Positions 1 to 64,000 of a stretch of DNA of 64,000 bases are shown here, piece by piece. The position numbers and the translations under genes were made by a program. Location of the stretch: positions 192,001 through 256,000 of the IMG/VR virus record IMGVR_UViG_3300018080_000099. One strand, 5' to 3'. The notes beneath the pieces are model-generated. The model ran no database searches. It saw nothing but the letters and a program-made list of their open reading frames with translations, and was not told the origin of the DNA. Every line of letters starts with the position of its first letter. Positions within the stretch are counted from its first letter, which is position 1. This DNA comes from a virus.

Positions 1-53
1 TGAAATCCAGCGAAAGACTGCTTGAAAAAATTAGCTGATTTTAAGTTCAAAAA

Positions 54-61
54 CTATAAAT
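54..61 (+). promoter_or_regulatory. T4-type late promoter motif TATAAATA upstream of the scaffold gene
   Basis: Exact TATAAATA about 30 nt upstream of the 93 start. The same aactataaataatta context recurs at 61861. Confidence 0.35.
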
Positions 62-92
62 AATTACAGAGTAAATCCGAGGAGGACGAACT

Positions 93-890
93 ATGAGTAA
101 GAAGATTACTGAAAAGATTAAGGAAATGCTGACTCCTGAAGACCTCAAGACATTTGAGGCCGCAGTCGAAAAGATGATTGCTCAGAAGGTAGCATTGAAA
201 GAAGAAGAAATCAAGGCAAAGTATGATGAGCTTGCAGATGAATATGTTCAGAAGAAGCTTGCTGAAGAAACTGAGACCTTGAAGGCTTCTCTTATTGAGG
301 AATATGACTCTAAGCTCAAGAACATTGAGAAGAAGGTCATTACCAAGCTCGGTTCTTTCCTTGACCACGTTATTGTTGAGCAAATCACTGACGAAGCAAT
401 TGAGAAGCTTGCAATCAACGAAATCGCAATGCCAGTTGTAGAAGGCATTAAGAAGGTATTCGCATCCAACTTCGTAGAGCTTGATTCTGATGGTTCTGGT
501 CTTTTGAAGGCCGAGCAGAAGAAGAATGCTGAACTTGAGAAGCAGTTGTCTGACACTCAAGAGAAGGTTATGGAAGCAGAGGAAAGACTTGAGAAGTCCG
601 CAACATTCTTGCTTATCTCTGAAAAGACTGAAGGCCTTACTGGCACACAGAAGTCCAGAGTAGCAAAGATGTTCAAGAACAAAAGATTCGACGATGTTAA
701 GGATAATATCGACACTTTCGTAGAGATGGTTAAAGAGTCCAAGGCACCGGCTAAGAAGTCCGATGACAAGGGTACACTCGATGAAATCATCACTGAGGAA
801 GATAACATCAAAGAAGAAAAGACTGTAATCTCTGAGAGCGGAGAAGAAATGGACTTCGCTACAAGAGCAAACAGATATTTGGATGAATAA
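93..890 (+). CDS. prohead scaffold/core protein (T4 gp22-like)
   Basis: 265 aa, highly charged Glu/Lys-rich coiled-coil composition with many L/I-x-E motifs. Sits immediately upstream of the major capsid gene as in T4. Strong RBS gaggagg. Confidence 0.55.
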   Translation: MSKKITEKIKEMLTPEDLKTFEAAVEKMIAQKVALKEEEIKAKYDELADEYVQKKLAEETETLKASLIEEYDSKLKNIEKKVITKLGSFLDHVIVEQITDEAIEKLAINEIAMPVVEGIKKVFASNFVELDSDGSGLLKAEQKKNAELEKQLSDTQEKVMEAEERLEKSATFLLISEKTEGLTGTQKSRVAKMFKNKRFDDVKDNIDTFVEMVKESKAPAKKSDDKGTLDEIITEEDNIKEEKTVISESGEEMDFATRANRYLDE

Positions 891-923
891 TTTGCTTAAA
901 CCCATATATGAGGAGGATATATT

Positions 924-2279
924 ATGAGTCTTGCATTAATTAAGAAGTGGGAACAGGCAGAAGGAAAGATGTCCATTAAGGACATCAAGGACAGACACAT
1001 CAAGGAAAATATCGCAACCCTCCTTGAGAACCAAGAAAGAAAGGACATGAATGGCCAGGAAGTTCTTGGTGAAGCTTCACAGGGTTCGATTAACTACGGT
1101 AGTCTCGGTGGATTCACCGATGGTGCCGCAGCTAGCGACTCTTGGATTTTCCGTCCAATCGCACTTGCTCTTGTCCGAAGAACTTTCCCTGACTTGTTCG
1201 CAAACAAAGTAGTCGGCGTACAGGCAATGTCAACTCCGGTTGGTCTTGCATACGCTATGAGAGTCATCTATGATGACGGTAACGGAAACGAAGCCGCATG
1301 GGACAAGGTTCCTGAATACGGTGGATACACAGGTTCTCAGGTTGGTGTTTCCGGTACTCTTGCCGGTGGACATACCAACACATCTGCTGACGCTGGTACT
1401 TATGACACATCCGGTACTGGTGAAGTCACTTCCGCTGCTGAAGCATGGACACTGGATAACAACTGTAATCCGGGTGAATCTGCTACAGCTGGTTGCGGTG
1501 ACTGGCCACAGCTGAAAATGAGAATTGACCAGCTCGCTATTACAGCAAAGACCAGAAAGCTCGCTGCCAGCTTCTCCCTTGAAGCTGCTCAGGACGTCAA
1601 GGCCATGCACGGTATTGACATTGAAAGAGAAATGGTCCAGTTCCTTCAGTACGAAGTAACTGCTGAAATGGACAGAGAAATTGTTTACAGATTGAAGACC
1701 GCCGCAGTAGCAACTGCAAACGGTGGTGAAGTTGTTCCTGCAATCGACCTTACAGGTTCTGGCACAGGTATCGACGGAAGATGGTCTGGTGAAAAATACA
1801 TGAACATCATTTCCGCTATCGTATATCAGGCTAACAAGATTGCTGTTACGACAAGACGTGGACCGGGTAACTTTGTAATCGTTTCCCCAGCTATCGCAAC
1901 TGCATTGCAGGCTGCTGGGCACCAGTTCGTTGCTTACAACCAGAATGTCAACCCAACACAGGTTATGGCAGCTATCGGTAAGCTCAACGGTACACTGGAC
2001 GTTTACAGAGACCAGTACGCAAGAACTGAATACGCACTTGTTGGTTACAAGGGACCGGGCATCTCCGATGCTGGTGTCATCTTCAGCCCATACATCATGG
2101 GTCTGACCAACAGAGCAATCCATCCGCAGGACTTCACACCAAGAATTGGTGTCATGAGCAGATATGCAATTACTGACACATTGCTTGGAAGTGGAAGATA
2201 CTACAGATTGATTCCGTTCTTCAACGTACAGAAGCTCATTCCGGGCGCAACGACTTCGAACCTTCCATCTGGTTTCTAA
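924..2279 (+). CDS. major capsid protein (T4 gp23 homolog)
   Basis: 451 aa. Recalled gp23 blocks match: ENQERKD, VRRTFPDLFANKVVGVQAM, FSLEAAQDVKAMHGIDIE, RGPGNFVIVSPAIA, DVYRDQYARTEYALVGYKGPGISDAGVIFSPY and PRIGVMSRY. Confidence 0.92.
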   Translation: MSLALIKKWEQAEGKMSIKDIKDRHIKENIATLLENQERKDMNGQEVLGEASQGSINYGSLGGFTDGAAASDSWIFRPIALALVRRTFPDLFANKVVGVQAMSTPVGLAYAMRVIYDDGNGNEAAWDKVPEYGGYTGSQVGVSGTLAGGHTNTSADAGTYDTSGTGEVTSAAEAWTLDNNCNPGESATAGCGDWPQLKMRIDQLAITAKTRKLAASFSLEAAQDVKAMHGIDIEREMVQFLQYEVTAEMDREIVYRLKTAAVATANGGEVVPAIDLTGSGTGIDGRWSGEKYMNIISAIVYQANKIAVTTRRGPGNFVIVSPAIATALQAAGHQFVAYNQNVNPTQVMAAIGKLNGTLDVYRDQYARTEYALVGYKGPGISDAGVIFSPYIMGLTNRAIHPQDFTPRIGVMSRYAITDTLLGSGRYYRLIPFFNVQKLIPGATTSNLPSGF

Positions 2280-2309
2280 TCAGACTTGGTTAGTAGTCTT
2301 TGAAATAAG

Positions 2310-2338
2310 GCTGGGAGATTTATCTCCCAGCTTTTTTT
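2310..2338 (+). terminator. rho-independent terminator after the capsid gene
   Basis: gctgggagat / atctcccagc stem of about 9 bp, followed by TTTTTTT. Confidence 0.6.
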
Positions 2339-2358
2339 ACGCCCTTATCTCCAAAAGA

Positions 2359-2366
2359 TATAAATA
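2359..2366 (+). promoter_or_regulatory. TATAAATA late-promoter motif
   Basis: Exact T4 late -10 consensus about 40 nt upstream of the 2407 start. Confidence 0.3.
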
Positions 2367-2406
2367 CATATGAGAAATCAGTTTACTCATTTTAAGGAGG
2401 TTTGAA

Positions 2407-2751
2407 ATGAAAGTTGTAAATATTGCAGGGTTTCCTGTCCAGTTCGAGAAAGGTGGCAAAACTTACAGCGTTCCTTATGATAACCAGCCACACGTTATCC
2501 CTGATGCTTGCTTCTATGAAGATAACTTTCAGGGACTACTCAGAGTTATCGTACCACCAGTACCTGTGAAAAAGGTGGTGGCTAAAATGGAGGAACCTGT
2601 CGATATTGATGACCCAACCGTTAAGGAAGTGGTCATTGAGAAAAGTAAACCAAAACCTCTTGCAGGAAAAAAGCTGAAGCCAAGTATACGGGCAAAACTT
2701 CGTAAGACCCGAAATACGGGCAGAAAGAAAAAAGTAACCGCAGAGGAATAA
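2407..2751 (+). CDS. hypothetical protein with a lysine-rich basic C-terminus
   Basis: 114 aa ORF. Its RBS aaggaggtttgaaATG is identical to the one at 34151. Confidence 0.4.
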   Translation: MKVVNIAGFPVQFEKGGKTYSVPYDNQPHVIPDACFYEDNFQGLLRVIVPPVPVKKVVAKMEEPVDIDDPTVKEVVIEKSKPKPLAGKKLKPSIRAKLRKTRNTGRKKKVTAEE

Positions 2752-2754
2752 CCT

Positions 2755-3531
2755 ATGGCAAAAATAACTAGCCTCACAGGAATGAAGAACTATATCCTGA
2801 CTGAACTGGGGTTCCCTGTTATCAATGTCGAAATTGCTGACAGCCAACTCGAACAGGAAATTGATAACACCATTCAGGACTTTCAGAGATACAATTATGA
2901 TGAAGCAACCTACCGAGATTACTTCCTCCTTCAAACATCAGCCGGAGTCCAAGACTATCCAGTTTCGGCAGTAAGAGACTATACAACCAGCGCAACACTT
3001 GACAACGTAGACTCAATCTACGAGTTCCACGTATCATTCGGACTGAACGGTATTAACACTCTTTTCAGCCCAGCCCATATCCTACTCTACAATGAGTATG
3101 TGAACATGGGAGGCTATCCGGGTGGTCCATGGGGATATGGTACAGGCCTTATCCTAACGAACTATCAAACAGCTATGATTTACTTGGACATGATTAACGA
3201 GATGTTCGGTAAGATGTACACAGCAGATTACCTTCCGGGCCGAGAAGTTATTCGTATCGTCCCGACTCCGTCTGAGGCACTCATTGGAGTACTAGAGATT
3301 TACAGAAAGGAATATGCACACTTCCTGTACAACCATCCACTCGTAAGAAAGCTTGCAGTTGCCAGATGTAAAAAGAGATGGGGATGGAACCTGAATAAGT
3401 ACTCTGGAGCATTACCTGACGGTTTGACAATTAACGCGGCTGAAATTGTTGCGGAAGGAAAAGAAGAAGAGGACAAGTGGCTTGAAAGAATGTGGGAAGA
3501 GTCCCAGCCACCTGACTTCATTGTAGCTTAA
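2755..3531 (+). CDS. putative neck protein (T4 gp13-like)
   Basis: 258 aa. N-terminal block LTELGFPVINVEIADSQLEQEI resembles my recollection of gp13 (LRRLGAPIINVELTPDQI). Position in the head module fits. Confidence 0.4.
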   Translation: MAKITSLTGMKNYILTELGFPVINVEIADSQLEQEIDNTIQDFQRYNYDEATYRDYFLLQTSAGVQDYPVSAVRDYTTSATLDNVDSIYEFHVSFGLNGINTLFSPAHILLYNEYVNMGGYPGGPWGYGTGLILTNYQTAMIYLDMINEMFGKMYTADYLPGREVIRIVPTPSEALIGVLEIYRKEYAHFLYNHPLVRKLAVARCKKRWGWNLNKYSGALPDGLTINAAEIVAEGKEEEDKWLERMWEESQPPDFIVA

Positions 3532-3540
3532 GGAGAACAC

Positions 3541-3858
3541 ATGTCTTTTAACGATTACTTAAACAAGCGTCTGAATGAAGGAGTCGAGGAGTTTGAGAAC
3601 ATCGACCCTGCCGTGATTAACAAAGCCTTTGATAAGCGCGGACTATCTTCGGACGAAAAGGAAAATCAGGCCAACAGCATTGAGTATGACGATAGAGGTT
3701 TGGAAGTCGTTGTCTCATTTACATCGAAGGCTTATGGTGGAGAGTTCCCAGAGAACAACAAAGAAGTCCTCGATGCTATTACCAAAGAGATTGGAGCTAA
3801 TGAATGGTTCTACCGCGGGGATAATCCTTGGGTAGTCACATTCAGTTTTGAGGACTAA
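3541..3858 (+). CDS. small protein, MxFxEYL N-terminal family
   Basis: 105 aa, begins MSFNDYLNKRLNE. Conserved ggagaacacATG initiation context. Confidence 0.5.
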   Translation: MSFNDYLNKRLNEGVEEFENIDPAVINKAFDKRGLSSDEKENQANSIEYDDRGLEVVVSFTSKAYGGEFPENNKEVLDAITKEIGANEWFYRGDNPWVVTFSFED

Positions 3859-3867
3859 GGAGAACAT

Positions 3868-4275
3868 ATGTCGTTTCGAGATTTTCTGAAAGAGCAAGAG
3901 GAAAGCAATGTCGGATTCATAACCGACATTGAGAAGGACACTGTTGAGAATGAGAACTACAGAGAAGTTCTTTTCACAGGAGAGCAACTACAGCTTGTTA
4001 TTATGGCACTGAAATCCGGTGAAGAAATCGGCGAGGAAGTCCATGAAGGCATTGACCAGTTCTTTAGAGTTGATGAAGGTTCAGGAAAGGTTGTCATGGA
4101 TGGCAACGAAAGCGAGATTAAAGATGGTTCAGCTTTCATCATCCCCGGTGGTACAAAGCATAATGTGGTTGCCGGAGAAGGTGGACTGAAGCTTTACACG
4201 ATATATGCTCCGCCGGAACATCCGGACGGAACCATTCAGAAATCCAAAGAGGAAGGAGAAGAAGATGGACTTTAA
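3868..4275 (+). CDS. cupin-domain protein, MxFxEYL N-terminal family
   Basis: 135 aa, begins MSFRDFLKEQEE. C-terminal cupin-like block FIIPGGTKHNVVAGEGGLKLYTIY. Confidence 0.5.
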   Translation: MSFRDFLKEQEESNVGFITDIEKDTVENENYREVLFTGEQLQLVIMALKSGEEIGEEVHEGIDQFFRVDEGSGKVVMDGNESEIKDGSAFIIPGGTKHNVVAGEGGLKLYTIYAPPEHPDGTIQKSKEEGEEDGL

Positions 4276-4564
4276 CGAATACCTTACCGAATCTTTGAAG
4301 TCAATGACGTTTGGCGAAATGCCGGACTTCGAAGAATTCAAAGCCGCCTTTGAGAAAGAAGTACCCGGTGCCACATATTCTATTGAAGCTGGTCCAGTTG
4401 CGAAGGGCAAAATCAAAGAGGTTGAAGGCGAATATGATGTGAAGGCATTGTATGACTTGGTAGGAAAGCTCAAAGACGACTGGGAAGAAGATGAAGAAGG
4501 CGAAGATTCAGGAGCAAGAATCGCCGGTGACATCATGGGAACCCTTGGCTTTGAGTGGATTTAA
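4265..4564 (+). CDS. small acidic protein, MxFxEYL N-terminal family
   Basis: Start moved to the in-frame ATG at 4265 (MDFNEYLTESLKS). Overlaps the upstream stop. Confidence 0.45.
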   Translation: MDFNEYLTESLKSMTFGEMPDFEEFKAAFEKEVPGATYSIEAGPVAKGKIKEVEGEYDVKALYDLVGKLKDDWEEDEEGEDSGARIAGDIMGTLGFEWI

Positions 4565-4669
4565 GCATGATGGAAGAATACGAGTACGAACAATGGAAGC
4601 CCTTGAAGTATCCGGGCATCTATAAGCCAGTTTGGCCACGCTTCGATAAACCAAAAAAAGAGGAAGTAG

Positions 4670-5629
4670 ATGGAGACCTATTACTATCCAAGGACGACTA
4701 AGGGGATTATTGTAGCTTTGTCAGATGTTTTCAACCAGATGGTTGTTTACAAGTACGACCAAGGCTCAACATCCGCTGGTTATGGAGCATCGGCACAGGA
4801 AATAACGGTGCCGCTGACTTTTGGTCCTGTCGAGAAAGAGCACCAGCAAAGAATTGAGGACCACGAATACATTGCCAGTGCTACTGACCCGAACGGATAT
4901 AAACAAGTAGAAGCATACGGACAGAGATACTATCTGTATCTTCCACGTATGGCACTTGTTCTTAACGGAATTGCTTACAATGCCGAAAGAGCATATGGAG
5001 TCAACGAGTGGAGAGAATGGTTTGCTGAAACCACAGAAATGAGCGGAGGCAATGTTGAGGAAGTTCTAAGAGATTATCAACCGACACCTTGGGACTTTAA
5101 CTTCACGCTTTACATCATGACGGATTCGATGGATTACTTCTCTCAAATTTTGGAAAACATTCTGCCGTACTTCAACCCAGCATTACAACTGAGAGTGAAG
5201 GAGTTTTCGTTCCTCAATATTGAGAGGAACTTAAAGACAACTATCAATGGTGTGGTGCCTGAATTCCTGTCACCTGAGATTTCAGAAGATGAAAGAAGGT
5301 ATGTCAATGGAACTATCGACATTACCGTTCAGGGTTACATGTATCGACCATTCGAGTACAGCAAGGTTATCAAGAGCATTCACAGCAAGTACTTCGTTGT
5401 GGACTCTTCCAACGTATCCGGAACATCGGCACTGGCGGCTGGAGAAGAACCAGCAAGCACATATGTCATTTCTGCCGATTACTACGATACTTCTGCTGTC
5501 GAGATTACATCCGCCGGTACCTCAGCAATACCAACGAGCGCAATACCACAGGCATACTCGTTCAGTGGAACATACGATGACGATGTTAAGAACTTTGTTT
5601 ACTTTACAAGTGCAACTAATATAACGTAA
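4670..5629 (+). CDS. hypothetical head/neck-module protein (possibly gp14-like)
   Basis: 319 aa ORF with RBS agaggaag. Located between neck-like and terminase genes. Assignment rests on size and position only. Confidence 0.35.
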   Translation: METYYYPRTTKGIIVALSDVFNQMVVYKYDQGSTSAGYGASAQEITVPLTFGPVEKEHQQRIEDHEYIASATDPNGYKQVEAYGQRYYLYLPRMALVLNGIAYNAERAYGVNEWREWFAETTEMSGGNVEEVLRDYQPTPWDFNFTLYIMTDSMDYFSQILENILPYFNPALQLRVKEFSFLNIERNLKTTINGVVPEFLSPEISEDERRYVNGTIDITVQGYMYRPFEYSKVIKSIHSKYFVVDSSNVSGTSALAAGEEPASTYVISADYYDTSAVEITSAGTSAIPTSAIPQAYSFSGTYDDDVKNFVYFTSATNIT

Positions 5630-5636
5630 GGAGTTT

Positions 5637-6173
5637 ATGATGGAAGGATTTGACGGATTGAGCAGCGCATTTAATGTTGAAAATGAAGAAGAGTTTGTCC
5701 ACGCTGTAGAAGAAGTACAACAGGACATGGAGATGATTGAGGCAAAGAAAAACGAGATAGCTCAGAAGATTAACTTCCCTGTCATGTTTGAGGACCAAGG
5801 ATTCATTCAAAGAGAATTGAAGTCTTTGATTATGAGTGCTCGTACAGTCATGACAAAGGTTGAACAGGACATTAAAATCGGATGTCCACCGAGACAGGTT
5901 GAAGTCTATGCCAAGCTGGTAGAGTCAATCGGAAAGCAATATACTTCACTGCTTGACCTTAACAAGACAGTTTTTGAAGCTGCTGTTGAAGCAAAGCAAG
6001 TGGATATAAATAACATAGGAAATAACAAGATTTCACTGACTTCGGAACAATTGCTGGACATGATAAATGGAGCAAAAGAGAATAGTCAGATGAATGCTAT
6101 TGATGCTGATTTTGAAGTAGAGGACGAACATCTTCCACAGAAAAGGGAAAGAAGGGAGAACCCCGATGCCTGA
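5637..6173 (+). CDS. terminase small subunit (T4 gp16-like)
   Basis: 178 aa. MMEGFDGL N-terminus and PPRQVEVYAKLVESIGKQ resemble T4 gp16 (MEGLD..., PRHMEVFATLMGQ). Directly upstream of the large terminase. Confidence 0.6.
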   Translation: MMEGFDGLSSAFNVENEEEFVHAVEEVQQDMEMIEAKKNEIAQKINFPVMFEDQGFIQRELKSLIMSARTVMTKVEQDIKIGCPPRQVEVYAKLVESIGKQYTSLLDLNKTVFEAAVEAKQVDINNIGNNKISLTSEQLLDMINGAKENSQMNAIDADFEVEDEHLPQKRERRENPDA

Positions 6174-6183
6174 AGGAGAATAA

Positions 6184-6456
6184 ATGAGTTTCAACGAATA
6201 CTTAAAAGAAGCCTTCGAAGAAATTAGCTACGAAGGAGAACAATTGGAATATCCTGATATTGCTGAAATAATTGCTAATGATGGAGAATTACTCAAGCAA
6301 ATGGGTAGAGAGGGATTAAGCCTTGAAGATTTGGAGAATGACACAAGGAAGTTTTTCGACTTCATGGTTAAGCATCTTGAAGAAATGAAAAAGAAGTATG
6401 ATTTCGTAGCCAACCCCGAGGACTTAGAGGTTGATTGGCACTACGAGCAAAAATAA
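6184..6456 (+). CDS. small acidic protein, MxFxEYL N-terminal family, inserted between the terminase subunits
   Basis: 90 aa, begins MSFNEYLKEAFEE. RBS aggagaa. Confidence 0.5.
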   Translation: MSFNEYLKEAFEEISYEGEQLEYPDIAEIIANDGELLKQMGREGLSLEDLENDTRKFFDFMVKHLEEMKKKYDFVANPEDLEVDWHYEQK

Positions 6457-6466
6457 GGGAGTTTGA

Positions 6467-8029
6467 ATGTTTTTAGGCAATGCCGATTTGAGGAAAGTGG
6501 GTGAAAGAATTGAATACACCCAAGAGATGATAAATGAGATAATTAAGTGCAAAGAGGACATCATATACTTTGCTGAAAGATATTTCTACATTATCCATCC
6601 AGACCGTGGTAAAGAGAAGATTCAGCTTTACGAATGGCAAAAGAAAGTCCTCAAGGCATATGTAGATACACCAAACGGAAAGCGCCACTGCATTGTGAAG
6701 ATTGCCAGACAGTCAGGTAAGACGACTGTTTCGACAATCTTTTTGCTTTGGTATGCGCTGTTCAACAAGGATAAGACGATTGCGGTTGTTGCTCACAAGC
6801 AGGAAGCCGCCATTGACATCCTTAAAAGAATCAAGATGTCCATTGGAATGCTACCATTGTGGCTTCAGCAGGGACTCATGGAAGATGGCTGGAACAAGAA
6901 GTCCGTTGTATTTGAGAACGGCTCTCGTATTCTAGCTCAGGCAACATCGGCAGAATCACTTACATCATTGGCTGTAAACCTGTTGTTCCTCGACGAGTTT
7001 GCTAAGGTGCCGGCCCACGTTGCTGAAGAATTCATCACATCGACATATCCTGTTATTACGGCTGGTAAGACTTCCAAGATTATCATGATTTCTACGCCTA
7101 AGGGACTCAATCACTTCTACGAGTTCTGGGCCAAGGCTGTCAGAGAAGAAAAGCAGAATAACTTCTTCCCTATCAGGGTTTCTTGGTGGGAAGTTCCGAA
7201 TCGTGACGAAGTTTGGAAGGAACAGACCATTGCTGATATTGGACCAATTAGGTTTGCACAGGAGTTCCAGTGCAAGTTCCTTGGTGGTTCGTCAACGCTT
7301 ATTGATTCAGATGTCCTTGAAAGAATACAATTTAAGGACCCAATTGCTATGAAGTGGAATGGATTGCTTCAAATGTATAAACAACCAGTACCAAATGGCC
7401 AGTATATTCTCGGTGTTGACACGGCAAAGGGTACAGGAAAAGATTCATCTGTAATACAGGTGCTTAAGATAAATAATCAATATGATATTGAACAGGTAGC
7501 TGTTTACAGAAGTAACCTTATCAGACCACATGATTACTCTCAGATAGTTGTTTCTATCGCAAAACTTTACAACAACGCGGGTGTCATGGTGGAAAACAAT
7601 GACATCGGGCAATCTGTGTGCGACTCTGTGTGGTATGAGTTGGAATATGAAGAATTGATTAACATTGACCCAAAAGGATTGGGTATTAGAAGCACAAAAA
7701 AGACAAAAGCTAAAGCCAATGCATTGCTGAAAGAATATGTTGAGAAGGATTGGTTGAGGCTATGTGACGAGCGAACGCTTTATGAATTAAGCAGATATGA
7801 AGAAATTCGTCCGAACGTGTTCGCCGCGGGAAAGCATGAGCATGATGATTGCGTGACTTCCCTTCTTTGGGCCTTATACTTTCTCATTTGTGAAGAAAAT
7901 GAGGATAGGGATGTGGACCCGAAGGATATTCAGGACGAATACAATGCTCAAAACGAGGACGATTGGGAGTTTCCTACATGGTCGGGATTCGAGGATGACG
8001 ACCCTGACGGACCAATTTTCAGTCTTTGA
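6467..8029 (+). CDS. terminase large subunit (T4 gp17 homolog)
   Basis: 520 aa. Walker A ARQSGKTT, Walker B LLFLDEF. Blocks NKDKTIAVVAHK, ISTPKGLNHFYEFW and GGSSTLIDSD match recalled gp17. Confidence 0.93.
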   Translation: MFLGNADLRKVGERIEYTQEMINEIIKCKEDIIYFAERYFYIIHPDRGKEKIQLYEWQKKVLKAYVDTPNGKRHCIVKIARQSGKTTVSTIFLLWYALFNKDKTIAVVAHKQEAAIDILKRIKMSIGMLPLWLQQGLMEDGWNKKSVVFENGSRILAQATSAESLTSLAVNLLFLDEFAKVPAHVAEEFITSTYPVITAGKTSKIIMISTPKGLNHFYEFWAKAVREEKQNNFFPIRVSWWEVPNRDEVWKEQTIADIGPIRFAQEFQCKFLGGSSTLIDSDVLERIQFKDPIAMKWNGLLQMYKQPVPNGQYILGVDTAKGTGKDSSVIQVLKINNQYDIEQVAVYRSNLIRPHDYSQIVVSIAKLYNNAGVMVENNDIGQSVCDSVWYELEYEELINIDPKGLGIRSTKKTKAKANALLKEYVEKDWLRLCDERTLYELSRYEEIRPNVFAAGKHEHDDCVTSLLWALYFLICEENEDRDVDPKDIQDEYNAQNEDDWEFPTWSGFEDDDPDGPIFSL

Positions 8030-8031
8030 GT

Positions 8032-8059
8032 ATAAATACAAATGAAGAAATATAAATAC
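8032..8059 (+). promoter_or_regulatory. tandem TATAAATA late-promoter motifs
   Basis: Two exact copies at 8032-8039 and 8052-8059, upstream of the small ORF and the sheath gene. Confidence 0.35.
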
Positions 8060-8072
8060 TTTGGAGGTTATT

Positions 8073-8216
8073 ATGGCATGGGCTAGAAGACCCGTAAAAC
8101 CTAAGGCTGAAAACGTAGTAAAAGTTGAAGAAGTAGTTGAAAAACCTCAGCCAGAAAAGAAACGAAGAACGAGAAAATCGACCAATAAGACAATCAATAA
8201 ATTGGGAGGTAACTAA
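8073..8216 (+). CDS. small basic protein (47 aa)
   Basis: MAWARRPVKPKAENVV...KRRTRKSTNK. Good RBS ggagg. Stop overlaps the sheath start (TAATG). Below the size cutoff of the ORF track. Confidence 0.3.
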   Translation: MAWARRPVKPKAENVVKVEEVVEKPQPEKKRRTRKSTNKTINKLGGN

Positions 8217-10126
8217 TGGCAAGAGTATTTTCAACTCCGGGCGTATATAGAAGGGAAATCGACCTTTCTGAGATTCTGGTTGCTGCTGGTATTTCTAACG
8301 GCGGAACAGTAATCAGAGCACGAAGAGGCCCGGTCAACAGACCTGTTCTTGTTGCCAATGATAAGGAATTCAACGAAACATTCGGTGAACCAATCTTCAC
8401 ATCGGGAACGAACAGAACAACCGTAACGGGACCACTTATTCCAGAATTTGGATATGGTGCCTATGCGGCTTTGGAATACTTGAAAGAATCTGACACCCTG
8501 TATGTCGTAAGAGACTTCACACCGGGTGAAGATAACTACGCAGCTGTTTCCTACGCAACTGATATGAGCTTCACTATTGCAAGTGCCGGTATCTCCGGTA
8601 CCAGATTTGTACGTGGTGACAGACTTGACGCAGCTGACAGAATCAAGATTTTGGACGAACATGCTGAGACCGGCGGCGATGGAGCATCCGACTTCACCGT
8701 AGCATATGTCGGTCCGGGAACTGATGGAAATAACGTAGGTGTAACAGTTGAACCATTCAGCCTTTCCGCTGACTGGAAATTTGCATACGATGAGTACCCA
8801 ACTTCCGCACATGCCGCTTCTGCAACATCTTTGACTGATGCAGAAATTAACGAGTGGTATCCGATTGGAAGTAAGGTATTCAAGATGAATGTCTACCTTA
8901 AGAACAACGACCAAAACTGGCAGGACCTTTACAGAAATGATAGCGACAGGCTCAATGGTAGACTGTACATCTCACCTGTAGAAACATACTACGGTTCTTT
9001 CAATGAAAGTCTGAAAGATGGTAACGGTAACAACCTGTTCATCGAAACTGTTGTGAACGGTGCTTCTGAGTACATCTATGTTAAGAAGGGAGCATCTTTT
9101 AACCCAACCGATGACCACTTCCCATATGTCAACAGTACCTCTGAATTGTCAGCACTGCCAGATGCCGAAGATTCTGCTGGTGACACGTATGCTAAGTGGC
9201 AAGTTTCGGCTACAACCAATCCGGGTCTTGCTACCATGTCTGGTGGAGAAACTGACATTGACAACGGAATGGATGACACGACTGGATGGAATATTTTTGA
9301 GGACAGAGAGAACGTAACTGTCGGAATTCTTATCGGACATAGCTTCAATACTGCATACAAGCAGGAAGTCGCAAGAGTCGCTGCTGTAAGAGCCGACTGT
9401 ATTGCAGTCCTTCAGACTGGTGAGTTGAATGACGATACCACGACTGAGGTTCTTGCTTCCGAAGATTATGGTTACAGAAGCCCATCCTACGCAGCACTGT
9501 ACGGTGGTTACTGCAAGGTATACGACACATACAACGATAAATTCGTCTACTTGCCGAACTCCATCTTTGGAGCCGCACTGATGGCAAGAGTTGACACAAT
9601 TGCTAACCCTTGGGATGCACCGGCTGGTGTGAACCGAGCAATCATGCCTGTTCTTGAACAGCGCAAGATTTGGACCTTCGATGAAATCGGAAAGCTTTAC
9701 GACAGAAACATCAATGTTCCGAAGCTCATCACAGGTACAGGTAACGTAATGTGGGGCCAAAAGACGGCCCAGATGAAGGCATCCGCACTTGACAGAATCA
9801 ATGTCAGAAGAAACCTTCTGTACATTGAGAACAATGTCGAGGTAGCATTGCTTCCATTCGTGTTCGAGAACAACACGGCAAAGACAAGACTGAGAGTGTT
9901 CAGCTTGGTTGACGAGTTCTTGGCAGGCGTACAGGCGGCTGGTGGTTTGACTGCGTATCAGGTTGTTGTTGACGAAACCAACAACACTCCAGCAATCATT
10001 GATGCCAACAGACTTAATGTTGACATCTATGTACAGCCAACAAGAGCAATCGAATTCATCCAGCTGACAACGGTTATTACAAGAACTGGCATCAGCTTTG
10101 AAGAAGTTAGAATAGCAACTGCTTAA
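8216..10126 (+). CDS. tail sheath protein (gp18-like)
   Basis: 636 aa. Typical sheath N-terminus (STPGVYRREID). Size and position ahead of the tube gene fit. Confidence 0.85.
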   Translation: MARVFSTPGVYRREIDLSEILVAAGISNGGTVIRARRGPVNRPVLVANDKEFNETFGEPIFTSGTNRTTVTGPLIPEFGYGAYAALEYLKESDTLYVVRDFTPGEDNYAAVSYATDMSFTIASAGISGTRFVRGDRLDAADRIKILDEHAETGGDGASDFTVAYVGPGTDGNNVGVTVEPFSLSADWKFAYDEYPTSAHAASATSLTDAEINEWYPIGSKVFKMNVYLKNNDQNWQDLYRNDSDRLNGRLYISPVETYYGSFNESLKDGNGNNLFIETVVNGASEYIYVKKGASFNPTDDHFPYVNSTSELSALPDAEDSAGDTYAKWQVSATTNPGLATMSGGETDIDNGMDDTTGWNIFEDRENVTVGILIGHSFNTAYKQEVARVAAVRADCIAVLQTGELNDDTTTEVLASEDYGYRSPSYAALYGGYCKVYDTYNDKFVYLPNSIFGAALMARVDTIANPWDAPAGVNRAIMPVLEQRKIWTFDEIGKLYDRNINVPKLITGTGNVMWGQKTAQMKASALDRINVRRNLLYIENNVEVALLPFVFENNTAKTRLRVFSLVDEFLAGVQAAGGLTAYQVVVDETNNTPAIIDANRLNVDIYVQPTRAIEFIQLTTVITRTGISFEEVRIATA

Positions 10127-10143
10127 TATAGAGGAGGATAAAG

Positions 10144-10695
10144 ATGCCTAATTTCACAATCGAAGGAAGAGCAAAGACGTTGCCTGACATTCAGAGAAAC
10201 TGGATGTGGGAACTACTTATTCCTTCCATTAGCGATGTTACGAATGGAGTCATGGGCGATGTTGAGGACCTGATTATTCGTTGCAGAACGGCAGTTATCC
10301 CGGCAAGGGGTAACGAACCGATTGAAAGTAACTTCATGGGTATGAAGCAGTTCTTTCCGGGTAAGCCAACATTCACGCATACTTTCGATGTAACCATAGA
10401 AGAAACTCAAGACCAAATTGTACACAAGGCTTTAACAGCTTGGCAGAACTTGGTATTCAGTGTAAGTCCAACAACTCCGACTGGTGGTGCCTCTTTGAGA
10501 CCACTCAAAAGAGATGTAGCAAAGGACATCTACTTGGTTATGTACAAGTATAATCAGGAAGAAATGGAAAGAAAGATTCGCTTCTACAATGCATTTATTT
10601 CCAATGTTGGTGATGTGCCGATGGACTACACAACCCAAGCCGCCGTACAATTTACTGCAACGTTCCAGTTCGATTTCTGGGAACTGCAGGGTTAA
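10144..10695 (+). CDS. tail tube protein (T4 gp19 homolog)
   Basis: CRTAVIPARGNEPIESNFMGMKQFFPGKPTFTHTFDVTIEETQDQIVHKALTAWQ aligns with recalled gp19 CKATALPAG...FMNRKINVAGDRTFDDWTVTVMNDEAHDARQKFVDWQ. Confidence 0.8.
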   Translation: MPNFTIEGRAKTLPDIQRNWMWELLIPSISDVTNGVMGDVEDLIIRCRTAVIPARGNEPIESNFMGMKQFFPGKPTFTHTFDVTIEETQDQIVHKALTAWQNLVFSVSPTTPTGGASLRPLKRDVAKDIYLVMYKYNQEEMERKIRFYNAFISNVGDVPMDYTTQAAVQFTATFQFDFWELQG

Positions 10696-10717
10696 TACTA
10701 CAAGACATTCTTCTTTG

Positions 10718-10725
10718 TATAAATA
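10718..10725 (+). promoter_or_regulatory. TATAAATA motif immediately 5' of a hairpin
   Basis: Exact motif. Unusual placement directly before the terminator-like hairpin. Confidence 0.2.
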
Positions 10726-10726
10726 A

Positions 10727-10762
10727 CTGTGAGGTCCGACACACGGGCCTCACAGATTTTGA
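10727..10762 (+). terminator. hairpin/terminator after the tube gene
   Basis: ctgtgaggtccg ... cgggcctcacag stem of 11-12 bp with one mismatch, followed by ATTTT. Confidence 0.5.
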
Positions 10763-10795
10763 TAAACATTTGTAACATGTTATAAGGATAGGATT

Positions 10796-11440
10796 ATGCC
10801 AATAGGTGTAACTTCAGTCGAGTTACTAAGGTATTTTAGACAACCTGAAAGCGCTTTTGGTAAATCTGTACAACGTCCGTGGACATTCAATGCCCTTTTT
10901 ATCTACAATCCTTTTAAGGGACTGTCGTTAGGGAGAAGTATTGAATTTCCCCCAGTTTTACAGACTTTCCATTTCGTGGATATAACCATACCAACGTATT
11001 CCTTCAATAAGGAAATTTTGATGTATGGTCAGATTCCGAGAACATTTCCGATACTGAACTTCAAAGGGTTTGAGGTTAGAATGACATTGGAAGAAGATGA
11101 GCAAGGAACTGTTGAATACTTCATAAATTGGAACCAAAGAAACATCATAAATAAAGACGGAACGTACAATGCTCCAGATAATGCAAAGATAAAGGCTTTG
11201 GCTATTGAGATTCAGGATAAAACAGGAATACCAATCGTTTACTACATATTTCACGATTTGTATTTCCTTAATGCTGACCCGGTAACATATGCATATCAAG
11301 CAAGCGATAGCATTAAAAGAAATGTGACTTTTGGAGTTGATAGGTTGTCAACTTACTTTACAAAACAGAACATTGTATCGAGAGGGCTTGGAGCAATAAC
11401 AGGTACAATAGGTGGAATTGCAAATGCCATTCGTGGCTAA
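10796..11440 (+). CDS. hypothetical tail protein (possible tube terminator or completion protein)
   Basis: 214 aa ORF immediately after the tube gene and terminator. No motif recognised. Confidence 0.35.
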   Translation: MPIGVTSVELLRYFRQPESAFGKSVQRPWTFNALFIYNPFKGLSLGRSIEFPPVLQTFHFVDITIPTYSFNKEILMYGQIPRTFPILNFKGFEVRMTLEEDEQGTVEYFINWNQRNIINKDGTYNAPDNAKIKALAIEIQDKTGIPIVYYIFHDLYFLNADPVTYAYQASDSIKRNVTFGVDRLSTYFTKQNIVSRGLGAITGTIGGIANAIRG

Positions 11441-11464
11441 TTTTAATAACCTTGGAGGGTTGAT

Positions 11465-12424
11465 ATGAACCAAATGAAAGATGTTAGTGATGAAGAACTC
11501 AGAAAGATTGAACAGGGTGCATCACAGAGAGAAGAACAATCTCCGGATTTGACAGACGAACAGTTGATTAACATGGTTAAGGCAACTGAGGGAGGAAGTG
11601 TAACTTTGGACGATGTAGTAAAGGCAAAGCAAGAGGCGGCACCCCCGCCAGCCCCGGCACAGCCTGCCCCACAACCACAAGCTCAACAGCCTTACCCAAA
11701 TGCTAATTTTTGGGAAGTTACAAATCTACCTTCGTTGAATAAGTTCTACCCAGAAGGTACACGGATTTTCGGAAGGCCGATGAAGGTGATTGAGGTTAAG
11801 AAGATTTCATCTATGGGAGATAGCAATGGCGACTTCATTCTCAATGACATTGTGAGAAGAACAACTAAGGGAATTGACCATGATGAAATGTATGTGGCTG
11901 ACAAGTTGTTTATCATTTTCTGGCTGAGAGCCAATACTTATAGAGACAGTGGCTACGTTGTGAACTTCGTTTGTCCGAAGTGTGAGATGAAGTCTGAGTA
12001 TCATTTTGAAATCGACAACCTCGAAGTCCAGCATGTCACCGAAGATTTCAACCCTGCTAGTGAACTGAAAATGAAGGGCGGAGATGTCATTACTTATGAC
12101 TATCTGAAAATCAAGGACGAGCTTTACATTGATAGATTCAAGGAATTGAACTATAAGGCGGTGGGTGAAGTCGATGACGAGCTGTTAGCAATGGCTCAGA
12201 TGGTTAAAACAATTAATGGAAAGGAACTAACACTTTTGCAGAAGTATCACTGGGTAACGGAATTGGACCCCGGTGACTTTGCATACATGAGAAGTTATAT
12301 GGAAAAGAAGGGAATGGGAATAAAACCTTACGTTAACGTAACGTGCAAAGAGTGTGGAGGTACCGTCCCAGTGGCGGTTTCGTTTCGCTCCGACTTCTTT
12401 ATTCCCGAATATAAGTTTGAATGA
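11465..12424 (+). CDS. tail/baseplate assembly protein with a C4 zinc ribbon
   Basis: Acidic N-terminus, PAPAQPAPQPQ linker, CPKCE...CKECGG. Sits just upstream of the tape-measure-like gene. Confidence 0.4.
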   Translation: MNQMKDVSDEELRKIEQGASQREEQSPDLTDEQLINMVKATEGGSVTLDDVVKAKQEAAPPPAPAQPAPQPQAQQPYPNANFWEVTNLPSLNKFYPEGTRIFGRPMKVIEVKKISSMGDSNGDFILNDIVRRTTKGIDHDEMYVADKLFIIFWLRANTYRDSGYVVNFVCPKCEMKSEYHFEIDNLEVQHVTEDFNPASELKMKGGDVITYDYLKIKDELYIDRFKELNYKAVGEVDDELLAMAQMVKTINGKELTLLQKYHWVTELDPGDFAYMRSYMEKKGMGIKPYVNVTCKECGGTVPVAVSFRSDFFIPEYKFE

Positions 12425-12613
12425 TATTCTTGAAGTTGAATTTCAGTTAGCATATAACATGAAGGTTCAGCCGAACTTTGATGAAAAGGAGTTTTTTGAA
12501 CTGATTTGGCTGTATGAAAGAATGGCAGAACAAAGAAGGAAAGAGAACGAGGAAGCTCAAAAGAAGCCCGGAGATGTTTCTCTTTCAGATGTGATGAATC
12601 AAGGATAATAACC

Positions 12614-14611
12614 GTGGCAGACGAACAGCAACAAGAACAGCAAAAGAAAGGCTCTGGCTTTTTAACGGCTTCATTTCTCAAAAATGAAGCCTTTGCTCGA
12701 AGGTCCGAGGGACTTGGTAATCTGAATAAGATGATGAATACCTTTACGTCCAAAAACGTACAGGAACTTCAGAAAATTACAAAGCAACTTACAAAGCTCA
12801 ACTTGAACTTCGAGATGCAGAGAAAGACAGCCTCAAGCCGAAAGGATTTCCTCAGACGAGAAGACCCAAGTAAAAAGCTTATTAAGCATGTGGATGACCT
12901 CGAAGGATTGATTAGAGAACAAAACAAGATGAGGAAAGCTGCCACAGGAGCCCTCAAATGGCTGAGAGGATTCGCAGTATCCGGATTTATAAGTTGGTTG
13001 CTGTTTGGAGATAAGGCACCAATAGTCAAGCTTATAAAAGGATTTGGGGAGTTTGTCAAGGAGTCGGGTTCTGGATTACTGCATACCATTCTAACAGGAG
13101 ACTACTCAGGTATAAAGAGAGGATTCCAACATATTAAAAATATTGGAGGAGGACTTTGGAGATTCCTGACAACTGGTAAACCCGATAGACTTGCAAGTGA
13201 CTGGAATCTTCTAAAACAAAGCGTCCCAAAGAAAGGTGTTATGGGATTCCTTTTCCACGGACAAGATGCTAAGGGAGCAACAGCCAGAAGTTTAAATGCT
13301 TTCTATAACTCTATAAGATTGCCGGGTGGGCTTTTCCAAGGACTAGTTTTTGGAAAATGGGACCTCCTTAAAGAAAGTTGGGAAGGGTTGAAAAATGTTG
13401 TTCCCGGCGGTGCATGGGGAGCTGGTGGAGTTGTAGCGTCAGTACTATTTGGAATCCCAATTGCTAAAGGTATAATTGGTGGAGCAGTAAAGGGACTAAC
13501 AACAACAATAACTCAGGCTCTTAGCCAAGCCGCAGTTAACATGGCTACCGGAACGGGTGGAGCTTCATTGATAAGCCCGATGAAATTGCTCACACCATTC
13601 CTTGCTAAGGGAGTCCTTGCTTCGGTTGCCGGTGTCGCATTACCAGTTATTGGTATGGCGGTGGCTGGATACTTTGCTCATAAGCATATTATGAAAGAGG
13701 AGAAGGCACGTCTTGCTTACGAGAGAGGTGAGTATGAAATTCGGGATGCAGAAACAGGACAAGTCATGCATGAGTATGGAAAGCCTATTTACACGGAAGG
13801 TCCTGCCGCAGAAGCATATAAAAAAAGAAAGCAACTCGAAGCTGAACAAAGATTCGCCAAAGGACAACAAAGAACAGCGGAGCTTGCTGATATTCAAACT
13901 GAAGAACAGGCTTTGGAATATGCACAACGACATGGTATCGAAATAACACCAATTCAGCCCGGTGGAAAGAGGCCGGATATGGCTTCGATATTGACAGTTA
14001 AATCTTCTCCATCGACATACACGAGCCCGTTTGGCACTCCTACAAAAAAGGACCCCCTAATGTGGGCTCCGGGAGTTATGAAGTCCAAGGATAGCGTAAA
14101 CTTGGATGGGTTAGATTCTAATACTAAAAAGGCTTTGAAGGCTGCGGGCCACGAATATTTCAAAAAGACGGGTGGACAGAAAGCATTTGTCGTGACATCG
14201 GGTTTCCGTACAAAAGCAAAGCAACAAGAATTGTATGATAAATTTGTCAATAATCAAAGTAGATATCCAGCGGCAAAACCGGGAAGTTCCCGACATGAAA
14301 TAGGTAGGGCTATAGACTTGGTTATTGAGGGGCCGGCAGCTCCAAATGCTGCGGGATATAGCATTCTTAACAGACATGGATTCAACAGGCCGTTGACTTT
14401 TCGTGACCCGATTCACTTTGAACATGCTGAGGGTGATGCTAACCTTCCTCAGTCTCGAATTGCACCACAGGCTAATGTAGATACTAACAAGCCTCTTGAC
14501 TTGTCGGATGAAACAATCAAACAACTTGCTGAATCAATGTCGGGTTCGATGAAGGGAGCATTCCCTCAGAATAATCAGAGCTTTGTATTAGATACTTCAA
14601 TGAGAGGATAA
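12614..14611 (+). CDS. tape-measure-like tail protein with a C-terminal peptidase M15 (LAS) cell-wall hydrolase domain
   Basis: GTG start. Central Gly-rich hydrophobic segments typical of tape-measure proteins. C-terminus carries VTSGFR, SSRHEIGRAIDL and HFEH, consistent with zinc D,D- or L,D-peptidases (VanY/M15). Confidence 0.6.
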   Translation: MADEQQQEQQKKGSGFLTASFLKNEAFARRSEGLGNLNKMMNTFTSKNVQELQKITKQLTKLNLNFEMQRKTASSRKDFLRREDPSKKLIKHVDDLEGLIREQNKMRKAATGALKWLRGFAVSGFISWLLFGDKAPIVKLIKGFGEFVKESGSGLLHTILTGDYSGIKRGFQHIKNIGGGLWRFLTTGKPDRLASDWNLLKQSVPKKGVMGFLFHGQDAKGATARSLNAFYNSIRLPGGLFQGLVFGKWDLLKESWEGLKNVVPGGAWGAGGVVASVLFGIPIAKGIIGGAVKGLTTTITQALSQAAVNMATGTGGASLISPMKLLTPFLAKGVLASVAGVALPVIGMAVAGYFAHKHIMKEEKARLAYERGEYEIRDAETGQVMHEYGKPIYTEGPAAEAYKKRKQLEAEQRFAKGQQRTAELADIQTEEQALEYAQRHGIEITPIQPGGKRPDMASILTVKSSPSTYTSPFGTPTKKDPLMWAPGVMKSKDSVNLDGLDSNTKKALKAAGHEYFKKTGGQKAFVVTSGFRTKAKQQELYDKFVNNQSRYPAAKPGSSRHEIGRAIDLVIEGPAAPNAAGYSILNRHGFNRPLTFRDPIHFEHAEGDANLPQSRIAPQANVDTNKPLDLSDETIKQLAESMSGSMKGAFPQNNQSFVLDTSMRG

Positions 14612-14612
14612 T

Positions 14613-15686
14613 ATGGGATTTATAGACTCTTTCAATAAATCAGTTTTCACAAAAAGCTCTTATGCAGAAGCTGTCCGAGGCAAGGCTGGTTCAACGGGAG
14701 GACTCGGTCATGCAGTCATTCGAATTCAGGCAGAAGGAGAAAGATTCGGAGCCGATTATCCAGACCCTTATATTTTAGGAGTTGTGAAAGAAGGGGTATC
14801 ATTTGAAATTCGAGCCAAGTATTCGGATTTGGGTGGACTCGGTGCGGCTGTTTTTCCGAAGTCCGCTGCAATAGTTAAAGGAGCATTTGAGAAGTTTAAT
14901 GCCCTTGCCAGCACTGCTGATGTGGCTAATTTTGGAGCAGTATATGCCAGTAAAAAAATATATCAGAAAAGCGAGTACCTTGTCATCAAACCACAATTTA
15001 GGGTTGTCGATTGGCAGGGTATTGGACAACCAGTTATGACAGCTAAAATTTTAGCTTTGTATACAACACCTGTTGTTGTCATGTCTGGTAAGGAAGTTTT
15101 AAAAGCCGCTGGAGATGCGGCAAAGCCAGCGGTACAAGCGGCAACAAATACGGCTAAGCAGGGGGCCAGTGCCGCAACAGCGAAGGCTGAGAGTGCAGTG
15201 GATAAAGCTAAAGCTGAGATTGATGAAATGAAAAAGAGTGAGAAAAAACTTGTCAGTACCGTTGGAAATTTTCTTGACTCTAGTGTTGAAAATTTTGAAG
15301 GGGCATTTAATGATGTTGTAAGTGTAGCTGGAAAAGCGGCAGATGCTGTCGGAGGTTTTGGTTCAAAGGTTGCTGGTTCCGAACCAGTGCAGAGAGCTAA
15401 CAAAAACGTCCTATCAGATATAGATGATGTTATTACCGTTAGAAGTTCTCCGATGCCAGTAAAAGTTTGGATTGGTAAATTTTTCCATAGAAGTGATATG
15501 ATTATTGAAAGTATTGACTACAAGTTTTCAAAGGAAATGACAGCGGCAGGGCCGTTGTATGTTGACATTGGAATGACACTTAGCTCAAGAAAAATTATTG
15601 GTTCTCTGGAAGATATTGGATTGAATATAGCTGAGAAGAAGAGCAGGGTTTTGGGAAGTAACGCAACTGGTGTAACTGGGGGATAA
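14613..15686 (+). CDS. hypothetical baseplate/tail-tube-associated protein
   Basis: 357 aa with an Ala-rich C-terminus. Position between the tape-measure-like gene and the hub. Confidence 0.35.
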   Translation: MGFIDSFNKSVFTKSSYAEAVRGKAGSTGGLGHAVIRIQAEGERFGADYPDPYILGVVKEGVSFEIRAKYSDLGGLGAAVFPKSAAIVKGAFEKFNALASTADVANFGAVYASKKIYQKSEYLVIKPQFRVVDWQGIGQPVMTAKILALYTTPVVVMSGKEVLKAAGDAAKPAVQAATNTAKQGASAATAKAESAVDKAKAEIDEMKKSEKKLVSTVGNFLDSSVENFEGAFNDVVSVAGKAADAVGGFGSKVAGSEPVQRANKNVLSDIDDVITVRSSPMPVKVWIGKFFHRSDMIIESIDYKFSKEMTAAGPLYVDIGMTLSSRKIIGSLEDIGLNIAEKKSRVLGSNATGVTGG

Positions 15687-15688
15687 AG

Positions 15689-16015
15689 ATGGCGCTTAAC
15701 AAATACAGGAGAACAAGATTTCAAGAGCAGGAAACTATTGATGGCGTTCTTGAGCAGGACATCCTTAATAATAACTGGGAGCTTTTTGAGATTAAACGTC
15801 CGATGTCATTTTTTACGGTTACTCCAACATTCATTCAAAGACCAGAACTGCTTTCGATAAAGCTTTATGGTAAGCAGGCGTACTGGTGGATTTTAGCAAA
15901 GTTCAACAATATTGATGACTGGTGGAACGACATTCAGGCAGATGATGTCATAGATGTTCCGAACATCAGGGATATTGAGGACTGGTATGTTCGTGTAAAA
16001 CAGAGGAATAGATAA
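15689..16015 (+). CDS. LysM-like small tail protein (gpX/gp53-like)
   Basis: ELLSIKLYGKQAYWWILAKFNNIDD...DDVIDVP fits the LysM pattern. Position before the hub gene. Confidence 0.35.
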   Translation: MALNKYRRTRFQEQETIDGVLEQDILNNNWELFEIKRPMSFFTVTPTFIQRPELLSIKLYGKQAYWWILAKFNNIDDWWNDIQADDVIDVPNIRDIEDWYVRVKQRNR

Positions 16016-17271
16016 TGGCTGAATTTGGTCAATTAGCGGGCCAACATTTTTACTGTATATTAACCATTAAAGGAACCGACTACAACCCATCCAACTTGAT
16101 GTACTTAATCATCAGAGAATGGGTTTTCAATGTTCTTCCTACAATTGAGCTGCAGTTCCTTGATGATGGGTACTTAAATGAAGTAAGCCCGCTCGAAGAT
16201 GGTGAAGATATTCAGATTTCCGTTGCCAAGCATGAGGATGATGTTGAGGTAATGGAGTTGACGTTCTCTATGGATAACTACGAGGTAGGTATTCTGGGCG
16301 ACAACAATAAGAGTATCGTCACATTGACAGGCCATCTTAAAGCCGATGATATGTTTACAACCAAAACGAGAAGGTTCCCACGGCAGAACTCTGAGGCAGT
16401 TTTACAGACAATTTCAGATGAAGCTGGATTTAATTTCAAGAATCCTCATAAAATAGCTCCGGCTGATAACATGATTTGGTATCAGCTCGGAATAAGTAAT
16501 TTTGATATGATTCGGCATGTAATGAAAAGAGCATACATTCCGAATGATACCATTTTTGCTTATGCAAATACAAATGTAGACGCTTTGAGTTTGCCAGTAG
16601 GCGGTCTCACAAAATCAAGAAAAAGCGATTTTGTTTTCACTTCATTGCAGTCGGAAGTTGATAAGAAGGAAATCAAAATCTGTAAATATGATGTTCCAAG
16701 TTTTGAACTGAATGTTAAGAACACAGAGGATAAGGACGACATAATTTGGTTTAGCTCATATAGTATTGTCAACAACTCAGGATATTATAACAAAATGAGA
16801 TGCTATGGAGTGAGATATGGATACTACGATTTGAGTACTGGTACATCATCATATCCGCTTTATTCAGACATAATCAAAACTACCAAGCTATCGTTCAGAA
16901 ATAAGGACTTAGCAGGGCAGTCAGTGTATGGAAAATATGGTGGAGACTTGAACGAAGCAAATCTATATGGTCCTGAATACTTTGAATCGAGGGTAAGAAA
17001 CAAGTTTCTGAGAAACAACTTCTTTGCATTCTCAATGGTGCTTAACATCAATGCAATAAATAAAGTCAGCCTTCTGGATTTGGTCGATGTATCAATACCA
17101 TCCCTGTTTGTCGATGATACGATTAACTCCGTAATGTCAGGGAAGTATTTGATTGCAGGCATCCAGCACGAAATATCTAAAGACGGTATATATACCAAGA
17201 AGATTGCTGTGAGTCGAAGTGGAATGAATGATAGTAGTAGCGTTAAATTGGAAGAGGTTGAAGGAACATGA
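16015..17271 (+). CDS. baseplate hub protein (T4 gp27 homolog)
   Basis: LQFLDDGY...DGEDIQISVAK and IAVSRSGMNDSS match recalled gp27 LQFYDSKN...DGNEIIQISVAN and IVVSRSGAYSE. Confidence 0.7.
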   Translation: MAEFGQLAGQHFYCILTIKGTDYNPSNLMYLIIREWVFNVLPTIELQFLDDGYLNEVSPLEDGEDIQISVAKHEDDVEVMELTFSMDNYEVGILGDNNKSIVTLTGHLKADDMFTTKTRRFPRQNSEAVLQTISDEAGFNFKNPHKIAPADNMIWYQLGISNFDMIRHVMKRAYIPNDTIFAYANTNVDALSLPVGGLTKSRKSDFVFTSLQSEVDKKEIKICKYDVPSFELNVKNTEDKDDIIWFSSYSIVNNSGYYNKMRCYGVRYGYYDLSTGTSSYPLYSDIIKTTKLSFRNKDLAGQSVYGKYGGDLNEANLYGPEYFESRVRNKFLRNNFFAFSMVLNINAINKVSLLDLVDVSIPSLFVDDTINSVMSGKYLIAGIQHEISKDGIYTKKIAVSRSGMNDSSSVKLEEVEGT

Positions 17272-17930
17272 TTGAGAATATAAGAAGGCAAACGGGAATG
17301 ACTCCCGAAGAAATGACGAAGGACTTTCTTGATAAGTCTTGTGACGAAAAAGAATTGTCCTTCTATTCAGGCAGAGTGGTAAATAACAATGACCCAGACC
17401 AACAAGGAAAATGCCAAATTAGAGTATATTGTGTTTTCGGAGATGAAATCCCTGATGAGGACCTTCCTTGGGCGCTTCCCGATTTCGGATTTATTGGAAG
17501 CACTCTTGGTAGTTTTATTGTGCCACCTAATGGTGCAATTGTCAAAGTATACTTTGACCAAGGAGATTTATACTTACCTCATTATACAACAAAAGCAGTT
17601 AATGCTGGAAGCTTACCTCCTCAAAGATTTACGGACTATCCCGATACAATGGTTTTCTTCTCTTTGGATGAGGAAGATTATCTTACCATCAATCGAAAGA
17701 CTGGTGACGCAGTATACTCGCAAAGGCTAGGAGTGAAAATAGTGGCAGATGAAGATGGTAACTTGACAATCCATTCAGATGTGGGAGTTAAGATTGATAC
17801 AAAAGTCTCTGGTGATAACCAGACGGTGATAGGTCCCGATGGTGGTTATGTAGTAACATCTCCATCTCCCGGCCCAATTCTTACTCAGGATGGACATACT
17901 CTCCAAGCAACAGAAAAAGTGAGGGCATAA
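17268..17930 (+). CDS. baseplate central spike, gp5 N-terminal OB-fold / gpV-like, with no lysozyme domain
   Basis: SGRVVNNNDPDQQGKCQIRV...PWALP...GSFIVPPNGAIVKVYFDQGDLYLPHY is the Phage_base_V signature. Only 220 aa. Confidence 0.65.
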   Translation: MIENIRRQTGMTPEEMTKDFLDKSCDEKELSFYSGRVVNNNDPDQQGKCQIRVYCVFGDEIPDEDLPWALPDFGFIGSTLGSFIVPPNGAIVKVYFDQGDLYLPHYTTKAVNAGSLPPQRFTDYPDTMVFFSLDEEDYLTINRKTGDAVYSQRLGVKIVADEDGNLTIHSDVGVKIDTKVSGDNQTVIGPDGGYVVTSPSPGPILTQDGHTLQATEKVRA

Positions 17931-17932
17931 TT

Positions 17933-18313
17933 ATGGCAACTGTTGGTGAATTAATAAAGGTAGACTACAAGAAGGATTCGTTGACACTTGAAGAACTTCA
18001 AGCCGCGCTTATTGCCGCTCAGGGCATTCAGGCAATTTCTAAGGTTCCTGAGATTAACGCGGCACTAACGGCGGCGCTTATAGCCGTAACAGCCTACAAT
18101 ACTATCATTACAGTTGTAGACATTATTCAAAAAGCTACACCCGCTGTGAAGGCGGCGACTAAGGCGGCGGCAATTCCTTTGAATCCTTCGATGGCGGCTG
18201 AGGTTGCTCAGGACGGGATTCAACTCGCAATTGCACAAGTACCGGGGCTTTTAGCAACAGGTGTGCAAACGGCAAAGGATGCTGTTTTGGGTATTGAGGT
18301 TCCGGGTACATAA
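17933..18313 (+). CDS. Ala-rich small baseplate protein
   Basis: 126 aa ORF, ATG four nt after the spike stop. Confidence 0.35.
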   Translation: MATVGELIKVDYKKDSLTLEELQAALIAAQGIQAISKVPEINAALTAALIAVTAYNTIITVVDIIQKATPAVKAATKAAAIPLNPSMAAEVAQDGIQLAIAQVPGLLATGVQTAKDAVLGIEVPGT

Positions 18314-18324
18314 GGGAGATTGAT

Positions 18325-19056
18325 ATGCCTATTGACAAAGACCAAATATACGAAAGTGCAACAGAGATGTTGTATACGATTATTTCTAGGATTAATAAAC
18401 AGGAAATCGTTTATCTTAGTTCAGCTACCGGGCAGTCGGCGCTTACAGGAAGCCCACAAGAGATTTCAGGAGTCAGAGAGGTTGAACAAATCATTCATCC
18501 ATTTGACCCACCAGCTCTTGAAGCCGAATTGAATGTGGCTATCTCAGCTCAAAGGAATTTGGGATTATCAGCCGAATATCCATTGTCGGCATTTAGTAAT
18601 GTTGAATCTTGGTTCCGAGTCATTGCTGACGAGATGACATACCAACTGTTAAGTGCGTATGAAGTGGAAGATATTAGCAATGTATCGTCTACGCCAACAA
18701 GAGCATACTATTTGTTTGATACTGGTAACGGGTGGATAAACGAACCACTTGATGAACTAAGCGCATGGCATACTCATGACCAAAGATACTATAGGGAAGA
18801 TGAAGTTGACCTGTGGAGGAATGGAACAACAAGTGCTGTCATGGGATATGTAAGCGGAGTAAACTCAGATATTCAGGTACAACTAGATGATAGATATACA
18901 AAAGATGAAACGATAGCTGAAATTCAACAAAACGACATTTTAACGAATATTCCTTTTGGAGCAACATCAGCCATTGCAGAGCCAAATGGTATGTGGGCAA
19001 CTTCAGGACATGCTACACTACCTGACGGAGTTTTGATGTTAAGACCGAACTACTAA
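18325..19056 (+). CDS. hypothetical baseplate protein
   Basis: 243 aa ORF with RBS gggagattgatATG. Confidence 0.35.
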   Translation: MPIDKDQIYESATEMLYTIISRINKQEIVYLSSATGQSALTGSPQEISGVREVEQIIHPFDPPALEAELNVAISAQRNLGLSAEYPLSAFSNVESWFRVIADEMTYQLLSAYEVEDISNVSSTPTRAYYLFDTGNGWINEPLDELSAWHTHDQRYYREDEVDLWRNGTTSAVMGYVSGVNSDIQVQLDDRYTKDETIAEIQQNDILTNIPFGATSAIAEPNGMWATSGHATLPDGVLMLRPNY

Positions 19057-19086
19057 AAAAGATAAATAATGTAGAGGTATAGACAT

Positions 19087-19485
19087 ATGGCACGTAGAAG
19101 AACTCAAAGAACAATATCATCCCGATGGGCTTATGACATCGACAAGAACCCAATCGACCAAGGGGAGATTTGGGATGCTGATGTTATCAACCAAAGTATT
19201 GAACTGATACTTGGAACTGCCCCGTATGAAAGGGTGTTTAATCCTGCGTTTGGATTTGGTCTTCAATTCAAGATTTTTAACTTAGCAACCAATAGTGAAT
19301 TGGAAAGCTTGCTTGATGAAGTTGCTATTGCTATCTCAACATGGGAAGACCGAATAACGGTTATTGAAAAGGAAATGAGAGTCATAACAGATGTTGACAG
19401 AAATTCAGCAATTATAGTTATACCTTATGTCATCAATAGAACTCAAATTAGAAGCACATTCAAGAAGAAAATTTTTAGTACTTAA
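19087..19485 (+). CDS. baseplate wedge protein gp25/GPW family
   Basis: 132 aa, the same length as T4 gp25. SIELILGTAPYERVFNPAFGFGL...EDRI aligns with gp25 SLLGIITTRKGSRPFDPEFGCDL...EPRI. Confidence 0.8.
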   Translation: MARRRTQRTISSRWAYDIDKNPIDQGEIWDADVINQSIELILGTAPYERVFNPAFGFGLQFKIFNLATNSELESLLDEVAIAISTWEDRITVIEKEMRVITDVDRNSAIIVIPYVINRTQIRSTFKKKIFST

Positions 19486-19494
19486 GGGGAAATC

Positions 19495-22215
19495 ATGGCT
19501 AGGAACTTTTTACAGTATTCTGGGCTGACATACGAAGAAATCATTCAGCAAGTCAATGACAAGTTGAATTCAGACGAGAGGTTTGCGAACTTCAGAGAAT
19601 CTGCAATCGCCCAGACATTGGTAGAAATCTTTGCCGGTACAGTTGATATTGTCAACTACTACTTAGAAAGAAGAGCCGAAGAGTCATTCTTCGACACGGC
19701 AAGATTAAGAAGCTCGGTTATTATGTTGGCCCGTCAGTTGGGATATGTTGTTCAACGTCCTGTTCCTGCCGAAGCTAGCATCAAACTTAAACTCAAAGGT
19801 AACTTTGCTGGTATTGTCAACGCTAATGACCAGTTACAGATTCCTTTCCAATCAGTTTTCTCGTTCGGCGGTTTCAAATATATCCTGAAGAATACTCTGA
19901 CTATCAGCCTTTCCCCATATGTTGATAGAATGAATGCTCAGGGAAATGCTTTTGAAAGTGATTTCATTGAACTCGACATCGAAGGAAACGACATTGAAAT
20001 TGTACAAGGTGAGATTAAGGAAAAGGTTTTTGAAGGCTCAACAAATCCACAGGTTGGTTCGACATTCCAGCTGTACAGAATTGATGACACAGAGGCAAGT
20101 AACCGATACGGTTCCGAGGATTATACAGTTCCTGTAACGAAGGTATGGGTAGGAAACGTTAAGAACGATAATACCGAATACACCATTGACAGACGTTCTC
20201 TTATCAACTGGGAAGTTATTGATGCCGCCACAGGTGGAGAGACAGTTGATGTCTGTGTATTGCGAACCTCGATAACCGAGGGATTGGAACTACTCTTCGG
20301 TGATGGTAGATTTGCCGAGCTAGGTGCCACAACATCCGGGCAAGGAGCCCAGACATCATTCGAGAATGTTTATCTTCAGTACCTAGCAACTAAGGGTTCA
20401 TTGGCAAACCAGACGGGCGTTAAGGGCAAGAAACTCACATTTTCCGGTAAAGTATTCACTAACACCGGACAGGACATTACGGATAAGGTTGAATTCAACT
20501 TTAAAAGCAATATCACTGGTGGTGCTGATATGGAGGATATTGACTCAATTCGAATCAATGCTCCAAATATTTACTACACATTGGACAGACTTGTTTCCAA
20601 AGTTGACTACACGAACTATCTGAGGTCACTGACTAGCCCGATTGATATTAAGAACGCAATCGCTTGGGGCGAGCAGGAAGAACTTGAAAAGAGAAATACT
20701 GATGCGCTTATCCGAATGTTCAATATTGTTTTCTTCAGTGTTGTTGGTCCTCTTTATCAGGTTAATACATCACCATACTTTGCGAAGTCCAGAGAAACTG
20801 GATTAGATGATGCCGTTCTCGATTTTCGATTCGATGAAGATGAACTGAATCAAAGAAACTACTTCATTGTCTATACCAAGGGCTCTTCGGACAGCATTTG
20901 TGACTCCGGTAATATGGTAGAACAGCTTAGAGAATATCAAACAACAAGTTATGTCTGGAAAATGGCAGGCACGGATGTTGCTACAAGTGCTCAGAATGGG
21001 GATTATTGGTCAACAAACTATGGACAAAACACTTCCATTGATTTGTGGTATACGACTGATGCGACTATTAATGGGCCGACACTTTCAGGTTTTACACAGA
21101 TAACAATGGATACTAGGGAGCTTTCAGGTATTGCTAACAATGATACAGCTATGACAGAACTTGCATCACTGACTCAGGCACAGCTCCGAGGAGTTACGGA
21201 CAGTAGAGGTACGGGTCTGACTAATAACGCTAACTATGGTAGTCCAGCATTTCCAAACTCAACTGTGGCATGGAACTCTGTCAGTAAAGAATTTACGATT
21301 AGCTTTGAAGCCGATACTCCTTGCTATGCTACGACATTGAGCGGGGCAGTGGCAATTGATATGGGATTGTCAGTATCATCTCCCGACCTTGTGACGGTGG
21401 ATAGGGAACTAAGCAACAAGATTGTGACGGTTGTTAATAACCTGAATACAAGGTCTCAAACAACTATTAGAAACATTTATCTCAGTCCAATTATCCAAAG
21501 TTTCGATTTGAAGGGAACCGTTTATTTGAACGCTCTTTTTGATAAAAATGCTGAGAGAACCAATATTGAGAATGCGATTTATACTTGGTTGAACGACAAC
21601 GCTGACTTCAACGAGGAAATTTTCCTTTCTAACATTGTTGAAAAAATCGAACAGTTCCCGTCCGTTATCAATGCTAATGTAAGATTGGTTCCAAATGCTC
21701 CAGTAAATCCTGAGGGTGGGTTGTGGTATAAGTCTGGTAATAATAGAAATGTTGAAATTGCATTTTCGGATGCCACCGAAAAGGCACAAGCATATACATA
21801 TATTGATTCAGCAATTTCATCTTTCCTTTTTGGTTCCCAAGTCACAACGGACACAAGCGGAGCGGCCGAGTTTTATCAATCTTATGGAGCATTTATCATA
21901 CAAACTTACAACTTGGCTTTTCGAGTAAGGATAAACGAAAGGGATTTCCTTGAAACATTTGCAAAAAGCTTATATCTCACATTAAGAGGTGAAGGTGGTA
22001 ATTTTGCTAATTTTGCAGACAGTGATAACTTCATCGGAGTAATAAGCGATATTCATAAGGACTTTGCAACAGTGATAAAATATAACATAATGGATACTGC
22101 TGGTAATATTGCGAGAGAAGAGGACTCAAGAGGCAACTTTATAAAGGGCGGCTTCTCACTTGGAAATGAAATTGCCAAAATTAACAGCGTAATGACTTAC
22201 GAATACAAGGGGTAA
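19495..22215 (+). CDS. baseplate wedge protein (gp6 / Baseplate_J-like)
   Basis: 906 aa directly after the gp25-like gene. N-terminal region is typical of the J/gp6 family. Confidence 0.5.
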   Translation: MARNFLQYSGLTYEEIIQQVNDKLNSDERFANFRESAIAQTLVEIFAGTVDIVNYYLERRAEESFFDTARLRSSVIMLARQLGYVVQRPVPAEASIKLKLKGNFAGIVNANDQLQIPFQSVFSFGGFKYILKNTLTISLSPYVDRMNAQGNAFESDFIELDIEGNDIEIVQGEIKEKVFEGSTNPQVGSTFQLYRIDDTEASNRYGSEDYTVPVTKVWVGNVKNDNTEYTIDRRSLINWEVIDAATGGETVDVCVLRTSITEGLELLFGDGRFAELGATTSGQGAQTSFENVYLQYLATKGSLANQTGVKGKKLTFSGKVFTNTGQDITDKVEFNFKSNITGGADMEDIDSIRINAPNIYYTLDRLVSKVDYTNYLRSLTSPIDIKNAIAWGEQEELEKRNTDALIRMFNIVFFSVVGPLYQVNTSPYFAKSRETGLDDAVLDFRFDEDELNQRNYFIVYTKGSSDSICDSGNMVEQLREYQTTSYVWKMAGTDVATSAQNGDYWSTNYGQNTSIDLWYTTDATINGPTLSGFTQITMDTRELSGIANNDTAMTELASLTQAQLRGVTDSRGTGLTNNANYGSPAFPNSTVAWNSVSKEFTISFEADTPCYATTLSGAVAIDMGLSVSSPDLVTVDRELSNKIVTVVNNLNTRSQTTIRNIYLSPIIQSFDLKGTVYLNALFDKNAERTNIENAIYTWLNDNADFNEEIFLSNIVEKIEQFPSVINANVRLVPNAPVNPEGGLWYKSGNNRNVEIAFSDATEKAQAYTYIDSAISSFLFGSQVTTDTSGAAEFYQSYGAFIIQTYNLAFRVRINERDFLETFAKSLYLTLRGEGGNFANFADSDNFIGVISDIHKDFATVIKYNIMDTAGNIAREEDSRGNFIKGGFSLGNEIAKINSVMTYEYKG

Positions 22216-22218
22216 TGA

Positions 22219-24654
22219 ATGGCTACTGAACCCATTTTTGTAGTAATTACCAATGGATATGCAACGGGCGCCGGTCCAGTCGGAGGCCGAGACAACCCTT
22301 GGGATTGGGATAGGTTTATCTCTGAGCTTGAATATAGTCAAATCAACGAGTCTTATCCTGTTGGAGATTTTCGAGACATCATTTTCTACTTGTCGGGTAC
22401 AAGGTCAACGTCGGCAAGTGGTCAAGTCATTGCTATTAGCGCTAATTCAAATACAAGAGATTCAAATACAGTAACATACACGTTTAGTGGTTGGGATGGA
22501 GAACCGTATAGGATTTACGGACCTAATGCCATCAGGTGGGATACTAAGTTTATTAGCGATTTACGAATTCATGATATGATGCTGACATTACCCACGACAA
22601 ACTTTATTTTTGCTCCTTTGGATGTTGACCAACAAAGGCGAGGTACAGTCTACTTTGACAACTGCCATATTGCGGCTGGGGGAACTTTCTATTTCTCGCA
22701 GTTCCAAGAAGTCCAATTTGTCAACTGTAATATTAAGGCTAACGGGTTTACGGTAGTTAATGACTTCCGATTTTACAATGTTGGGGGAGTCGATATTAAG
22801 AACTCCATTATGGACGTTTCAGATATTTGGGCTACGGTGCCTGACGTTGGGTTTGTATCTCTGTACAATGTTGCTTTGACGAGTGCTGTCAGTGATTACA
22901 CGGCATATCAGGAAGGACTAGTTACCTATGAAACGATTCAGGAAAATTGGCCTTCTGCCACAGCATTTGGATTGGATGCTCCTGACTTGGTACAAAGCGC
23001 TTTAAACTATGTCAACGATGACTTTGGAAATATTTCAGCCGTTGATGGAGATACGACATATACGAGTAAGTGGTGGGACGACACAACCAGAGATGGTATT
23101 GGTGCTCTTTACTTCCCAACGATTTCAGGAGTTGGTATTTCAGCCAGCTCGGCTATTGGCGGATTCCCAATAACATCCGATTTTGTTTTCAGCGGTAATG
23201 ACCCATTTACAGTCTTTAGTGCGACCGAGGCAACATATTCTTTTGGAGAAGATTTTACGACTTCAAGTGTTTCAGCTAATGATGTTATTACTAAGGAGTT
23301 TTCTGGATATGGACGGTGGGATGTTGATGCCACAATAACGTCTTTTAATCAGTGGTATACAACAGCAACAGATACTTTTGTCATTTCAGCATATAATTTG
23401 AGTGGTTCATCTGTAACATTTGATTTTCGAAACATATGGACATCGGCAACTATTACTAGTGCTAATATTTACGATACTATATTACTGTCGGCCAACGTAG
23501 CCCCACCGGAGTATGGGTTCCAATATCTGTGGGATTTTGGTGACGGAACTTCCGTCGAAACATTTTCCGAATCAACAACGACGCACTTTTGGGAAACATC
23601 AGGAACGAAAACAGTTGTACTGACAGTTTGGAATAATTTTGGAGATGTGTCCGCTTCTGATACGAATACATTCTCAGTTTCAGCTATTATTCAAATACTG
23701 TATGTGAACATCAACAGTAGTTACACATGCGCGGCTCCGAACTCAGGAACTATTTCGGACCCACTAAACTACAATGAGTTTGTAGGACGGCTAGAGACAT
23801 CTGGAACATTTGGAGATATTTACAGGTTACAAGGCAGTCGTGTACTAACAAAACCGACAGGTGCATCAACCCCGTGGTATCCGATAAGCGCCGACCCGAA
23901 CATGAATTTCCAAATTGAGGCTTGGGATATGTCAGCATATGGTCCGTGGGTATTGATTCCTGAGGACTATGCTACGTCTGACAATACCAGACTCTCTTTG
24001 GCAGGAACAGTTTTAAGAAATGGAATCATTTACAACAAAACCTTTGGATGGCCAACAAGATATGGTGGACAAATCTATGTATCTAACCTCTACGATGTGT
24101 ATGTCGTTTGTCAGGGAGAAGGTAGTTACATTACTCTTGTTCCTTCACCATCTGGAACGACAAGAAGGGATGGACAGGTTTCAGAGGTAGATTTGTCTGG
24201 AGTCAACATTATTGGTTCAACGCTTTACACAACTAGTGGATATTATGATGAAGCCACTGATGCACATACGGTTAGCTTGATTGATTCAGTATTTAGGAAC
24301 TTACAAAATGTTTCAGCTAATGATGAAACGCTATCAGGTTCATTCTCAGCGGCGGATGTGGTAATTCTTTACTGTGCTGTCAGTAACGCATCTTCGGATG
24401 TTGCTGGAGACTTTAACATTACATCGGCATCTAGTGTACAGTACAACTGGACTCCGCCAACGGATTATCCGTTTACGCCTGATAACGACTTGTACAATAA
24501 GGACATTGCATATATACTGATAAAAAAATCTCAGCTCAGACCATTTGATGGAATTGGATTTCCACCGAATCCGGGTTACAACTTCTCAGCATATCCGGGA
24601 TATGATACTGGATTGTTTGGGGAAGATAGAGCTTCATACTCAGGAGACTTATAA
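22219..24654 (+). CDS. tail fibre/tailspike protein with a PKD domain and a C-terminal adaptor module
   Basis: 811 aa. YLWDFGDGTSVETF...TKTVVLTVWN is a PKD signature. C-terminal block YVNINSS...DPLNYNEF...AWDMSAYGPWVLIP matches the shared module. Confidence 0.5.
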   Translation: MATEPIFVVITNGYATGAGPVGGRDNPWDWDRFISELEYSQINESYPVGDFRDIIFYLSGTRSTSASGQVIAISANSNTRDSNTVTYTFSGWDGEPYRIYGPNAIRWDTKFISDLRIHDMMLTLPTTNFIFAPLDVDQQRRGTVYFDNCHIAAGGTFYFSQFQEVQFVNCNIKANGFTVVNDFRFYNVGGVDIKNSIMDVSDIWATVPDVGFVSLYNVALTSAVSDYTAYQEGLVTYETIQENWPSATAFGLDAPDLVQSALNYVNDDFGNISAVDGDTTYTSKWWDDTTRDGIGALYFPTISGVGISASSAIGGFPITSDFVFSGNDPFTVFSATEATYSFGEDFTTSSVSANDVITKEFSGYGRWDVDATITSFNQWYTTATDTFVISAYNLSGSSVTFDFRNIWTSATITSANIYDTILLSANVAPPEYGFQYLWDFGDGTSVETFSESTTTHFWETSGTKTVVLTVWNNFGDVSASDTNTFSVSAIIQILYVNINSSYTCAAPNSGTISDPLNYNEFVGRLETSGTFGDIYRLQGSRVLTKPTGASTPWYPISADPNMNFQIEAWDMSAYGPWVLIPEDYATSDNTRLSLAGTVLRNGIIYNKTFGWPTRYGGQIYVSNLYDVYVVCQGEGSYITLVPSPSGTTRRDGQVSEVDLSGVNIIGSTLYTTSGYYDEATDAHTVSLIDSVFRNLQNVSANDETLSGSFSAADVVILYCAVSNASSDVAGDFNITSASSVQYNWTPPTDYPFTPDNDLYNKDIAYILIKKSQLRPFDGIGFPPNPGYNFSAYPGYDTGLFGEDRASYSGDL

Positions 24655-25574
24655 TGCCTTCAGCATTCTATGTAGATTTGGATGTCGCTGGAACAGGTGG
24701 AGCCGGAACACAGGGCGACCCGTGGACTTGGTTGGACTTCTATGCCGAAGTTAGTGCCGGTGGTGGTGCATTATCGGCTGACGATACTGTTTTTCTCAGA
24801 GGCGAAAAAGACATCACGGATAGCCCATCTGGTCCAAAAAGCTTTTGGCAAGTTTATAGAGGCCAATTCGAACTTTTCAATATGAGTGCTTGGGATTTGT
24901 CAGCGTATGGTCCGTGGCGAATATACGATACTGATAACCGAATACATCTGAACGGAGTATATCGCATTCATGGAGGACTTGTTCAATCGGATTATGAGCG
25001 TACAGGCGCAGATAAAACAGCTAATCGTCCGTCAATTTCTATTAATGCTTTTGAAGTGGAGAATTGTTTGCTGAGAGGAGAAAGCATTGCTATTCGCTCG
25101 TTTGTGTACACATCTGCTTTTGCCGACGTACTTTATCCGACTGGTGGTGGATACTGTTCACAAAATTATTGTGGAGGTAGTTCAGCCACAATAGATATAC
25201 GTGGATGTACAATTATTTGTGATAAGGACGATAATTTAGCAAAATTTGATTTTGATTTAAGAGTGCCGACTGTTGTTACTATTAAAGACTCTATTGTGTA
25301 TATCTCGGAACAGCAACTTTTGAAAGGCAGAGGGCCAGCAACAACCCCAACATCGGCGGTATCTGCTGTCTATGATTGGGTGGCAACTAGCGCGGCGTCC
25401 GTGGAAGAACTATCTGGGACGGGAATTAACGCCGTCAACACTTCAGCATCAAGCAACATGCAGTACAGCTGGCAAAGAGAAGTAGACTGGCCAAACTGGG
25501 ATGACGAAGAACCAGCATTTTGGTATAGCATATTAGGACAAGGTATAACGATTTCAGGCTCAGGTGAGTGGTGA
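24654..25574 (+). CDS. short tail fibre / tailspike paralog
   Basis: Begins with the shared module: FYVDLDVAGTGGAGTQGDPWTWLDF ... SAWDLSAYGPWRIY. The beta-helix-like N-terminal motif Y-V-D...G-T-G...D-P is present. ATAATG overlap with the upstream gene. Confidence 0.5.
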   Translation: MPSAFYVDLDVAGTGGAGTQGDPWTWLDFYAEVSAGGGALSADDTVFLRGEKDITDSPSGPKSFWQVYRGQFELFNMSAWDLSAYGPWRIYDTDNRIHLNGVYRIHGGLVQSDYERTGADKTANRPSISINAFEVENCLLRGESIAIRSFVYTSAFADVLYPTGGGYCSQNYCGGSSATIDIRGCTIICDKDDNLAKFDFDLRVPTVVTIKDSIVYISEQQLLKGRGPATTPTSAVSAVYDWVATSAASVEELSGTGINAVNTSASSNMQYSWQREVDWPNWDDEEPAFWYSILGQGITISGSGEW

Positions 25575-25581
25575 AACATCA

Positions 25582-25589
25582 TATAAATA
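25582..25589 (+). promoter_or_regulatory. TATAAATA late-promoter motif
   Basis: Exact motif about 35 nt upstream of the 25623 start. Confidence 0.3.
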
Positions 25590-25622
25590 CTCACTCTACA
25601 AGGAAATCAATGAGGTAGGTTA

Positions 25623-27300
25623 ATGGCAACATATTATGTAGACTTTGCAGTTACTGGAACAGGACAAACAGGAACCGAATACGACCCATTTGGTTGGAAT
25701 GAATTTTCAGCTTCATGGGGCAGTAATACTTACTATATTCGGGGAACTTACTATTATGTTGGCGCAGGCTCAGTGTCGTATTTTGGTGGTAATAACGATA
25801 CAGTTTATGCTTGGGATTTGGATAAGTATGGGCCTTGGAGATTGAGTGCAAGTAATACCACAACGGTTTATGATGTCAGAGCAGACATAAACGATGGCAT
25901 ATGGGAAATTGACGTTACAAGCTCTATTTTTAGGGCAATTCATAATTGCTACGTCTATACTGCCATCCAAAATGGAACAACAAATTTAGATTTCAATGAT
26001 TCCACAATTATTGTTCCGGGCCATCAGATTCCAACTAATCCTAACGTTATTTCAGGATGTATTCTTGATACAGGCGGCACTTTTGCACTACAATCGAATG
26101 TAAGCGCTACAATAGAAAATACTATCACAGATAGATTAAGCCTTAGTGGTTCAACACCAGTTTTTACTACTGCCGGTGGTTCTGGACAGGCGGCAATAGA
26201 TTTGGGAGGAAACGTCTATAGCGCAACTTTTAGCGCGGCACCTTCATTTACTGAAACTGATTTGACCGAATTCCGTTTGGGAGTTTCTACAACATCCGCT
26301 TTTGGACCTTCGTGGTCTCAAGGACGAACAAAGTTCTGGGTTTCGTTTGACTTAACGTCTACTGCCGGTTTGGGATATGAAAACGACCCTTATGGATGGA
26401 ATGAGTTCTCAGCTTCTTGGGGTGGCGGAAAGGAATACTATATTAAGGGTTCTATTGTCGAACCATTGGTGAAAATTGGTGGAGTTGATTATATTGGAAA
26501 TGGCGCTGATACTTGGTATGCTTGGGATATGGATAAGTATGGTCCTTGGAGATTTCAACCAGCAAGCAACCCCGACTGGCATCAGTTTGATGCGGAATTA
26601 CACGAAGGAATAATTGATAGTAGTTTTACGGATACTGTATTTGGAGATGTATATGATTGTGCTGTGGAAGTAAATTGGCGTAGTAGTATCGGAAACTTCG
26701 ATTTCTACGACTGTACTTTTGTGGGAACGGATTCCGTAATATTAGGCGGTACAGTTAATACTCTGAGTGGGTGCATTGCTAAAACAACATCATCGTATGG
26801 ACTCGGACAGAATGATACTGGTAGAATTTTGGACTCCGTTACAAACCGTTTAGCAGTTTCTGGAGGAGGCTCACCATTTTACTCACAAGCCGCGGCACCA
26901 CCGCAGTACTATGACGGAACGGGAACAGTTTATGGAGAAACGCTGAATAATTGGCCGGGACTGTATGAACAAGAACTTTCGGCATATGCTCTTGGAGTTT
27001 CACTCACAAGCGGATTTGGTCCGTACTGGTTGTCAGCAACCCCTGCTTTGTATGTCAATCTTGATACTTCAGCTGTGGCTGGGGATGGGTCGAGTAGCAA
27101 TCCATACAACTACACACAGTTTGCCGACTTTGGGCAAGGGTCAAAGAATCAATATATTTTAGATGTAGGATTAAGTGCTACATTCAGATTGAAGGGAGAA
27201 ACAACTCTATCGGGAACAAACCGTAAGGTTCTTTTCCCCGGCACAACAACAACTGTTACATCGTGGGAGCCACTGTCAGCATATGGTCCGTGGAGATTCC
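25623..27300 (+). repeat. three dispersed about 230-nt coding repeats (adaptor module) within one gene
   Basis: Nucleotide-level similarity, e.g. gatttggataagtatgggccttggagattg (25816) against gatatggataagtatggtccttggagattt (26527). Confidence 0.6.
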
Positions 27301-27914
27301 ATAACACGATTTCAGCGGTTGATGCCGACTCAGCTGTTGAGTTTGGGGCCAAGACAATTCGAAATGGAATCATTTATACGAGTGGAGCAACGGAGGACGT
27401 TAATACGGAAATATACTTCTTCACGAAGGAGATGGAAAACCTGTTTGTTTTGGGAAACCCAACATTCGCCTCGTATTGGTATGATAGAGGAATATTATAT
27501 TGCTTCCAGCCATATTGTGGAGTTGAGGATGGCGAGGACATAGATATTAAAGGTTCTACAATTCTGTCAATGCAAAGTAGTGCATACGGTGGTTTTGGAT
27601 ATGATTTAAGGAGTAACTTCAACTTTGATATAAAGGATGATGTTATAATCGTATCAGCATTTACTGACAGGAATACAAATGGGGCTGGTACGAATGCACA
27701 GACATCAGCCATTAGCGCTGTCATACAACATACTGTGAACTATGAGTCTGACGTTAATACTATCAGCGGAGACATAAATGATATTTCGGGAGGTCCGGGT
27801 AATCAGTTCGATTGGACACCACCGACATTTCCTACATGGGATGGAGACCGTGATGAATATAAGTTTGAAACATTTGGAGCAGGAATAACAATTAGTGGTT
27901 CAGGAGATTGGTAA
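25623..27914 (+). CDS. tail fibre/tailspike protein carrying three tandem copies of the shared adaptor module
   Basis: 763 aa. Module copies at about aa 1-75, 238-318 and 468-555, each with YV(D/S/N)...GTG...DP(F/Y)...AWD(L/M)DKYGPWR(L/F). Confidence 0.55.
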   Translation: MATYYVDFAVTGTGQTGTEYDPFGWNEFSASWGSNTYYIRGTYYYVGAGSVSYFGGNNDTVYAWDLDKYGPWRLSASNTTTVYDVRADINDGIWEIDVTSSIFRAIHNCYVYTAIQNGTTNLDFNDSTIIVPGHQIPTNPNVISGCILDTGGTFALQSNVSATIENTITDRLSLSGSTPVFTTAGGSGQAAIDLGGNVYSATFSAAPSFTETDLTEFRLGVSTTSAFGPSWSQGRTKFWVSFDLTSTAGLGYENDPYGWNEFSASWGGGKEYYIKGSIVEPLVKIGGVDYIGNGADTWYAWDMDKYGPWRFQPASNPDWHQFDAELHEGIIDSSFTDTVFGDVYDCAVEVNWRSSIGNFDFYDCTFVGTDSVILGGTVNTLSGCIAKTTSSYGLGQNDTGRILDSVTNRLAVSGGGSPFYSQAAAPPQYYDGTGTVYGETLNNWPGLYEQELSAYALGVSLTSGFGPYWLSATPALYVNLDTSAVAGDGSSSNPYNYTQFADFGQGSKNQYILDVGLSATFRLKGETTLSGTNRKVLFPGTTTTVTSWEPLSAYGPWRFHNTISAVDADSAVEFGAKTIRNGIIYTSGATEDVNTEIYFFTKEMENLFVLGNPTFASYWYDRGILYCFQPYCGVEDGEDIDIKGSTILSMQSSAYGGFGYDLRSNFNFDIKDDVIIVSAFTDRNTNGAGTNAQTSAISAVIQHTVNYESDVNTISGDINDISGGPGNQFDWTPPTFPTWDGDRDEYKFETFGAGITISGSGDW

Positions 27915-29779
27915 TGGCCGAACAGGGATATGGCACAGGACTATGGGGAGAACCTAGAGAGGGACCGGGTGCTTTTGACTTTGAGGAAGATGAGTCGAGT
28001 AGCTCAATTTCATCTTCGGAGTCGTCAGTGTCTGAGTCATCAGTTTCGGAATCTTCGGATTCGTCATCGGATTCTTCAGTATCTGAGTCATCAGTATCGT
28101 TTTCTTCTGAATCTTCATCGGACTCATCTTCTGATTCTTCAGTATCGGAGTCGTCAGAATCTTCATCGGATTCATCAGTATCCGAGTCATCGGACTCTTC
28201 ATCAGATTCGTCAGTATCGGAGTCGTCAGAATCGTCATCAGATTCGTCAGTTTCAGAATCTTCGGAATCGTCATCAGATTCGTCAGTATCGGAGTCGTCA
28301 GAATCTTCATCAGATTCGTCAGTATCGGAGTCGTCAGAATCTTCATCGGATTCATCAGTTTCAGAATCTTCGGAATCGTCATCAGATTCGTCAGTTTCAG
28401 AATCTTCGGAATCGTCATCAGATTCGTCAGTTTCAGAATCTTCGGAATCGTCATCGGATTCTTCGGAGTCGTCATCGTATTCGAGTTCATCAGGAGATGA
28501 ACCAGATACATTCTATGTAGACCTTACAGAAGTAACAACAGGACATGCTGGAACAAGTGCGGACCCATTCAACTATGATGACATGGTTGACAGAATTACA
28601 ACATGGCAAGTTGATGGTGATGAATTTCTTATTAGTGGTTCACGTGAAGTTAGTGCAAATCTTTTGGCTAATGAATACCACTACTTTACAATGGATGCTT
28701 GGGACATAGATGTAGCAGGCCCTTGGAGATTAAAATATAACGGAACGTCAGCGGCAACAATTCAGTGCAGAAGAGCTTTTTTGAAAAATGGTGTTTTAGA
28801 CACTAATAATTTTGCTGCTCAGCTTGGGCGAATGCAAGATATGGTTTGGATTGCTCGCAACCTCCAAAATCATTGGGCATGGCCATTAAGTGCGGGTGAT
28901 AGAAGTAGCGATTATAATACTCTTATAAACTTAAATACTTCGGCGGATGTTCCAGTTGTTCCTGAAAATATAACACAAGTTTATTTGAATTCAATAACTA
29001 CATCAGGAGTTTCTGCCGAAGGAATCGAATATAATAACTGTATTTTCTATACGAGTGGTGGAAATAATCCTTTCGCAGATGGTGGAACATCGGCCGGTAC
29101 TTATCCAATATCAGCTTTTGATTGTATTACGGACGCTCCAACGTCTGCGGAGTTTTTGATTACAAGTGCGGATGGTGGTTGGCCGGGATTGGTTGAAAAC
29201 AATTTCCAGTATGGTGTTGAGCTAACAACAATTAATCCTGTCCCAGAGTGGTCAGCATCTGACTTGTCTCTATTCAATTTGGATATAGGAGCAGGCTACG
29301 GTCCAAGATGGTCTTGGTCGTCTACCTCTGGTAGCATTGGTGCATTCTACTTCGGTCCAATTAGTGAAACTGTATCGGCTGATGTACTTGAAGTTTCGGC
29401 AGTACTGCTTATACCGACAGTCACGCTTGTCAACCCTCAGAGTGCGGAAGCAACTCCGCAGAGAATGTCGCATAGACACATTCTGCTTCAGCCGACTGTT
29501 TACGCAACACAGGATATTAAGGTTGACTTTGTTGGAAATGTTCTTTCAGGACCATCACCGTTGGTAGTTCAGTTCACGGCATTTGTAACATTCTCGCCTG
29601 AAATGAAGAATAAATATAGAGTGTCGCAGTATACGTGGTGCTTCAATTACGACCCAACAAACTCAGTTTGTAAAGAAGATGTGGTTGTCACAACCAACAA
29701 TCCGATAACTCGTACATTTACAGGTTACAGTGGGCAAGGATATTCTGTGACCTGTGCTGTAACAATAGAACCAATTTAA
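27908..29779 (+). CDS. tail fibre protein with a Ser/Asp/Glu-rich tandem repeat, the shared module and a C-terminal PKD-like domain
   Basis: 623 aa. 12-residue VSESSESSSDSS unit repeated many times. Then FYVDLTEVTTGHAGTSADPFNYDDM...DAWDIDVAGPWRL. C-terminal VDFVGNVLSGPSPLVVQFTAF...YTWCFNYD. Confidence 0.55.
   Translation: MVMAEQGYGTGLWGEPREGPGAFDFEEDESSSSISSSESSVSESSVSESSDSSSDSSVSESSVSFSSESSSDSSSDSSVSESSESSSDSSVSESSDSSSDSSVSESSESSSDSSVSESSESSSDSSVSESSESSSDSSVSESSESSSDSSVSESSESSSDSSVSESSESSSDSSVSESSESSSDSSESSSYSSSSGDEPDTFYVDLTEVTTGHAGTSADPFNYDDMVDRITTWQVDGDEFLISGSREVSANLLANEYHYFTMDAWDIDVAGPWRLKYNGTSAATIQCRRAFLKNGVLDTNNFAAQLGRMQDMVWIARNLQNHWAWPLSAGDRSSDYNTLINLNTSADVPVVPENITQVYLNSITTSGVSAEGIEYNNCIFYTSGGNNPFADGGTSAGTYPISAFDCITDAPTSAEFLITSADGGWPGLVENNFQYGVELTTINPVPEWSASDLSLFNLDIGAGYGPRWSWSSTSGSIGAFYFGPISETVSADVLEVSAVLLIPTVTLVNPQSAEATPQRMSHRHILLQPTVYATQDIKVDFVGNVLSGPSPLVVQFTAFVTFSPEMKNKYRVSQYTWCFNYDPTNSVCKEDVVVTTNNPITRTFTGYSGQGYSVTCAVTIEPI
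28005..28490 (+). repeat. 36-nt in-frame tandem repeat (about 12 copies) encoding the SSDSSVSESSES low-complexity region
   Basis: Units such as tcagattcgtcagtatcggagtcgtcagaatcttca recur directly in the sequence. Confidence 0.85.
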
Positions 29780-29789
29780 GGGGTAACGA

Positions 29790-31424
29790 ATGGCTTACGA
29801 TACAGGACTATGGGGAAATCCAAGAGATGGAATAGGGTTCTTTAGCTTTGCTACAAGCTCAGTTTCCGTTGACTTTTCCGTAGAGCCTCAATTGAACTTT
29901 GTTGGAAACGACTTTACGTTTTCCGCAGACGTTACTTCAGCAGGCTTGCCGACAGATTGGCAGAGTACTTATACAGTTAACTTTGGAGATTCGACGGTTA
30001 CGGCAACAACAAACTTCTCTATTACGCGTGCATATATAGGACGCGGTACTTACAATACGACTCATACATACGAGATTACGGACGGAGCCGATACGAAGTT
30101 TTATGTCACATCTGCTATTACAGGAATTGAGGTAAATCCTCTTCCGGATGCGACTTTCATTGGAATTCCGAGAGCAAACAGCCCATTGACATTCTATGAT
30201 ACTAAGGGTGGATACTACATTACGAGTACAATTGTTAGTGCGGACTGGGACTTTGGAGATGGATTTACGTCAGCAACGACTGACACAACAGATACATTTG
30301 AACACACATATACTACCGAAGGAATTTATACTGTTTCAGTTTCAGCACATGATATAAACGGAAATGTTGGAGTAGATACATTATCAGTTGGTATTGTGGC
30401 TGGGTCGGTATCGGCTCTCAAACAGGATTACATTACACTTTGTGGTCCAGACATGCTTGGAAGATATGGTGTCAATCGTCAAATCAACTTGACTAAATTC
30501 CTACCACTGTATTTGAAGGGTGGAGAAACTGAAAGCTTTTTGGTACTGTTCGAAGAGTTCCTTAATACAATGTTTGATGGAAAGGACGGATGGGTGACTA
30601 GTGCTGACGAGCTTGATATAACCAAGAGTTGGGCTCCTAATACAGCAACATCGGCAGAGCCAGAAAGAACATTTACATATGACCTTTGTGGAACTGATAC
30701 GCCAACAGATGCTAACGCGGTGTCTGCACTGAGTTTGCACTATACACAGGATTCACTTTCCGCAAATCCGAAGATGAGCATTTTGGAGAAAGTTTACAGA
30801 ATTGCGGAACTACATGACCCAGACCTGATAGATATTGATTATATTCAGTACTTCGCTCAGAACTTGGGTTATCAGGTTAGTGTGTTCCGAGACGAGCTTG
30901 GGGTTAGTGGAACAGCGGCAACGTACGCTGTCTCGAATCCGGCTTGTGGTACAAATGAGATAAATAGGTATTTAAGGTTTGTTGTAAGAAACCTACCTAC
31001 ATGGTACAAGATTAAAACGACCCGAAACGCTGTTAAGGTAATGCTTTACTCATTTGGGCTCGTTGGTGACATTATAGAGTTCTATACGAACAATTACTTA
31101 CCGAGAGATGACGGTGGAAACTGGAGACTCGATTTTAATGAGGATTTGGCCGAGATACCTGATAAATGGTATCCGACACCACACTTCTCAATCCTTGTCA
31201 ATTTGGATGAAAGTGCTGACATTTCATTTGACGTAGCACGAAGGGATAAGGTGATTCGCGCAATTGAGTCTATCCGCCCAGTTAACAACGTGTTCCGAAG
31301 ATTGTCAGGATTTCTCCAAAGAACATACAACATCGAGATGGCGCTTTGGACAAGGATGACAAGATATAAGGAAATAAAATCAAACGGATACTCCAACAGC
31401 TGGTGGGATGGTTCACCACTGTAA
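29790..31424 (+). CDS. tail fibre-associated protein with PKD domains
   Basis: N-terminus GLWGNPRDGIGFF parallels the 27908 gene N-terminus GLWGEPREGPGAF. WDFGDGFTSATTD...YTVSVSAHD is a PKD signature. Confidence 0.5.
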   Translation: MAYDTGLWGNPRDGIGFFSFATSSVSVDFSVEPQLNFVGNDFTFSADVTSAGLPTDWQSTYTVNFGDSTVTATTNFSITRAYIGRGTYNTTHTYEITDGADTKFYVTSAITGIEVNPLPDATFIGIPRANSPLTFYDTKGGYYITSTIVSADWDFGDGFTSATTDTTDTFEHTYTTEGIYTVSVSAHDINGNVGVDTLSVGIVAGSVSALKQDYITLCGPDMLGRYGVNRQINLTKFLPLYLKGGETESFLVLFEEFLNTMFDGKDGWVTSADELDITKSWAPNTATSAEPERTFTYDLCGTDTPTDANAVSALSLHYTQDSLSANPKMSILEKVYRIAELHDPDLIDIDYIQYFAQNLGYQVSVFRDELGVSGTAATYAVSNPACGTNEINRYLRFVVRNLPTWYKIKTTRNAVKVMLYSFGLVGDIIEFYTNNYLPRDDGGNWRLDFNEDLAEIPDKWYPTPHFSILVNLDESADISFDVARRDKVIRAIESIRPVNNVFRRLSGFLQRTYNIEMALWTRMTRYKEIKSNGYSNSWWDGSPL

Positions 31425-31427
31425 AGA

Positions 31428-31435
31428 TATAAATA
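31428..31435 (+). promoter_or_regulatory. TATAAATA late-promoter motif
   Basis: Exact motif about 40 nt upstream of the 31473 start. Confidence 0.3.
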
Positions 31436-31472
31436 ATCAGGAGATACGATTTGTCAATAGAAGGAGTTTAAC

Positions 31473-34148
31473 ATGCCTAATGTTTTAATCACAACACAGG
31501 GACTTCAGTACGTTCTATCAGCACATGATAGTGGCGTGTATGTTGACCTCAGATATTTTGTCCCTGTATATGATGATAGGATAGACCCGAATGTAAGAGA
31601 TGATGCTGTTCTATCAGCATTCTCTCAGATTGCTGACAACACGGCAACCGAACCTTACGGGGAAAAGATATGGAATGTTTCAGGATACTCGTTGTCCGAT
31701 AACAACGATTACCTCATCTCAGCATCGGCACTTGTCGGTGGTTTGATGACGGACACCTATCAGAAAACACAGGTAGCCACGAACACATTTAGCGCCACTC
31801 CGCTCTCTAACCAAGTTAGCGGAACAGGTTATGGTGTTTCGGCCGGTTCCCAACTGGGTCTATATGACTGGACAGTTACCACACCGGCAGGGGTCGCCGG
31901 AGATAACTCTCGTCCAACGAGCACATCATCGGACTACTTCCTTACAAAAGATTACTACCCAGTATACGATTCTTCAGCGGCTAACAGACTGCGCGGTGCT
32001 TTCAAGATGGAGATGGCACAGAATGTTGGAAAGTTCAAGTTCAACAAACTAGCACTGTATGCCGTTCAGGTTGATAATGTTGGTACTGTTCTTGGGGAAG
32101 CTTTTTTTGGAGAAGCATATCTTTCCGAGCCTGTTGTTAAAACATCGCTTGCTGAAGATGGTTTCGATAATTTCATTTTTGACATACAAATTGACCTAAG
32201 TGGAACATCAGCAACATGGGATGAAGTATTTTTCTCGTCATCGGCTGATTACTGGAGCCACTCACCGGGCGGACTATATTATCCGGGTAAGATTGGCGTA
32301 GGACAGTTTGAGGACAATACTAAGGAACTTAGCGCAACGGCACACCTTAGAAAGCCGCGCGACATTAGTGGCAATGTCGACCAAACATCACATATTCTAA
32401 GAATGGATTATGACAACGACAAATTCTTTACTTTCGATGTCACTTCGGCAACTGCTGAAACTGGAGTTAGTGTGTATGACTTGGTTGTTGGAAACCAGCT
32501 GTTCTGTGGAGGCAATCAAGAATATTGTGGAAGTATAAGACCTGAGGCGGTCAATTCTATTGGACTTGGAACGTGGGATTATCCGTTCCACCACCTTGTT
32601 TTGAATGATTACTTCCACCTGAAAAGTGTACTTTCTGCTACATCAACAGGCCTGATTACAAACTCGAAGAGCATTGAAATTCAGGGAACTGCCAAGACAG
32701 GAAACTTTGTCAATGGTGATTTAGTAGCCAATGACGATTTCAGTGATTCAAGTGAGGGCTATCACATCAACAGTTTGCTTATCCGAACTAACCGTGGCGA
32801 TAACGATTATTGTGGTGACGTATTTATTGTTGCTGGTGCTAAGACAACTGGTTCATGGCCACATGGAGGTTCTATAACTCACAGAAAAATTCTTGAAGAG
32901 CTTCAAGTTAATGAGGACTTCGAAACAAACTTCTGGAATGATGACAAACTTTTCCTTGTAGCTAAGGGCGGAACAAAGCTATATGGTTCATTTGAAATGG
33001 AAAACAACCGTGATAACTTTACGGTTGATGGAAGAACATATTCTCATGTTACTTCACAGATTTTCTCAAAGTCTCAGGAAGTGATGCTGTTTAGCCGACT
33101 GAAACCAACGGTGACTTTGGATAATATTTCATACTGGTTCTCACAGTGGAGTTTGAGTTGGAACGGCACATATCGTAATGTTGGATTTTCTGAAATCGTA
33201 AACGAAGCTGCACGACTGTTCCTAATTTCTGACCAAATCAGAACATATGGAACAATTCTCCCTGCGATTGGATATGCCGCCAATGCCACATCCGAAGGGG
33301 CGGCAGAAATAGCTAATGGAGTGAGCGACATCGGAACAAACAATGAAAGATTTGCTACGGGATACTTTAACAGCCTTATAGCAGCCGTAGCTAATATCAC
33401 TAACATTACTGCATCTAGTGGTAATATTACAACACTTTTGAACAATGAAATAACTAGTACTGGTAATATAAATGTTGCTAGTAGTACCGTTTTGTTAAAT
33501 TCTGGCGGTGTTGCTTCTACAAACTACTATGCCAGTGAGGGATATTATAAGACGGATTCGAGAGCACCGGGACAGGCTATAAGATTTGGAAGGTGGATAA
33601 ATATACCTGTTTCATACTTGAGGGCAGTAGCTATTGGTAGTAACATGAACTCAGCCCCAATTATTACGAGATGTGGGGTAACTTTTGTGAACGAGAACCA
33701 GCTAATGTTCGATGTAGCAGTTACTTTGCGGGGAATTGGAAGCTATCCTAACCCAACTCTTCCTGAGTACGGGAGTACAGATAGTGCTGATTTTCCAAAA
33801 GCGGCTATTGGGTTCCCTCGTGGCAGTGATTCCGATTTGGCAATCAATATGCCTCTTGTTTACTGGGCCATCCGTGATATGGAAAACAATTTTGGATACA
33901 CCGTTAACACACCTTCCTATTATCCGGGCGTTGAGATAATAACTTTTGGAGGGGCTGGTGCGAGCGAATATCGAGAACCGTCTTGGATAAGAGTGCAAGG
34001 ACAACCGGGACCGACAGCTCTTGGTCCAGTTTTCAATAATTTCTATATTCAGTTTTTGGTTTTTGGTCCGGGAGCAAACGGATTCAACAATGCTCAAATA
34101 GTTTTCAGATGTCAGCCTATATTGACCATTAAGAGAGATAATTTCTAA
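31473..34148 (+). CDS. large tail fibre protein
   Basis: 891 aa. N-terminus MPNVLITTQGLQYVLSAHDSGVYVDLRYFVPVYDD is typical of myovirus fibre N-terminal domains. Last gene of the fibre cluster. Confidence 0.5.
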   Translation: MPNVLITTQGLQYVLSAHDSGVYVDLRYFVPVYDDRIDPNVRDDAVLSAFSQIADNTATEPYGEKIWNVSGYSLSDNNDYLISASALVGGLMTDTYQKTQVATNTFSATPLSNQVSGTGYGVSAGSQLGLYDWTVTTPAGVAGDNSRPTSTSSDYFLTKDYYPVYDSSAANRLRGAFKMEMAQNVGKFKFNKLALYAVQVDNVGTVLGEAFFGEAYLSEPVVKTSLAEDGFDNFIFDIQIDLSGTSATWDEVFFSSSADYWSHSPGGLYYPGKIGVGQFEDNTKELSATAHLRKPRDISGNVDQTSHILRMDYDNDKFFTFDVTSATAETGVSVYDLVVGNQLFCGGNQEYCGSIRPEAVNSIGLGTWDYPFHHLVLNDYFHLKSVLSATSTGLITNSKSIEIQGTAKTGNFVNGDLVANDDFSDSSEGYHINSLLIRTNRGDNDYCGDVFIVAGAKTTGSWPHGGSITHRKILEELQVNEDFETNFWNDDKLFLVAKGGTKLYGSFEMENNRDNFTVDGRTYSHVTSQIFSKSQEVMLFSRLKPTVTLDNISYWFSQWSLSWNGTYRNVGFSEIVNEAARLFLISDQIRTYGTILPAIGYAANATSEGAAEIANGVSDIGTNNERFATGYFNSLIAAVANITNITASSGNITTLLNNEITSTGNINVASSTVLLNSGGVASTNYYASEGYYKTDSRAPGQAIRFGRWINIPVSYLRAVAIGSNMNSAPIITRCGVTFVNENQLMFDVAVTLRGIGSYPNPTLPEYGSTDSADFPKAAIGFPRGSDSDLAINMPLVYWAIRDMENNFGYTVNTPSYYPGVEIITFGGAGASEYREPSWIRVQGQPGPTALGPVFNNFYIQFLVFGPGANGFNNAQIVFRCQPILTIKRDNF

Positions 34149-34165
34149 TTTGAAGGAGGTTTGAA

Positions 34166-34690
34166 ATGAAAATGAGTTTGTCAAGACAAGCAATTGTCGA
34201 AATTTTTTATGTGTTGAATGAACTGTTGAATGAGGAAAAGTCGAAGTTCAACAAAGGATTTACATTCGCTGTTACGAGAACAATGGATAGTATCAAACCA
34301 GAAGTTCGCGCTATCATCGAGGCTCGGGAGACTGGTGTTGATAAGTACAAAGAGTATGAAGAAAAGAAGATGGAGCTTGTTAGCAAGTATGCTTCGAAGG
34401 ACGAAAATGGAGAGCCAGTTTCTGAAAATAGTCAATGGACTTTTCCGAGTCCTGAAGTAAAGACAAAGGCTCAAGAAGAGTTAAATGCCATAAGGGGAGA
34501 CTACGAAGAAGCCATCCAAGAAAGAGCAAAAGAAATTGACTTGTACAACGAGTTAGCGGCTGAAGAAGTAGAGATAGAAATTTGTCAGACGTCCTTTGAG
34601 AGACTGCCAGATGACCTTCTCCCATATCAGTTTGAAGCTCTTAGACCTATGATAAAAGAAACTGATGAAGAAATTGAGGCACTGATATAA
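34166..34690 (+). CDS. hypothetical protein (possible fibre assembly factor)
   Basis: 174 aa. RBS aaggaggtttgaaATG is identical to the one at 2392. Confidence 0.35.
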   Translation: MKMSLSRQAIVEIFYVLNELLNEEKSKFNKGFTFAVTRTMDSIKPEVRAIIEARETGVDKYKEYEEKKMELVSKYASKDENGEPVSENSQWTFPSPEVKTKAQEELNAIRGDYEEAIQERAKEIDLYNELAAEEVEIEICQTSFERLPDDLLPYQFEALRPMIKETDEEIEALI

Positions 34691-35232
34691 TGGCCGAAAC
34701 AGCTTTTCCAAACCTATTTCATAATGATAAGTGGCAATGCAACTTCTCTAATTTGCCATCCTTAGAATCCAAAGCAGACATGCGAATCTATGATTTGTAT
34801 GTCAAGTCAGTAGTATTCCCAGACTACAACATGGCTGAAATCTATTCTGACATTAAAGGATTCCGTATTAGGCATCCTGTCGGTGGTGTTAATGCTAACA
34901 TCGACCTTTCTCAAATACAGGTTGAATTCAAACTATCAGAAGATATGAAGAACTACATTTATCTGTTTGAGTGGATGCGTTCACTTCGTTATGGACATGT
35001 GGAAGAGTTCAATGCTGAAGAAGAGTTTTTCAGAAAGTACAACATTAAGTCAATCGGTATAAATATATTGGACAACGAGAAGCGACCTATTGCCGTGTGG
35101 CGATTCACCAATGCTTTCTTGTTGACATTAAGCTCACTTTCGTTAGATACGGGTGTGAGTGAGGAGATTACGTTTACAGCGAACTTCTCCTATGAAGAAG
35201 TGAAATACGAGACCAAGAGTGTGTTTAGTTAG
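34690..35232 (+). CDS. hypothetical protein
   Basis: 180 aa ORF, ATG overlapping the upstream stop (TAATG). Confidence 0.35.
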   Translation: MAETAFPNLFHNDKWQCNFSNLPSLESKADMRIYDLYVKSVVFPDYNMAEIYSDIKGFRIRHPVGGVNANIDLSQIQVEFKLSEDMKNYIYLFEWMRSLRYGHVEEFNAEEEFFRKYNIKSIGINILDNEKRPIAVWRFTNAFLLTLSSLSLDTGVSEEITFTANFSYEEVKYETKSVFS

Positions 35233-35240
35233 GAGGATGT

Positions 35241-35624
35241 ATGGAGATTAAAGACTTACTTGAAGTGAAAGTTTTAGTAGATGACAAGGTTATAAAAGAG
35301 ACACTTAACCGAATTGGCATTGCCAATAAGAAAAAGAAAATACTCTATCCAAGTTGCTACTTAATTGAAGAAAATGGAAAGCATTATCTCGCGCACTTTA
35401 AGCAATTGTTCCTGTTGACAAGGGATAGCGCTTATAATGCAGTCTGTGAGGACGACATACTGAGAAGAAATGCAATCGCTTTCTGCCTGAAAAATTGGGG
35501 TTTAATTGAAGTAGAAGATGAAGTTATCGAGCCCCATAACAAATTTGTGTTCGTTTTGCCTCATACACAGAAGCAAGATTGGAAGATTTCGCATAAATTT
35601 AACTTCAGGACTATAAATAGTTAA
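35241..35624 (+). CDS. regA: translational repressor RegA
   Basis: ETLNRIGIANKKKKILYPSCYLIEENGKHYLAHFKQLF, RRNAIAFCLKNWGLIEVEDE and FVLPHTQKQDWKISHKFNF align along the full length with recalled T4 RegA. Confidence 0.85.
   Translation: MEIKDLLEVKVLVDDKVIKETLNRIGIANKKKKILYPSCYLIEENGKHYLAHFKQLFLLTRDSAYNAVCEDDILRRNAIAFCLKNWGLIEVEDEVIEPHNKFVFVLPHTQKQDWKISHKFNFRTINS
35612..35619 (+). promoter_or_regulatory. TATAAATA motif inside the 3' end of regA
   Basis: Exact motif about 25 nt upstream of the small acidic ORF at 35641. Confidence 0.25.
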
Positions 35625-35640
35625 GGGAGCTATAGTGGTT

Positions 35641-35799
35641 ATGGAATATAAAGACAACTACTTAACTAACGTAGACGACCCAGAAAGTGAAGAAGAGTTG
35701 AACTTGTTTAATGAAGAGGACGATGACGAACCTAAAGAATTGGACTTCTATGATGAATCCTTCGTGCCTCCGCCTGAATTTTTCCCTGAGGAAGAATAG
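35641..35799 (+). CDS. small acidic protein (52 aa)
   Basis: MEYKDNYLTN...EEDDDEP. RBS gggag. Below the ORF-track cutoff. Coordinates verified by manual translation. Confidence 0.3.
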   Translation: MEYKDNYLTNVDDPESEEELNLFNEEDDDEPKELDFYDESFVPPPEFFPEEE

Positions 35800-35828
35800 A
35801 CAAACTTTTAATATATAAGGAGAGAGAT

Positions 35829-37487
35829 ATGTTGGAATTTGCTAATTATCTTAAAGAGAGCTACAATGATGATGTCTCTAAGGCAGAGGAAATCATCAAG
35901 CAGAAGTGGGATAAGGTAGTTGCTATCATCAAGGAAGCATTTGATGACCAGTACGCTGACCGAAAGACCGCACTCCACAGAATTCAAAATGAATTCACAG
36001 ACCCAAAAATTGCCCCATCATCCATTGATGTCGATTTCTTGAAGGAGAATATCGACTATGTTATCAATAAGGTTAACTCCCTTGACGAGGGAGAAATCCG
36101 TATTGTTATCAACAACGATGTACAGAAGGGCGGCACTGCACCAAAGGTTCCTGCACTTTCCATTGCCGGTGACGGTATGGAAATGGAATGTAATGAGCCC
36201 GGTAAGAAAAAGAGAGGACGTCCTAAGAAGGTCGTTAAGGAAGCCGAGGAAGAGCCTGAAAAGACTGTTGCCATTACAGTAGATGATACTGTGGTTACGG
36301 TAGAACCTTCCGAAGAATCCGGCCTTGAGAAGAAGGAACACTCCTTTGAATCCGCATCACAAGCAAACAAATTCGCTGACTCTATGAAGGCATTCTTTCA
36401 GGAGCAGGGTTTTGAATTGACTGGTGATGAAGCAGAAGGTGGAGAGGAAGCAGAGGACGCCGCAGCTGAAGAAGAGCCAGCACCTGAGGAAGGTGGTGAG
36501 GAAGCTCCTGCTGAAGAAGAGCCTGCACCTGAGGAAGGTGGAGAGGAAGCCCCAGAGGGTGAAGAAGCCCCTGCCGAAGAAGAGCCTGCACCTGAAGGTG
36601 AAGAAGAAGAGTCTACTCCAGAAGAAAAGGAAGATTCCGAAGAGGAAGTTTCCATTAGCTGGGAAGATGTAGCAGACGTTGACTTGGAAGATGCCGAAGA
36701 AGAAGCTGAAGATGATGTTCCAATGGAGAACATGGACCTGAGCAAACTCGTTGGTAAGCTTGTAAAAGTTGAGAACAACTGGTTCAGCGTCAAGGAAGTA
36801 TCCGAGGACAATCAGCTTGTTTGTTTGAACAAGGAAGGAGAGGAATCTACTTTTGGAATTGATGACATTGCAGAAGCTGAATATGAAGCTGAAGAAGAAG
36901 GCGAGGACGTCGAAGAAGCCAAAGAAGAAGGCGAGGACGTCGAAGAAGCCTGTGCAGAAGAAGAAGCTGAGGACGTCGAAGAAGGCAAGGAAGAAGAAAA
37001 GGAAGATGTAGAAGAAGCCGCCGAAGAACCTGAGGACGTTGAAGAAGCCGCAGAAGAACCTGAGGATGTAGAAGAAGCTAAGGAAGAAGGCGAGGATGCT
37101 GAAGAAGAAGTGATTGAGTTCGAATCAGTCATGACAAAGTATGCTAACCTGTTCTTTGACACCGACCCTGACGATGAAGTCGTTGAGGAAGCAGATGACA
37201 AGGCTAACATCGGTGGACATTCCAACGCTTTGACTGGCAAGCCTTCGGCTCCACCTAAGAAGATGGAGAAAACCAATGCCGCTCCAAAGGCACCGAAGAA
37301 GCCGGGCCCAACAGGAAGCTACACTGCAAAGCCGGGTAAGCCACCTAAAAAGTCTGAAAAGGCTGGAACTGTTCCGAAGGCTCCGAAGAAGCCTGCCCCA
37401 ACGGGAAGCTTCACAAAGAACCCGAACAAGCCACCGAAAAAGACTGATGGCGTACCAGCTCCGGTGATTCCGTCTGAATACAAATAA
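35829..37487 (+). CDS. large acidic repeat protein with an N-terminal AT-hook and a basic PK-rich C-terminus, MxFxEYL-like N-terminus
   Basis: 552 aa, begins MLEFANYLKESYN. KKRGRPKK AT-hook. Long E-rich arrays (EEPAPEEGGEEAP and EEAKEEGEDVEEA units). C-terminus with repeated PKAPKKPGPTGS(Y/F)T. Confidence 0.55.
   Translation: MLEFANYLKESYNDDVSKAEEIIKQKWDKVVAIIKEAFDDQYADRKTALHRIQNEFTDPKIAPSSIDVDFLKENIDYVINKVNSLDEGEIRIVINNDVQKGGTAPKVPALSIAGDGMEMECNEPGKKKRGRPKKVVKEAEEEPEKTVAITVDDTVVTVEPSEESGLEKKEHSFESASQANKFADSMKAFFQEQGFELTGDEAEGGEEAEDAAAEEEPAPEEGGEEAPAEEEPAPEEGGEEAPEGEEAPAEEEPAPEGEEEESTPEEKEDSEEEVSISWEDVADVDLEDAEEEAEDDVPMENMDLSKLVGKLVKVENNWFSVKEVSEDNQLVCLNKEGEESTFGIDDIAEAEYEAEEEGEDVEEAKEEGEDVEEACAEEEAEDVEEGKEEEKEDVEEAAEEPEDVEEAAEEPEDVEEAKEEGEDAEEEVIEFESVMTKYANLFFDTDPDDEVVEEADDKANIGGHSNALTGKPSAPPKKMEKTNAAPKAPKKPGPTGSYTAKPGKPPKKSEKAGTVPKAPKKPAPTGSFTKNPNKPPKKTDGVPAPVIPSEYK
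36470..37450 (+). repeat. three distinct in-frame tandem repeat arrays inside the acidic protein gene
   Basis: About 45-nt units at 36470-36612, about 39-nt units at 36886-37107 and about 63-nt units at 37240-37450. Confidence 0.7.
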
Positions 37488-37518
37488 GGTTGAAAAATCA
37501 TAAACGCTTGATGTGAAA

Positions 37519-37550
37519 AGCCAGCTAGAAATAGCTGGCTTTGATTTTTT
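37519..37550 (+). terminator. rho-independent terminator
   Basis: aagccagcta-gaaa-tagctggctt 10-bp stem followed by TGATTTTTT. Confidence 0.65.
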
Positions 37551-37608
37551 CTGGGGAAGATGTTATCTTAGTATTGTAAATCCTAAGAACCTGTAAGAAA
37601 GGAACCTT

Positions 37609-38262
37609 ATGCCGCTCGTAGATTACACTCTCAAAGGAAACATTCCAGTCAAGCGTTATGTCATTGACGAGGACGTAAAACCAACAGCCGTAGTCTTTGG
37701 TAAATTTAGTCCATGGACCGGGCCTAATGGTCATGGTAAACTCGTGGACTATGCCAAAGAAAACTTTGATGAAGTAGTAATAGTCTCCCCAACTAGAAAA
37801 GCCAAAGACAAAAAGGTTGACATCTTCACTGACGAACAGAAGGAGAAGATAATCAACAAGGCAAACCCCGATATAAAATTCCATCGTATACCAAGTGATA
37901 TTCCAATTAGGATGTTCACCGAGGTTCTTGGACTAGGTTATGAGAGACCCGTGCTGATTGTAGGAGAGGACAGAGGAAAATCCTTTTCAAGATTCTTCAT
38001 ACATTACGATGAAAACAATAAAGCTATAACAGACCAAGATAACAAAGAACTTTTCGGCAAGGGAGAATATCTTGTAGTACCGAGAGGGGATGAAGATACC
38101 TCAGCCACCAAAGTCCGCGAGGCTCTTGAAGCAGATGACAAGGAAACCTTCATCGAACTTACAGGTTATGATGAAGCAATGTGGAAGCTAATGAAAAGCT
38201 TCCTAAAGAAAAACCTTGGAATCAAAGAGAGTTTTTGTTATTTTTATTCTGAAGGAGAATGA
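37609..38262 (+). CDS. nucleotidyltransferase-superfamily protein (NMN/NaMN adenylyltransferase-like)
   Basis: VVFGKFSPWTGPNGHGKL resembles the G-x-F-x-P-x-(H/T)-x-G-H motif of the cytidylyltransferase/NMNAT superfamily. Confidence 0.4.
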   Translation: MPLVDYTLKGNIPVKRYVIDEDVKPTAVVFGKFSPWTGPNGHGKLVDYAKENFDEVVIVSPTRKAKDKKVDIFTDEQKEKIINKANPDIKFHRIPSDIPIRMFTEVLGLGYERPVLIVGEDRGKSFSRFFIHYDENNKAITDQDNKELFGKGEYLVVPRGDEDTSATKVREALEADDKETFIELTGYDEAMWKLMKSFLKKNLGIKESFCYFYSEGE

Positions 38263-38263
38263 T

Positions 38264-39463
38264 ATGGCATCGTTTGACAAGTTCTATTTTGATAAGCTTT
38301 CACTCTTTGAAGGAGGTAATGTTAAAGTGGGTGGAAATCTTGAATCAGCACAGAAGATACCGTTGGGTGAACTCTCCAGTGGACAATTCGAACAGTTCAA
38401 AGCTGAACTGGCAAACACACTCAAGGCATTCAACAAAGAATTCGAGAAGCAAACAGGAGAAGCTCTGTGGCCGAATTTGGATGCTTTGATTGAGAACGGC
38501 AAGCTGTTCTCAGGCTCTACAAGACTTCTGTTCACCAAACCATTGAAGGAACTCCAACAGCACAAGAAAACTGTGGGCGACATTGACTTGCAGTATCCGG
38601 ATGACAAGAGGGATGCTCTCAAAGAATTCCTGTCCAACGTAGAGGACCAACAGTTCGGTGATATGACGTTCTTTGGCATGGGCGGTAGGAGTCCAATCCA
38701 ATTCAACACCATATTCAAAACCACATCCCTCCCCGATGATATTACCAACATACAAGTAGACTTTGAACCCACATTCTGGGAGAACGGTGAGCCTACCGAA
38801 TTCTCCACATATGCTCATTACAGCTCATGGGAAGATGTCAAATCCAAAGTCAAGGGAGCATTCTCTAAGCTTCTGACAAGAGCCTTGGTGAGTAACAAGC
38901 AAAAACTTGGTGACATTGCCGTGGTGACTCCAACCGGAAAGATTTCCAAATCCGCCAAGTACGACAATCCCGGTATGCGTGGCTTCTCAGTTGACAAAGG
39001 CATGAGAGTCAAGTACGAACCTGTCACAGATGAAAAGGGCAATCAGAAAACTACCGAAGATGGAAAGCCAATGTACCGTGAGCTTCCAACGAAGGATTCC
39101 AATTACGAAAGAGACTTGGCTGATATTTTCGGATTCCTTTTTGACAAGACTCCGACTGAAGATGAAAAGCACCAGATGCATTCGTACATCGGCATCCTCA
39201 AAATCATGAAGAAGCATATGGATGAAGATACGGCAAAGTCCGTGTTTGATGACTTCATGAAGATAATCTGGGGTGACGCAGCTCAGGAAATTGAGCAGGG
39301 AGAATTTCAGAACGGTATAAATAATAATGACTTCGAAGTCAAGAAAGCCGCCTACGACCAGTTCATCATGGCATTCCCTAAGCTACAGATGTCGGATGAA
39401 GAGTTGAAGGCATACGTCACACCGTTCTACGACAAGCTCGCCAAGAGGAAGATGGCTAAATGA
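38264..39463 (+). CDS. hypothetical protein with a possible Pol-beta-type NTase motif, MxFxEYL-like N-terminus
   Basis: Start at the in-frame ATG 38264 (MASFDKFYFDKL), RBS aggagaa. FSGSTR...VGDIDLQY is loosely like hG[GS]...DhDh. Confidence 0.4.
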   Translation: MASFDKFYFDKLSLFEGGNVKVGGNLESAQKIPLGELSSGQFEQFKAELANTLKAFNKEFEKQTGEALWPNLDALIENGKLFSGSTRLLFTKPLKELQQHKKTVGDIDLQYPDDKRDALKEFLSNVEDQQFGDMTFFGMGGRSPIQFNTIFKTTSLPDDITNIQVDFEPTFWENGEPTEFSTYAHYSSWEDVKSKVKGAFSKLLTRALVSNKQKLGDIAVVTPTGKISKSAKYDNPGMRGFSVDKGMRVKYEPVTDEKGNQKTTEDGKPMYRELPTKDSNYERDLADIFGFLFDKTPTEDEKHQMHSYIGILKIMKKHMDEDTAKSVFDDFMKIIWGDAAQEIEQGEFQNGINNNDFEVKKAAYDQFIMAFPKLQMSDEELKAYVTPFYDKLAKRKMAK

Positions 39464-40092
39464 TTCATTTCGAGAAGCATTATTTTGCAGAGAGAAGAGG
39501 GAGCAAGTTTCGTTCCCTCATCGTCGTTGATATACAACCGTTGTATGAAGAAGGAATTAAAAGAAGCTTTGACCTAGAAGATTTTGGAGACTTTCTTTCA
39601 GAGATTAAGGAAGGTGTTCTGTTTTTCTATAATGGTCCTGAAACAATTGGTTCGGACGATTCCCCTGAAGTCATACAACAATGGCTCATGGAACACAATC
39701 CTAAGCTCGAAGAGTTTGACTGGGAACAGGTAGAATGGTATGACAAAGGATATTCATTTTTTCGAGATTGGACTGATGCCGGTGTATCGAACAACGGAAT
39801 GGTTAAGGCTTTGCGTCACATGTATACCAATAGGAAGTACGATAGCCGTGAAGTCTCTGTGGAAGAGTGGGAAAAGGTTTTGCCACAGTCGGACTTCAAT
39901 GCAATCAAAGATGCTTTGGAAGATGAAGGGCTTACTATTTGGACACCTGACATAAGCATTTCTGAACTCCGAGAGTGGAGTGGTTCCCTTCTTTGTGGTG
40001 GTGGAATGAATGAGTGCTTAAAAGAAATTCAAATCCTGATGAATGCTTTCAATATCAAATACAGTCTTGTTGACAAGTTCGTTTATTACTAA
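39460..40092 (+). CDS. isochorismatase/nicotinamidase-like hydrolase (tentative)
   Basis: SLIVVDIQPLYEEG and LLCGGGMNEC resemble the Asp/Cys catalytic blocks of the isochorismatase family. Begins MIHFEKHYF. Confidence 0.3.
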   Translation: MIHFEKHYFAERRGSKFRSLIVVDIQPLYEEGIKRSFDLEDFGDFLSEIKEGVLFFYNGPETIGSDDSPEVIQQWLMEHNPKLEEFDWEQVEWYDKGYSFFRDWTDAGVSNNGMVKALRHMYTNRKYDSREVSVEEWEKVLPQSDFNAIKDALEDEGLTIWTPDISISELREWSGSLLCGGGMNECLKEIQILMNAFNIKYSLVDKFVYY

Positions 40093-40101
40093 GGGAGATT
40101 T

Positions 40102-41091
40102 ATGGACTTCATAAACCATTACTGTACTGAAGTTGCCCCTTCCAAAAGAAAGGGCATTCAGCATATTTACGGTGGGAACGAAGGGCAGTATTCCATGAAA
40201 CCGAATGATTTCTTGGAGCTTATCAGATATATTCGAGACTCAGGTGAGGGGAGATTATCACAGGCTAACTCCAGTATTTCTGAAAAGGCTGATGGATTCA
40301 GACTCATTTTCGGTTTGGACCCACAAAATCGCTTCTTTATTGAGTCCGCTCGTTCAGGTCCAGTTCACGATGAGGGACGGTTCAGAGACTTCACAATCGC
40401 AAAAAAGGGCGAATCTGACCCAATCAGCGAAGGCTACGAAGATATTCTGATAAAGCTGAAGAACGATAAGAGGTTACAGGATTTCCTTCAAACTATAAAT
40501 ACTCCTAGTGGTATTAAGATACAAACCGAGGCATTTTACCTTCCTTTAGGAAAGTATAGCGAATTAGATGACTCGATAGTTCGGTTTGTCGCCACATGGT
40601 ACAAGAAAGAAAGATTAGGAAAATGGGCCACCTTTGTGGTAATAAACGTAATTGACGGAAAGGGGAGACCATTTCCACACGACTTTGTGCAAAATGTCAA
40701 GAAAGGGCTTAAAGAATTAAGCACCGATGATATAAAGTTTGAGACAAATGAAGCTCCAGATTTCAAGGAAGTGGATTTAAGTGACGAGATTGAAAAGGCA
40801 GAACAGCTTGTAAGCCAGTTGGAAAAGGAATACGGCCAAAAGCTTGAGGACATTGTACTGAATCCGAGCCGCAAGAAGGATGCGAGGGAGCAAAAGAAGC
40901 GTATCAAACAGGAGATGCTTAAGCTCCAGAAAGAATTTGCGAGTAGGATTTCAAGCCTTATTGGAAAGAAGGGCATGTTCGGAGATGAATACGAGGGATT
41001 GGTATTTGAGCTTGCCAACGGAATAATGTTCAAGGTCGTATCGGACAAATTCAAAGAAGCCAAGAAGGCTTACAATAAGGGAGAACTGTGA
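40102..41091 (+). CDS. putative ATP-dependent nucleic-acid ligase (K-x-D-G motif)
   Basis: SEKADGFRLIFG matches ligase motif I (KxDGxR; T4 DNA ligase active site is KADGAR). Begins MDFINHY. Confidence 0.4.
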   Translation: MDFINHYCTEVAPSKRKGIQHIYGGNEGQYSMKPNDFLELIRYIRDSGEGRLSQANSSISEKADGFRLIFGLDPQNRFFIESARSGPVHDEGRFRDFTIAKKGESDPISEGYEDILIKLKNDKRLQDFLQTINTPSGIKIQTEAFYLPLGKYSELDDSIVRFVATWYKKERLGKWATFVVINVIDGKGRPFPHDFVQNVKKGLKELSTDDIKFETNEAPDFKEVDLSDEIEKAEQLVSQLEKEYGQKLEDIVLNPSRKKDAREQKKRIKQEMLKLQKEFASRISSLIGKKGMFGDEYEGLVFELANGIMFKVVSDKFKEAKKAYNKGEL

Positions 41092-41486
41092 TGGGTTTCA
41101 GAGAGTATTACTTAAGTGAATCGGTAGAAGGCCACGAAAAACTTCAGGACGTAATGAGGGGTATCGTTAATCAAGACGTGAATATTATTCAGCAGTGGAG
41201 TTACCTGAGTCCGCAAGGATGGGAAAATGCCGGTGTTGAGAAAGATGCTGGTATTATCAACTTTGGTTTGAGGCCTTCAGGCTATCAGGGAGTCTTGATA
41301 TTTGATGATGTTGGTAAGCTTGCCAAAGCTGAAATAGGAAGTAGTCCAAGATTACAAAGGGCTTTGGAGGATAATGCACAGGATTTGGAAGCTGCATTTG
41401 CGGAAGTTAAGCTTCGTCCACAGGACATACCGGCATTCGATAGAGCAGTCGATGCCATTATTTCACAGCTCGGAGCACAGCTTTAA
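41088..41486 (+). CDS. small protein, MxFxEYL N-terminal family
   Basis: 132 aa, begins MGFREYYLSESVE. ATGA overlap with the upstream gene. Confidence 0.45.
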   Translation: MMGFREYYLSESVEGHEKLQDVMRGIVNQDVNIIQQWSYLSPQGWENAGVEKDAGIINFGLRPSGYQGVLIFDDVGKLAKAEIGSSPRLQRALEDNAQDLEAAFAEVKLRPQDIPAFDRAVDAIISQLGAQL

Positions 41487-41495
41487 GGAGAGAAT

Positions 41496-42149
41496 ATGAG
41501 CTTCAAAGAATATTATTTACAAGAGGCTGAAGAAAAGGGTGCCATAGTTGATGGTGAATTCCGCAAAGGCGTTCCGACTCCTTCAGAAAAGTTCAACAAG
41601 CCCGTCATCGGAACTATCACAGCTAAGAACATCATTGCCGACGGCACAACCGATTACGATGTCATTGAAAAGGTTAAGGGCAATACTATGGATATTTGGG
41701 TTACGAATCAGTGGTATACTTATCGCCCTGACAAACAAGTCGTTCAGTTTGTTCCTGATGAATTTGTAGAAGATTTCCGAGAGGTCGATGCCCAGACTGA
41801 AGATAATGATTTGGAAGCAAAGGCGGCGAAAATTCCGGCTTCTCAAAAGGGTTCAAAGAACATTCCGAGTTGGGTTTCGACAAAGATGAAGAGCCTTTCG
41901 GATACTGATGCTACCAAAGAGTGGCTACTCATGGCTAAGAATACAATGGGACAGGCTCCTCTTGGATTAATCCTTCAGAACTTGGCGGATGGTGCCGAAG
42001 CAACTGCTAAAGAGTTTGAAACTGAGGATGAGCCAGACGAGAACATTGCCAAGCAATACAGGGCAGTCGCAAATGAGATTAGAGGAATCATTCAGAAGGT
42101 TAAACCAGAAATGGAATGGGAACCGGAATTCGGAGGAACTGGAGAATGA
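41496..42149 (+). CDS. hypothetical protein, MxFxEYL N-terminal family
   Basis: 217 aa, begins MSFKEYYLQEAEE. ggagagaatATG context. Confidence 0.45.
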   Translation: MSFKEYYLQEAEEKGAIVDGEFRKGVPTPSEKFNKPVIGTITAKNIIADGTTDYDVIEKVKGNTMDIWVTNQWYTYRPDKQVVQFVPDEFVEDFREVDAQTEDNDLEAKAAKIPASQKGSKNIPSWVSTKMKSLSDTDATKEWLLMAKNTMGQAPLGLILQNLADGAEATAKEFETEDEPDENIAKQYRAVANEIRGIIQKVKPEMEWEPEFGGTGE

Positions 42150-42691
42150 AGGCTTACAACAAATACTTAAAGAACAGAGTCCTTCGTGAATATGGTGAAT
42201 TGGAGTATGAAGTCGATGAAGTTGAGTTGACTTTTAAGGACAATGCGGTTTGGGTAGGTGATACAAAAATAGCTGACATTAAGTGGGTGCCGGGTGAAAA
42301 GCCATATGCGATTAAGGTCGAGGAAGTCAACTTCACAGATGAGTTTGATTTCGCTAAAGTCGAGCAGGAAGAAAAGGAAGGTTTGGCCGAATCCATTCAG
42401 GAATTTTTTGATGAACCGCCTGAGGAAGGCAAAGAATATAAGTTTGAACATTTCATTACTGTTGAGGCTGAGGCGACATCAGTAGACCCCGGCCAACAGG
42501 GTGGAAGGACTGACCCATCATGGGACCCATATGTTGAAGAGTTTGAAGCTAAATGGGGTGGTGTAGATATTACGGAACATCTTCCTGATAGAGATAAAGA
42601 CAAAATTGCTGAAAAACTCATGGACGAAATAGAGCAAAATGCTCGTGACGCTGAAGCAGAAGCCAAGTATAGTCGATACGAGGACTATTAA
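42146..42691 (+). CDS. hypothetical acidic protein
   Basis: Start at ATG 42146 (MKAYNKYLKN), RBS ggagg. ATGA overlap with the upstream stop. Confidence 0.4.
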   Translation: MKAYNKYLKNRVLREYGELEYEVDEVELTFKDNAVWVGDTKIADIKWVPGEKPYAIKVEEVNFTDEFDFAKVEQEEKEGLAESIQEFFDEPPEEGKEYKFEHFITVEAEATSVDPGQQGGRTDPSWDPYVEEFEAKWGGVDITEHLPDRDKDKIAEKLMDEIEQNARDAEAEAKYSRYEDY

Positions 42692-43095
42692 TGAACTTTC
42701 AAGAACACTACTACGGAAAGGATGCTAAGGAATTTGTCAAACTCTTTGAGGGTTACTTGACAGAATACCTTGACGGTGAGTCCGAACCTACCTCCGAGTT
42801 AGACCCGCAGTTCATTTCAAGGTTATGTGACTACCTTGAGAAGTGTTTCCCGTCATACGGAAACTTCAATACTGCTATTAGTACGGAACTTCGCAATGTC
42901 ATGAAGGGTGATAACAACCAGATTCAGAAGATGAAGAAGAAGATTCATGACGCTATAAATAAAGCAAAAGCTAAATTTCTTGATACGGTACAAAACAAAT
43001 GCGAAAAAATACAGGTGGTTCCTAAAAAACCAAAGGAGCCTAAAGTTCCCGAACCAGCAGGAGAAGAACAACCGTATGGCCCTAATGAGCTTTGA
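42691..43095 (+). CDS. small protein, MxFxEYY N-terminal family
   Basis: 134 aa, begins MNFQEHYYGKD. Confidence 0.45.
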   Translation: MNFQEHYYGKDAKEFVKLFEGYLTEYLDGESEPTSELDPQFISRLCDYLEKCFPSYGNFNTAISTELRNVMKGDNNQIQKMKKKIHDAINKAKAKFLDTVQNKCEKIQVVPKKPKEPKVPEPAGEEQPYGPNEL

Positions 43096-43630
43096 GAGTT
43101 ATTATAGTCACACAGAACCAGCTCAAATCGAAATCCAGCATCTTGACACCATTGAGGAAGATAAGCTGTTCGTGACTGTCGGCGGAGGAATTGCAGTTGG
43201 CAAATCCTACGTGGCTGAGAAGTTTATCCATCTTCCCGTTATTGATGTTGACGATTGTGTTGTCGAAGTAAACGGTGGTACATACGATAGAAGCTGTCTT
43301 GCAGAAGGCAGGAAGTTGTTCAAACAAAGACTTGAGGATGCATTTGAAAGCTCAGCATCCTTCTGTCACATGGGAACAAACGCAAACCTTAACGGTACGA
43401 AGAAAAGATTATATTGCGCTAAAGAGAACGGTTTTACTTCCGTTCTCGTTTTGGTTGAGACTCCCATTGAAAAAGCACTTGCTCAATCCAAACAGCGAGT
43501 GGATGAAGGTGTTCGTAACGAAATCTCCATAGAGAGAATCTACCAATCCATGCTTGATTCCATGCGAGTCTTTCACCAACTAAATAAGGATAACACATTA
43601 GTAGATTTTTATGTTCATGTAAAGAATTAA
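43085..43630 (+). CDS. P-loop nucleoside/polynucleotide kinase-like protein
   Basis: Start at in-frame ATG 43085 (MSFESYYSHTE). Walker A VTVGGGIAVGKSYVAEKF. 181 aa, the size of a kinase domain. Confidence 0.5.
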   Translation: MSFESYYSHTEPAQIEIQHLDTIEEDKLFVTVGGGIAVGKSYVAEKFIHLPVIDVDDCVVEVNGGTYDRSCLAEGRKLFKQRLEDAFESSASFCHMGTNANLNGTKKRLYCAKENGFTSVLVLVETPIEKALAQSKQRVDEGVRNEISIERIYQSMLDSMRVFHQLNKDNTLVDFYVHVKN

Positions 43631-43656
43631 AATTTTTGTGCTTATAGACACTCTTA

Positions 43657-43677
43657 TTAGTCATAAATTATGACTAA
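43657..43677. repeat. perfect 10-bp inverted repeat ttagtcataa-a-ttatgactaa
   Basis: Palindrome read directly in the intergenic region. Followed by a T-run and the TATAAATA at 43681. Confidence 0.5.
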
Positions 43678-43680
43678 TTT

Positions 43681-43688
43681 TATAAATA
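43681..43688 (+). promoter_or_regulatory. TATAAATA motif upstream of the HNH gene
   Basis: Exact motif 19 nt upstream of the 43707 ATG. Confidence 0.25.
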
Positions 43689-43706
43689 TGAATAAAGGAG
43701 TGTTCT

Positions 43707-44549
43707 ATGAAAGTTATTTGTAGCAATTGTAATAAAGAAATAGAAAGAAAACCTTCAAATATAAAAAGAAGTAAAAACATTTTTTGTTCGAGGGAATGTA
43801 GATATGATTGGCAAAAGTATAATTTTTGTGGGGAAAAGAATCCTAACTTTGGGAATGTTTGGAGTGATGAGCAAAAAATAAAACAATCTGAAATTGTGAA
43901 AAGTAAAATGAATAGTGATATTGTTAAGTTTAAGTGTGGTTCCGCAAATAGAGGTAAAAAGTTTAGTCAAGAGATACGAGATAAAATATCCAAAGGCCAT
44001 GAAGGATTAACTTATAAACCAATGTCAGATGAGGGTAGAAGAAATATTGGAATTGCTTCTTCTAAAAAGTTTACAGATGATTATAAAAAAGCTCATAAGA
44101 AAAAAATGATTGATTTAGGGTACTGGGTTTCTGAAAGTGATAAGTCTGATTGGGAGATTTATTTTGATGAATCTAATTGGATAGAAAGAATGTTCGATAG
44201 AGCTAATGATAAAGAACAAATTCTTTTGAAGGAGTTTGGTGTTTTTAACTGTAGAAATAATAGTAAAGGAGTTGTTCGTGACCATGCTTATTCAAGAAAA
44301 AGTGGTTTTGAAAATAAAGTTTTTCCTGAAATATTAAGGCATCCTTGTAATTGTAGAATTATAACTCATTCTGATAATACTAAAAAAAGAAAAGCAAGGT
44401 ATGTTGATGCTGATAGTATAACTCTACAGTCATTATTTAACGAAATAATTAAATACGAAGGCAAATGGGATGAGCAACAGAAATGTTTAAGTTTAATTAA
44501 TGATTATTTTAGTGGAAAGAGATGGAATAGAAATGTTACTAAAAGTTAA
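43707..44549 (+). CDS. HNH-type homing endonuclease with NUMOD3 repeats
   Basis: GEKNPNFGNVWSDEQKIKQSE and SANRGKKFSQEIRDKISKGH resemble NUMOD3. N-terminal Cys cluster CSNCNKEI...FCSRECRYDW. C-terminal VRDHAY...N...HPCNCRIITHSDN is HNH-like. The region is clearly AT-richer than its flanks. Confidence 0.55.
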   Translation: MKVICSNCNKEIERKPSNIKRSKNIFCSRECRYDWQKYNFCGEKNPNFGNVWSDEQKIKQSEIVKSKMNSDIVKFKCGSANRGKKFSQEIRDKISKGHEGLTYKPMSDEGRRNIGIASSKKFTDDYKKAHKKKMIDLGYWVSESDKSDWEIYFDESNWIERMFDRANDKEQILLKEFGVFNCRNNSKGVVRDHAYSRKSGFENKVFPEILRHPCNCRIITHSDNTKKRKARYVDADSITLQSLFNEIIKYEGKWDEQQKCLSLINDYFSGKRWNRNVTKS

Positions 44550-45129
44550 AATGAAAAATCCTTTTTGGGTAGCGAGCGATTGTCATTGGTATCATACTAA
44601 TATTATTAAGTATTGCCAAAGACCTTTTACTAATGAAGGCGACCTTGACGATTCAGGTAACTGGATTTCAGAAGAAGTTGCTCAGAAAAGCACCGAGCTT
44701 ATGAACGAGACAATGTTCAATAATTGGCAGAGCCTAATCGGAGAAAAAGACAAGGTTTTCTTTTTGGGCGACTGGGTTATTGGTGCTGAGAATAAATACA
44801 AAACAGGTCAGATACTCCACGACCAACTGCATGGGCGCAAAATTTTCATTCAGGGAAACCACGACGAACACATCCACAGGTTCACGAACATCCGAGTTAT
44901 CGACGGAACTATTCAGGTTAGTTACAAAGGCCTGAACTTCATGATGTCACATGAGCCTATTTGGGAACACTCCCCAGACATTGACATCTATATCTGTGGA
45001 CATATACATAACAATGAGGAAAACGAAAGACTGTTGCCTAATATGATAAATGTATCAATGGAGATGACAGACTACAAGCCTGTCCACATTGATGCCATCA
45101 TTGAGAAAGTAGGAGTGCAACATGATTAG
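44533..45129 (+). CDS. calcineurin-like metallophosphoesterase
   Basis: SDCHWYH, GDWV, GNHDEH and CGHIHN are metallophosphatase motifs. Alternative start at 44551 (MKNPFW). Confidence 0.6.
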   Translation: MLLKVKMKNPFWVASDCHWYHTNIIKYCQRPFTNEGDLDDSGNWISEEVAQKSTELMNETMFNNWQSLIGEKDKVFFLGDWVIGAENKYKTGQILHDQLHGRKIFIQGNHDEHIHRFTNIRVIDGTIQVSYKGLNFMMSHEPIWEHSPDIDIYICGHIHNNEENERLLPNMINVSMEMTDYKPVHIDAIIEKVGVQHD

Positions 45130-45904
45130 GTTTCTTACAGGTTGGTCAAATCCCGGCGGCTCAACAGTCGCCTTCATTAACTTGGTCAACGCACTGAACA
45201 AATATGGACACGAATCTATCCTCGGAGGCCCTCACACATGGCACTTAGATAAGTGTAAATCCGAACAGGTAGTGCGCGGCAATAAGCTATTAGTCCATAA
45301 AGATGACATCATTGTAGCACATTACATGAGAATCTTTGTGGCTCGCCCGCCTGTGAAAGGATTCTTCTTGTCGAGCCAAGAGCAGGAATTTTTTCCACTG
45401 AATACAATTGACTACGGCATCTTTGATAAGATACACTACGTCAGTGAACATCATAAAGATTTTCATGGCATTGCCGGGCATCCCCACTTCATTATCCCGA
45501 ACATTTTAGAAGACCTAAAACCCAATAGTAAGCCAACTAAAAAGATTGGTGGCATTATTGGCACGATTGACAAAAGCAAAAGAGTTAGTACTTGTATCAA
45601 GGAAGCTCTTGAAGATGGATGTGACAAGGTTCTTATCTACGGAATGGTTTCAGACCCGTGGTACTGGCAGGATAAAATAACCAAGATGATTGACGGAAGG
45701 AAAGTCCAGTATATGGGATTTGAGGATGACAAGCAAAAAATGTACGATTCAGTTACCGATGTCTACGCAGGCTTTGATGTTCGGGGAAATGTGGAAGGCG
45801 AGTGCAATCTCACTGAAACAAACTTCCACGGGCAGTCTTTCCGAAAGGAAGAATTGGACAAGAAGTCTATTGTCAAAAGATGGGTGAAGGAGTTGGGAGT
45901 ATAA
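45122..45904 (+). CDS. putative glycosyltransferase
   Basis: 260 aa ORF heading the glycan cluster. No family-specific motif recognised. Confidence 0.3.
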   Translation: MIRFLTGWSNPGGSTVAFINLVNALNKYGHESILGGPHTWHLDKCKSEQVVRGNKLLVHKDDIIVAHYMRIFVARPPVKGFFLSSQEQEFFPLNTIDYGIFDKIHYVSEHHKDFHGIAGHPHFIIPNILEDLKPNSKPTKKIGGIIGTIDKSKRVSTCIKEALEDGCDKVLIYGMVSDPWYWQDKITKMIDGRKVQYMGFEDDKQKMYDSVTDVYAGFDVRGNVEGECNLTETNFHGQSFRKEELDKKSIVKRWVKELGV

Positions 45905-46593
45905 TGGACAAAATATCTGTCATTATCCCATGCTACAATCATGGGAAGCATTTAAGGGAAGCGATTGAATCGCTGTATTCCAACTGGCTGACGATTGAGA
46001 TGGATGTGATGGTTATTGATGATTGTAGTACTGACGATTCTTTTGAGGTTGCTCAAAAGCTTTCAAAGGAATTTGGATTCAAGACTCATCAGATGTCAAA
46101 GAACTCAAAGCCTGCAAAGGTTCGAAACACAGCAATCGGGATGATTGATGGAAACATTATTGTCTGCTTAGACGGTGATGATAAGTTACCCCCTCATTAC
46201 CTTCAAGAGAATTACAACAACATTCTCATGTATCAAGTTGACGTTTCGTATAACAACTCCGTGATGTTCGGCTCAACGAACCGGGAGTTGAATTGGCCTG
46301 AGTTTAACATTGAGACGCTTAGAAGAACCCCTTTCATTCATTGTACTTCAATGTTTCGAAAGGAAGCATGGGAGAAGGTTGGAGGGTTTGATGAGTCAAT
46401 GGTAGACGGCTGGGAAGATTATGATTTCTGGCTGAGAGTTGCCAATGCAGGATTTAAGTTCAAGAAATGTAATCAGACGTTTCTTTACTACCGACAAAGT
46501 GGTAATGAAAATAGAGATGTACAAGCCAAGGCGAAGCTTGATAAAATTCGTGCTTATATGAGAAACAAACACAAAGGGTTTTACTTGGGGTGA
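45904..46593 (+). CDS. family 2 glycosyltransferase
   Basis: MDKISVIIPCYNHGKHL...VIDDCSTDDS is the GT2 signature. TAATG overlap. Confidence 0.7.
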   Translation: MDKISVIIPCYNHGKHLREAIESLYSNWLTIEMDVMVIDDCSTDDSFEVAQKLSKEFGFKTHQMSKNSKPAKVRNTAIGMIDGNIIVCLDGDDKLPPHYLQENYNNILMYQVDVSYNNSVMFGSTNRELNWPEFNIETLRRTPFIHCTSMFRKEAWEKVGGFDESMVDGWEDYDFWLRVANAGFKFKKCNQTFLYYRQSGNENRDVQAKAKLDKIRAYMRNKHKGFYLG

Positions 46594-46610
46594 GTATGAA
46601 AGAGAATAAA

Positions 46611-47351
46611 ATGAAAGTCGTTATTCCAGTGTACAACGCCGAAAAGTGGATTCAGAAATGTATCTGGTCTTTGTACAATCAGTCTTATCAGAACTGGGAA
46701 GCCGTTATTGTCAATGATGCGTCAACTGACAAGACGCTGGATGTTATTAAGGATTTCATGAAAGACATTCCAGCTGAAGAGGTTCACAAAAAGAAAAGGT
46801 TCCGTGTCCTTGACAGAACCATGAATGTAGGAGCCCTTGAAAATATCGACTATGGTACGGAGCTACTCTGTGACGATGATGAGGACGTAGTTGTGCTGTT
46901 GGACGGCGATGACTGGCTGGCGGCAAATGATGTCCTGACACATCTGAACGAACTGTATCAAGATGAAACTTGGCTAACCTACGGACAGTTTCAGTTCAAT
47001 AGTAACGGAAACATTTCAAGTAACCGACAGATAACCGACACCCGAACGTATAGAACGAAGCAGTCATTTTGTTCCTCACATTTGCGAACATATAAGTATA
47101 AGATATGGAAACGCATAAAGAAGGACGACCTTAAGAATGGTGCCGGTAAGTATTATCCGATGGCATGGGATTTGTCCATCATGTACCCATTGATTGAGAT
47201 GGCCGGACCAAAAAGAATCAAGTGTGCTGATAAGGTGATGTACATTTACAATAACCAGAATCCAATCAACGACCATAAGAAAAACTACAAGCTCCAAGTG
47301 AGCTTAGACTTTGAAATCAGAAAGAAGCCACAGTACGCAGAACTACCATGA
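46611..47351 (+). CDS. family 2 glycosyltransferase
   Basis: MKVVIPVYNAEKWI...VIVNDASTDKT. Alternative starts at 46596 or 46590 (GTG). Confidence 0.65.
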   Translation: MKVVIPVYNAEKWIQKCIWSLYNQSYQNWEAVIVNDASTDKTLDVIKDFMKDIPAEEVHKKKRFRVLDRTMNVGALENIDYGTELLCDDDEDVVVLLDGDDWLAANDVLTHLNELYQDETWLTYGQFQFNSNGNISSNRQITDTRTYRTKQSFCSSHLRTYKYKIWKRIKKDDLKNGAGKYYPMAWDLSIMYPLIEMAGPKRIKCADKVMYIYNNQNPINDHKKNYKLQVSLDFEIRKKPQYAELP

Positions 47352-48421
47352 AAGTTATTATCAACAGAAGCGGCGGTCCCTTAAAAATCCCAGAAATCAG
47401 AAAAGAGATTCCGTGGGATGGGAAGCAGTACATACTTAACGATATTCTGACTAACAAGTATCGCAAATACTTGGAGGTTGTCGATGTAGACAAACAAAAA
47501 GAGATTGAGGACTTGCAAGTTAAGGTCAGAGATTTGAAGGTTAATCTTGACAATACCATGATGGAAAACGACAAGCTCCAAGATTTCATTGGCAAGCTTC
47601 GTGACAATACAAAGATTCCTTGTTTGGACTTCTTGTATTCATTCCACTTCAACGAAAATATGGACGAGGCAGTTGAAAGACTGAGATGTTCCATTGAAAG
47701 CATACGGCACCAGAATGTTCGTGTCTGTGTTTGCAATACTTCCAAAAAGAGTATCAAAAGCAAGCTCCGTGGGCTGGGAAAGATTGCATATTTTCATAAT
47801 CCTTTGGAGCTGAATGTTTACAACAAGCCCAAGACAATCAATCTAGGAGTTAAGAAACTTGTCAAGACAGACTACTTCTTTCTCTCAGACATTGATTTGT
47901 ACTACCATCCGGACTTCGTTGCCAACATGGGAGTTGTTCTAAAGCTGACTGGGAATGTTCCTTACAGGATTGTTTTTCATAACAACAACATGGGACCCGG
48001 AGATTATCCTGAAAGTATTGAGGACTGTCACAATCTTTTCACAAACTCCAAAGATACCTCGAGGTCAATGAAGGGATTGGCACCGGGCAACGGATTAATT
48101 TACCGTCCTTCTTTTGAAGCCATTGAGGGGTTTGATGAAATGTATGTAGGGTACGGCCCAGAGGACGCGGACTTCAATTATAGAATCCGCAAGATATGTG
48201 AGTACATAGAAATAGATTTGGAAGGCTTCAACACGTATCATCTTTTCCATGCGAACCAAACTAGAGACTCACAAGAGTACGCTAACAATAGAATCAGATG
48301 TGACTACATGATGAAAATGGATAGAAAGAATAACTACAACATCATAAAGTCCGGGCAGATTGAACCGCCCAGAAAGCTAAAGTTTGTTATAGACGAGAAC
48401 ATTCGGGAAGTGGTAATATGA
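47348..48421 (+). CDS. glycosyltransferase with a beta4GalT-type (GT7-like) motif and an N-terminal coiled coil
   Basis: FLSDIDLYY DXD-like. EGFDEMYVGYGPEDADFNYRI resembles the GWGGEDDDxxxR block. Confidence 0.45.
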   Translation: MKVIINRSGGPLKIPEIRKEIPWDGKQYILNDILTNKYRKYLEVVDVDKQKEIEDLQVKVRDLKVNLDNTMMENDKLQDFIGKLRDNTKIPCLDFLYSFHFNENMDEAVERLRCSIESIRHQNVRVCVCNTSKKSIKSKLRGLGKIAYFHNPLELNVYNKPKTINLGVKKLVKTDYFFLSDIDLYYHPDFVANMGVVLKLTGNVPYRIVFHNNNMGPGDYPESIEDCHNLFTNSKDTSRSMKGLAPGNGLIYRPSFEAIEGFDEMYVGYGPEDADFNYRIRKICEYIEIDLEGFNTYHLFHANQTRDSQEYANNRIRCDYMMKMDRKNNYNIIKSGQIEPPRKLKFVIDENIREVVI

Positions 48422-49185
48422 TTATTCCAATGCTAAAAGGTGGAGTGGGAAACCAACTATTCCAAATTGCATGTGCATATGCTTATGCGAAAAAGCATGG
48501 CACAGACTTTGCCATTAACTATAGCCTGAGCTTTTGTCCTAATCAGGGATTTTCAGCACCCAAATACAAGGACACGCTTTTCAAGAACATATCTGTCACA
48601 ACAGTACATCCTCATAAAATCATGAAGGAGAACGGGAACGCCTACCGAGAACTTCCATTTCTTGAAGGCGACTTCATTTTGGATGGGTTCTTTCAGTCTG
48701 AGAAGTTCTTTGCGGATTGTGTAGACGAGATTAAAGAACTGTTTGTGTTCCCTGAAAATGTCAAGAGCGCTGTAGACAAATTCATGAAGGTAAAACTAAG
48801 TACGCCATCCAATCATCCCATTGCCGGAGTTCATATTCGAAGGGGAGACTACAAAAAATTCAGTCACGAATATATTCTCAATGGTTCGGAATACTACTTA
48901 GCCGCCGCCAAGCATCTGCCGGGTTTTGTGTCAGTGGTTTGTACAGACGACTGGAGTTCAGTGAGTAAGGAAATGACATTTGCCAAAGCCGAGAAGTCAC
49001 CATTCACAGACGAGGTTCACGACCTTTACCTTCTTTCCCAGTGTGATGCAGTTGTCATGTGTAACAGCAGTTTCTCATGGTGGGCGGCATTTCTTGGCAA
49101 AGATAAGAAGGTCATTGCTCCGAACAACTGGTTTGTCCACAAGTCCGCAGAGGACATGTATTGTAAGGATTGGATAAGAATATGA
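48418..49185 (+). CDS. alpha-1,2-fucosyltransferase (GT11)
   Basis: GGVGNQLFQIACAYAYA matches GT11 motif I (LGNQMFQYAFA). Size and the FFQSEKFF block are consistent. Confidence 0.7.
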   Translation: MIIPMLKGGVGNQLFQIACAYAYAKKHGTDFAINYSLSFCPNQGFSAPKYKDTLFKNISVTTVHPHKIMKENGNAYRELPFLEGDFILDGFFQSEKFFADCVDEIKELFVFPENVKSAVDKFMKVKLSTPSNHPIAGVHIRRGDYKKFSHEYILNGSEYYLAAAKHLPGFVSVVCTDDWSSVSKEMTFAKAEKSPFTDEVHDLYLLSQCDAVVMCNSSFSWWAAFLGKDKKVIAPNNWFVHKSAEDMYCKDWIRI

Positions 49186-50015
49186 TGGAAGTGAAAATAG
49201 TTGATAGGAACTTCGCTCACGCATATCTATTTGGCAACGGAGACTTGAAGATGTCTGCCAAAGAGATGCAGTGGTATAGGGGCAATGATGCGAGAGACAT
49301 TTGCTTTTTTACAGACATGACTCTGGGAGAAGTGAATAACTTTCAACTTCCACGGAGCCGTATCAATGTGGCATGGCTTTTGGAACCACCTTCAGTTGCT
49401 TTACAAACGTACAATTGGATTAAGTCAAATTACGAGTTCTTTGACTACGTTTTGACTTACAACAAGGAGTTGCTTTCGATTTCACCTAAGTTCAAATGGT
49501 ATCCACACGGCGGCTGTTGGATTTATCCTAAGGACTGGAAAGTCCATCGGAAGTCCAAAGACGTTTCCATGATTGCTTCCAACAAGAACTTTACAGCTGG
49601 ACATCGTTTGAGACATGATGTGATGAATCGGCTCGGTAGTAACATAGACTTAGTATGTGGACGAGGGCATAAACCCTTTGAATACAAACTCGATGTTTTG
49701 AAAGATTATAGATACTCCATAGTCATAGAGAATGGCAGATACGAAACATACTTCACAGAGAAGCTTATAGACTGCTTCATGACCGGAACAGTTCCGATTT
49801 ATTGGGGATGTTCGCTTAAGGGTTTGTTTGAGGAAGGCGGCATCTTGTACTTCGAAACAATAGATGAGCTACAAGAAATTCTGAGGAAAATCCGTGAGGG
49901 TGAGATTGATTATGACAAGATGCTTTGTTCGGTGTACTACAATGTCAAAGTCGCAGAACGATATGCAATAACTGAGAACTGGATTTACGAGAACTTCATA
50001 AAGAGGATAGTATGA
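49182..50015 (+). CDS. alpha-1,3/4-fucosyltransferase-like (GT10)
   Basis: YRYSIVIENGRYETYFTEKLIDCFMTGTVPIYWG matches the GT10 motif FYLAFENS...Y(I/V)TEK...G(A/T)VPVV. ATG at 49182 chosen over the upstream TTG. Confidence 0.6.
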   Translation: MMEVKIVDRNFAHAYLFGNGDLKMSAKEMQWYRGNDARDICFFTDMTLGEVNNFQLPRSRINVAWLLEPPSVALQTYNWIKSNYEFFDYVLTYNKELLSISPKFKWYPHGGCWIYPKDWKVHRKSKDVSMIASNKNFTAGHRLRHDVMNRLGSNIDLVCGRGHKPFEYKLDVLKDYRYSIVIENGRYETYFTEKLIDCFMTGTVPIYWGCSLKGLFEEGGILYFETIDELQEILRKIREGEIDYDKMLCSVYYNVKVAERYAITENWIYENFIKRIV

Positions 50016-51361
50016 TTAAGCTAGTAATTTTCGACCTCGATGGTGTCCTAACCGAATCAAAAGACTTACACTTCAATGCTTTGAATAGAGCTTTGGAGGA
50101 TTTCGGGTTCACCGCTATCACTTACAAAGAACACATCTCCAAGTATGATGGTAAGCCGACCGCAGTGAAGCTTGCGATAAAGGGAGTCGATGAAGAACTA
50201 CACCTGAAGATTAATGAGCGCAAGCAGGAAATCACGGCGGACCTTTTGGATAAGAAGATTAAGAAGGACGAGAAGTTTATTGACTTGTTCAAACGGCTGA
50301 AGCAAGACGGATACATTATCAACGTGGCATCCAATTCTGTGATGTACACGATACAGTTGGTTCTTTTCAAGATGGGAGTTATGCGGTATGTCGACCACAT
50401 CGTATCAAATCAAGATGTGGAATTTGGCAAACCTCATCCAGAGATGTACATGAAGTGTATGGTACATTCTAAGGTCGGCCCAAAGGACGCAATCATTATT
50501 GAGGATTCCTACGTGGGAAGGCAGGGTGCCTTCAACTCTGGGGCTCATCTGTGTGCAGTCCGAAATCCTGATGAAGTAACATACGAGTTCATTAAAAACA
50601 ATATTGCAATCGCAAACGGTGAGAAACCGAAGTGGAAGGGGAACAATATGAATATACTTATTCCTATGGCTGGCGCTGGTAGTCGGTTCACAAAGGCGGG
50701 ATTTACTTTCCCGAAGCCTTTGATTGAAGTAAACGGAAAGCCCATGATTCAGGTTGTCGTGGACAATATCAACATTGAAGGGAACTACATCTTCATTGTT
50801 CGCAAGGAACACTACGAGAAGTACAATCTGAATTACATGCTTGATATGATTGCGCCGGGCTGTAAGATTGTTCAGGTTGACCGTTTGACGGAAGGCGCGG
50901 CATGTACAACCCTTCTTGCCAAGGAATACATCGACAATGACGAACAGCTTTTGATTGCCAACTCAGACCAGTGGATTGACTGGGATAGCTCAGACTTCAT
51001 GTATTCCGTTCAGGGAAACCATGTGGACGGCGGAGTTCTGACATTCCCGAATGCTCATCCGAAGTGGTCTTATGCCAAGGTTGACAAGAACGGCTTTGTG
51101 ACTGACATTAAGGAGAAGAAGGTTATCTCCAACAAAGCAACTGTTGGTATCTATCATTGGAAACGAGGTTCGGATTATGTGAGGTTCGCTGAGCAAATGA
51201 TAGAGAAGGATGTTCGTGTCAATGGTGAGTTCTATGTGGCTCCTGTCTACAATGAAGCTATTGCCGACGGAAAGAAGTTTAAGATTTATGATGTGAAGAA
51301 GATGATGGGACTGGGAACACCGGAAGACTTGGACATCTTTTTGAAGGAAAAGCTTGGATGA
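50012..51361 (+). CDS. bifunctional HAD-phosphatase / sugar-phosphate nucleotidyltransferase
   Basis: N-terminal LVIFDLDGVLTESKD (HAD motif I). C-terminal half MNILIPMAGAGSRF...KPLIEVNGKPMI is the NTP_transferase signature. Confidence 0.6.
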   Translation: MIKLVIFDLDGVLTESKDLHFNALNRALEDFGFTAITYKEHISKYDGKPTAVKLAIKGVDEELHLKINERKQEITADLLDKKIKKDEKFIDLFKRLKQDGYIINVASNSVMYTIQLVLFKMGVMRYVDHIVSNQDVEFGKPHPEMYMKCMVHSKVGPKDAIIIEDSYVGRQGAFNSGAHLCAVRNPDEVTYEFIKNNIAIANGEKPKWKGNNMNILIPMAGAGSRFTKAGFTFPKPLIEVNGKPMIQVVVDNINIEGNYIFIVRKEHYEKYNLNYMLDMIAPGCKIVQVDRLTEGAACTTLLAKEYIDNDEQLLIANSDQWIDWDSSDFMYSVQGNHVDGGVLTFPNAHPKWSYAKVDKNGFVTDIKEKKVISNKATVGIYHWKRGSDYVRFAEQMIEKDVRVNGEFYVAPVYNEAIADGKKFKIYDVKKMMGLGTPEDLDIFLKEKLG

Positions 51362-51969
51362 AAATTGTAGTAGTCGGGATGTTTCGAGCAGGCAGTACGG
51401 TTTTGTTCAACATGATTCGTTATATGCTCATTGAGGAATATGGGAAAGACGAAGTGTACTCATGTTATTATCCTAAGCGCAATCCGAAGAAAGAGAAAAA
51501 ATATGTTGTGATGAAACAGCATGACTTTGATGCCGGCCTTCTTGAAGAATCCGATATGGTGTTTACTACAAGAAGGGACATCCGAGATGTCGTAGCATCA
51601 CTCATTCGGAGAGATGGGCGACATCGGTGGAAGTCCATTCCGAAAGTTTGTCAGTGGGCCAAGGACTGTTACGACGGATGGAAAAAACATTCAACGTATG
51701 AGTTTGTTTACGAAAGATATAAAGCCAATCCCTTGAAAGTCATCAAAGAAGTCGGTGCCATATTGAACATTGACTGTAAGGCTAGGAAGATTCAAGAAAA
51801 GTTGGAGGCCCTTAAAAAGCCACGACAACCAAGGGAAACTCTGATAATGTCAGCCAAACACGTTACAGATGGCTCAGTCCATTCATTTGCAAAGACATTG
51901 GACGAAAAGGAAATTAAAATTATAGAGGAAATGGCAAATGATTTACTGTATAGGAAACAGCCATGTTAA
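51358..51969 (+). CDS. sulfotransferase
   Basis: VGMFRAGSTVLFNMI resembles the 5'-PSB loop. TRRDIRDVVASLIRR resembles the 3'-PB motif. Confidence 0.55.
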   Translation: MKIVVVGMFRAGSTVLFNMIRYMLIEEYGKDEVYSCYYPKRNPKKEKKYVVMKQHDFDAGLLEESDMVFTTRRDIRDVVASLIRRDGRHRWKSIPKVCQWAKDCYDGWKKHSTYEFVYERYKANPLKVIKEVGAILNIDCKARKIQEKLEALKKPRQPRETLIMSAKHVTDGSVHSFAKTLDEKEIKIIEEMANDLLYRKQPC

Positions 51970-52564
51970 TACTTTTTCAAACTCCAAACCGTTATGCTTC
52001 AGCTTTCATAACAAGCATTTTGTTGGCCACAGTATAGGACCAATAATCGCTTATAACTTTAGGAAGAATCATCTTTCTAAAGTGCTGAACTATTTGAAGT
52101 CCACGAGTATCCAAAAGAAAAATGACTTCGTGACATTGGTTGTTGGGGAAGTTGACTGTAGACTTCATTTACCAAGGCAGGCAGATTTACAGAAAAGAAA
52201 GGACAAAGATATGGCTGAAGAATGTACTCAAAGATTGATGGAATGTTATGATGAGTTAAGAGATAAAGGATTCAGAGTACTTGTTTGTGGCACGCATCCT
52301 ACCACAACTTATACTGAAAAAGATATTGACAATGTAGTAGTCGGCCCGATATACGGAGATGTTGAGAGAAGAAATCAGATATGTTTGTACTGGAATGAGT
52401 CATTGAAAACCATGAGTGAAGAGCGGAATATCCCCTTCATTTCTATCTATAAATATCTTGTCGATGCAAACAACATTACTAAGATGGAATTCTATCAGGA
52501 CTATTGCCATCTTAAAAGCGATAGAGTTTTTGAATTTATCCTGAGGGAACTGGAATCATTATGA
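51938..52564 (+). CDS. hypothetical protein, possibly SGNH/GDSL-like hydrolase
   Basis: N-terminus MIYCIGNSHV weakly resembles SGNH block I. 208 aa. Confidence 0.3.
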   Translation: MIYCIGNSHVNTFSNSKPLCFSFHNKHFVGHSIGPIIAYNFRKNHLSKVLNYLKSTSIQKKNDFVTLVVGEVDCRLHLPRQADLQKRKDKDMAEECTQRLMECYDELRDKGFRVLVCGTHPTTTYTEKDIDNVVVGPIYGDVERRNQICLYWNESLKTMSEERNIPFISIYKYLVDANNITKMEFYQDYCHLKSDRVFEFILRELESL

Positions 52565-53316
52565 AATTGAGCTTCGATGATGTTAGAAACACGCAACAGG
52601 GCGCACCAGCTTTGATAGTCGCCCACGGGCCAAGTTCAAATGAATATTTGGACAAAATCGCTTACTACAAGAATCTGGGGTTTGTCATTGTAGGAACCAA
52701 TGACTGGTTCCTTTTTCACGATGAAGAACCTCATTATTCGGTAATGGCTAATAGTGTCTTTACAATTCAGACGAAACATGTTATCTTTAATAGATACAAT
52801 ACTAAGTTGGTGTATGCTGATTCAGTCGATGCGACTCCTAAGGAAATGGCAGAACAGGTTTTGAAAGTTGATTACCTTCCTTACGACCAACGCCACTTCA
52901 TGGGAATGCCGTGTGGATGCGGAGCCTGCTGTTCAAGGATAGACGGTTCAAGGCTTACGATTCAGGAAGAACTCCAAAAGTACTGTAACGCGGACAAGCA
53001 TTATGGAACGGGTGACACAGTTGCCCTCCATCAGATTGCTTTTGCAATCCTGTTAGGATGCAATCCGATTTACTTTGTGGGAGTTGACTTGGACTACCGA
53101 CTTGGCTTTGCAAGAAACACAGGAAACAAGACTTCAAAATCAGTTCACATTGGAGCTATAAACGATTATCGAGATAACATCCTAAAGGATATGCAGACAA
53201 TTAAAGAAATGGTTACTCCTTTGGGAGTGAAGATTGTAAACCTGAATAAAGCATCCACATGGGATGTGTTTGAAATTGGAGAGATTGATGAAGGTTTTCA
53301 GCCTAACGCCAGCTAG
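52561..53316 (+). CDS. Maf/DUF115-like or GT42 (CstII-like) nonulosonic-acid transferase (tentative)
   Basis: LIVAHGPSSNE and GCNPIYFVGVDLDY resemble CstII VIIAGNGPSLKE and GYKEIYLSGIDFYQ. Adjacent to the NeuA-like gene. Confidence 0.4.
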   Translation: MKLSFDDVRNTQQGAPALIVAHGPSSNEYLDKIAYYKNLGFVIVGTNDWFLFHDEEPHYSVMANSVFTIQTKHVIFNRYNTKLVYADSVDATPKEMAEQVLKVDYLPYDQRHFMGMPCGCGACCSRIDGSRLTIQEELQKYCNADKHYGTGDTVALHQIAFAILLGCNPIYFVGVDLDYRLGFARNTGNKTSKSVHIGAINDYRDNILKDMQTIKEMVTPLGVKIVNLNKASTWDVFEIGEIDEGFQPNAS

Positions 53317-53953
53317 AGGCGGCTCAAAAAGAATTCCCAACAAAGCTGTGGTTGACCTCTGTGGACGACCGCTTATTGAATGGACTCTGAGAGATTCAAT
53401 ACAGTCCAACCGGATTGACAAATCATATGTCAGCACGGATTCACAACTCATAAAGGACGAAATTCGGCAATTGCCCGTCGAAGTTGTGGATAGGCCTTCA
53501 GAGTTTGCTGGGGATAAATCTAGCTCTGAGTCGGTGGTAAAACATTGGCTGAGCACGCTGGACGAGAAGCCCGATATTATTGTGATGCTTCAGTGTACCG
53601 GACCATTCAGGCAGAGAGAAACTCTTGATAATGCCATTCAGAAACTGATAGATGAAAAGGCTGACAGTCTTTTTTTTGGCTCAGATTTGGGAAGGTGGAT
53701 TTGGTCAACAAGCAATGTTCCTCTAAATTACGACTACCGCAACCGAATAATGACTCAAGACAAAGAATGGGAGCTTGTGGAAGGCAGCGATTACATTTTC
53801 ACACGAAAGCTCTTTGAGGAAACTGGTTTTAGGCTTGGTGGAAAAATTGTTCATTACAAGATAGAAAAGCTGGAGAGTATAGATATAGACGACAAAGACG
53901 ATTTGATAATCGCTCGTGGAGTGGCTCAAACAAAGGGGTATATGTATGATTAA
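53288..53953 (+). CDS. CMP-nonulosonic acid synthetase (acylneuraminate cytidylyltransferase family)
   Basis: Start at in-frame ATG 53288. LTPARGGSKRIPNKAV is the family signature. Confidence 0.7.
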   Translation: MKVFSLTPARGGSKRIPNKAVVDLCGRPLIEWTLRDSIQSNRIDKSYVSTDSQLIKDEIRQLPVEVVDRPSEFAGDKSSSESVVKHWLSTLDEKPDIIVMLQCTGPFRQRETLDNAIQKLIDEKADSLFFGSDLGRWIWSTSNVPLNYDYRNRIMTQDKEWELVEGSDYIFTRKLFEETGFRLGGKIVHYKIEKLESIDIDDKDDLIIARGVAQTKGYMYD

Positions 53954-54875
53954 TCCTTGGAGAGAAGTGTACGACTTGCCACAATCAGTTGACCCTTGGA
54001 AGAACGGCGTTCCTGATTTTGCATTGTATTTGGACGTCGAGCCTACGAACTTCTGTAATTTTAAGTGCGAGTTCTGTGTAGGACAGCAACAGGGTAAAAG
54101 GAAAAGAGGCCACATGAGCCTCGATATGTTTGCTGAGATTTGTCGGCAGGCAGAGAAGTACGGATGTCGCGGAATTAGGTTTCTCCGGTGGGGAGAACCA
54201 CTCCTCAACAAAGACTTTTTTGAGATGATTCGAATGGCTAAAAACCACGGACTGTTGACACACGTTACTACCAATGGAATATTACTAAAGGATGCAGAGC
54301 AGTTCATTGAAACGGGAATAGATAGCGTAATCATCTCGCTACAAGGACTAAACGCTGAAGAATACAAGAGGCTTCGTAAGGGAAATTATGATGTCCTTGT
54401 ATCTCGAATTGTGAACCTGAAATGTACCAGAGATGAACTAGGTGCCAACAATCCTTTCATTTCTCTTTCAACAACGGTAACTGATGAAACCCAAGAAGAA
54501 GTTGATGCCTTCAAAAAGAAGTGGGAAGGGATTGTAGATTACGTTGGTGTGGGATATACTTGGTTCAAACGCTTAGAAGATAAGAGTGGAGTTCAAGACT
54601 ATCTCTCACGGGCAAAGAAGCTTCCACATCTTTTCAAATGTCAAGAAGTCATGGTGAAGCTCAGCATAGACTGGGACGGCACAGTCTCACCATGTTGCTT
54701 GGACTATGACCAACAGCTTGCCGTTGGCAACATTCAAAATGATGATTTGATGGAGCTTTGGAACTCTGAGGATGTAAAAGCTATTCGAACATTGCTCTCT
54801 CACAAAAGACAGGACATGTTTACTCTTTGTCAAACATGTGAATTGAACTACAACTTCCGAGGGAAAGATGAGTAA
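53946..54875 (+). CDS. radical SAM enzyme with a C-terminal SPASM-like Cys cluster
   Basis: CNFKCEFC (CxxxCxxC). Later CQEV...SPCC and CQTC clusters. Start at in-frame ATG 53946. Confidence 0.7.
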   Translation: MINPWREVYDLPQSVDPWKNGVPDFALYLDVEPTNFCNFKCEFCVGQQQGKRKRGHMSLDMFAEICRQAEKYGCRGIRFLRWGEPLLNKDFFEMIRMAKNHGLLTHVTTNGILLKDAEQFIETGIDSVIISLQGLNAEEYKRLRKGNYDVLVSRIVNLKCTRDELGANNPFISLSTTVTDETQEEVDAFKKKWEGIVDYVGVGYTWFKRLEDKSGVQDYLSRAKKLPHLFKCQEVMVKLSIDWDGTVSPCCLDYDQQLAVGNIQNDDLMELWNSEDVKAIRTLLSHKRQDMFTLCQTCELNYNFRGKDE

Positions 54876-55530
54876 CTACACTGATTTGATTTATCCGGAT
54901 GAAGTCAATCTTTATCCGGCGAAGTTGTGCAAGTACATTCATCAAAGATTCTTTGCGGCTGGTGGTAGGATGCTTGACATCGGATGTAGTAAGGGAACCC
55001 ACCTGAAGGAATTTGAAAGACTGGGGCTAGACACATTTGGGGTTGACCTTCGTAAAGACATGGATAGCGATAAGGTATTCGCCTGCAATTTGGAAAATGA
55101 CCCACTGCCATTTGATGACTTCAAATTTGACTTCGTTTGGTCAAAGTCTGTCGTGGAACACATTACGAATGCTGATAATCTTTTGGATGAAATCTATCGA
55201 GTGCTAAAGCCTCGTGGTGTTTGTGTTATTATGACACCGGACTGGGAAAGCCAGATGTCTCACTTCTGGGATGATTACACACATGTAAAGGCTTGGACAG
55301 TCAAAAGTCTACCGAATGCTTTACGAATGCGAGGCATGGATGCCCGATGTGAAAAGTTCTATCAACTACCTTTCGTATGGAAACATCCGTGGCTGAAGAT
55401 TATTCCTAAGGTGGTTTCAGTTTGTCCTCAGTCTTGGAAGTGGAAAGATGATTCAATGTCGAATGGAAATGACAGGAAGCTCATCAGATTTTCTAAGGAA
55501 CAAATGCTTTTAGCTTGGGGTGTGAAATGA
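54868..55530 (+). CDS. class I SAM-dependent methyltransferase
   Basis: RMLDIGCSKGTHL (motif I) and LKPRGVCVI (post-I/II) blocks. Confidence 0.6.
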   Translation: MSNYTDLIYPDEVNLYPAKLCKYIHQRFFAAGGRMLDIGCSKGTHLKEFERLGLDTFGVDLRKDMDSDKVFACNLENDPLPFDDFKFDFVWSKSVVEHITNADNLLDEIYRVLKPRGVCVIMTPDWESQMSHFWDDYTHVKAWTVKSLPNALRMRGMDARCEKFYQLPFVWKHPWLKIIPKVVSVCPQSWKWKDDSMSNGNDRKLIRFSKEQMLLAWGVK

Positions 55531-55817
55531 TAATCAGGGTTGACATAGACGAAACTATATGTGAGAAGGTTGACAATGCCCGGTATCAAGATGCTACGCC
55601 GATACCCGAAAACATCGCCAAGATAAACCAACTATATAATGATGGACACACCATCATCTACTGGACGTCAAGAGGAATGACTACAGGGTTGGATTGGTCT
55701 GCTGTTACGCAAAGACAGCTCGTAGAGTGGGGTTGCAAGTTCAACAAGCTGGAAATGGGTAAGCCTTTCTATGACATGTTGATTTGTGACAAGAGTAAAA
55801 GGATTGAAGAAATATGA
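55527..55817 (+). CDS. small HAD-like hydrolase (tentative)
   Basis: MIIRVDIDETIC start resembles the HAD DxD motif. 96 aa. Confidence 0.3.
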   Translation: MIIRVDIDETICEKVDNARYQDATPIPENIAKINQLYNDGHTIIYWTSRGMTTGLDWSAVTQRQLVEWGCKFNKLEMGKPFYDMLICDKSKRIEEI

Positions 55818-56464
55818 GAAATGCTATCTTGCTCTCATATCCTCGCTGTGGAAATAGCTGGCTGAGATTTTGTGTGGAGTTCCTAAGTCAAAGGAAAACA
55901 ACTCCGAACAGTCCTAATGCTCAGAAGTTTAGGGAATCAGTTGGTTTGGAGTTTGATACTGAGAAGTTTTTGATGTTCAAGTATCATGGCTGGCGAGATG
56001 TGAAGGAGGATTTATCGGACAGCATCATTCTTCTTTTGAGGAACTACAAGGAATGTATTCCGAGACATTGTAGGCGTATCGAAGATGATGCTACATCTCA
56101 TGGGGAAACACACCCACTCAAGTTCAGTTACATTGACAACCTTTTGTACTTTGAGAGGTCGTCATTCAAGAATAAGCATGTTGTCTATTATGAGGATTTG
56201 ATTGTACAACCGATGGTTGTTTTGAGGGACCTACTGAACTTTTTGGATGTTGATGATGGCCGATTGCTGGAGTTCTTTGAGAGGTACGATGAAATAAAGG
56301 ACAAGTCTATTGAAGCTTATAGTGAATCTCAAACTCAGGGCAAGGAAGTATTAGTCCACTCCAAGAAGTTCTCACGGGAAGAAATATTGAAGTTTGATGA
56401 ATTGGTTAAAGCCCAAAGCCCAGAGTGCTATGAAAAATACTTAATCAGATATTATGGGGTTTGA
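55814..56464 (+). CDS. sulfotransferase (second copy)
   Basis: LLSYPRCGNSWLRFCVE resembles the 5'-PSB motif. LLLRNYKECIPR resembles the 3'-PB motif. Confidence 0.5.
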   Translation: MRNAILLSYPRCGNSWLRFCVEFLSQRKTTPNSPNAQKFRESVGLEFDTEKFLMFKYHGWRDVKEDLSDSIILLLRNYKECIPRHCRRIEDDATSHGETHPLKFSYIDNLLYFERSSFKNKHVVYYEDLIVQPMVVLRDLLNFLDVDDGRLLEFFERYDEIKDKSIEAYSESQTQGKEVLVHSKKFSREEILKFDELVKAQSPECYEKYLIRYYGV

Positions 56465-56466
56465 AA

Positions 56467-56799
56467 ATGCAAATTGTAAAGAAGGTATGGGGCGAGGAAC
56501 GATGGTTAGCCAATGCTGACTTTTGTTGTAAGGAGCTTATCCTTGAGAGAGGATTTAGGTGTAGTCTGCACTACCACAAAAAGAAAGATGAACTGTTCTA
56601 TGTTTTGGAAGGACAAGTTTTGCTTGAGATAAACGGAGAAGAGCATGTCTTAAGTCCCGGTGCTTGGTACAGAGTTTACCCTAACGACATCCACCGATTT
56701 AACGGATGGGCTCGCTCCTTAATACTTGAAAGCTCAACACATCACGAAGATGAAGATTCATATAGGATTGAACCTAGTGGGAGGATGTATGAACACTAA
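56467..56799 (+). CDS. cupin-domain protein (sugar isomerase/epimerase-like)
   Basis: KVWGEERWL...HYHKKKDELFYVLEG...HRF is the two-His cupin signature. ATG at 56467. Confidence 0.45.
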   Translation: MQIVKKVWGEERWLANADFCCKELILERGFRCSLHYHKKKDELFYVLEGQVLLEINGEEHVLSPGAWYRVYPNDIHRFNGWARSLILESSTHHEDEDSYRIEPSGRMYEH

Positions 56800-57625
56800 G
56801 CTTGTAGCCGAAATCGGCATCAACCATAATGGCGATATGGAAATCGTCAAGAAGCTTATTGACAATGCCGTTGAAGGCGGATGTCAGTATGTGAAGTTCC
56901 AGAAGAGGACTGTTGAGGATGTTTACACACCGGAAGAACTTGACAAATACCGCGAGTCTCCGTGGGGAACAACCAACCGTCAGCAGAAGATGGGATTGGA
57001 GTTTGGCAAAGATGAGTATGACGAAATAGACGCATATTGCAAAGAGAAGGGGATTGAATGGTTCGCCTCTCCGTGGGATGCCAAATCCGTTGACTTTCTC
57101 ATGGAATACAACCCTCCTTACATCAAAGTTGCTTCGGCAATGGTAACAAACAAACCAATGCTGGAAAAGATTAAGGAAGCAGTTGACGGAACTGATACTA
57201 GAGTTATTGTAGCTGTTGGTATGACAACCGAAGATGAATTGGAAGCTTACTTGGACATCCTTGGTGAATACACGGACTATATTCTTTCATGTACTTCAAG
57301 TTATCCTACACCAGTTGAGGATATGAATATGAATCGTATTAAAACGCTTCAGGATAAGTATGGTCCGTTGTATAACATTGGATTCTCAAACCATTCACAG
57401 GGAATCACTTTCATGCTCATGGCATACTGCCTTGGCGCTAAAATGATTGAGTACCACATCACACTTGACAGAACAATGTACGGAAGCGACCAAGCAGCAT
57501 CCATTGAGACTCCCGGTGTTAGGAGAATCAGAAAGTATCTTGAATCATTTGATAAGGCTTGGGGCAATGGGGCGCTTGGATGTCAGCCTAGTGAAGTTCC
57601 TATCAAGGAGAAGTTGAGAAAATGA
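56789..57625 (+). CDS. nonulosonic acid synthase (NeuB/PseI/LegI family)
   Basis: LVAEIGINHNGDMEIVKKLIDNAVEGGCQYVKFQ is the NeuB-family N-terminal signature. Start at 56789 with RBS gggagga. Confidence 0.75.
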   Translation: MNTKLVAEIGINHNGDMEIVKKLIDNAVEGGCQYVKFQKRTVEDVYTPEELDKYRESPWGTTNRQQKMGLEFGKDEYDEIDAYCKEKGIEWFASPWDAKSVDFLMEYNPPYIKVASAMVTNKPMLEKIKEAVDGTDTRVIVAVGMTTEDELEAYLDILGEYTDYILSCTSSYPTPVEDMNMNRIKTLQDKYGPLYNIGFSNHSQGITFMLMAYCLGAKMIEYHITLDRTMYGSDQAASIETPGVRRIRKYLESFDKAWGNGALGCQPSEVPIKEKLRK

Positions 57626-58494
57626 GAGAGCTGATAATTTTTATGGCCTCCCGAGGCCCAAACATTTTGACTTCAAGGACAACCGAAGCTATTGATTCAA
57701 TCATGAACAACATTGGGATTGAGGACTACGCCTTCTACTTTGTCTTTGACAATGAAGATTACATGAACCACTTCGTTTCCTATGTTCCACCTGAACACAT
57801 TGAGAAAGCTGTTATGTCTCAAGGAACGACATGGGCTCAAATCTTTAACCAGTTCTTTGACGAATACTGCATGACGGATAAGTCACGATACATTCTTGTA
57901 TCACACGATGATGTCATTGCCATGACGAAGAACTTCTATCCAATGACGATGGAAGAAATTTCAGGTTATGAGGACCAAATCGGATGGATAACATACTCAA
58001 GCATAGGCTACTTCCATCAGGACAAACGAACCTCAAACTCTGTGAGAGCTGGATTCTTTAAGGACAGAGGAAAGTTCCCTAGCATTTTTGAGTTCCATTC
58101 CGACATCTTGGACTATCCTACAAGAGCAGTTAGGACGTTCGGACCGTTCACTCACTTCAATTTGGTAAAGACAAGTGCTTTGAAAGAGATTGGTAAGTGT
58201 GAGGACTGGACAGTTGGTGGAGTTCTGACAGACGAGGATTGGTCGCTTGAGTCCTTGATAAAGGGATACTACAATGTGTGGGTGCCGACAGTCCATTACT
58301 TCCATCCCAACAAACCAACCAGACGCATTTATGATACTTTGTCGGATGCTCCACAAGCCCACGAGGGCTTCAGAAATAAGTGGGGATTCGATACACCAAT
58401 ACCATATCAGGAAGCTGACAAGTTGATTGAGAAGTATCCGCACTTGGCAGACTATGCTCACAAGAACTCATACGATTGGATGTACTTAAAATGA
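57622..58494 (+). CDS. putative GT-A-fold glycosyltransferase
   Basis: ILVSHDDVIAM DXD-like motif. 290 aa. Confidence 0.3.
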   Translation: MRELIIFMASRGPNILTSRTTEAIDSIMNNIGIEDYAFYFVFDNEDYMNHFVSYVPPEHIEKAVMSQGTTWAQIFNQFFDEYCMTDKSRYILVSHDDVIAMTKNFYPMTMEEISGYEDQIGWITYSSIGYFHQDKRTSNSVRAGFFKDRGKFPSIFEFHSDILDYPTRAVRTFGPFTHFNLVKTSALKEIGKCEDWTVGGVLTDEDWSLESLIKGYYNVWVPTVHYFHPNKPTRRIYDTLSDAPQAHEGFRNKWGFDTPIPYQEADKLIEKYPHLADYAHKNSYDWMYLK

Positions 58495-58817
58495 ACGAAG
58501 CAAGAATAGAAGATTTTACGCGTGGGTGGTTTGTAGGCGACTTTGACCCCACACTATATAAGACAGGTGATGTTGAAGTTGCCTATAAAACTTACAAAGC
58601 TGGTGACAAAGAAGCCAAACACTATCACAAGATAGCAACCGAGATTTCCATTGTGACTAAGGGAGTCGTCCTGATGAACGGTAAGGAATACCGTAAGGGC
58701 GACATCATTGTTATGGAACCTTACGATGTGGCAGACTTTAGTGTAGTTGAAGATGCTGAGAACATTGTTGTCAAGATTCCCGGTGCTACCAATGACAAGT
58801 ACGAGGTCGAAGAATGA
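58491..58817 (+). CDS. cupin-domain protein
   Basis: Small beta-barrel-like sequence with HYHK...E. Start at in-frame ATG 58491. Confidence 0.35.
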   Translation: MNEARIEDFTRGWFVGDFDPTLYKTGDVEVAYKTYKAGDKEAKHYHKIATEISIVTKGVVLMNGKEYRKGDIIVMEPYDVADFSVVEDAENIVVKIPGATNDKYEVEE

Positions 58818-59263
58818 TTTATATTGCTCACAGGGGAAACATAGACGGCCGGATGCCAGAGGCTGAGAACCATCCAAATCATATAAAGTACGCTTTATTT
58901 GAAGGATATGATGTGGAGATTGACTTCTGGTTAGTCGATGGTAAGATAGTGCTTGGACATGATGAACCCCAGCATGAAGTTGATAAAAGGTTCCTAATCC
59001 ATCCGAACATATGGATTCATGCTAAGAACCCCGAAGCATTTGAAATGATTGTTGGAAACCAACTCAAAGGGTTTTGGCACACGCAAGAGGACTATGCGCT
59101 CACAACGGATGGACATATCTGGGTTTACCCCGGCAACCAACTACTTAAAGATTCAATAGCTGTGCTGCCTGAAACAGTCACGAACTATGGGGTGAGTGAC
59201 TTGCAACAGTGTTTTGCCATTTGTTCCGATGAAGTCAAGAAGTTCAAGGGGTTGCTCCAATGA
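58814..59263 (+). CDS. glycerophosphodiester phosphodiesterase-like protein
   Basis: IAHRGN...E...EIDFWLVDGKIVLGHD is the N-terminal GDPD signature. 149 aa. Confidence 0.45.
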   Translation: MIYIAHRGNIDGRMPEAENHPNHIKYALFEGYDVEIDFWLVDGKIVLGHDEPQHEVDKRFLIHPNIWIHAKNPEAFEMIVGNQLKGFWHTQEDYALTTDGHIWVYPGNQLLKDSIAVLPETVTNYGVSDLQQCFAICSDEVKKFKGLLQ

Positions 59264-59958
59264 ACTTTACATTCGGCATCATCACAAACAAAGGAACTGA
59301 GAAGCGAATCAATACAATCATAGATTCTATTGAAACTCAGAAGATTCCTGAGTACGAAGTCTTGATTGTCGGTTCCGCCAAGATTGAAAGGGAACACACC
59401 AGAGTCATTCCTTTTGATGAGTCTAAGAAGCGTGCATGGATTACCAAGAAGAAGAACATGCTAACTCAAGAAGCTTCATTTGAGAACGTAGTTTACTTGC
59501 ACGACTATATCAAGTTTGAGGAAGGATGGTACGATGGTTTCCTTCAGTTCGGAAATGATTTCAAGGTATGCATGAACGTCATTCAAAACAAAGACGGCTA
59601 CCGATACCGGGACTGGAGTTTGTGGGCTGAAGATTCTCCGAAGATTGGTTTCAAGAAGGGTGAGTGTATTCTTCCTTACTGGGTAAGACACTTGACAAAG
59701 TATATGTATATCTCAGGAGCTTACTGGGTTGCTAAGAAAGATGTCATGGAAGAGTTTCCTTTGGATGAAAAATTGACCTGGGGAGCTGGTGAGGATGTTG
59801 AGTGGTCCAAACGAATCCGAGAGAAGTATGATTTCTCAATGAATGATAAGTCCAAAGTAAAACTCATGAAACAGAAAGCTGTTATTCTAAGAGCCATAAG
59901 TGATAAAAGATACAATGAGGTAATGAACATTGAGAGAGATGGAGAGAAGGAGACTTGA
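59260..59958 (+). CDS. hypothetical protein (possible glycosyltransferase)
   Basis: 232 aa ORF in the glycan cluster. Confidence 0.3.
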   Translation: MNFTFGIITNKGTEKRINTIIDSIETQKIPEYEVLIVGSAKIEREHTRVIPFDESKKRAWITKKKNMLTQEASFENVVYLHDYIKFEEGWYDGFLQFGNDFKVCMNVIQNKDGYRYRDWSLWAEDSPKIGFKKGECILPYWVRHLTKYMYISGAYWVAKKDVMEEFPLDEKLTWGAGEDVEWSKRIREKYDFSMNDKSKVKLMKQKAVILRAISDKRYNEVMNIERDGEKET

Positions 59959-60499
59959 CTTCCACATCCCTGAAAGTGGTTTGATACTGGACATGGGAGG
60001 GTTTTGTGGGCAGTGGACTCAAACGGCATTCAATCACTTTGGGTGTCGTGTTTATGTTATGGAGCCCATTAAGGAGTTCTATGAGAAAATCGTCCAGCGA
60101 TTCCAAGGGAACGACAAGATTGTTCCTTTGAACTTCGGATTGGCAGGGGAGAATACTTCAACCACCATTTATAAGAGTTTGGATGGCTCAAGCATCTTTA
60201 CAAAGAATGGTCCCTCAGAAGTCATTGAGTTGAGAAACGCCAGTGAGTTCATGGAGGAAATGGAGATAAGCTCAGTAGATTTGGCAAATGTCAACGTGGA
60301 GGGTTCGGAGTATGACATTCTCCCAAACCTGATGGAGTCGGGGAAGATTGAAGTTTTCAAGAACATTCAGATACAGTTCCACAAAAACCGAGAAGGTTAT
60401 GTGGAGAAGCGAAAAGCAATACAGGAATCATTAAGTCAGACGCACACACAGATTTGGAACTACGAAATGGCTTGGGAGTGTTGGAGGAGAAATGTCTAA
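59930..60499 (+). CDS. FkbM-family methyltransferase
   Basis: ILDMGGFCGQWT...VYVMEP resembles the FkbM domain. Alternative start at 59939. Confidence 0.5.
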   Translation: MREMERRRLDFHIPESGLILDMGGFCGQWTQTAFNHFGCRVYVMEPIKEFYEKIVQRFQGNDKIVPLNFGLAGENTSTTIYKSLDGSSIFTKNGPSEVIELRNASEFMEEMEISSVDLANVNVEGSEYDILPNLMESGKIEVFKNIQIQFHKNREGYVEKRKAIQESLSQTHTQIWNYEMAWECWRRNV

Positions 60500-61415
60500 G
60501 ATATTGATTACGGGTGCTAAAGGGCTTGTCGGTTCAGCCATTCCAATAAGCATGGATAATGTTTTGCTTGTTCCTAAAAGGTCGGATATGGATTTGATGA
60601 ATGAGCAAGATACTTGGTCATACATTTCATATCACAAGCCGGACTCTGTTATTCATTGTGCCGCTAAGGTTGGTGGGCTTGCAGGGAATATGAATCATAT
60701 GGGAGAGTTCTTTTATGAGAACATGCTAATGACAACTCAGCTCATAGAACTTTGTCGGCAGGCAGGAGTCAAGAAGGTTCTGTCCTTTCTGTCAACCTGT
60801 ATCTTTCCGGACAAAGCTGAATATCCATTGACTGAGGACCAAATACTTCTTGGGCCTCCGCATGAATCCAACTACGGTTACGCATATGCCAAACGCATGA
60901 CGTACATCCAGAGTTGTGCCTATCGTCAACAATATGGAATGAATTGTATCTGTGTTGTGCCGACAAACATCTACGGCCCCAGAGACAACTATGATTTGGA
61001 TAATGGACATGTGCTACCATCTCTCATACACAAATGCTACTTAGCTAAGCAGAACAAGACTGAGTTTGTGGTGTGGGGAAGTGGTGCGCCTTTAAGGGAG
61101 TTCATTTTCTCTGAGGATATTGGTAAGTTAGTATTGAAACTATTGGAGGATTACAATGAGGAAGAACCTATCATCCTTACAACGGGTGATGAAATTCCTA
61201 TCGGGGTGGTTGCTGGACTTGTGGCAAAGGCAATGGGCTACAAAGGCAAAATCAAATTTGATACGAGCAAGCCAGATGGACAATTCCGCAAGCCGTCATC
61301 AAATGCTAAGCTCATGGCTTTATATCCTGATTTCAAGTTCACACCAATAGAGATTGGTATTCAGCGCGCAGTTGATTGGTTTTGCCACAATTATCCAAAC
61401 GTGAGGGGAGCATGA
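60492..61415 (+). CDS. fcl: GDP-L-fucose synthase (GDP-4-keto-6-deoxymannose 3,5-epimerase/4-reductase)
   Basis: ILITGAKGLVGSAI, AAKVGG, YAYAKR, VPTNIYGPRDN, VVWGSGAPLREF and GYKGKIKFDTSKPDG align with recalled E. coli Fcl. Confidence 0.8.
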   Translation: MSKILITGAKGLVGSAIPISMDNVLLVPKRSDMDLMNEQDTWSYISYHKPDSVIHCAAKVGGLAGNMNHMGEFFYENMLMTTQLIELCRQAGVKKVLSFLSTCIFPDKAEYPLTEDQILLGPPHESNYGYAYAKRMTYIQSCAYRQQYGMNCICVVPTNIYGPRDNYDLDNGHVLPSLIHKCYLAKQNKTEFVVWGSGAPLREFIFSEDIGKLVLKLLEDYNEEEPIILTTGDEIPIGVVAGLVAKAMGYKGKIKFDTSKPDGQFRKPSSNAKLMALYPDFKFTPIEIGIQRAVDWFCHNYPNVRGA

Positions 61416-61852
61416 GCCAGTATATTCCTCAGGATAAGTACGACTACATTTTAACGCACATGCCTATTGCTTGTGTGGATGTTTGCATTGTGTCAGAGAA
61501 GGGCATCCTTCTTGTCAAAAGAAACACTGAGCCTGCGAAAGGAACTTGGTGGGTGCCCGGCGGAAGAGTTCACAAAGGAGAAACGTTGAGGGACTGTGCA
61601 TATCGTAAGTGTTTGGAAGAAGTCAACTTACACTGTTCCATTGGACCGATAGTTCATACTGATGAAACGGTATTTGATACAGGGCCATCGGGCATCCCGA
61701 TTCATTCAATCAATGTATGCTTTTTAGCAATCCCTCATACTGCTGATGTCAAGTTAGATGACTACAGTGATAGTCATGCATGGGTACCTCATATAGCTGA
61801 CAATTTCCATCCGTACGTTCGGAAGTGTTTTGAAGGTTGCGGATTCAAATAA
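61412..61852 (+). CDS. Nudix hydrolase, GDP-mannose mannosyl hydrolase-like
   Basis: Nudix box GGRVHKGETLRDCAYRKCLEEVNL. Adjacent to fcl as in gmd-fcl-gmm clusters. Start at in-frame ATG 61412. Confidence 0.6.
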   Translation: MSQYIPQDKYDYILTHMPIACVDVCIVSEKGILLVKRNTEPAKGTWWVPGGRVHKGETLRDCAYRKCLEEVNLHCSIGPIVHTDETVFDTGPSGIPIHSINVCFLAIPHTADVKLDDYSDSHAWVPHIADNFHPYVRKCFEGCGFK

Positions 61853-61863
61853 GTCTTGACAAC

Positions 61864-61871
61864 TATAAATA
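61864..61871 (+). promoter_or_regulatory. TATAAATA late-promoter motif upstream of the tmRNA
   Basis: aactataaataatta, nearly identical to the context at 51-65. Confidence 0.35.
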
Positions 61872-61898
61872 ATTATAGTATATTGTCTTAACCACAGT

Positions 61899-62258
61899 GG
61901 GGCTGTACTTGGCTTTCGACTGGGTATGTTTGTTGGATGACTGCACGCCGAGGTTGGTCAGTTGGCCTCGTAAAAAGCTGACTAAATTATAAGCGCAGAA
62001 GATTACGCTTACGCACAGGCTGCTTAATCAGTCTGCCTGAAACCCTCAAATGCCATCGGTGAGGCGAGTAAGGACCAATTTAGATGGTGTAGGGAACCTG
62101 AGGCATCATAAGGGGACCGAAGTAAATGATGCAACATATCGCCAGTATGTACTCGTTTACTGGACTTACTGGCGATTATTTGACAGTAAACTAAGCGTGT
62201 GAATGAAGTCCCAACGGGTGTACGCAACACGGCGGTTCGATTCCGCCCAGCTCCACCA
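61899..62258 (+). ncRNA. ssrA: tmRNA (SsrA)
   Basis: 5' GGGGCUG pairs with 3' CAGCUCCACCA. T-arm GGCGGUUCGAUUCCGCC. GGCCUCGUAAAAAGC block as in E. coli tmRNA. Resume codon GCA at 61995 opens a tag ORF GCA GAA GAU UAC GCU UAC GCA CAG GCU GCU UAA (AEDYAYAQAA*). Confidence 0.8.
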
Positions 62259-62448
62259 AGTTTACACTGAGAGGAATTGTTGTTCAAATACGAGCTTGGC
62301 TTCGGCCATTGTATCAGTGTACTTCCCATTGCGTGGAGTAACTGATTTATATGATGTTGAAAGAAGATTAGCCCTCTTCGCTTTTGAATCACTTATAAGG
62401 GACTCCTTAATTAGATGTGAGGTAGATATAACCCATATCTAAAGTATT

Positions 62449-62456
62449 TATAAATA
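62449..62456 (+). promoter_or_regulatory. TATAAATA motif
   Basis: Exact motif 15 nt upstream of the RBS of the 62472 gene. Confidence 0.25.
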
Positions 62457-62471
62457 ATTTTGGAGAAAGGA

Positions 62472-62987
62472 ATGAAATTTGAAGAGTACTACCTAAAAGA
62501 AGAAGATATGCCACAGTACCAGCTGTTTTGCGACATGGACGGTGTTCTCACAGACTGGGAACAAGCTTTCCTGAATCTAGGTGTAACCAAGTTGACAGGA
62601 GAGAAGTTCGAAGAAAAGAACGGCAAAGCAGCTCTTTGGGCTGTCATTACCAAACACGGCAAGCTAGACTTCTGGGAAAACATGCCGTGGACAGAAGATG
62701 GTAAGAAACTGTGGAACTATATCAAGAAGCACAAACCTACCATACTAACGACCCCCGCGAGAAATAAATACAGTAGGGATGGCAAGAAGCTTTGGATTGC
62801 CAGAGAACTTGGCAAAGATGTTGAGTACATCTTTGAGAAGGATAAGTTCAAGCACGCCAATCCACAAGCCATTCTTATTGATGATTTTGATACGAAGATA
62901 AATGACTGGGTGAACCATGACGGTGTTGGCATCCTTCATGTGACTGCCGATGACACAATCAAGCAGTTAAAGGAGTTTGGATTCTAA
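62472..62987 (+). CDS. HAD-family 5'(3')-deoxyribonucleotidase-like protein, MxFxEYYL N-terminal family
   Basis: Begins MKFEEYYLKEED. FCDMDGVLTDW is HAD motif I. RBS ggagaaagg. Confidence 0.5.
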   Translation: MKFEEYYLKEEDMPQYQLFCDMDGVLTDWEQAFLNLGVTKLTGEKFEEKNGKAALWAVITKHGKLDFWENMPWTEDGKKLWNYIKKHKPTILTTPARNKYSRDGKKLWIARELGKDVEYIFEKDKFKHANPQAILIDDFDTKINDWVNHDGVGILHVTADDTIKQLKEFGF

Positions 62988-63175
62988 TGAAGGGAACCGA
63001 CCCAGTACACCGAAATAACGCCTTCACCGAGTATTACTTTACTGATGATGATACTACGGGTACAAAGAAGGAAAAGACCTTCATCGGTCGTAAACACGAA
63101 GATTTGGGCTGGGATGTTTCCCATAAGCTCAATAAAGAAATAAAGAAGGAATATGGAATAGAGGAGCGACCATGA
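62987..63175 (+). CDS. small protein with an internal FTEYYF motif
   Basis: 62 aa ORF, TAATG overlap. NAFTEYYFTDDD at residues 12-23. Confidence 0.3.
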   Translation: MKGTDPVHRNNAFTEYYFTDDDTTGTKKEKTFIGRKHEDLGWDVSHKLNKEIKKEYGIEERP

Positions 63176-63465
63176 AGTTCGAAGAACACTATAACGCCAT
63201 AGACTTAGATAAGCTCATAACCGAAGATGATGTTGATGAATTAACTCCTGAGAAAAAGTCTTTCCTTGAGCTAGGAATGGAGATTGCCAAGAAACTTGGT
63301 ATCACCTTCAATGGCGTATGGGATGCCGAAGGACTTCCGGGAATGGAGGACTTGTTAGTTTTCACAGACCCGAAATCCCACGGCACATTTACAGCCAAGA
63401 GCGAGCCTGAAGCACGTAAGAAGTTTAAGGATATGATAACAAGCTTCGCATCGGCAGCGGCTTAA
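63172..63465 (+). CDS. small protein, MxFxE(H/Y)Y N-terminal family
   Basis: 97 aa, begins MKFEEHYNAIDLDKLITE. Confidence 0.45.
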   Translation: MKFEEHYNAIDLDKLITEDDVDELTPEKKSFLELGMEIAKKLGITFNGVWDAEGLPGMEDLLVFTDPKSHGTFTAKSEPEARKKFKDMITSFASAAA

Positions 63466-63471
63466 GGAGTT

Positions 63472-63693
63472 GTGATGAAATTCGAAGAGTATTATTTTAT
63501 GGAAGATAAAGATGTTAAGGAAGGTCTTTTGTCGGCCTTCTTAAAACCAAGACGAGACAAACAACCAGCTAACCCTTCACTGTGGCAAACACTTATGCAG
63601 AGAGCCAAAAAGCAATTTGGTAAGCGCGACAGTGATACAAAGTTCAACTGGGTATACAGAGAATATATGAAGCAGGGAGGGAAGTTCGCGTGA
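63472..63693 (+). CDS. small protein, MxFxEYY N-terminal family
   Basis: 73 aa, begins MMKFEEYYFMEDKD. Confidence 0.4.
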   Translation: MMKFEEYYFMEDKDVKEGLLSAFLKPRRDKQPANPSLWQTLMQRAKKQFGKRDSDTKFNWVYREYMKQGGKFA

Positions 63694-64000
63694 TAAGCTT
63701 CGATGAACATTACTATGACGAAATTGTAGTTGATATTCCACTTAACTTTGACCTAATGCGTTTTAACGAGGAAGGACAAATAGAGATGGACATTGAGGAA
63801 AAATACGTTCCTGAACTCATCAAGTGTGGATTCTTGAAGAAGTCTGTCAAGGAAGCTACACTAGGTAAAATGAAGAAAGGAATCGTCAAGGTTACGGACC
63901 CGGAGACTGGGAAGGAAACAGACTTCGAGGCGTCCGTAGGTAATGCTAAAATCGGAGGCGAGACAATCGTTATCAATATGTCAACGGCTAAGCAGTGCAT
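63690..64000 (+). CDS. small protein (3'-partial at window end), FDEHYY N-terminus
   Basis: GTG start overlapping the upstream stop (GTGA). VISFDEHYYDEIVV. Runs off the window. Confidence 0.3.
   Translation, partial: MISFDEHYYDEIVVDIPLNFDLMRFNEEGQIEMDIEEKYVPELIKCGFLKKSVKEATLGKMKKGIVKVTDPETGKETDFEASVGNAKIGGETIVINMSTAKQC

Follow-up and report, generated by a model that had tools for sequence, protein, structure and literature searches.

A tag of about ten residues opens at least 16 otherwise unrelated proteins encoded in the 64-kb stretch of DNA analysed here (the window), and we consider it fairly likely that this decapeptide is the lineage’s own version of the T4 capsid-targeting sequence (CTS)—an expanded capsid-targeting/propeptide tag. 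Because the tag matches the T4 head-loading positions residue for residue, the proteins bearing it are probably packed into the virion; they may also be delivered with the DNA.

Occurrence of the tag and the genes that carry it

Written as M-x(1-2)-[FY]-x-x-[YFH]-[YLFC], the tag opens 16 of the 75 curated genes of the window; [FY]-x-x-[YFH]-[YLFC] would be expected at residue 3 or 4 in 0.24 of them, judging by its internal frequency (P ~8e-25, binomial); [FYW]-x-[ED]-[FYWH] at the same residues is found in 10/75 genes (0.28 expected; P 4e-13). Over the three plus frames there are 12 copies of the strict core, F-x-[ED]-[YH]-[YLF]. Ten of them fall at residue 3 or 4 of an ORF preceded by a Shine–Dalgarno (SD) sequence, another is internal to the 62987 ORF, and the last is out of frame; a single copy is present in all three minus frames taken together. 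All of the start positions listed by an earlier, sequence-only reading exist and bear the peptide, and the three additional matches are, as it held, weak (35641, 42146) or internal (62987, motif at residue 13). For its two GTG starts, 41088 and 63472, the peptide stands, but an ATG one codon later (41091, 63475) makes a better start and restores the M-x-F register. The peptide of the 43085 member likewise stands, with an alternative start possible at 43076. The genes are as follows (slash, putative cut):

3541..3858, +, tagged ORF, 105 aa, acidic, start MSFNDYLNKRLNE, no family match
3868..4275, +, tagged cupin, 135 aa, MSFRDFLKE/Q; Cupin_2 at residues 45–112, phrog_13536 from residue 16
4265..4564, +, tagged ORF, 99 aa, acidic, MDFNEYLTE/S
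6184..6456, +, tagged ORF, 90 aa, MSFNEYLKE/A, between the small and large terminase genes
35641..35799, +, weak member, 52 aa, MEYKDNYLTN, D+E 42%
35829..37487, +, tagged protein, 552 aa, MLEFANYLKE/S
38264..39463, +, tagged protein, 399 aa, start MASFDKFYFDKLSLFE; phrog_19290 from residue 15, weak PBECR1 match
39460..40092, +, tagged protein, 210 aa, MIHFEKHYFAE
40102..41091, +, tagged protein, 329 aa, MDFINHYCTE; nucleotidyltransferase/ligase-like motifs by eye only
41091..41486, +, tagged protein, 131 aa, MGFREYYLSE/S
41496..42149, +, tagged protein, 217 aa, MSFKEYYLQE/A
42146..42691, +, weak member, 181 aa, MKAYNKYLKN, weak paralogue of 41496
42691..43095, +, tagged protein, 134 aa, MNFQEHYYGKD
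43085..43630 (start may be 43076), +, tagged P-loop kinase-like protein, 181 aa, MSFESYY
62472..62987, +, tagged HAD 5'(3')-deoxyribonucleotidase, 171 aa, MKFEEYYLKE/ED
62987..63175, +, 62-aa ORF, motif AFTEYYF at residue 13, not N-terminal
63172..63465, +, tagged protein, 97 aa, start MKFEEHYNAIDLDKLITE/D
63475..63693, +, tagged basic protein, 72 aa, MKFEEYYFME
63690..64000, +, tagged 486-aa gene, 5' part in window, (V)ISFDEHYYDE

The cargo is mostly acidic (pI 4–5.8), and no membrane-spanning segment is found among the tagged proteins, a point in favour of soluble cargo. Cupin and HAD 5'(3')-nucleotidase identities were confirmed, as was that of the P-loop kinase, here by a weak match. The 35829 product does have the AT-hook claimed for it (KKRGRPKK, residues 127–135, identified by eye), together with long acidic repeats and a basic K/P-rich C-terminal tail; the suggestion of a ‘DNA mimic’ among the members is weaker than stated and not established. 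Nor is the label ‘ligase-like’ for the 40102 product: the motifs KADGFR and EGLVF can be noticed by eye, but HMM and PDB searches gave no match supporting a ligase. The structure model of the 6184 product is all-helical, at low confidence.

A potential cleavage site is less regular than had been thought. That L-x-E occupies residues 7–9 in almost every member was an overstatement, the canonical [LIV]-x-E at 7–9 or 8–10 being present in 7/16 (9/16 if F-x-E is added); with the site allowed anywhere in the first 20 residues the count is 13/16, leaving 3/16 without any. When N-termini were chosen in the window and in relatives by M1, [FY]3 and [YFH]6 only, 73 distinct ones resulted; [LIV]-x-E lies at 7–9 or 8–10 in 43/73 of these versus 35/945 other candidate starts.

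The tag is a peptide appended to unrelated proteins

Codons within the tag vary (TTT/TTC 8:9, also GAA/GAG and TAT/TAC), and selection therefore acts on the peptide; upstream of the tag starts, information is confined to the SD sequence and ATG, so that conservation at the peptide rather than the RNA level, as originally proposed, holds. These data also bear on whether the tag might be an enhancer of translation initiation or early elongation, either by the A/T richness of its first codons or because the nascent peptide is favourable. Expression can be increased by short N-terminal peptides, SKIK for one, the tag codons are indeed A/T-rich and all members have strong SD sites; yet synonymous positions are free while residues F3, Y6, L7 and E9 are fixed, the most highly expressed structural genes are without the motif and orthologues in related phages have different leaders or none, making this a very improbable account. 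One such case is the Campylobacter phage CP220 homologue of the 38264 product, which begins MKLSELMFILEGGN, without the tag.

The downstream parts are unrelated, as had been claimed: all-against-all BLASTP of the sequences from residue 15 onward returns a single weak pair, 41496/42146 (E 0.003). Family models of the tagged proteins begin at residues 13–29, forms of the HAD family of 154–158 aa exist without the tag, and in the AlphaFold model of the HAD protein 62472 residues 1–14 are coil (pLDDT 50–70) next to a domain with pLDDT >95. The family models and the AlphaFold model thus exclude the tag from the folded domain, and a folded domain common to all members, raised earlier as one observation that would count against a targeting role, is not seen. 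The peptide is an appended extension, outside folded domains. From the tandem arrays of small tagged ORFs, which suggest local duplication, and from the one weak paralogue pair, one might suspect that the members inherited a folded N-terminal domain from a common ancestor, or that a recombination cassette operates on the DNA at the 5' ends of genes; we give this almost no credence, as it is largely refuted by BLASTP (similarity ends at residue ~14), by domain models that leave the tag out, by the disorder of the tag in the model and by low nucleotide identity over tag and upstream sequence, SD and ATG excepted.

Head module, late promoters and relatives

The window is part of a distant, uncultured T4-like myovirus, the capsid protein being only ~35% identical to that of the nearest isolates. 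The T4 gene order (Portal_T4, Peptidase_S77, T4_CASP scaffold, Gp23) is kept, and the gp21-like protease that the sequence-only reading had suggested looking for upstream is immediately there, beside the T4-type scaffold and portal; on L001, whose base 9078 is window base 1, its gene spans 8449–9102. The head-module features are:

1..25, +, 3' end of the gp21-type prohead protease gene (Peptidase_S77, 217 aa), bulk upstream of the window
93..890, +, gp22-type scaffold/core protein (T4_CASP), untagged, with TATAAATA at 55–62 upstream
924..2279, +, gp23-type major capsid protein
2755..3531, +, gp13-type neck protein, left edge of a variable locus with tagged small ORFs
4670..5629, +, gp15-type tail sheath stabiliser, right edge of the variable locus

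The capsid protein has a predicted maturation site V-L-G-E50/A51, and [LIF]-x-E/[AST] is kept in 13 relatives. Members do lie within the late head operon, as first described, tagged small ORFs being found in both the head/neck and the terminase modules. The T4-type late promoter motif TATAAATA has 17 copies on the coding strand, versus 2.25 expected on both strands. It precedes structural genes and, at these positions, tagged ones:

6005..6012, +, TATAAATA, 171 nt upstream of tagged 6184
35612..35619, +, TATAAATA, 21 nt upstream of 35641, heading the 35.6–43.6 kb tagged cluster
62449..62456, +, TATAAATA, 15 nt upstream of 62472, heading a tight tagged array that extends past the window end

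Further copies at 39316 and 42954 stand before 39460 and 43085, the distance to 6184, 39460 and 43085 being 123–171 nt. A sugar-biosynthesis cluster and the tmRNA gene each also have the motif; the entire window appears to be a late region, and closeness to a late promoter is therefore not specific to tagged genes.

In relatives the stretch from the gp13-like to the gp15 gene holds 0–6 small tagged ORFs in tandem; this variable neck locus resembles the polymorphic IP genes of T-even phages, which have only the CTS in common (PMC3012670; PMC9026906). In the flank beyond the window the tagged array continues with an AAA_33 kinase, an ART-PolyVal ADP-ribosyltransferase (E 2.9e-25) and a PolyA_pol/CCA-type enzyme. 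ART-PolyVal also accounts for 3/34 tagged proteins of relatives, and is tagged in a distant marine contig; an Acb1-like phosphoesterase (2H/Acb1-like) is tagged in one relative.

Comparison with the T4 capsid-targeting sequence

The T4 CTS had been given correctly as MKTYQEFIAE. Mutational mapping in T4 IPIII places targeting at residues 4 and 7 (Y, F) and processing at 8 and 10 (I, E); when residue 10 is Asp, processing stops but targeting does not (PMC9026906). The best-conserved positions of our tag, two aromatics spaced i/i+3 and then L and E, correspond to these determinants, bearing out the proposed likeness: Y4/F7 in T4 and F3/Y6 here, then [LI]-x-E. In both phages an N-terminal leader of 10–19 residues is shared by proteins otherwise unrelated, a gp21-family protease occurs together with a gp22-type scaffold, and the genes concerned are polymorphic between relatives. 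The sequences themselves differ (MSFKEYLKE or MKFEEYYLKE in the window), with the aromatic register here usually one residue nearer Met; T4 IPI, which starts MKTFKEF, shares the F-K-E-aromatic core and is cut later, at ITE-19. The propeptides of T4 gp24 (MAKINELLRE) and Alt (MELITE/LFDE) are cut by gp21 and have the same hydrophobic-x-E-hydrophobic-hydrophobic-x-E layout, although these leaders are aliphatic and ours aromatic.

As a control, M-x(1-3)-hydrophobic-x-[ED]-hydrophobic-[LIVF]-x-E was run over ORF starts of T4 (168,903 bp), matching gp24, Alt, IPII and IPIII, plus gene 61.1 and one 49-aa ORF; in T4 the pattern thus picks essentially only known prohead-processed proteins.

Bearers number at least 16 in 64 kb, compared with 3–4 in the whole of T4, and the count of at least 25 tagged genes in ~74 kb greatly exceeds the 4–6 of T4, which speaks against the packaging reading. 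The mostly acidic, enzyme-containing cargo differs from the basic T4 IPs. The T4 core proteins gp67, gp68 and gp22 are likewise acidic, and for this reason acidity weighs less against packaging. T4 counterparts of several cargo enzymes (nucleotidase, kinases, CCA-type nucleotidyltransferase) are not packaged. Such features would suit an address or recognition signal for a non-capsid target. The tag might then mark proteins for timed degradation, bring them into a cytoplasmic enzyme complex (serving nucleotide metabolism or RNA repair, for instance) or be recognised by a chaperone or modifying enzyme of the phage. Soluble enzymes with cytoplasmic, unpackaged counterparts in T4 are numerous among the tagged proteins (HAD nucleotidase, AAA_33/Zeta-type kinases, PolyA_pol, cREC_REC, 2H/Acb1-like protein), the tagged set is unusually large, and the canonical cleavage site is missing from over half of its members in the window. 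We nevertheless regard this as unlikely: no known degron or assembly tag has such a form, whereas the conserved positions coincide with the T4 targeting and processing determinants, the same pattern in T4 matches almost only prohead-processed proteins, and the tagged genes include small ORFs inside head/neck and terminase modules and have late-promoter motifs directly before them.

The tag could also lead into the prohead core with most bearers being auxiliary scaffold or core proteins, like gp67 and gp68, that are degraded and expelled at maturation rather than injected. The head-module members 3541, 4265 and 6184 are small, acidic and helical, as gp67/gp68 are, and in another T4-like contig small ORFs with leaders lie exactly between the portal and protease genes, the position of T4 genes 67/68; tagged folded enzymes (cupin, HAD, kinase, ART) would go unexplained, having no reason for a scaffold role, and we think this quite improbable for most bearers.

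Discussion

Encapsulin cargo-loading and bacterial microcompartment encapsulation peptides are short, transferable and amphipathic, and bring unrelated enzymes into a protein shell, which for encapsulins has the HK97-type fold. In encapsulins the tag usually sits at the C-terminus and is not cleaved off by a protease; these peptides show no sequence kinship with our tag, nor is their shell filled with DNA. In the giant phages phiKZ, 201phi2-1 and SPN3US, a prohead protease related to that of T4 cuts many head-internal proteins behind a Glu residue, and the propeptides are believed to direct ejection or inner-body proteins to the prohead (PMC5694885); unlike our tag, most of these exceed 100 residues, their motif is A/S/G-x-E, and they have no decapeptide in common.

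The packaging hypothesis of the sequence-only reading is supported in part. Favouring a capsid-targeting/propeptide role, we picture the tag as a short, flexible N-terminal address whose aromatics F3 and Y/H/F6 (4 and 7 in the one-residue-longer form) would dock the protein on the gp22-type scaffolding core during prohead assembly; the gp21-type protease would then cut at [LIV(F)]-x-E, releasing the mature form within the head. Docking and cleavage are steps that we infer, and so are packaging and injection. Predicted cargo comprises the small acidic head/neck-module proteins, the 552-aa AT-hook protein, cupin, kinases and nucleotidase, and, just beyond the window, the ADP-ribosyltransferase. 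This last parallels T4 Alt, itself a packaged and injected ADP-ribosyltransferase, though of a different family (Alt in the R-S-E clade, ART-PolyVal in the Tox-ART-HYD2-like clade; PMC5512222).

Polyvalent-type ARTs are predicted to be virion-delivered, and our cargo overlaps in ART-PolyVal and, weakly, PBECR1 with polyvalent proteins and other virion-delivered effectors (P1 DarA/DarB, N4 vRNAP, MuF-fused toxins; PMC5512222). Polyvalent proteins fuse their domains in one giant polypeptide, whereas the window phage has separate small proteins with one tag each; common to both is the idea of pre-made counter-defence proteins travelling with the DNA (PMC5512222). The tagged cargo would be carried in the virion, and at least some of it would pass into the next host along with the DNA, like T4 IPI* and Alt.

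Genome setting and head genes

All plausible genes of the window lie on the plus strand, and PHROGs matches identify among them the following T4-type genes:

Head, neck, terminase and tail genes of the window, as assigned with PHROGs
93–890, +, gp22-type scaffold
924–2279, +, gp23-type major capsid protein
2755–3531, +, gp13-type neck protein
4670–5629, +, gp15-type sheath stabiliser
5637–6173, +, small terminase subunit
6467–8029, +, large terminase subunit
8216–10126, +, sheath
10144–10695, +, tube

The source contig is ~264 kb in length, and the flanks covered here extend 10 kb to either side of the window. The upstream flank (L001) carries Portal_T4, an ORF of 62 aa and, at L001 8449–9102, a Peptidase_S77 gene, the last 25 bases of which are window bases 1–25; as Peptidase_S77 is the family of gp21, the prohead protease of T4, the gp21-like enzyme sought upstream of the window is indeed there. 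Peptidase_S77 and T4_CASP adjoin Portal_T4 and Gp23, supplying both the gp21-family protease and the gp22-type scaffolding core expected of T4-type capsid targeting. Megablast of the window returned zero matches, and no closely related isolate with a virion proteome was found; by capsid protein the nearest isolates are cyanomyoviruses, at most ~35% identical to gp23 (best match among 50,697 phage records). Judged from this capsid identity, the PHROGs gene set and the Portal_T4/Peptidase_S77 pair of L001, the window is that of a deep-branching, uncultured T4-like myovirus with the complete head-maturation set of T4.

A peptide shared by the N-termini of unrelated proteins

The sequence-only reading had listed a series of ORFs beginning with a common peptide of ~10 residues (here the tag, or F-type leader), and the peptide is present at every one of these starts, two of them (41088 and 63472; such numbers denote ORF start positions) being better set at 41091 and 63475. 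ORFs 35641 and 42146 are weak members only; the 62-aa ORF at 62987–63175 (+) shows the motif at residue 13 (NNAFTEYYFTDDD), lacks an in-frame start codon just upstream of it, and is possibly a member that has decayed or gained an N-terminal extension. Of 12 plus-frame occurrences of the strict core F-x-[ED]-[YH]-[YLF], 10 are at residue 3/4 of SD-preceded ORFs, and the minus frames contain a single one; [FY]-x-x-[YFH]-[YLFC] is found at residue 3/4 of 16 of the 75 curated genes against 0.24 expected (P 8e-25). Members thus carry two aromatics three apart (F/Y at 3 or 4, then Y/F/H), the arrangement that determines targeting in the T4 capsid-targeting sequence (CTS). No description of this motif was found in the literature.

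Conservation acts at the level of the peptide, as had been claimed: codons vary freely, and upstream of the ORFs only the SD and the ATG are conserved. An RNA or DNA element is ruled out, since in an alignment on the Phe codon (−45 to +30) the SD, the ATG and non-synonymous positions alone are informative. The downstream sequences are likewise unrelated, BLASTP after trimming of 14 residues leaving one weak pair only (E 0.003), and Pfam and PHROG assignments differ from member to member; trimmed BLASTP and the domain boundaries described below together rule out a shared domain or paralogous family. Set beside these results, an effect on translation, common ancestry or a recombination cassette is, even with all three taken jointly, a very improbable account of the tag.

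The tag is appended outside folded domains

The possibility that the motif lies inside a folded domain common to the members was checked against family HMMs, the matches to which start at residues 13–29: at residue 13 for AAA_33, 14 for the deoxyribonucleotidase PHROG, 15 for phrog_19290 (ORF 38264) and 29 for ART-PolyVal; in the cupin member phrog_13536 is matched from residue 16 and Cupin_2 from residue 45. Many of 120 homologues of the HAD nucleotidase (62472) are 154–158 aa in length and start ~8 residues ahead of the DMDGV motif, i.e. they are tag-less, others having leaders of 10–14 residues that differ with lineage. In an AlphaFold model of the window protein (41 sequences) the domain has pLDDT >95, with residues 1–14 modelled as coil (pLDDT 50–70). 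HMM boundaries, tag-less homologues and modelled coil all place the tag outside the mature folded protein, as expected of a short CTS or propeptide (10–19 residues).

Homologues in isolates tell a similar story, those of 38264 coming from Campylobacter, Vibrio and Xanthomonas phages and those of the tagged cupin from Bacillus and Listeria phages; their alignments all begin past the tag. The homologue of 38264 in Campylobacter phage CP220 begins MKLSELMFILEGGN, the window protein MASFDKFYFDKLSLFEGGN; in the 41-kb region of CP220 that was read there is no leader common to its genes, and this homologue is without the tag.

Positional agreement with the leaders of T4

Comparison was made on the full T4 genome sequence (168,903 bp), in which internal proteins IPII and IPIII begin MKTYQEFIAE↓A (the arrow marking the cut), IPI MKTFKEFTS...ITE↓A, gp24 MAKINELLRE↓S and Alt MELITE↓LFDE. 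According to a review of the experiments of Mullaney and Black, the IPIII leader relies for targeting mainly on residues 4 and 7 and for processing on residues 8 and 10; with Asp in position 10, processing is blocked and targeting kept (PMC9026906). IPIII has Y, F, I and E at these positions; the window tag is best conserved at four residues of equal spacing, F, Y, L and E, and the F-K-E-aromatic core is identical in IPI and the window tag. Positional agreement across a deep evolutionary distance would corroborate the mutational map of T4, in which two aromatics govern targeting and [LI]-x-E governs processing.

As a control of specificity, the pattern M-x(1-3)-hydrophobic-x-[ED]-hydrophobic-[LIVF]-x-E was applied to SD-preceded ORF starts of T4, where it retrieves gp24, Alt, IPII, IPIII, gene 61.1 and one 49-aa ORF; the aromatic-core pattern retrieves IPI, IPII, IPIII, 61.1, rI.-1 and 46.2. 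By this whole-genome control T4 has 4–6 such starts in its 169 kb, against 12–16 in the 64 kb of the window. Gene 61.1 (NC_000866 18966–19130, minus strand) encodes the 54-aa hypothetical gp61.1, with a CTS-like leader, MKTFKEFIKE, and a canonical I-K-E site; rI.-1 (MKFSDF) and 46.2 (MTFDEF) have the aromatic core in common.

Agreement at the putative processing site is less complete: [LIV]-x-E stands at the canonical place in 7/16 window members, in 9/16 if F-x-E is included, and within 20 residues in 13/16. A predicted canonical site in under half of the members would count against capsid targeting, though the cut in T4 IPI also lies further downstream, at ITE-19. The propeptide of the window's capsid protein is predicted to end V-L-G-E50↓A51, a site that 13 relatives keep as [LIF]-x-E↓[AST]; some of these have F at P3, consistent with the tag variants ending F-x-E.

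Conservation across the clade

IMG/VR holds 29 loci with a capsid protein 61–89% identical to that of the window. Contigs nearly identical to those of this clade occur in samples including SRR6963352 and ERZ27256796. In these relatives the interval between the gp13-like gene and that for gp15 contains 0–6 small ORFs in tandem, starting MSFKEYLKE, MSFKKYLKE, MSFKQYLTE, MSFKEFIRE, MGFKEYLKE and similar. Seventy-three distinct N-termini were chosen by M1, [FY]3 and [YFH]6 only; the best-conserved columns are the two aromatics, i.e. the selected positions, and at unselected positions L/Y occupies residue 7 in 61/73 and E residue 9 in 34/73. [LIV]-x-E at 7–9 or 8–10 is found in 43 of the 73, against 35 of 945 other candidate starts, and the clade consensus reads M-S-F-K-E-Y-L-K-E, followed by an acidic stretch. 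Elsewhere in relatives, large Cys-rich ORFs (478–558 aa) are inserted directly after the capsid gene at five loci (L002, L004, L010, L014 and L027), and at three (L004, L008 and L029) additional ORFs with no assigned function occupy the terminase position.

Predicted cargo of the tag

Three small acidic proteins of the neck locus and one encoded between the terminase genes are tagged, as are a cupin, a P-loop kinase-like protein, the HAD nucleotidase and several window proteins without detectable family; sequence searches of Pfam, PHROGs, NCBIfam and the PDB gave no match for 3541, 4265, 6184, 35829, 39460, 41091, 41496, 42146 or 42691. The same searches matched nothing for 40102–41091 (+; 329 aa), which contains look-alikes of ligase/nucleotidyltransferase motifs I, IV and V (KADGFR, EGLVF, FKVVSDKFK). 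A single-sequence AlphaFold model of 6184 (pLDDT 56) was too poor for a fold search. The 552-aa product of 35829–37487 (+) combines an AT-hook, KKRGRPKK (residues 127–135), a stretch of ~250 residues made up of acidic repeats (E/A/P and EDVEEA), and a K/P-rich basic repeat, KAPKKPxPTGS, at its C-terminus; acidic overall, its composition would suit a DNA-associated internal protein.

As a set, the tagged proteins differ from the T4 internal-protein class, whose mature members are small, highly basic and DNA-associated: pI is below 6 in 15/18, the sole basic one being 63475. A mostly acidic cargo may be held against capsid targeting, though the T4 core proteins gp67, gp68 and gp22 are also acidic. 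That most bearers are targeted to the head as expendable core components, and not as injected cargo, we consider quite improbable.

An array of tagged genes in the downstream flank (L185) adds an AAA_33 kinase (VRFEEHY, GTG start), an ART-PolyVal ADP-ribosyltransferase (MRFDEYYLTE, E 2.9e-25) and a PolyA_pol/CCA-type enzyme; the gene for the last (L185 14873–17265, beyond the window end) is interrupted by a GIY-YIG homing-endonuclease gene. Pfam matches among 34 tagged proteins of relatives comprise ART-PolyVal and DUF5661 (three each), PolyA_pol (two), and cupin, 2H/Acb1-like phosphoesterase and HD domain (one each), and in a distant 218-kb marine contig an ART-PolyVal protein is tagged MSFTTHYFKE. 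T4 Alt is itself a packaged, injected ADP-ribosyltransferase (ART). For the proteins in which the ART-PolyVal and PBECR domains were defined, delivery together with phage DNA is predicted (PMC5512222).

Several tagged enzymes appear to have T4 counterparts that are not packaged and the cargo set would be very large, both of which speak against capsid targeting. That the tag directs its bearers to another destination is, in our estimation, unlikely. No membrane segment was found in any tagged protein.

Late-promoter motifs

The window contains 18 copies of the T4 late-promoter consensus TATAAATA where 2.25 would be expected, and 17 of the copies are on the coding strand. It lies 14–70 nt upstream of scaffold, sheath, tube and fibre genes, 15 nt upstream of tagged 62472, 21 nt upstream of tagged 35641, and 123–171 nt upstream of 43085, 39460 and 6184; the copy at 62449 stands at the front of a dense array of tagged genes continuing beyond the window end. 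This placement fits synthesis of the tagged proteins during head assembly, as predicted from promoter sequence. Such proximity is not specific to tagged genes, because a tmRNA gene and a sugar cluster have a copy too. The tmRNA (61899–62258, +; ARAGORN tag peptide AEDYAYAQAA; Rfam RF00023, 121 bits) has the motif 27 nt upstream, at 61864. The cluster, of ~18 kb (43707–61852, +; motif at 43681), is apparently for biosynthesis of a nonulosonic acid, and also contains methyltransferases, a cupin and a faint sulfotransferase match; the tag is absent from all of its genes.

Genes of the sugar-biosynthesis cluster
53288–53953, +, CMP-sugar-type cytidylyltransferase
53916–54875, +, radical SAM/SPASM
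56789–57625, +, NeuB
60492–61415, +, epimerase
61412–61852, +, NUDIX

Other leader types

HAD orthologues 55–63% identical to the window protein carry MGI[IL]EQIGL[YF]E in place of the F-type tag. This second leader type, M-[GSA]-I-L-[DENQ]-x-[IL]..., is found in the downstream flank (L185 17608–19624, ~7.6–9.6 kb past the window end) and on HAD orthologues P0002–P0027 of related phages; examples are MAILNELDKLVPE, MGILDNLDRFMVE, MGILESIGKLMGE and MGIIEQIGLYE, which likewise end hydrophobic-x-E. In L063, a 17-kb JGI contig, MIKL[TIV][DE][IL]L[KQ]E is borne by 5/22 genes, including those for a Zeta-type kinase and the HAD enzyme, and in L190, a 170-kb T4-like contig with Portal_T4 and S77, MK[LI]TKKQL[QR]EI[IV]RE is borne by small ORFs of the portal-to-protease interval; the portal gene of L190 contains an intein. 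A scan of IMG/VR for MIKLxDLLKE gave, among the matches listed, mostly one copy per locus, and the string is in part a generic helical N-terminus, MIKLKDLLKE alone also being a common one; clear within-genome sharing is seen only in L063 and L190. The layout common to all leader types, hydrophobic-x-acidic-hydrophobic-hydrophobic-x-E, suggests that they are lineage-specific versions of a single device.

Discussion

We favour, as the probable reading, a tag that acts as a capsid-targeting sequence or propeptide: it would account for most of the observations, namely the position of the motif, its conservation at the peptide level, the identity of the conserved residues and the disordered, appended nature of the tag, together with the presence of small members among the head genes, the variable locus of the relatives, the late-promoter motifs and the recurrent ART cargo. 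That a CTS might be a general loading route for diverse proteins in T4-like phages has been suggested in the T4 literature (PMC9026906). What appears to be new is a distinct tag in a deep uncultured clade, the scale of its use, the stand-alone enzymes among its cargo, and an apparent interchange of leader types on orthologues.

Phage-injected proteins act ahead of any phage gene expression and therefore decide whether an infection withstands the defences of the host; the few that are known in T4 were identified biochemically. A true CTS would provide a sequence rule by which packaged and injected proteins could be predicted in uncultured T4-like phages, and would make the T4 mechanism an old one, scaled up from ~4 to at least 25 cargo genes. 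The tagged ADP-ribosyltransferases, kinases, nucleotidase, cupin and AT-hook protein would become candidates for early counter-defence, and the tags new short peptides for loading foreign proteins into phage capsids, a use to which the T4 CTS is already put.

More tentatively, and at somewhat less than even chances, short N-terminal address peptides that are interchangeable and specific to the lineage—the F-type (MSFKEYLKE), I-type (MGILxxIGLYE), MIKLxDLLKE and MKLTKKQLQEIIRE types—may be in use among environmental T4-like phages, each of which would fill its head with dozens of stand-alone enzymes and proteins of counter-defence, among them ADP-ribosyltransferases, RNA-repair-type kinases and nucleotidyltransferases, nucleotidases and Acb1-like phosphoesterases. 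In that case the set of proteins that an uncultured phage injects would be readable straight from its genome, and the tag-defined cargo of the window phage would be among the largest known in T4-like viruses.

Follow-up and report, generated by a model that had tools for sequence, protein, structure and literature searches.

A length-variable, acidic serine-rich tract as a candidate flexible stalk in a tailspike-like protein of an uncultured T4-like phage

The window, the whole 64-kb stretch of DNA analysed here, encodes a late-operon baseplate-module protein of an uncultured T4-like phage. The protein has four parts, namely an N-terminal GLWG motif, an acidic serine-rich tract, a probable β-helix, and a predicted Ig-like C-terminal end. 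In this phage lineage the tract is inserted where the N-terminal motif meets the folded body, and its peptide is under purifying selection. The best reading of the tract is a flexible, length-variable acidic stalk, which we favour with moderate confidence. This explanation is independent of any modification of the serines.

The target gene, its operon and its folded domains

The open reading frame of the target gene ends at 29779 on the + strand and has two possible starts, TTG 27908 and ATG 27914. The earlier note had described a 623-aa gene at 27908–29779; the reading frame stands, while the length becomes 621 aa from the ATG, which is almost certainly the true start. Specifically, the ATG is preferred because it overlaps the upstream stop codon and follows a GGAG sequence. 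The public protein record is also the 621-aa ATG version, with a predicted mass of 65.9 kDa.

25582–25589, + strand: TATAAATA T4-type late-promoter motif; the target operon's first gene starts 34 nt downstream
25623–27914, + strand: paralogue preceding the target, 763 aa, three YYVD...GPWR modules; stop codon overlapping the target start (TAATG)
27903–27906, + strand: GGAG ribosome-binding site, read directly from the sequence, 7 nt before ATG 27914
27914–29779, + strand: target gene, ATG start, 621 aa, predicted pI 4.05, net charge about −71
27914–27985, + strand: N-terminal motif 'GLWG-x-PR-x-G-x-GAF-x-F', aa 1–24 (BLASTP, motif scan, alignment A2)
28502–29323, + strand: 'YYVD...GPWR' domain, aa 197–470, predicted right-handed parallel β-helix of pectate-lyase/tailspike type
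29327–29776, + strand: C-terminal module 'GSIGAFYFGP...LLQPTVYATQDI.VDFVG...', aa 472–621, 45–64% identical to P0001 and P0004–P0007
29790–31424, + strand: downstream PKD-domain protein, 544 aa, with an N-terminal GLWG motif as in the target

The gene lies in a T4-like structural module, after gp5-, gp25-, and gp6-like genes and before a second gp19-like tail-tube paralogue and RegA. This synteny is kept in relatives, in which the PKD-domain gene is also found directly 3' of the family members. The TATAAATA motif occurs 18 times in the window versus 2.25 expected; 17 of the 18 matches are on the + strand, and 11 fall in the non-coding 4% of the window. Both the location in the tail/baseplate module and the late motif at 25582 agree with a tailspike. 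The structural module is acidic throughout (pI 4.0–4.7). Halophily was considered as the cause of this acidity, and a median pI of 5.3 does not settle the matter.

The GLWG motif, which is common to the target, the N-terminus of the next gene product, and homologues P0003 and P0004, is probably a docking or assembly element. The YYVD...GPWR domain is probably a tailspike-like right-handed parallel β-helix, as judged from a model that has pLDDT below 50 in its middle third and no significant Foldseek match. The C-terminal end (aa 531–621) is predicted to fold as an Ig/PKD-like β-sandwich with pLDDT of 88–93; the best Foldseek matches of the C-terminal part are Ig/FN3-like, none of them significant. 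The full-length AF2 model, built with 12 sequences, is usable for the C-terminal domain only. Comparison of the target with Pfam, PHROGs, and PDB, by sequence or by profile, gave zero matches. The label 'receptor-binding fibre' may suit the protein, given its position and the partly confident model.

The acidic serine-rich tract is a repeat under purifying selection

The tract consists of 113 Ser, 24 Glu, 15 Asp, 13 Val, and four other residues, with the acidic residues regularly spaced. It contains no Thr, Ala, Pro, Asn, or Gln and no Lys or Arg, and no second such tract was found among the other proteins of the window. In a charge-hydropathy plot the tract falls on the disordered side (H of 0.386 versus a boundary of 0.501) and the core on the folded side. 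AF2 predicts zero secondary structure for the tract (pLDDT 30–39). The tract is thus probably an intrinsically disordered, strongly polyanionic, functional stalk, at the strength given above for the stalk explanation as a whole. All three reading frames are open across it.

27995–28501, + strand: acidic Ser-rich tract, aa 28–196, 169 residues, 67% Ser, net charge about −39, predicted disordered
28136–28459, + strand: nine in-register 36-nt units encoding SSVSESSESSSD, aa 75–182, with one E to D change
28229–28455, + strand: 47-nt direct repeat present in two exact copies, 180 nt apart, one from 28229 and the other from 28409

Tandem Repeats Finder reports a 36-nt period at 28118–28461, with 9.6 copies, 87% matches, and zero indels. 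About four degenerate units lie 5' of the nine regular units and one partial unit lies 3' of them, and the wider array spans about 28016 to 28490. These account for the roughly 12 in-frame 36-nt Ser/Asp/Glu copies of the earlier note.

The nine regular units differ in nine columns, all of which are third codon positions (hypergeometric p = 2.3e-6); that is, differences between units fall at 9 of 12 third positions and at 0 of 24 first and second positions. Pairwise codon differences between units are 166 synonymous versus 8 non-synonymous, and at least 11 of 12 inferred changes among units are synonymous versus 28% expected (p about 7e-6). The confinement of the differences to third positions indicates that the tract peptide is under purifying selection, and this codon-position pattern cannot be reconciled with either neutrality or recent slippage. 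A strict unit peptide with varying synonymous sites fits a sequence-specific role, for example recognition by an enzyme. The strict Ser/Val/Glu/Asp pattern suggests a sequence-specific constraint beyond that of a pure spacer, because Thr, Gly, Ala, and Pro should be acceptable in a generic spacer.

None of the close homologues has the tract. In P0003 and P0004, the N-terminal motif runs directly into 'YYVDL' with no tract between them, which defines the tract as an insertion. Among 150 distant family members, five have a Ser/Glu, Ser/Pro, or Thr-rich linker directly after a GLWG...GAFYF-type motif. One of these proteins, P0147, is a positional orthologue with (SSSSE)x5 made from a different 15-nt unit, an expansion that arose independently of the target tract. 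A word-indexed profile search (at least 8000 candidates) added one protein only, and the family set comes from an exhaustive HMMER search. Megablast of 25600–34200 and tblastn of the non-repeat part against a 50,697-record phage collection gave zero matches, and scans of IMG/VR for relatives and for a two-unit degenerate repeat pattern found nothing.

Length variation, which the earlier note had proposed to look for as copy number, is seen between two near-identical assemblies. The genome from an ENA assembly (P0014/L007) has exactly five units (180 nt) fewer, a difference that stands between two short-read assemblies, with a third breaking inside the repeat. Over the 21.7 kb compared, the only other differences are one SNP and one 30-nt repeat indel. 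The 47-nt direct repeats bound the five-unit indel. The same sequence was independently recovered by JGI, ENA, and Logan assemblies; the last are interrupted on either side of the regular repeat and give the flanks, not the copy number. The longest exact internal repeat of the array is 65 nt, versus k=141 in one assembly. A search for further copy-number alleles, with the exact 5' flank against JGI metagenome contigs, gave zero matches.

The glycan island

An island of glycan genes lies 14 kb from the target gene, with about 8 kb of unrelated genes between it and the structural module.

43681–43688, + strand: TATAAATA late-promoter motif; the first island gene starts 19 nt downstream
43707–61852, + strand: glycan island, 18 kb, 25 genes packed as one unit, overlapping almost gap-free
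52561–53316, + strand: PF01973 (MptE-like) protein, 251 aa, single domain, 41.1 bits versus a cut-off of 34.6
53264–53953, + strand: CMP-sugar cytidylyltransferase (CTP_transf_3), directly 3' of the PF01973 gene; best match PseF, weak
56726–57625, + strand: NeuB-family nonulosonic-acid synthase-like protein (Pfam 6e-62; C-terminal SAF domain not matched)

The island encodes at least five glycosyltransferases in total, including two or three GT2 proteins, a GT11, and a GT10, together with HAD and nucleotidyltransferase, radical SAM/SPASM, methyltransferase, sulfotransferase, GDP-fucose-synthase-like, and NUDIX proteins. Given the late-promoter motif at 43681, the island is plausibly co-expressed with the virion genes; it shows no enrichment of σ70-like sites. 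In homologous islands of other phages, late-promoter motifs are present, not cleanly at the island starts.

The earlier note had placed NeuB, NeuA-like, and Maf/CstII-family genes near each other, and at the Pfam level they are there. The NeuB gene lies 3.4 kb downstream of the PF01973 gene, in linkage with genes for CMP-nonulosonate synthesis. The PF01973/CTP_transf_3/NeuB cassette is widespread, being kept in L012–L014 and in many other large phage contigs. The best stretch of the PF01973 match covers profile positions 133–169 only, and PF01973 is found in all but one of the homologues among those listed. The NeuB-like protein scores 209 bits with the NCBIfam NeuB_NnaB model (cut-off 399.65) and 146 bits with PseI; the NeuB, PseI, and PseF models all stay far below their cut-offs and assign no sugar type.

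The PF01973 protein had been described as a Maf/CstII-like transferase, and its family profile favours the second half of that description. Profile A4 of its family matches Cst-II (PDB 1ro7 and 2x62) at E 4.5e-5 and the Maf structure 5mu5 at E 0.14, and the sequence alone gives zero match to Maf. The similarity to Cst-II is collinear, pairing query 16–50 with residues 3–34 (a weak stretch) and query 153–240 with residues 125–219, and includes an N-terminal GxGPSL nucleotide-binding motif. Sialyltransferases of the Cst-II type (GT42) are likewise single-domain proteins, of about 260–290 aa. In Cst-II, His188 is catalytic, and Tyr156 and Tyr162 bind phosphate. The two tyrosines align with conserved Tyr179 and Tyr183 of the island protein family. 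No conserved His of the family aligns with His188, and a conserved DQRH motif is located elsewhere. The Cst-II-like profile would point to a glycan acceptor rather than a Ser/Thr acceptor for this enzyme.

Like maf and cst genes, the PF01973 gene stands alongside a CMP-sugar synthetase gene and near a NeuB homologue, and carries PF01973. In contrast to its single domain, Maf 5mu5 has 666 aa and three domains (N-terminal Rossmann-like, central Maf_flag10, and C-terminal helical). Maf systems act on flagellin, and none is present here. Known Maf enzymes favour Ser/Thr that lie between apolar neighbours in structured loops, and they refuse non-cognate flagellins (PMC11339370). No initiating transferase of the GT4/GtfA/SdgB type was detected among the 25 island genes, which include eight ORFs without annotation. 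Neither Glycos_transf_1 nor Glyco_trans_4 was matched, and no aSec, GtfA, or GtfB gene was found, among the island genes and scanned neighbours. The gene at 45122–45901 has an N-terminal 'GG...GH' look and was considered as a GT4-like initiating transferase, without support from Pfam, NCBIfam, or PDB.

Function of the stalk, known counterparts and alternative explanations

In the mechanism that we favour, the target gene would be expressed from the late promoter together with its paralogues, and the stalk, inserted between the GLWG...GAF.F assembly motif and the β-helix and Ig-like body, would act as a hydrophilic, self-repelling tether on which the head can swing away from the baseplate. The contour length of the stalk could reach about 60 nm, while a random coil would measure a few nm. 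Recombination or slippage between units would shift the length in 12-residue steps. The sequence analysis shows the tract and its composition, the selection on its peptide, its status as an insertion, the order of the domains, and the late-promoter motif; we infer that the protein is present in the virion, that the N-terminal motif docks it, and that the stalk provides reach and flexibility.

The order of anchor, Ser-rich stalk, and β-solenoid head parallels that of the L. reuteri serine-rich repeat protein (SRRP; binding region PDB 5nxk; PMC5866549, PMC6973325), with several differences. The target is reversed in orientation, with the anchor at the N-terminus; its unit is SSVSESSESSSD, whereas that of SRRP is an SAS/SES-type di- or tetrapeptide; and its setting is a phage baseplate instead of a cell wall. 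SRR adhesins (GspB/Fap1/SraP/LrSRRP) have a long accessory-Sec signal peptide, two Ser-rich regions flanking the binding region, and LPXTG, whereas the target has a single tract, no LPXTG, and an N-terminus (MAEQGYGTGLWGEPREGPGAF) without a signal peptide; the maximum 12-aa Kyte-Doolittle hydropathy in its first 42 aa is −0.17. The target is therefore an analogue of SRR adhesins, not a homologue. In staphylococcal ClfA/Sdr, as predicted for the target, an acidic Ser-rich disordered stalk holds a binding domain off a surface. The staphylococcal Ser-Asp repeat is modified with GlcNAc by SdgA/SdgB and protected from proteolysis (PMC3794999, PMC8561734); it is a strict SD dipeptide with dedicated transferases, which are undetected here, and the proteins are not homologous. 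The target differs from phage tailspikes with right-handed β-helix bodies, for example CBA120 TSP1 (PDB 4oj5), in its C-terminal Ig-like module. It has zero detectable sequence similarity to solved tailspikes. To our knowledge, a 169-residue Ser/acid stalk occurs in no known tailspike. In mycobacteriophages, the virion proteins reported to be glycosylated (Freeman et al. 2023, Cell Host Microbe 31:1216) are capsid and tail-tube subunits, reportedly with small sets of glycosyltransferases; the putative substrate here is a baseplate tailspike-like protein, and the candidate gene set is an 18-kb island.

The stalk may, in addition, be a mucin-like O-glycosylation substrate of the phage's own late-expressed 18-kb island, its serines being modified in the cytoplasm before assembly. 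This reading, which adds to the stalk explanation and does not compete with it, is possible though rather unlikely. The glycan could be fucosylated, sulfated, methylated, and nonulosonic-acid-capped, and could stiffen the stalk, mask it, or shield it from proteases. In favour of this reading, the island exists and is large, with glycosyltransferase, NeuB-like, cytidylyltransferase, PF01973, GDP-fucose-synthase-like, and sulfotransferase genes, and is one packed unit behind a late-promoter motif; the tract is the sole mucin-like sequence in the window. What is kept is the exact unit pattern, not composition alone, and it resembles the SD and SRR repeats that SdgB and GtfA/B recognise (PMC3794999, PMC6973325). 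The Thr/Pro- and Ser/Pro-rich linkers of other family members are of classic O-glycosylated types, and the domain order of SRRP (PMC5866549) points the same way. Precedents are the phage-encoded glycosyltransferases that decorate mycobacteriophage virion proteins, on the account that PMC12582341 and PMC10568470 give of Freeman et al. 2023, and the glycoproteins of jumbo phage XacN1 (PMC5852040). Against it stand the glycan-acceptor character of the nearest profile, the domain structure and acceptor preference of known Maf enzymes, the missing initiator, and the position of the island outside the structural module. The cassette is widespread in large phage contigs, whereas the tract is rare in the family, and sets of GT10, GT11, NeuB, and Cst-II-like genes are typical of LOS/LPS decoration. 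There is about an even chance that the island is unrelated to the target and remodels host LOS, LPS, capsule, or another glycoconjugate late in infection, leaving the tract unmodified; its purpose could be to stop progeny from adsorbing to infected cells and debris. Cst-II is an LOS sialyltransferase, and the combination of GT10/GT11 fucosyltransferases with GDP-fucose synthase and GT2s is like that of bacterial LOS or O-antigen loci. The intervening 8 kb of unrelated genes also favours such a role, as do the sampled 20-kb cassette loci of other phages, which hold no Ser/Thr-rich ORF; this ±10 kb sampling, however, takes in no structural proteins of those phages. The late-promoter placement suits virion modification at least equally, and the strict conservation of the tract peptide would still need explaining. 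The fullest version, a phage-made mucin in which the late island densely O-glycosylates the stalk with a complex capped glycan and repeat gain and loss tune its length, is in our judgement unlikely.

It is quite improbable that the tract is instead an electrostatic element, either with phosphorylated or sulfated serines or as an unmodified polyanion that binds divalent cations or cationic surfaces. The charge and regular spacing of its acidic residues would suit this, as would the acidity of the whole structural module, the sulfotransferase-like genes of the island, and a relative with a sulfotransferase gene inside its baseplate module (L001 12023–13111). However, no kinase was identified, sulfotransferases of these families usually modify glycans or small molecules, and the idea, with no sign of metal-binding motifs, is entirely inferential. 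Very improbable is a functionless tract, made by neutral slippage as a low-complexity expansion or arising as an assembly artefact. The closest relatives lack the tract, its copy number varies between assemblies, one assembler breaks inside the array, and three frames are open; nevertheless, the codon-position pattern (9/12 versus 0/24) largely refutes this explanation. The independent recoveries, an internal repeat shorter than k, and the independent origin of similar linkers in family members also speak against it.

If the stalk is a tether only, it would offer a clear natural case in which a phage uses a length-variable, polyanionic disordered linker, kept by selection, to lengthen and adjust the reach of a tailspike-like protein. 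Related phages reached this solution independently, and it would be useful for understanding and engineering receptor-binding modules. If it is glycosylated, virion glycosylation would reach beyond mycobacteriophage capsid and tail-tube proteins to the apparatus with which aquatic T4-like phages recognise their hosts. A widespread 'auxiliary' glycan cassette, usually assumed to be host-directed, would then gain a function, and a compact cytoplasmic system would be at hand for building complex sialic-acid-like glycans on a simple repeat peptide. A phage-made mucin, if true, would be a viral counterpart of the bacterial SRR adhesins and would give tailed phages their first glycosylated receptor-binding protein.

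The repeat gene and its product

The gene at 27914-29779 encodes a 621-aa protein with a four-part architecture, derived from BLAST and motif scans.

Features of the repeat gene and its product
27914-29779, + strand: ORF, start ATG 27914, end 29779; TAATG overlap with the stop of the upstream gene, GGAG 7 nt before the ATG
aa 1-24: 'GLWG..R.G.GAF.F' motif, also present N-terminally in the product of the next gene (29790) and in the homologues P0003 and P0004
aa 25-196: acidic Ser tract
aa 197-470: 'YYVD...GPWR' domain
aa 472-621: C-terminal module, strongly conserved

The TAATG overlap and the GGAG favour this ATG over TTG 27908 (623 aa), the start proposed in the earlier note, which is two codons too early. 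The public protein record, from a 264,037-bp JGI contig, is also the 621-aa ATG form. The Ser/Asp/Glu tandem repeat claimed for this gene was confirmed by Tandem Repeats Finder and in-frame reading. Specifically, a 36-nt period runs from 28118 to 28461 (9.6 copies, 87% matches, zero indels), within a broader array that spans about 28016-28490. Residues 75-182 are nine in-register SSVSESSESSSD copies with a single E-to-D change, flanked by ~4 degenerate units before and one partial unit after. The whole tract (aa 28-196; nt 27995-28501) comprises 113 Ser, 24 Glu, 15 Asp, 13 Val and 4 other residues, and no second tract of this kind is present among the other ORF products of the 64-kb window.

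The gene lies in a T4-like myovirus structural module, in the order major head protein, gp3-like sheath stabiliser, large terminase, tail sheath, tail tube, baseplate hub, gp5-like, gp25-like and gp6-like proteins, an unannotated gene run containing the repeat gene, PKD protein, 891-aa protein, second gp19-like tail-tube paralogue and RegA. This gene order is repeated around homologues on other contigs. Neither Pfam, PHROGs nor PDB sequences give a match to the protein, and the family profile finds none either. The full-length AF2 model is poor (mean pLDDT 42.8), with no secondary structure in the tract. In a model of aa 197-621 built from 41 family sequences, pLDDT is 84-96 over the first ~100 residues, <50 in the middle and 88-93 in a C-terminal beta-sandwich. 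From the module context, the four-part architecture and the partial model, the protein is therefore read provisionally as a tailspike-like baseplate protein; the earlier label of fibre is not established. Beta-helix tailspikes are the closest phage proteins, but there is no sequence similarity to any solved one.

Gene 25623 has three further copies of the 'YYVD...GPWR' domain, gene 24654 has one and gene 22219 part of one. Four consecutive + strand genes (22219-29779) carry one to three such modules, probably beta-helical, and this points to a receptor-binding apparatus with several tailspikes or branches. The family is modular, with proteins as long as about 2000 aa, and no Pfam model covers it.

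Selection, insertion and probable length variation of the tract

Among the nine regular units there are 9 variable nucleotide columns, all of them (9/9) third codon positions (chance 2.3e-6). Pairwise codon differences between units are 166 synonymous versus 8 non-synonymous, and at least 11 of 12 inferred changes are synonymous, where random substitutions in the unit would give 28% (p about 7e-6). Silent sites have diverged while the peptide is unchanged, and the units are therefore old enough for heavy synonymous divergence. The peptide pattern is held constant, Val, Glu and Asp positions included. Fresh slippage as the origin of the repeat is incompatible with this third-position-only variation with the peptide kept. 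The tract is real and functional.

Exhaustive searching with HMMER brought the family to 346 members (E <= 1e-3). The tract forms an insertion of ~170 columns in the family alignment and is absent in all seven relatives (7/7) of the non-repeat part found by word-index search; in P0003 and P0004 the N-terminal motif runs directly into 'YYVDL'. Low-complexity Ser/Glu, Ser/Pro or Thr/Glu/Ala/Pro linkers are present in 5 of the 150 family members listed, immediately after a GLWG...GAFYF-type motif in four of the five; the members with linkers are P0141, P0147, P0153, P0253 and P0264. P0147, on contig L017, is a positional orthologue that occupies the syntenic slot of the repeat gene. Its linker (4477-4590), which lies between different modules, consists of five identical copies of a different unit, of 15 nt (AGT TCA TCT TCT GAG; SSSSE); this Ser/Glu expansion is independent and recent. 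The post-motif junction thus gains hydrophilic Ser/Thr-rich linkers repeatedly, and the tract is an insertion specific to this lineage at such a site, by far the longest and most evolved of the family linkers.

The variation in repeat length predicted in the earlier note has a counterpart in a difference between two assemblies. P0014 (561 aa), a cluster mate of the protein encoded on a 263,805-bp ENA contig, lacks exactly five units and is otherwise the same. Over 21.7 kb the JGI and ENA assemblies differ by one substitution, one 180-nt indel, bounded by a 47-nt exact direct repeat, and one 30-nt indel, namely one 'EEGEDVEEAK' unit missing in the ENA assembly from the acidic repeat protein gene 35829-37487. 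The 30-nt tandem duplication is short enough for single reads and k=141 to span, and the longest exact repeat inside the Ser array is 65 nt; simple assembler collapse is therefore not an obvious explanation. The Logan assembly is interrupted on both sides of the Ser array. Polymorphism in repeat number is likely but unproven, from two full-length assemblies. The gene with the 30-nt indel (36892-36921; + strand) encodes an extremely acidic, Glu/Ala/Pro-rich repeat protein of 552 aa, without Pfam or PHROG match.

The glycan island and late promoters

The glycan island (43707-61852) is a block of 25 mutually overlapping ORFs. It encodes glycosyltransferases (two to three GT2, GT11 and GT10), a HAD-nucleotidyltransferase fusion, methyltransferases, a sulfotransferase, a NeuB-family synthase, a GDP-fucose-synthase-like epimerase and a NUDIX hydrolase. 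The NCBIfam models for NeuB, PseI and PseF all score far below cut-offs on island proteins and so assign no sugar type. A PF01973 gene (52561-53316) is followed directly by a CMP-sugar cytidylyltransferase gene and then, on the + strand, by genes for a radical-SAM/SPASM enzyme (53916-54875) and a class I methyltransferase (54868-55530), an arrangement kept in the phage contig L012; these last two enzymes may modify nonulosonic acid or another sugar.

The earlier note described a Maf/CstII-like transferase beside NeuB and NeuA-like genes. The gene context and the Cst-II half of that description hold: the PF01973 protein is a single domain of 251 aa, and its family profile gives a collinear match to Cst-II, a lipooligosaccharide sialyltransferase, at E 4.5e-5, versus E 0.14 for three-domain Maf. 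This ~245-aa family has 240 homologues, many on 100-350-kb contigs, and its gene always adjoins the cytidylyltransferase, with NeuB nearby (here and in L012, L013 and L014). The cassette is kept in these other large phage contigs, which are very widespread, and the family seems to represent a clade of sialyltransferase-like enzymes that is carried by phages and so far uncharacterised. On L001, a 253-kb contig of a related phage (KRAE22-1 scaffold_24), a sulfotransferase gene (PF00685; 12023-13111) lies inside the baseplate cluster, two genes downstream of the homologue P0006, a hint at possible sulfation of some structural component or of its glycan.

Late-promoter motif and tmRNA gene
55, 2359, 8031, 8051, 10718, 25582, 31428, 43681, 61864: example sites of TATAAATA from a motif scan of the window; 17 of all 18 sites on the coding strand
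61899-62258, + strand: phage tmRNA gene; Rfam RF00023, 121 bits versus gathering score 47; ARAGORN tag peptide AEDYAYAQAA*

The T4-type late-promoter motif TATAAATA is eight-fold enriched in the window (18 matches versus 2.25 expected), with 11 of 18 matches within the 4% of sequence that is non-coding. Most of the 18 precede a start codon by 3-71 nt, and the phage evidently has late promoters of the T4 type. Copies of the motif precede the operon containing the repeat gene by 34 nt, the first island gene by 19 nt and the PF01973 gene by 106 nt. The island shows no enrichment of sigma-70-like sites, and its co-expression with the virion proteins is thus plausible.

The tmRNA gene directly follows the island, preceded by the motif at 61864 and an 11/12 sigma-70-like promoter match (61856-61884). 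The short ORFs called at 62050-62442 are probably spurious. Small + strand ORFs at 41088, 41496, 62460, 63172, 63472, 3541, 3868 and 6184 have N-terminal motifs in common ('M.F.EYYL.E', 'MSF.(D/E)(Y/F)L'), which suggests a scattered family of small paralogous proteins.

Physical nature and possible glycosylation of the tract

The tract has a net charge of about -39 in a protein of pI 4.05, and in a charge-hydropathy plot it falls well on the disordered side (H 0.386 versus boundary 0.501), with the core on the folded side. It contains neither Lys nor Arg; unmodified, the full protein would weigh 65.9 kDa and the tract (aa 25-199) about 16.5 kDa. The best explanation of the tract, and a reasonably probable one, is a disordered, polyanionic stalk that is under selection and varies in length, carried by a baseplate protein of tailspike-like type.

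By analogy of architecture, the closest functional counterparts are bacterial Ser-rich stalk adhesins, whose layout of an anchor, a Ser-rich stalk and a beta-helix head the protein shares (the head fold being provisional here). Glycosylation of mycobacteriophage capsid and tail-tube proteins, attributed to Freeman 2023 (cited in PMC12582341 and PMC10568470), is said to be the best-known case for phage structural proteins. Glycosylation of such proteins is described as rare (PMC5852040). SRRP repeats are O-glycosylated (PMC6973325), the binding region of the L. reuteri SRRP is a beta-solenoid (PMC5866549), and staphylococcal SD-repeat proteins receive GlcNAc from SdgB and SdgA, which protects against proteolysis (PMC3794999). 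The protein lacks the signal peptide, the LPXTG and the second SRR of SRRPs, and no linked GT4 enzyme was detected among the 25 island genes; it is an analogue of SRRPs, not a member.

The earlier note proposed that the phage's own glycan island O-glycosylates the tract. The idea is coherent, and plausible late co-expression, the strict peptide conservation of the units and the SRRP-like architecture are in its favour; we nevertheless consider it unlikely, because the island transferase is Cst-II-like, no GtfA/SdgB-type initiating transferase was detected among the island genes, and the distributions do not match, the cassette being widespread and the Ser tract confined to this lineage. Known Maf enzymes, moreover, have three domains, favour Ser/Thr with apolar flanks in structured loops and reject non-cognate flagellins (PMC11339370), which counts against the link. 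Decoration of host LOS or LPS would be an equally good role for the island.

For the polyanionic disordered stalk, the kinds behind the protein, namely tailspike-like receptor-binding proteins and Ser-rich stalks, are already known; its interest would become high if glycosylation were demonstrated.

Follow-up and report, generated by a model that had tools for sequence, protein, structure and literature searches.

A conserved, strongly acidic protein family beside regA in a divergent T4-like phage lineage: a candidate prohead-core or internal head protein

Gene order and expression signals at the locus

The window analyzed here is a stretch of 64,000 nucleotides from an IMG/VR virus record (IMGVR_UViG_3300018080_000099, positions 192,001 to 256,000). 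The target gene lies downstream of regA, and the left edge of the window holds two genes of head assembly. The features discussed below are as follows (window coordinates, strand).

2-25, +: end of the gp21 prohead protease gene, last 7 codons (EIQRKTA, then stop); the rest of the gene lies beyond the left edge of the window
93-890, +: gp22 scaffolding protein (phrog_237, head scaffolding protein, E 3e-18)
35241-35624, +: regA translational repressor (PF01818, E 1e-22; phrog_242, E 1e-31)
35612-35619, +: T4-type late promoter-like box TATAAATA, upstream of the small acidic ORF and the target
35641-35799, +: small conserved acidic ORF, 52 aa from its ATG; alternative GTG start at 35635
35819-35822, +: Shine-Dalgarno GGAG, 6 nt ahead of the ATG, read from the sequence
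35829-37487, +: target ORF, 552 aa plus stop, read from the sequence
35829-35858, +: capsid-targeting-sequence-like tag, residues 1-10, MLEFANYLKE, ending in L-K-E, a gp21-type site
35829-36113, +: helical N-terminal domain (N-domain), residues 1-95, which defines the family (alignment and AlphaFold2)
36204-36230, +: AT-hook KKKRGRPKK, residues 126-134, R-G-R-P core with Lys/Arg flanks
36261-36419, +: predicted strand-strand-helix module, residues 145-197 (KTVAITVDDTVVTVEPSEESGLEK..FADSMKAFFQEQGFEL), a conserved alignment block
36452-36565, +: acidic array 1, EEPAPEEGGEEAP-type (Tandem Repeats Finder, TRF, 45-nt unit, 2.5 copies)
36729-36878, +: predicted helix plus three-strand module, residues 301-350, a conserved block ending IAE↓A
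36885-37107, +: acidic array 2, E(D/E)VEEA-type (TRF, 30-nt unit, 7.1 copies)
37119-37166, +: residues 431-446, FESVMTKYANLFFDTD, a degenerate copy of the family block SLSFAKLANRY(M/L)EED
37224-37484, +: basic Pro/Lys-rich tail, residues 466-552, two units of about 30 aa and a conserved end ..IPSEYK
37517-37552, +: intrinsic terminator, 11-bp stem, 4-nt loop and T-run (hairpin 37517-37542)

Translation of the ORF showed that a preliminary description of this DNA had been exact about the 552-residue protein and right about the order of its regions. The clean terminator that it reported was found as well, as an 11-bp stem followed by a T-run. It had also placed the gene right after regA; regA is real and lies upstream, but the two are not directly adjacent, because the 52-aa acidic ORF stands between them. 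This small ORF, annotated as a gene on the source contig and probably cotranscribed with the target, is found at every related locus, where it has the motif DENDxEDFxDFExYYGF..EPKELxF. At all loci it ends in ELDF-like residues, and T4 gp33 ends in ..TLDFLL; its identification as a gp33 homolog was rejected, since hhalign gave no support and the likeness was limited to that ending.

The target ORF is coding and under purifying selection: the first 100 codons, compared between the window and L005, showed 36 synonymous and 19 nonsynonymous codon differences. Boxes resembling the T4 late promoter numbered 18 in the window (2.25 expected), of which the coding strand carries 17, and they stand ahead of structural and tagged genes. 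A box was present at the equivalent position in 17/18 sequences (the window, 16 IMG/VR loci and L002). A scan for sigma-70 promoters found sites to be rarer than chance and thus gave no sign of early promoters. From the motif and its distribution we infer that the target is a late gene, the box ahead of it being the putative active promoter.

An exhaustive representative search of a 1.84-billion-protein library yielded a family of 74 representatives; a word-indexed protein search was nearly blind to it (1, then 6 matches). All members belong to one divergent T4-like lineage. At 17 IMG/VR loci the gene order is fixed (fibre-like genes, a gp19-like gene, regA, the small acidic ORF and the target), with regA in the same upstream position in 16 of the 17 related loci, and the identical protein also occurs in public contigs, the longest of 264 kb. 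The target matched no family in Pfam or PHROG scans, and megablast of the 12-kb context gave no match. When the whole protein and the family consensus were searched by tblastn against 50,697 phage records, nothing credible was returned (best E 0.4), and the family is without a cultured relative in that set. The target is a real, conserved and hitherto unnamed gene of an uncultured T4-like phage of 264 kb.

Modular architecture of the target protein

The protein contains 124 Glu, 43 Asp, 55 Lys and 5 Arg residues (net charge -107, pI 4.1). Its Asp plus Glu content of 30% (mean 15.3%, standard deviation 4.2) makes it the most acidic of the 74 proteins in the window. With a mass of 60 kDa, it had been overstated as "giant."

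The N-domain alignment (A1) holds 42 sequences with a mean column identity of 49%. AlphaFold2, run on residues 1-205 from an alignment of seven sequences, produced a helical model of moderate quality (pLDDT 56), with helices predicted over residues 2-95 (pLDDT 60 to 85). Foldseek of this model against the PDB returned nothing below E 2, and the N-domain profile returned nothing below E 0.39 against PDB sequences. With hhalign, the N-domain scored a probability of less than 1% against T4 gp67, gp68, gp21, gp22 and Inh and showed no relationship with T4 IPI, IPII and IPIII.

Beyond the N-domain, the AT-hook previously noted in this protein was confirmed as a sequence motif. An RGRP/RGRK core stands at this position in 49/71 family members, and most of the others have a Lys-rich patch there. 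Two small modules are possibly folded, at low model confidence. For the module at about residues 145 to 197, strands were predicted at 147-151 and 154-158 and a helix at 176-192 (pLDDT <50 over most of it); it is duplicated in the family member P0006. For residues 301-350, a helix was predicted at 304-313 and strands over 320-343 (pLDDT about 66 to 70), possibly forming an SH3-like fold. An L/I-x-E sequence occupies the column at the end of this module (IAE349) in 14/20 homologs. These two modules, like the scaffold-like motif at residues 431-446, had gone unmentioned in the preliminary description.

TRF bore out the three repeat arrays described earlier, two of them acidic and one in the basic tail. 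Array 1 lies within a wider acidic linker of about residues 199 to 299 (net charge -48 over residues 206-300, pLDDT <50). The tail repeat has a 90-nt unit present in 1.8 copies (37283-37447, PKAPKKPGPTGSYTAKPGKPPKK / PKAPKKPAPTGSFTKNPNKPPKK), and residues 471-552 have a pI of 10.3 and a net charge of +16; homologs carry two to four tail units with the terminus conserved. The acidic arrays are of low complexity, and they and the basic tail are predicted to be disordered. A comparison of repeat number across relatives, which the preliminary description had proposed, showed that the acidic arrays differ among homologs in sequence and unit number, and that even strains with no other difference can vary by one unit: the variant P0077 equals the target minus one 10-aa unit of array 2 (EEGEDVEEAK).

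A capsid-targeting-like tag and a gp22-like motif

The first ten residues of the target follow the design of the tag common to T4 IPI, IPII, IPIII and Alt, with aromatic residues at positions 4 and 7, an aliphatic residue at position 8, Glu at position 10 and a small residue after it. The target sequence MLEFANYLKE↓S and the IPII/IPIII sequence MKTYQEFIAE↓A (the arrow marks the site) match at four functional positions. In T4, residues 4 and 7 of the tag serve targeting and residues 8 and 10 serve processing (PMC9026906). The target has F4 and Y7 where IPII and IPIII have Y4 and F7, a match of pattern that does not imply a targeting function. The gp21-type site is L8-K9-E10↓S11, and L-x-E occupies that column in 18 of 20 close homologs; more distant family members keep the aromatic pattern and lack Glu at position 10. 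F4 and L8 do not vary in the alignment, and the model places the first N-domain helix over residues 2-12.

The tag is not confined to this family. A strict tag pattern was found in 13 of the 74 genes of the window (0.14 expected) and in two more by eye; at least 15 unrelated genes in these 64 kb thus begin with it, compared with three T4 internal-protein genes that have a start of this type in the T4 sequence examined. It also occurs on several genes of relatives. Among 29 tags of the lineage, 15 have an L/I-x-E sequence within residues 6-13 (1.9 expected, P value = 4e-11). The tagged genes include ordinary-looking enzymes (cupin, nucleotidase and kinase-like), in which the tag lies outside the homologous part. 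Because its codons vary synonymously, the tag is selected at the peptide level. A shared RNA-level element, such as a RegA operator, was considered for this N-terminus and rejected on the same synonymous variation and on a Phe-to-Trp change in relatives.

The phage also encodes the partners that such a tag would require in a T4-like system. The gp21 end at 2-25 matches the Peptidase_S77 C-termini of close relatives (..SEIQRKNV in L022 and ..EEIQQKKL in L028, each followed by stop) and stands in the same place upstream of gp22; in relatives a full Peptidase_S77 gene adjoins gp22 (PF03420, E 5e-23). The gp23 maturation site that aligns with T4 FLTE↓A reads VLGE↓A, with L-x-E also in four aligned relatives, and the L/I-x-E specificity of gp21 appears, from these aligned sites, to be kept in the lineage.

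A further likeness to head assembly is internal to the family proteins. The window gp22 ends in ..EEMDFATRANRYLDE, a C-terminal motif conserved in 25 orthologues and common to the target family, where the block SLSFAKLANRY(M/L)EED resembles the gp22 scaffold C-terminus (..FAxxANRY..). T4 gp22 ends in ..VYAKVASRF, and the lineage form is ..FAE(K/R)ANRYLDE. An HMM of the gp22 C-terminus (motif form ..(S/T)FAx(K/R)ANR(Y/F)(L/M)..) matched the family members P0003 (E 4.9e-5), P0006, L007 and P0009 (E 5e-5 to 4e-2); unrelated ORFs gave no match at E<0.1. The target's own degenerate copy, VMTKYANLFFDTD, was not matched; the peptide of the putative borrowed motif is ..FAKLANRYMEED. No overall homology of the target with gp22 was found (Pfam, PHROG and hhalign of the N-domain against the T4 and window gp22 proteins, probability <1%).

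A possible internal head protein and its alternatives

We give a probability of about 0.5 to the reading that this divergent T4-like jumbo phage uses the target as a lineage-specific protein of the prohead core or the head interior. The tag, the scaffold-like motif and the DNA-binding patches suggest that the target is taken up into the head and that it probably travels with the DNA. An internal protein copackaged with DNA had been one suggestion of the preliminary description, and it gains support from the tag with its gp21-type site, the late promoter and the encoded gp21 and gp22, as well as from two sequence motifs of the family, the gp22-like block and the conserved AT-hook.

Under this reading, the target would be synthesized late from the TATAAATA promoter. 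Its amphipathic tag (F4, Y7, L8 and E10), of T4-like design, would dock it on the gp22 scaffolding core, a step suggested by the similarity and enrichment of the tag. The copy of the gp22-end motif would presumably provide a second contact by binding the partner of the scaffold C-terminus, the shell interior or the portal. The gp21 protease would then cleave behind E10 to release the tag and may also act at further conserved sites, IAE349 among them. Upon DNA entry, the AT-hook and the histone-H1-like Pro/Lys tail would keep the target bound to the AT-rich genome (42% G+C). Both polyacidic arrays, which are predicted to be disordered, may serve as length-variable polyanionic spacers, comparable to the polyacidic tail of gp67, and may mask the target's own basic segments. 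Exit through the tail with the DNA is a speculation, conceivable because the small modules sit on long disordered linkers. A stronger version makes the target the main DNA-bound internal "chromatin" protein of the jumbo T4-like head, HMGA/H1-like, loaded by its tag and borrowed scaffold motif and injected with the genome and the tagged enzymes, after which the arrays would decoy host DNA-binding defence or nucleoid proteins while the basic parts coat the DNA; we regard this version as unlikely.

The T4 internal-protein system is a close parallel: there, too, the phage encodes the gp21 protease and the gp22 scaffold, the tag is common to otherwise unrelated proteins and the expression signals are late. 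Unlike the T4 internal proteins, the target has no sequence homology with them beyond the tag, is six times larger than IPII and possesses an AT-hook, repeat arrays and a scaffold-like motif, and its packaging is a prediction. T4 IPII and IPIII are basic, whereas the target is strongly acidic overall. Charged low-complexity segments are normal in the T4 core, the tail of gp67 being polyacidic (..EGEEPEDEDEDEDDED..) and that of gp68 polybasic; gp67 is among the mature T4 head proteins (PMC7697877). The target differs from gp22, gp67 and gp68 in that a bona fide gp22 is encoded separately and the target's N-domain has no detectable homology with them, and the target has DNA-binding motifs absent from gp22 and gp67.

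If the internal-head reading is correct, the lineage extends T4 capsid-interior addressing to a large modular DNA-binding protein and to more than 12 other genes, enzymes included. It would then offer a natural catalogue of proteins delivered with the genome, which would be candidates for roles in anti-defence and takeover. Engineers of protein delivery would gain a second capsid-targeting sequence, and the lineage would be a testable case of how a DNA-filled head makes room for disordered segments of both charges, polyacidic and polybasic. An AT-hook would, moreover, be placed inside a phage particle; in a full-text search of the literature on bacteriophage virion internal proteins, "AT-hook" was not found among the 12 best-ranked matches.

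Several observations count against the internal-head reading. The HMM fails to recognize the target's own gp22-like motif because of its degeneracy, the target's L/I-x-E sites are not enriched (5, compared with 8 expected, with none in the acidic arrays or basic tail), and Glu at position 10 is missing from distant family members. The tag could be structural and uncleaved, because F4 and L8 never vary and the predicted first helix spans residues 2-12. A protein with a net charge of -107 would sit awkwardly, in electrostatic terms, beside packed DNA, the tagged cupin, nucleotidase and kinase-like enzymes would be unusual capsid cargo, and the target resembles no T4 head-core protein in sequence or fold (Foldseek and hhalign).

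The target may instead act outside the virion, as an HMGA/HMGB-like architectural or regulatory protein that binds phage or host DNA in the infected cell, in late transcription, replication or nucleoid remodelling, for example, with the small acidic protein and regA. An AT-hook with an acidic tail is the layout of HMGA; after the N-domain, no short motif is conserved more widely in the family than the AT-hook, and the gene is fixed beside regA and the small ORF with the gp33-like ending. The likeness to HMGA/HMGB and histone H1 comprises the canonical R-G-R-P hook with its K/R flanks, a long acidic region in the same chain and, for H1, a tail rich in (A/P)PKK-type motifs; it is one of motif and composition, not homology. 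HMGA has three hooks, compared with one in the target, which occurs in a phage context with a capsid-targeting-like tag, its DNA binding being a prediction. A role confined to the infected cell would leave unexplained why unrelated genes share the tag, why a motif like the gp22 C-terminus is present and why the late-promoter context is that of structural genes, and the small ORF has no profile similarity to T4 gp33; we consider such a role unlikely. An accessory of the scaffold, which would coassemble with gp22, perhaps help to set the size of the large head of a 264-kb genome, and be destroyed by gp21 and expelled before DNA entry without ever contacting DNA, would account for the gp22-like motif, the tag and an acidic, low-complexity composition like that of gp22 and gp67. 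T4 gp22, gp67 and gp68 are indeed degraded to peptides (PMC9958956). A protein that never meets DNA would have little evident use for the conserved RGRP hook and the H1-like tail, however, and large fragments of the target would be expected to survive a T4-like protease because it has five L/I-x-E sites, none of them in the arrays or the basic tail, so that we doubt this explanation.

The preliminary description had also suggested a DNA mimic like Ocr; in such a reading the polyacidic arrays would soak up host DNA-binding defence proteins after injection or synthesis. The target shares with T7 Ocr, ArdA and T4 Arn a very acidic composition and a phage origin, its negative charge is extreme, and T4 IPI, an injected anti-restriction protein, is a precedent for an injected inhibitor (PMC3012670). 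The comparison goes no further: Ocr, ArdA and Arn are compact and folded, whereas the charge of the target lies in predicted disordered repeats of variable number, and Pfam, PHROG and PDB searches matched it to no known family or solved structure. Known DNA mimics are folded, with a fixed geometry of carboxylates. The arrays are conserved among homologs in neither sequence nor length, and the parts that are conserved (the N-domain, AT-hook and basic tail) would, as judged from their motifs, bind DNA rather than imitate it. The mimic proposal is thus unsupported, and we consider it very unlikely. An external decoration or surface polyanion of the capsid, Hoc-like, is least probable; a late gene that closes a structural block and repeats that vary as in surface proteins would fit it, but the Pfam scan found no Ig-like or other decoration domain, and the tag, the AT-hook and the scaffold-like motif all point to the interior of the head.

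The target gene and its N-terminal tag

The ORF at 35829-37487 (+ strand) encodes 552 residues, as first read. With 124 Glu, 43 Asp, 55 Lys and 5 Arg, the protein has a net charge of -107 and a pI of 4.1, and its Asp and Glu content of 30% was the highest among the 74 window proteins (mean 15.3%, sd 4.2). The preliminary description had reported three repeat arrays, an AT-hook, a basic C-terminus and a terminator, and all were borne out: Tandem Repeats Finder recovered the arrays, KKKRGRPKK occupied residues 126-134, the final 82 residues had a pI of 10.3, and an 11-bp stem with a T-run lay 3' of the stop codon. The gene had also been placed right after regA; regA (PF01818 match, E 1e-22) is indeed upstream, with a conserved 52-aa acidic ORF intervening. 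Purifying selection acts on the gene: over the first 100 codons, the target and one relative showed 36 synonymous and 19 non-synonymous codon differences. Two long antisense ORFs across the arrays are Ser-rich and mirror the GAA-rich repeats.

Target gene and immediate surroundings
35241-35624, regA
35641-35799, +, small acidic ORF
36452-36565, +, array 1, 45-nt unit (Tandem Repeats Finder)
36885-37107, +, array 2, 30-nt unit, about 7 copies (Tandem Repeats Finder)
37283-37447, +, tail repeat, 90-nt unit, 1.8 copies (Tandem Repeats Finder)
37517-37542, terminator

The N-terminus MLEFANYLKE, earlier described as shared by a family, proved to be real and the most informative feature of the target. 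The strict pattern M-x(1,2)-F-x2-[YFH]-[YLF] opened 13 of the 74 window genes (0.14 expected), and two more (4265 and 43085) fitted by eye. Counted without the target, at least 14 window genes on the + strand opened with the tag in the form M-x-F-x-(D/E)-(Y/F/H)-(Y/L/F)..E.

Starts of tagged genes, all +
3541, 4265, 6184, 38264, 39460, 40102, 41091, 41496, 42691, 63172, 63475
3868, cupin
43085, P-loop kinase-like protein
62472, 5'-3' deoxyribonucleotidase

The cupin, the kinase-like protein and the nucleotidase are unrelated to one another, and the profile match of the nucleotidase started only at residue 14. Relatives also carried the tag on several genes (e.g., 7 of 24 in the related locus L008). 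Its codons varied synonymously and its Phe was replaced by Trp in relatives, so selection has acted on the tag as a peptide; selection at the RNA level was ruled out on the same grounds.

T4 internal proteins IPII and IPIII start MKTYQEFIAE followed by A (NC_000866), and the target starts MLEFANYLKE followed by S. In IPIII, residues 4 and 7 are the main determinants of targeting and residues 8 and 10 those of processing, and the prohead protease gp21 cleaves after L/I-x-E (PMC9026906). In the target tag, positions 4 and 7 are aromatic, position 8 is Leu and position 10 is Glu. Of 29 tags found across the lineage, 15 contained [LI]-x-E within residues 6-13 (1.9 expected, P value = 4e-11). The gp23 maturation site, FLTE↓A in T4, aligned with VLGE↓A in the window and retained L-x-E in all four relatives aligned, so a gp21-type protease specificity appears to be kept. 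If the tag is a capsid-targeting sequence, the cargo set would be unusually large and enzymatic.

A divergent T4-like phage and its late-promoter boxes

The window represents a block of structural genes from a highly divergent T4-like myovirus and encodes a gp22 scaffold (phrog_237), gp23, gp15, a protein of the tail-tube family and the large terminase; its major capsid protein, gp23, was about 35% identical to those of the best cultured phages, which were cyanophages. Public contigs as long as 264 kb also encode the target protein. Close relatives showed the T4 gene order of portal, small core-like ORF, Peptidase_S77 gp21 protease (E 5e-23), gp22 and gp23, and window nt 2-25 encode EIQRKTA and a stop, matching the protease C-terminus in those relatives.

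The T4 late-promoter box TATAAATA was found at 18 sites in the window (2.25 expected), all but one of them on the coding strand, and stood before structural genes. It lay directly upstream of several tagged genes (6184, 39460, 43085 and 62472) and of the target operon. A further box (61864-61871) was found just 5' of a phage-encoded tmRNA at 61899-62258 (+) with tag peptide AEDYAYAQAA (ARAGORN; Rfam RF00023, 121 bits, E 9e-49). After the tagged-gene cluster, a long same-strand run of genes (43707-61852, +; late-promoter boxes at 43681 and 52448) looks, from N-terminal sequences alone, like sugar or nucleotide-sugar metabolism and glycosyltransferases.

A family with a scaffold-like motif and variable charged arrays

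The target had no match in Pfam, PHROGs, PDB sequences or 50,697 cultured-phage records. HMMER, run exhaustively over 1.84 billion representatives, returned 74 relatives (19 below 1e-30), and an IMG/VR pattern scan returned 17 family loci; no source searched gave a name for any member. One member, P0081 (NCBI MDD5650594.1), is annotated as hypothetical and comes from a 21.9-kb contig assigned to a "Candidatus Nanoarchaeia archaeon" MAG; the contig is most likely phage DNA placed in the wrong bin.

Gene order in the loci was fixed (fibre-like genes, a 174-aa gene, a gp19-like gene, regA, the small acidic ORF, the target gene), and of 18 sequences examined, 17 had the late-promoter box ahead of the small acidic ORF. 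The gp19-like tail-tube-family gene (34690-35232, +; phrog_45, E 1e-19) ends the fibre block and adjoins regA, far from the sheath region, in all related loci. The small acidic ORF carried the motif DENDxEDFxDFExYYGF..EPKELxF at every related locus (L002 and L005-L021) and often stopped directly after ELxF, an end that recalls ..TLDFLL of T4 gp33; hhalign found no relationship between the two.

Every member has a helical N-terminal domain of some 100 residues (alignment A1), behind which come a basic patch and acidic sequence. Closer members keep the whole architecture: N-domain, (I/L/M)E(M/T)ES, AT-hook, strand-strand-helix module, first acidic array, I(S/N)WED(V/I), a helix and three-strand module, second acidic array, SLSFAKLANRY(M/L)EED, two to four basic Pro/Lys units and a terminal ..IP(S/K/N)EYK. 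Of 71 members, 49 carried a K/R-flanked RGRP or RGRK core at one shared position, distant ones of 200 residues among them, and those lacking it mostly had a Lys-rich patch there. The L002 homolog (73% identical; 997-nt contig) has an in-frame TGA (935-937) in place of an Arg codon of the AT-hook (RG-R-P), and homologous sequence resumes in frame beyond it; possible causes are a sequencing error, a nonsense polymorphism and recoding.

The basic tail units comprised about 30 residues each, rich in (A/P)PKK-type motifs. Acidic units varied among homologs (EEPEDAG in many, EEPAPEEGGEEAP and E(D/E)VEEA in the target, ETPEE in others), with 0 to 10 EEPEDAG-type units per homolog. The strain variant P0077 was 100% identical at aligned residues and lacked exactly one 10-aa unit of array 2 (EEGEDVEEAK), indicating that the repeat number of this array changes within the population. 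AlphaFold2 predicted helices at residues 2-95 (pLDDT 60-85). It modelled residues 147-192 as a strand-strand-helix module (mostly below 50), residues 304-343 as a helix with three strands (about 66-70), and both acidic arrays and the tail as low-confidence coil.

In the target's lineage gp22 ends ..EEF(T/S)FAE(K/R)ANRY(L/M)DE, and T4 gp22 ends ..VSVYAKVASRF. This end motif is kept from T4 (..VYAKVASRF) to the window gp22 (93-890; C-terminus nt 849-887; ..FAERANRYLDE) and was seen in the gp22 genes of L022-L049. Judged by its sequence, the family block ..SLSFAKLANRY(M/L)EED.. after the second acidic array is the same motif. An HMM built from gp22 C-termini and run on 1,094 sequences (family members and all ORFs of the fetched loci) matched only gp22 proteins and family members (P0003, E 4.9e-5; P0006, 1.8e-4; the L007 member, 5e-4; P0009, 1.5e-3; more weakly P0038, P0047, P0007 and P0012), with no unrelated ORF at E < 0.1. 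A 124-aa ORF of L038 opened with the gp22-end-like ..NRLTEAANRFLGEED (E 0.14). In phages with both genes known, the two copies were alike (e.g., ..LAEAANRFMMD in gp22 and ..YVAAANRFMPDD.. in the family protein). The target copy, FESVMTKYANLFFDTD (residues 431-446), aligns with the family block and fell below detection by this HMM; the argument is thus firmer for the family than for the target. By analogy with scaffolding proteins generally, the motif would bind either the portal or the inside of the shell; the literature searched contained no direct statement on the T4 gp22 C-terminus.

A candidate internal head protein and its alternatives

The target is conserved and late in context, its tag has the design of the T4 capsid-targeting sequence and is statistically tied to a gp21-type site, and the phage encodes both protease and scaffold; the family has the scaffold C-terminal motif, a conserved AT-hook and charge arrays of variable length that are predicted to be disordered. 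We give a probability of about 0.5, from sequence evidence, to the following reading. The target would dock on the scaffolding core through its tag and scaffold-like motif, and gp21 would trim it behind E10, with a possible second cut at the conserved IAE349. The AT-hook and basic tail would hold it on incoming AT-rich DNA (42% G+C), it would probably be ejected with the genome, and the polyacidic arrays would act as spacers or internal counter-charges. An internal or co-packaged protein had been suggested before; tag, protease, scaffold motif, AT-hook and late context fit it, and packaging itself is the inferred part.

An HMGA-like DNA-binding regulator acting inside the infected cell would account for the AT-hook, acidic tail and regA neighbourhood but not for the tag, scaffold motif or late context, and we consider it unlikely. 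Tag and scaffold motif would also suit a scaffold accessory of the assembly phase only, a rather improbable reading that leaves the DNA-binding elements unexplained. The DNA mimic raised as a possibility in the preliminary description has only the charge in its favour; the acidic parts show the least conservation and are predicted to lack structure, whereas known mimics are folded, making this very unlikely. Nothing specific favours an external decoration protein, which we regard as extremely improbable.

Capsid-targeted internal and core proteins of T4 offer the closest functional parallel, although the target is homologous to none. It joins features that are split in T4 (the internal-protein tag, the gp22 terminus, the acidic tail of gp67 and the basic tail of gp68) and adds an AT-hook; the top 12 results of a full-text search for AT-hooks in bacteriophage virion internal proteins included no paper with "AT-hook". 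The main value of the target is as a way into what appears to be a greatly enlarged capsid-cargo system of an uncultured jumbo T4-like lineage. The ends of gp67 (..EGEEPEDEDEDEDDEDSDD..) and gp68 (..RAQRKRKKALKRRKALGLS) are precedents for charged low-complexity core proteins, and gp67 is among the proteins inside the mature head (PMC7697877). The end of T4 gp67, EGEEPEDEDEDEDDED.., is close in composition to the EEPEDAG units of the target family. At the gp67 position, between portal and protease, related loci have a small ORF without an acidic tail (L028, 6243-6425; L022, 6255-6434); BLASTP between the two gave no significant similarity (E 1.2). The polyacidic function may have shifted from one protein to another.
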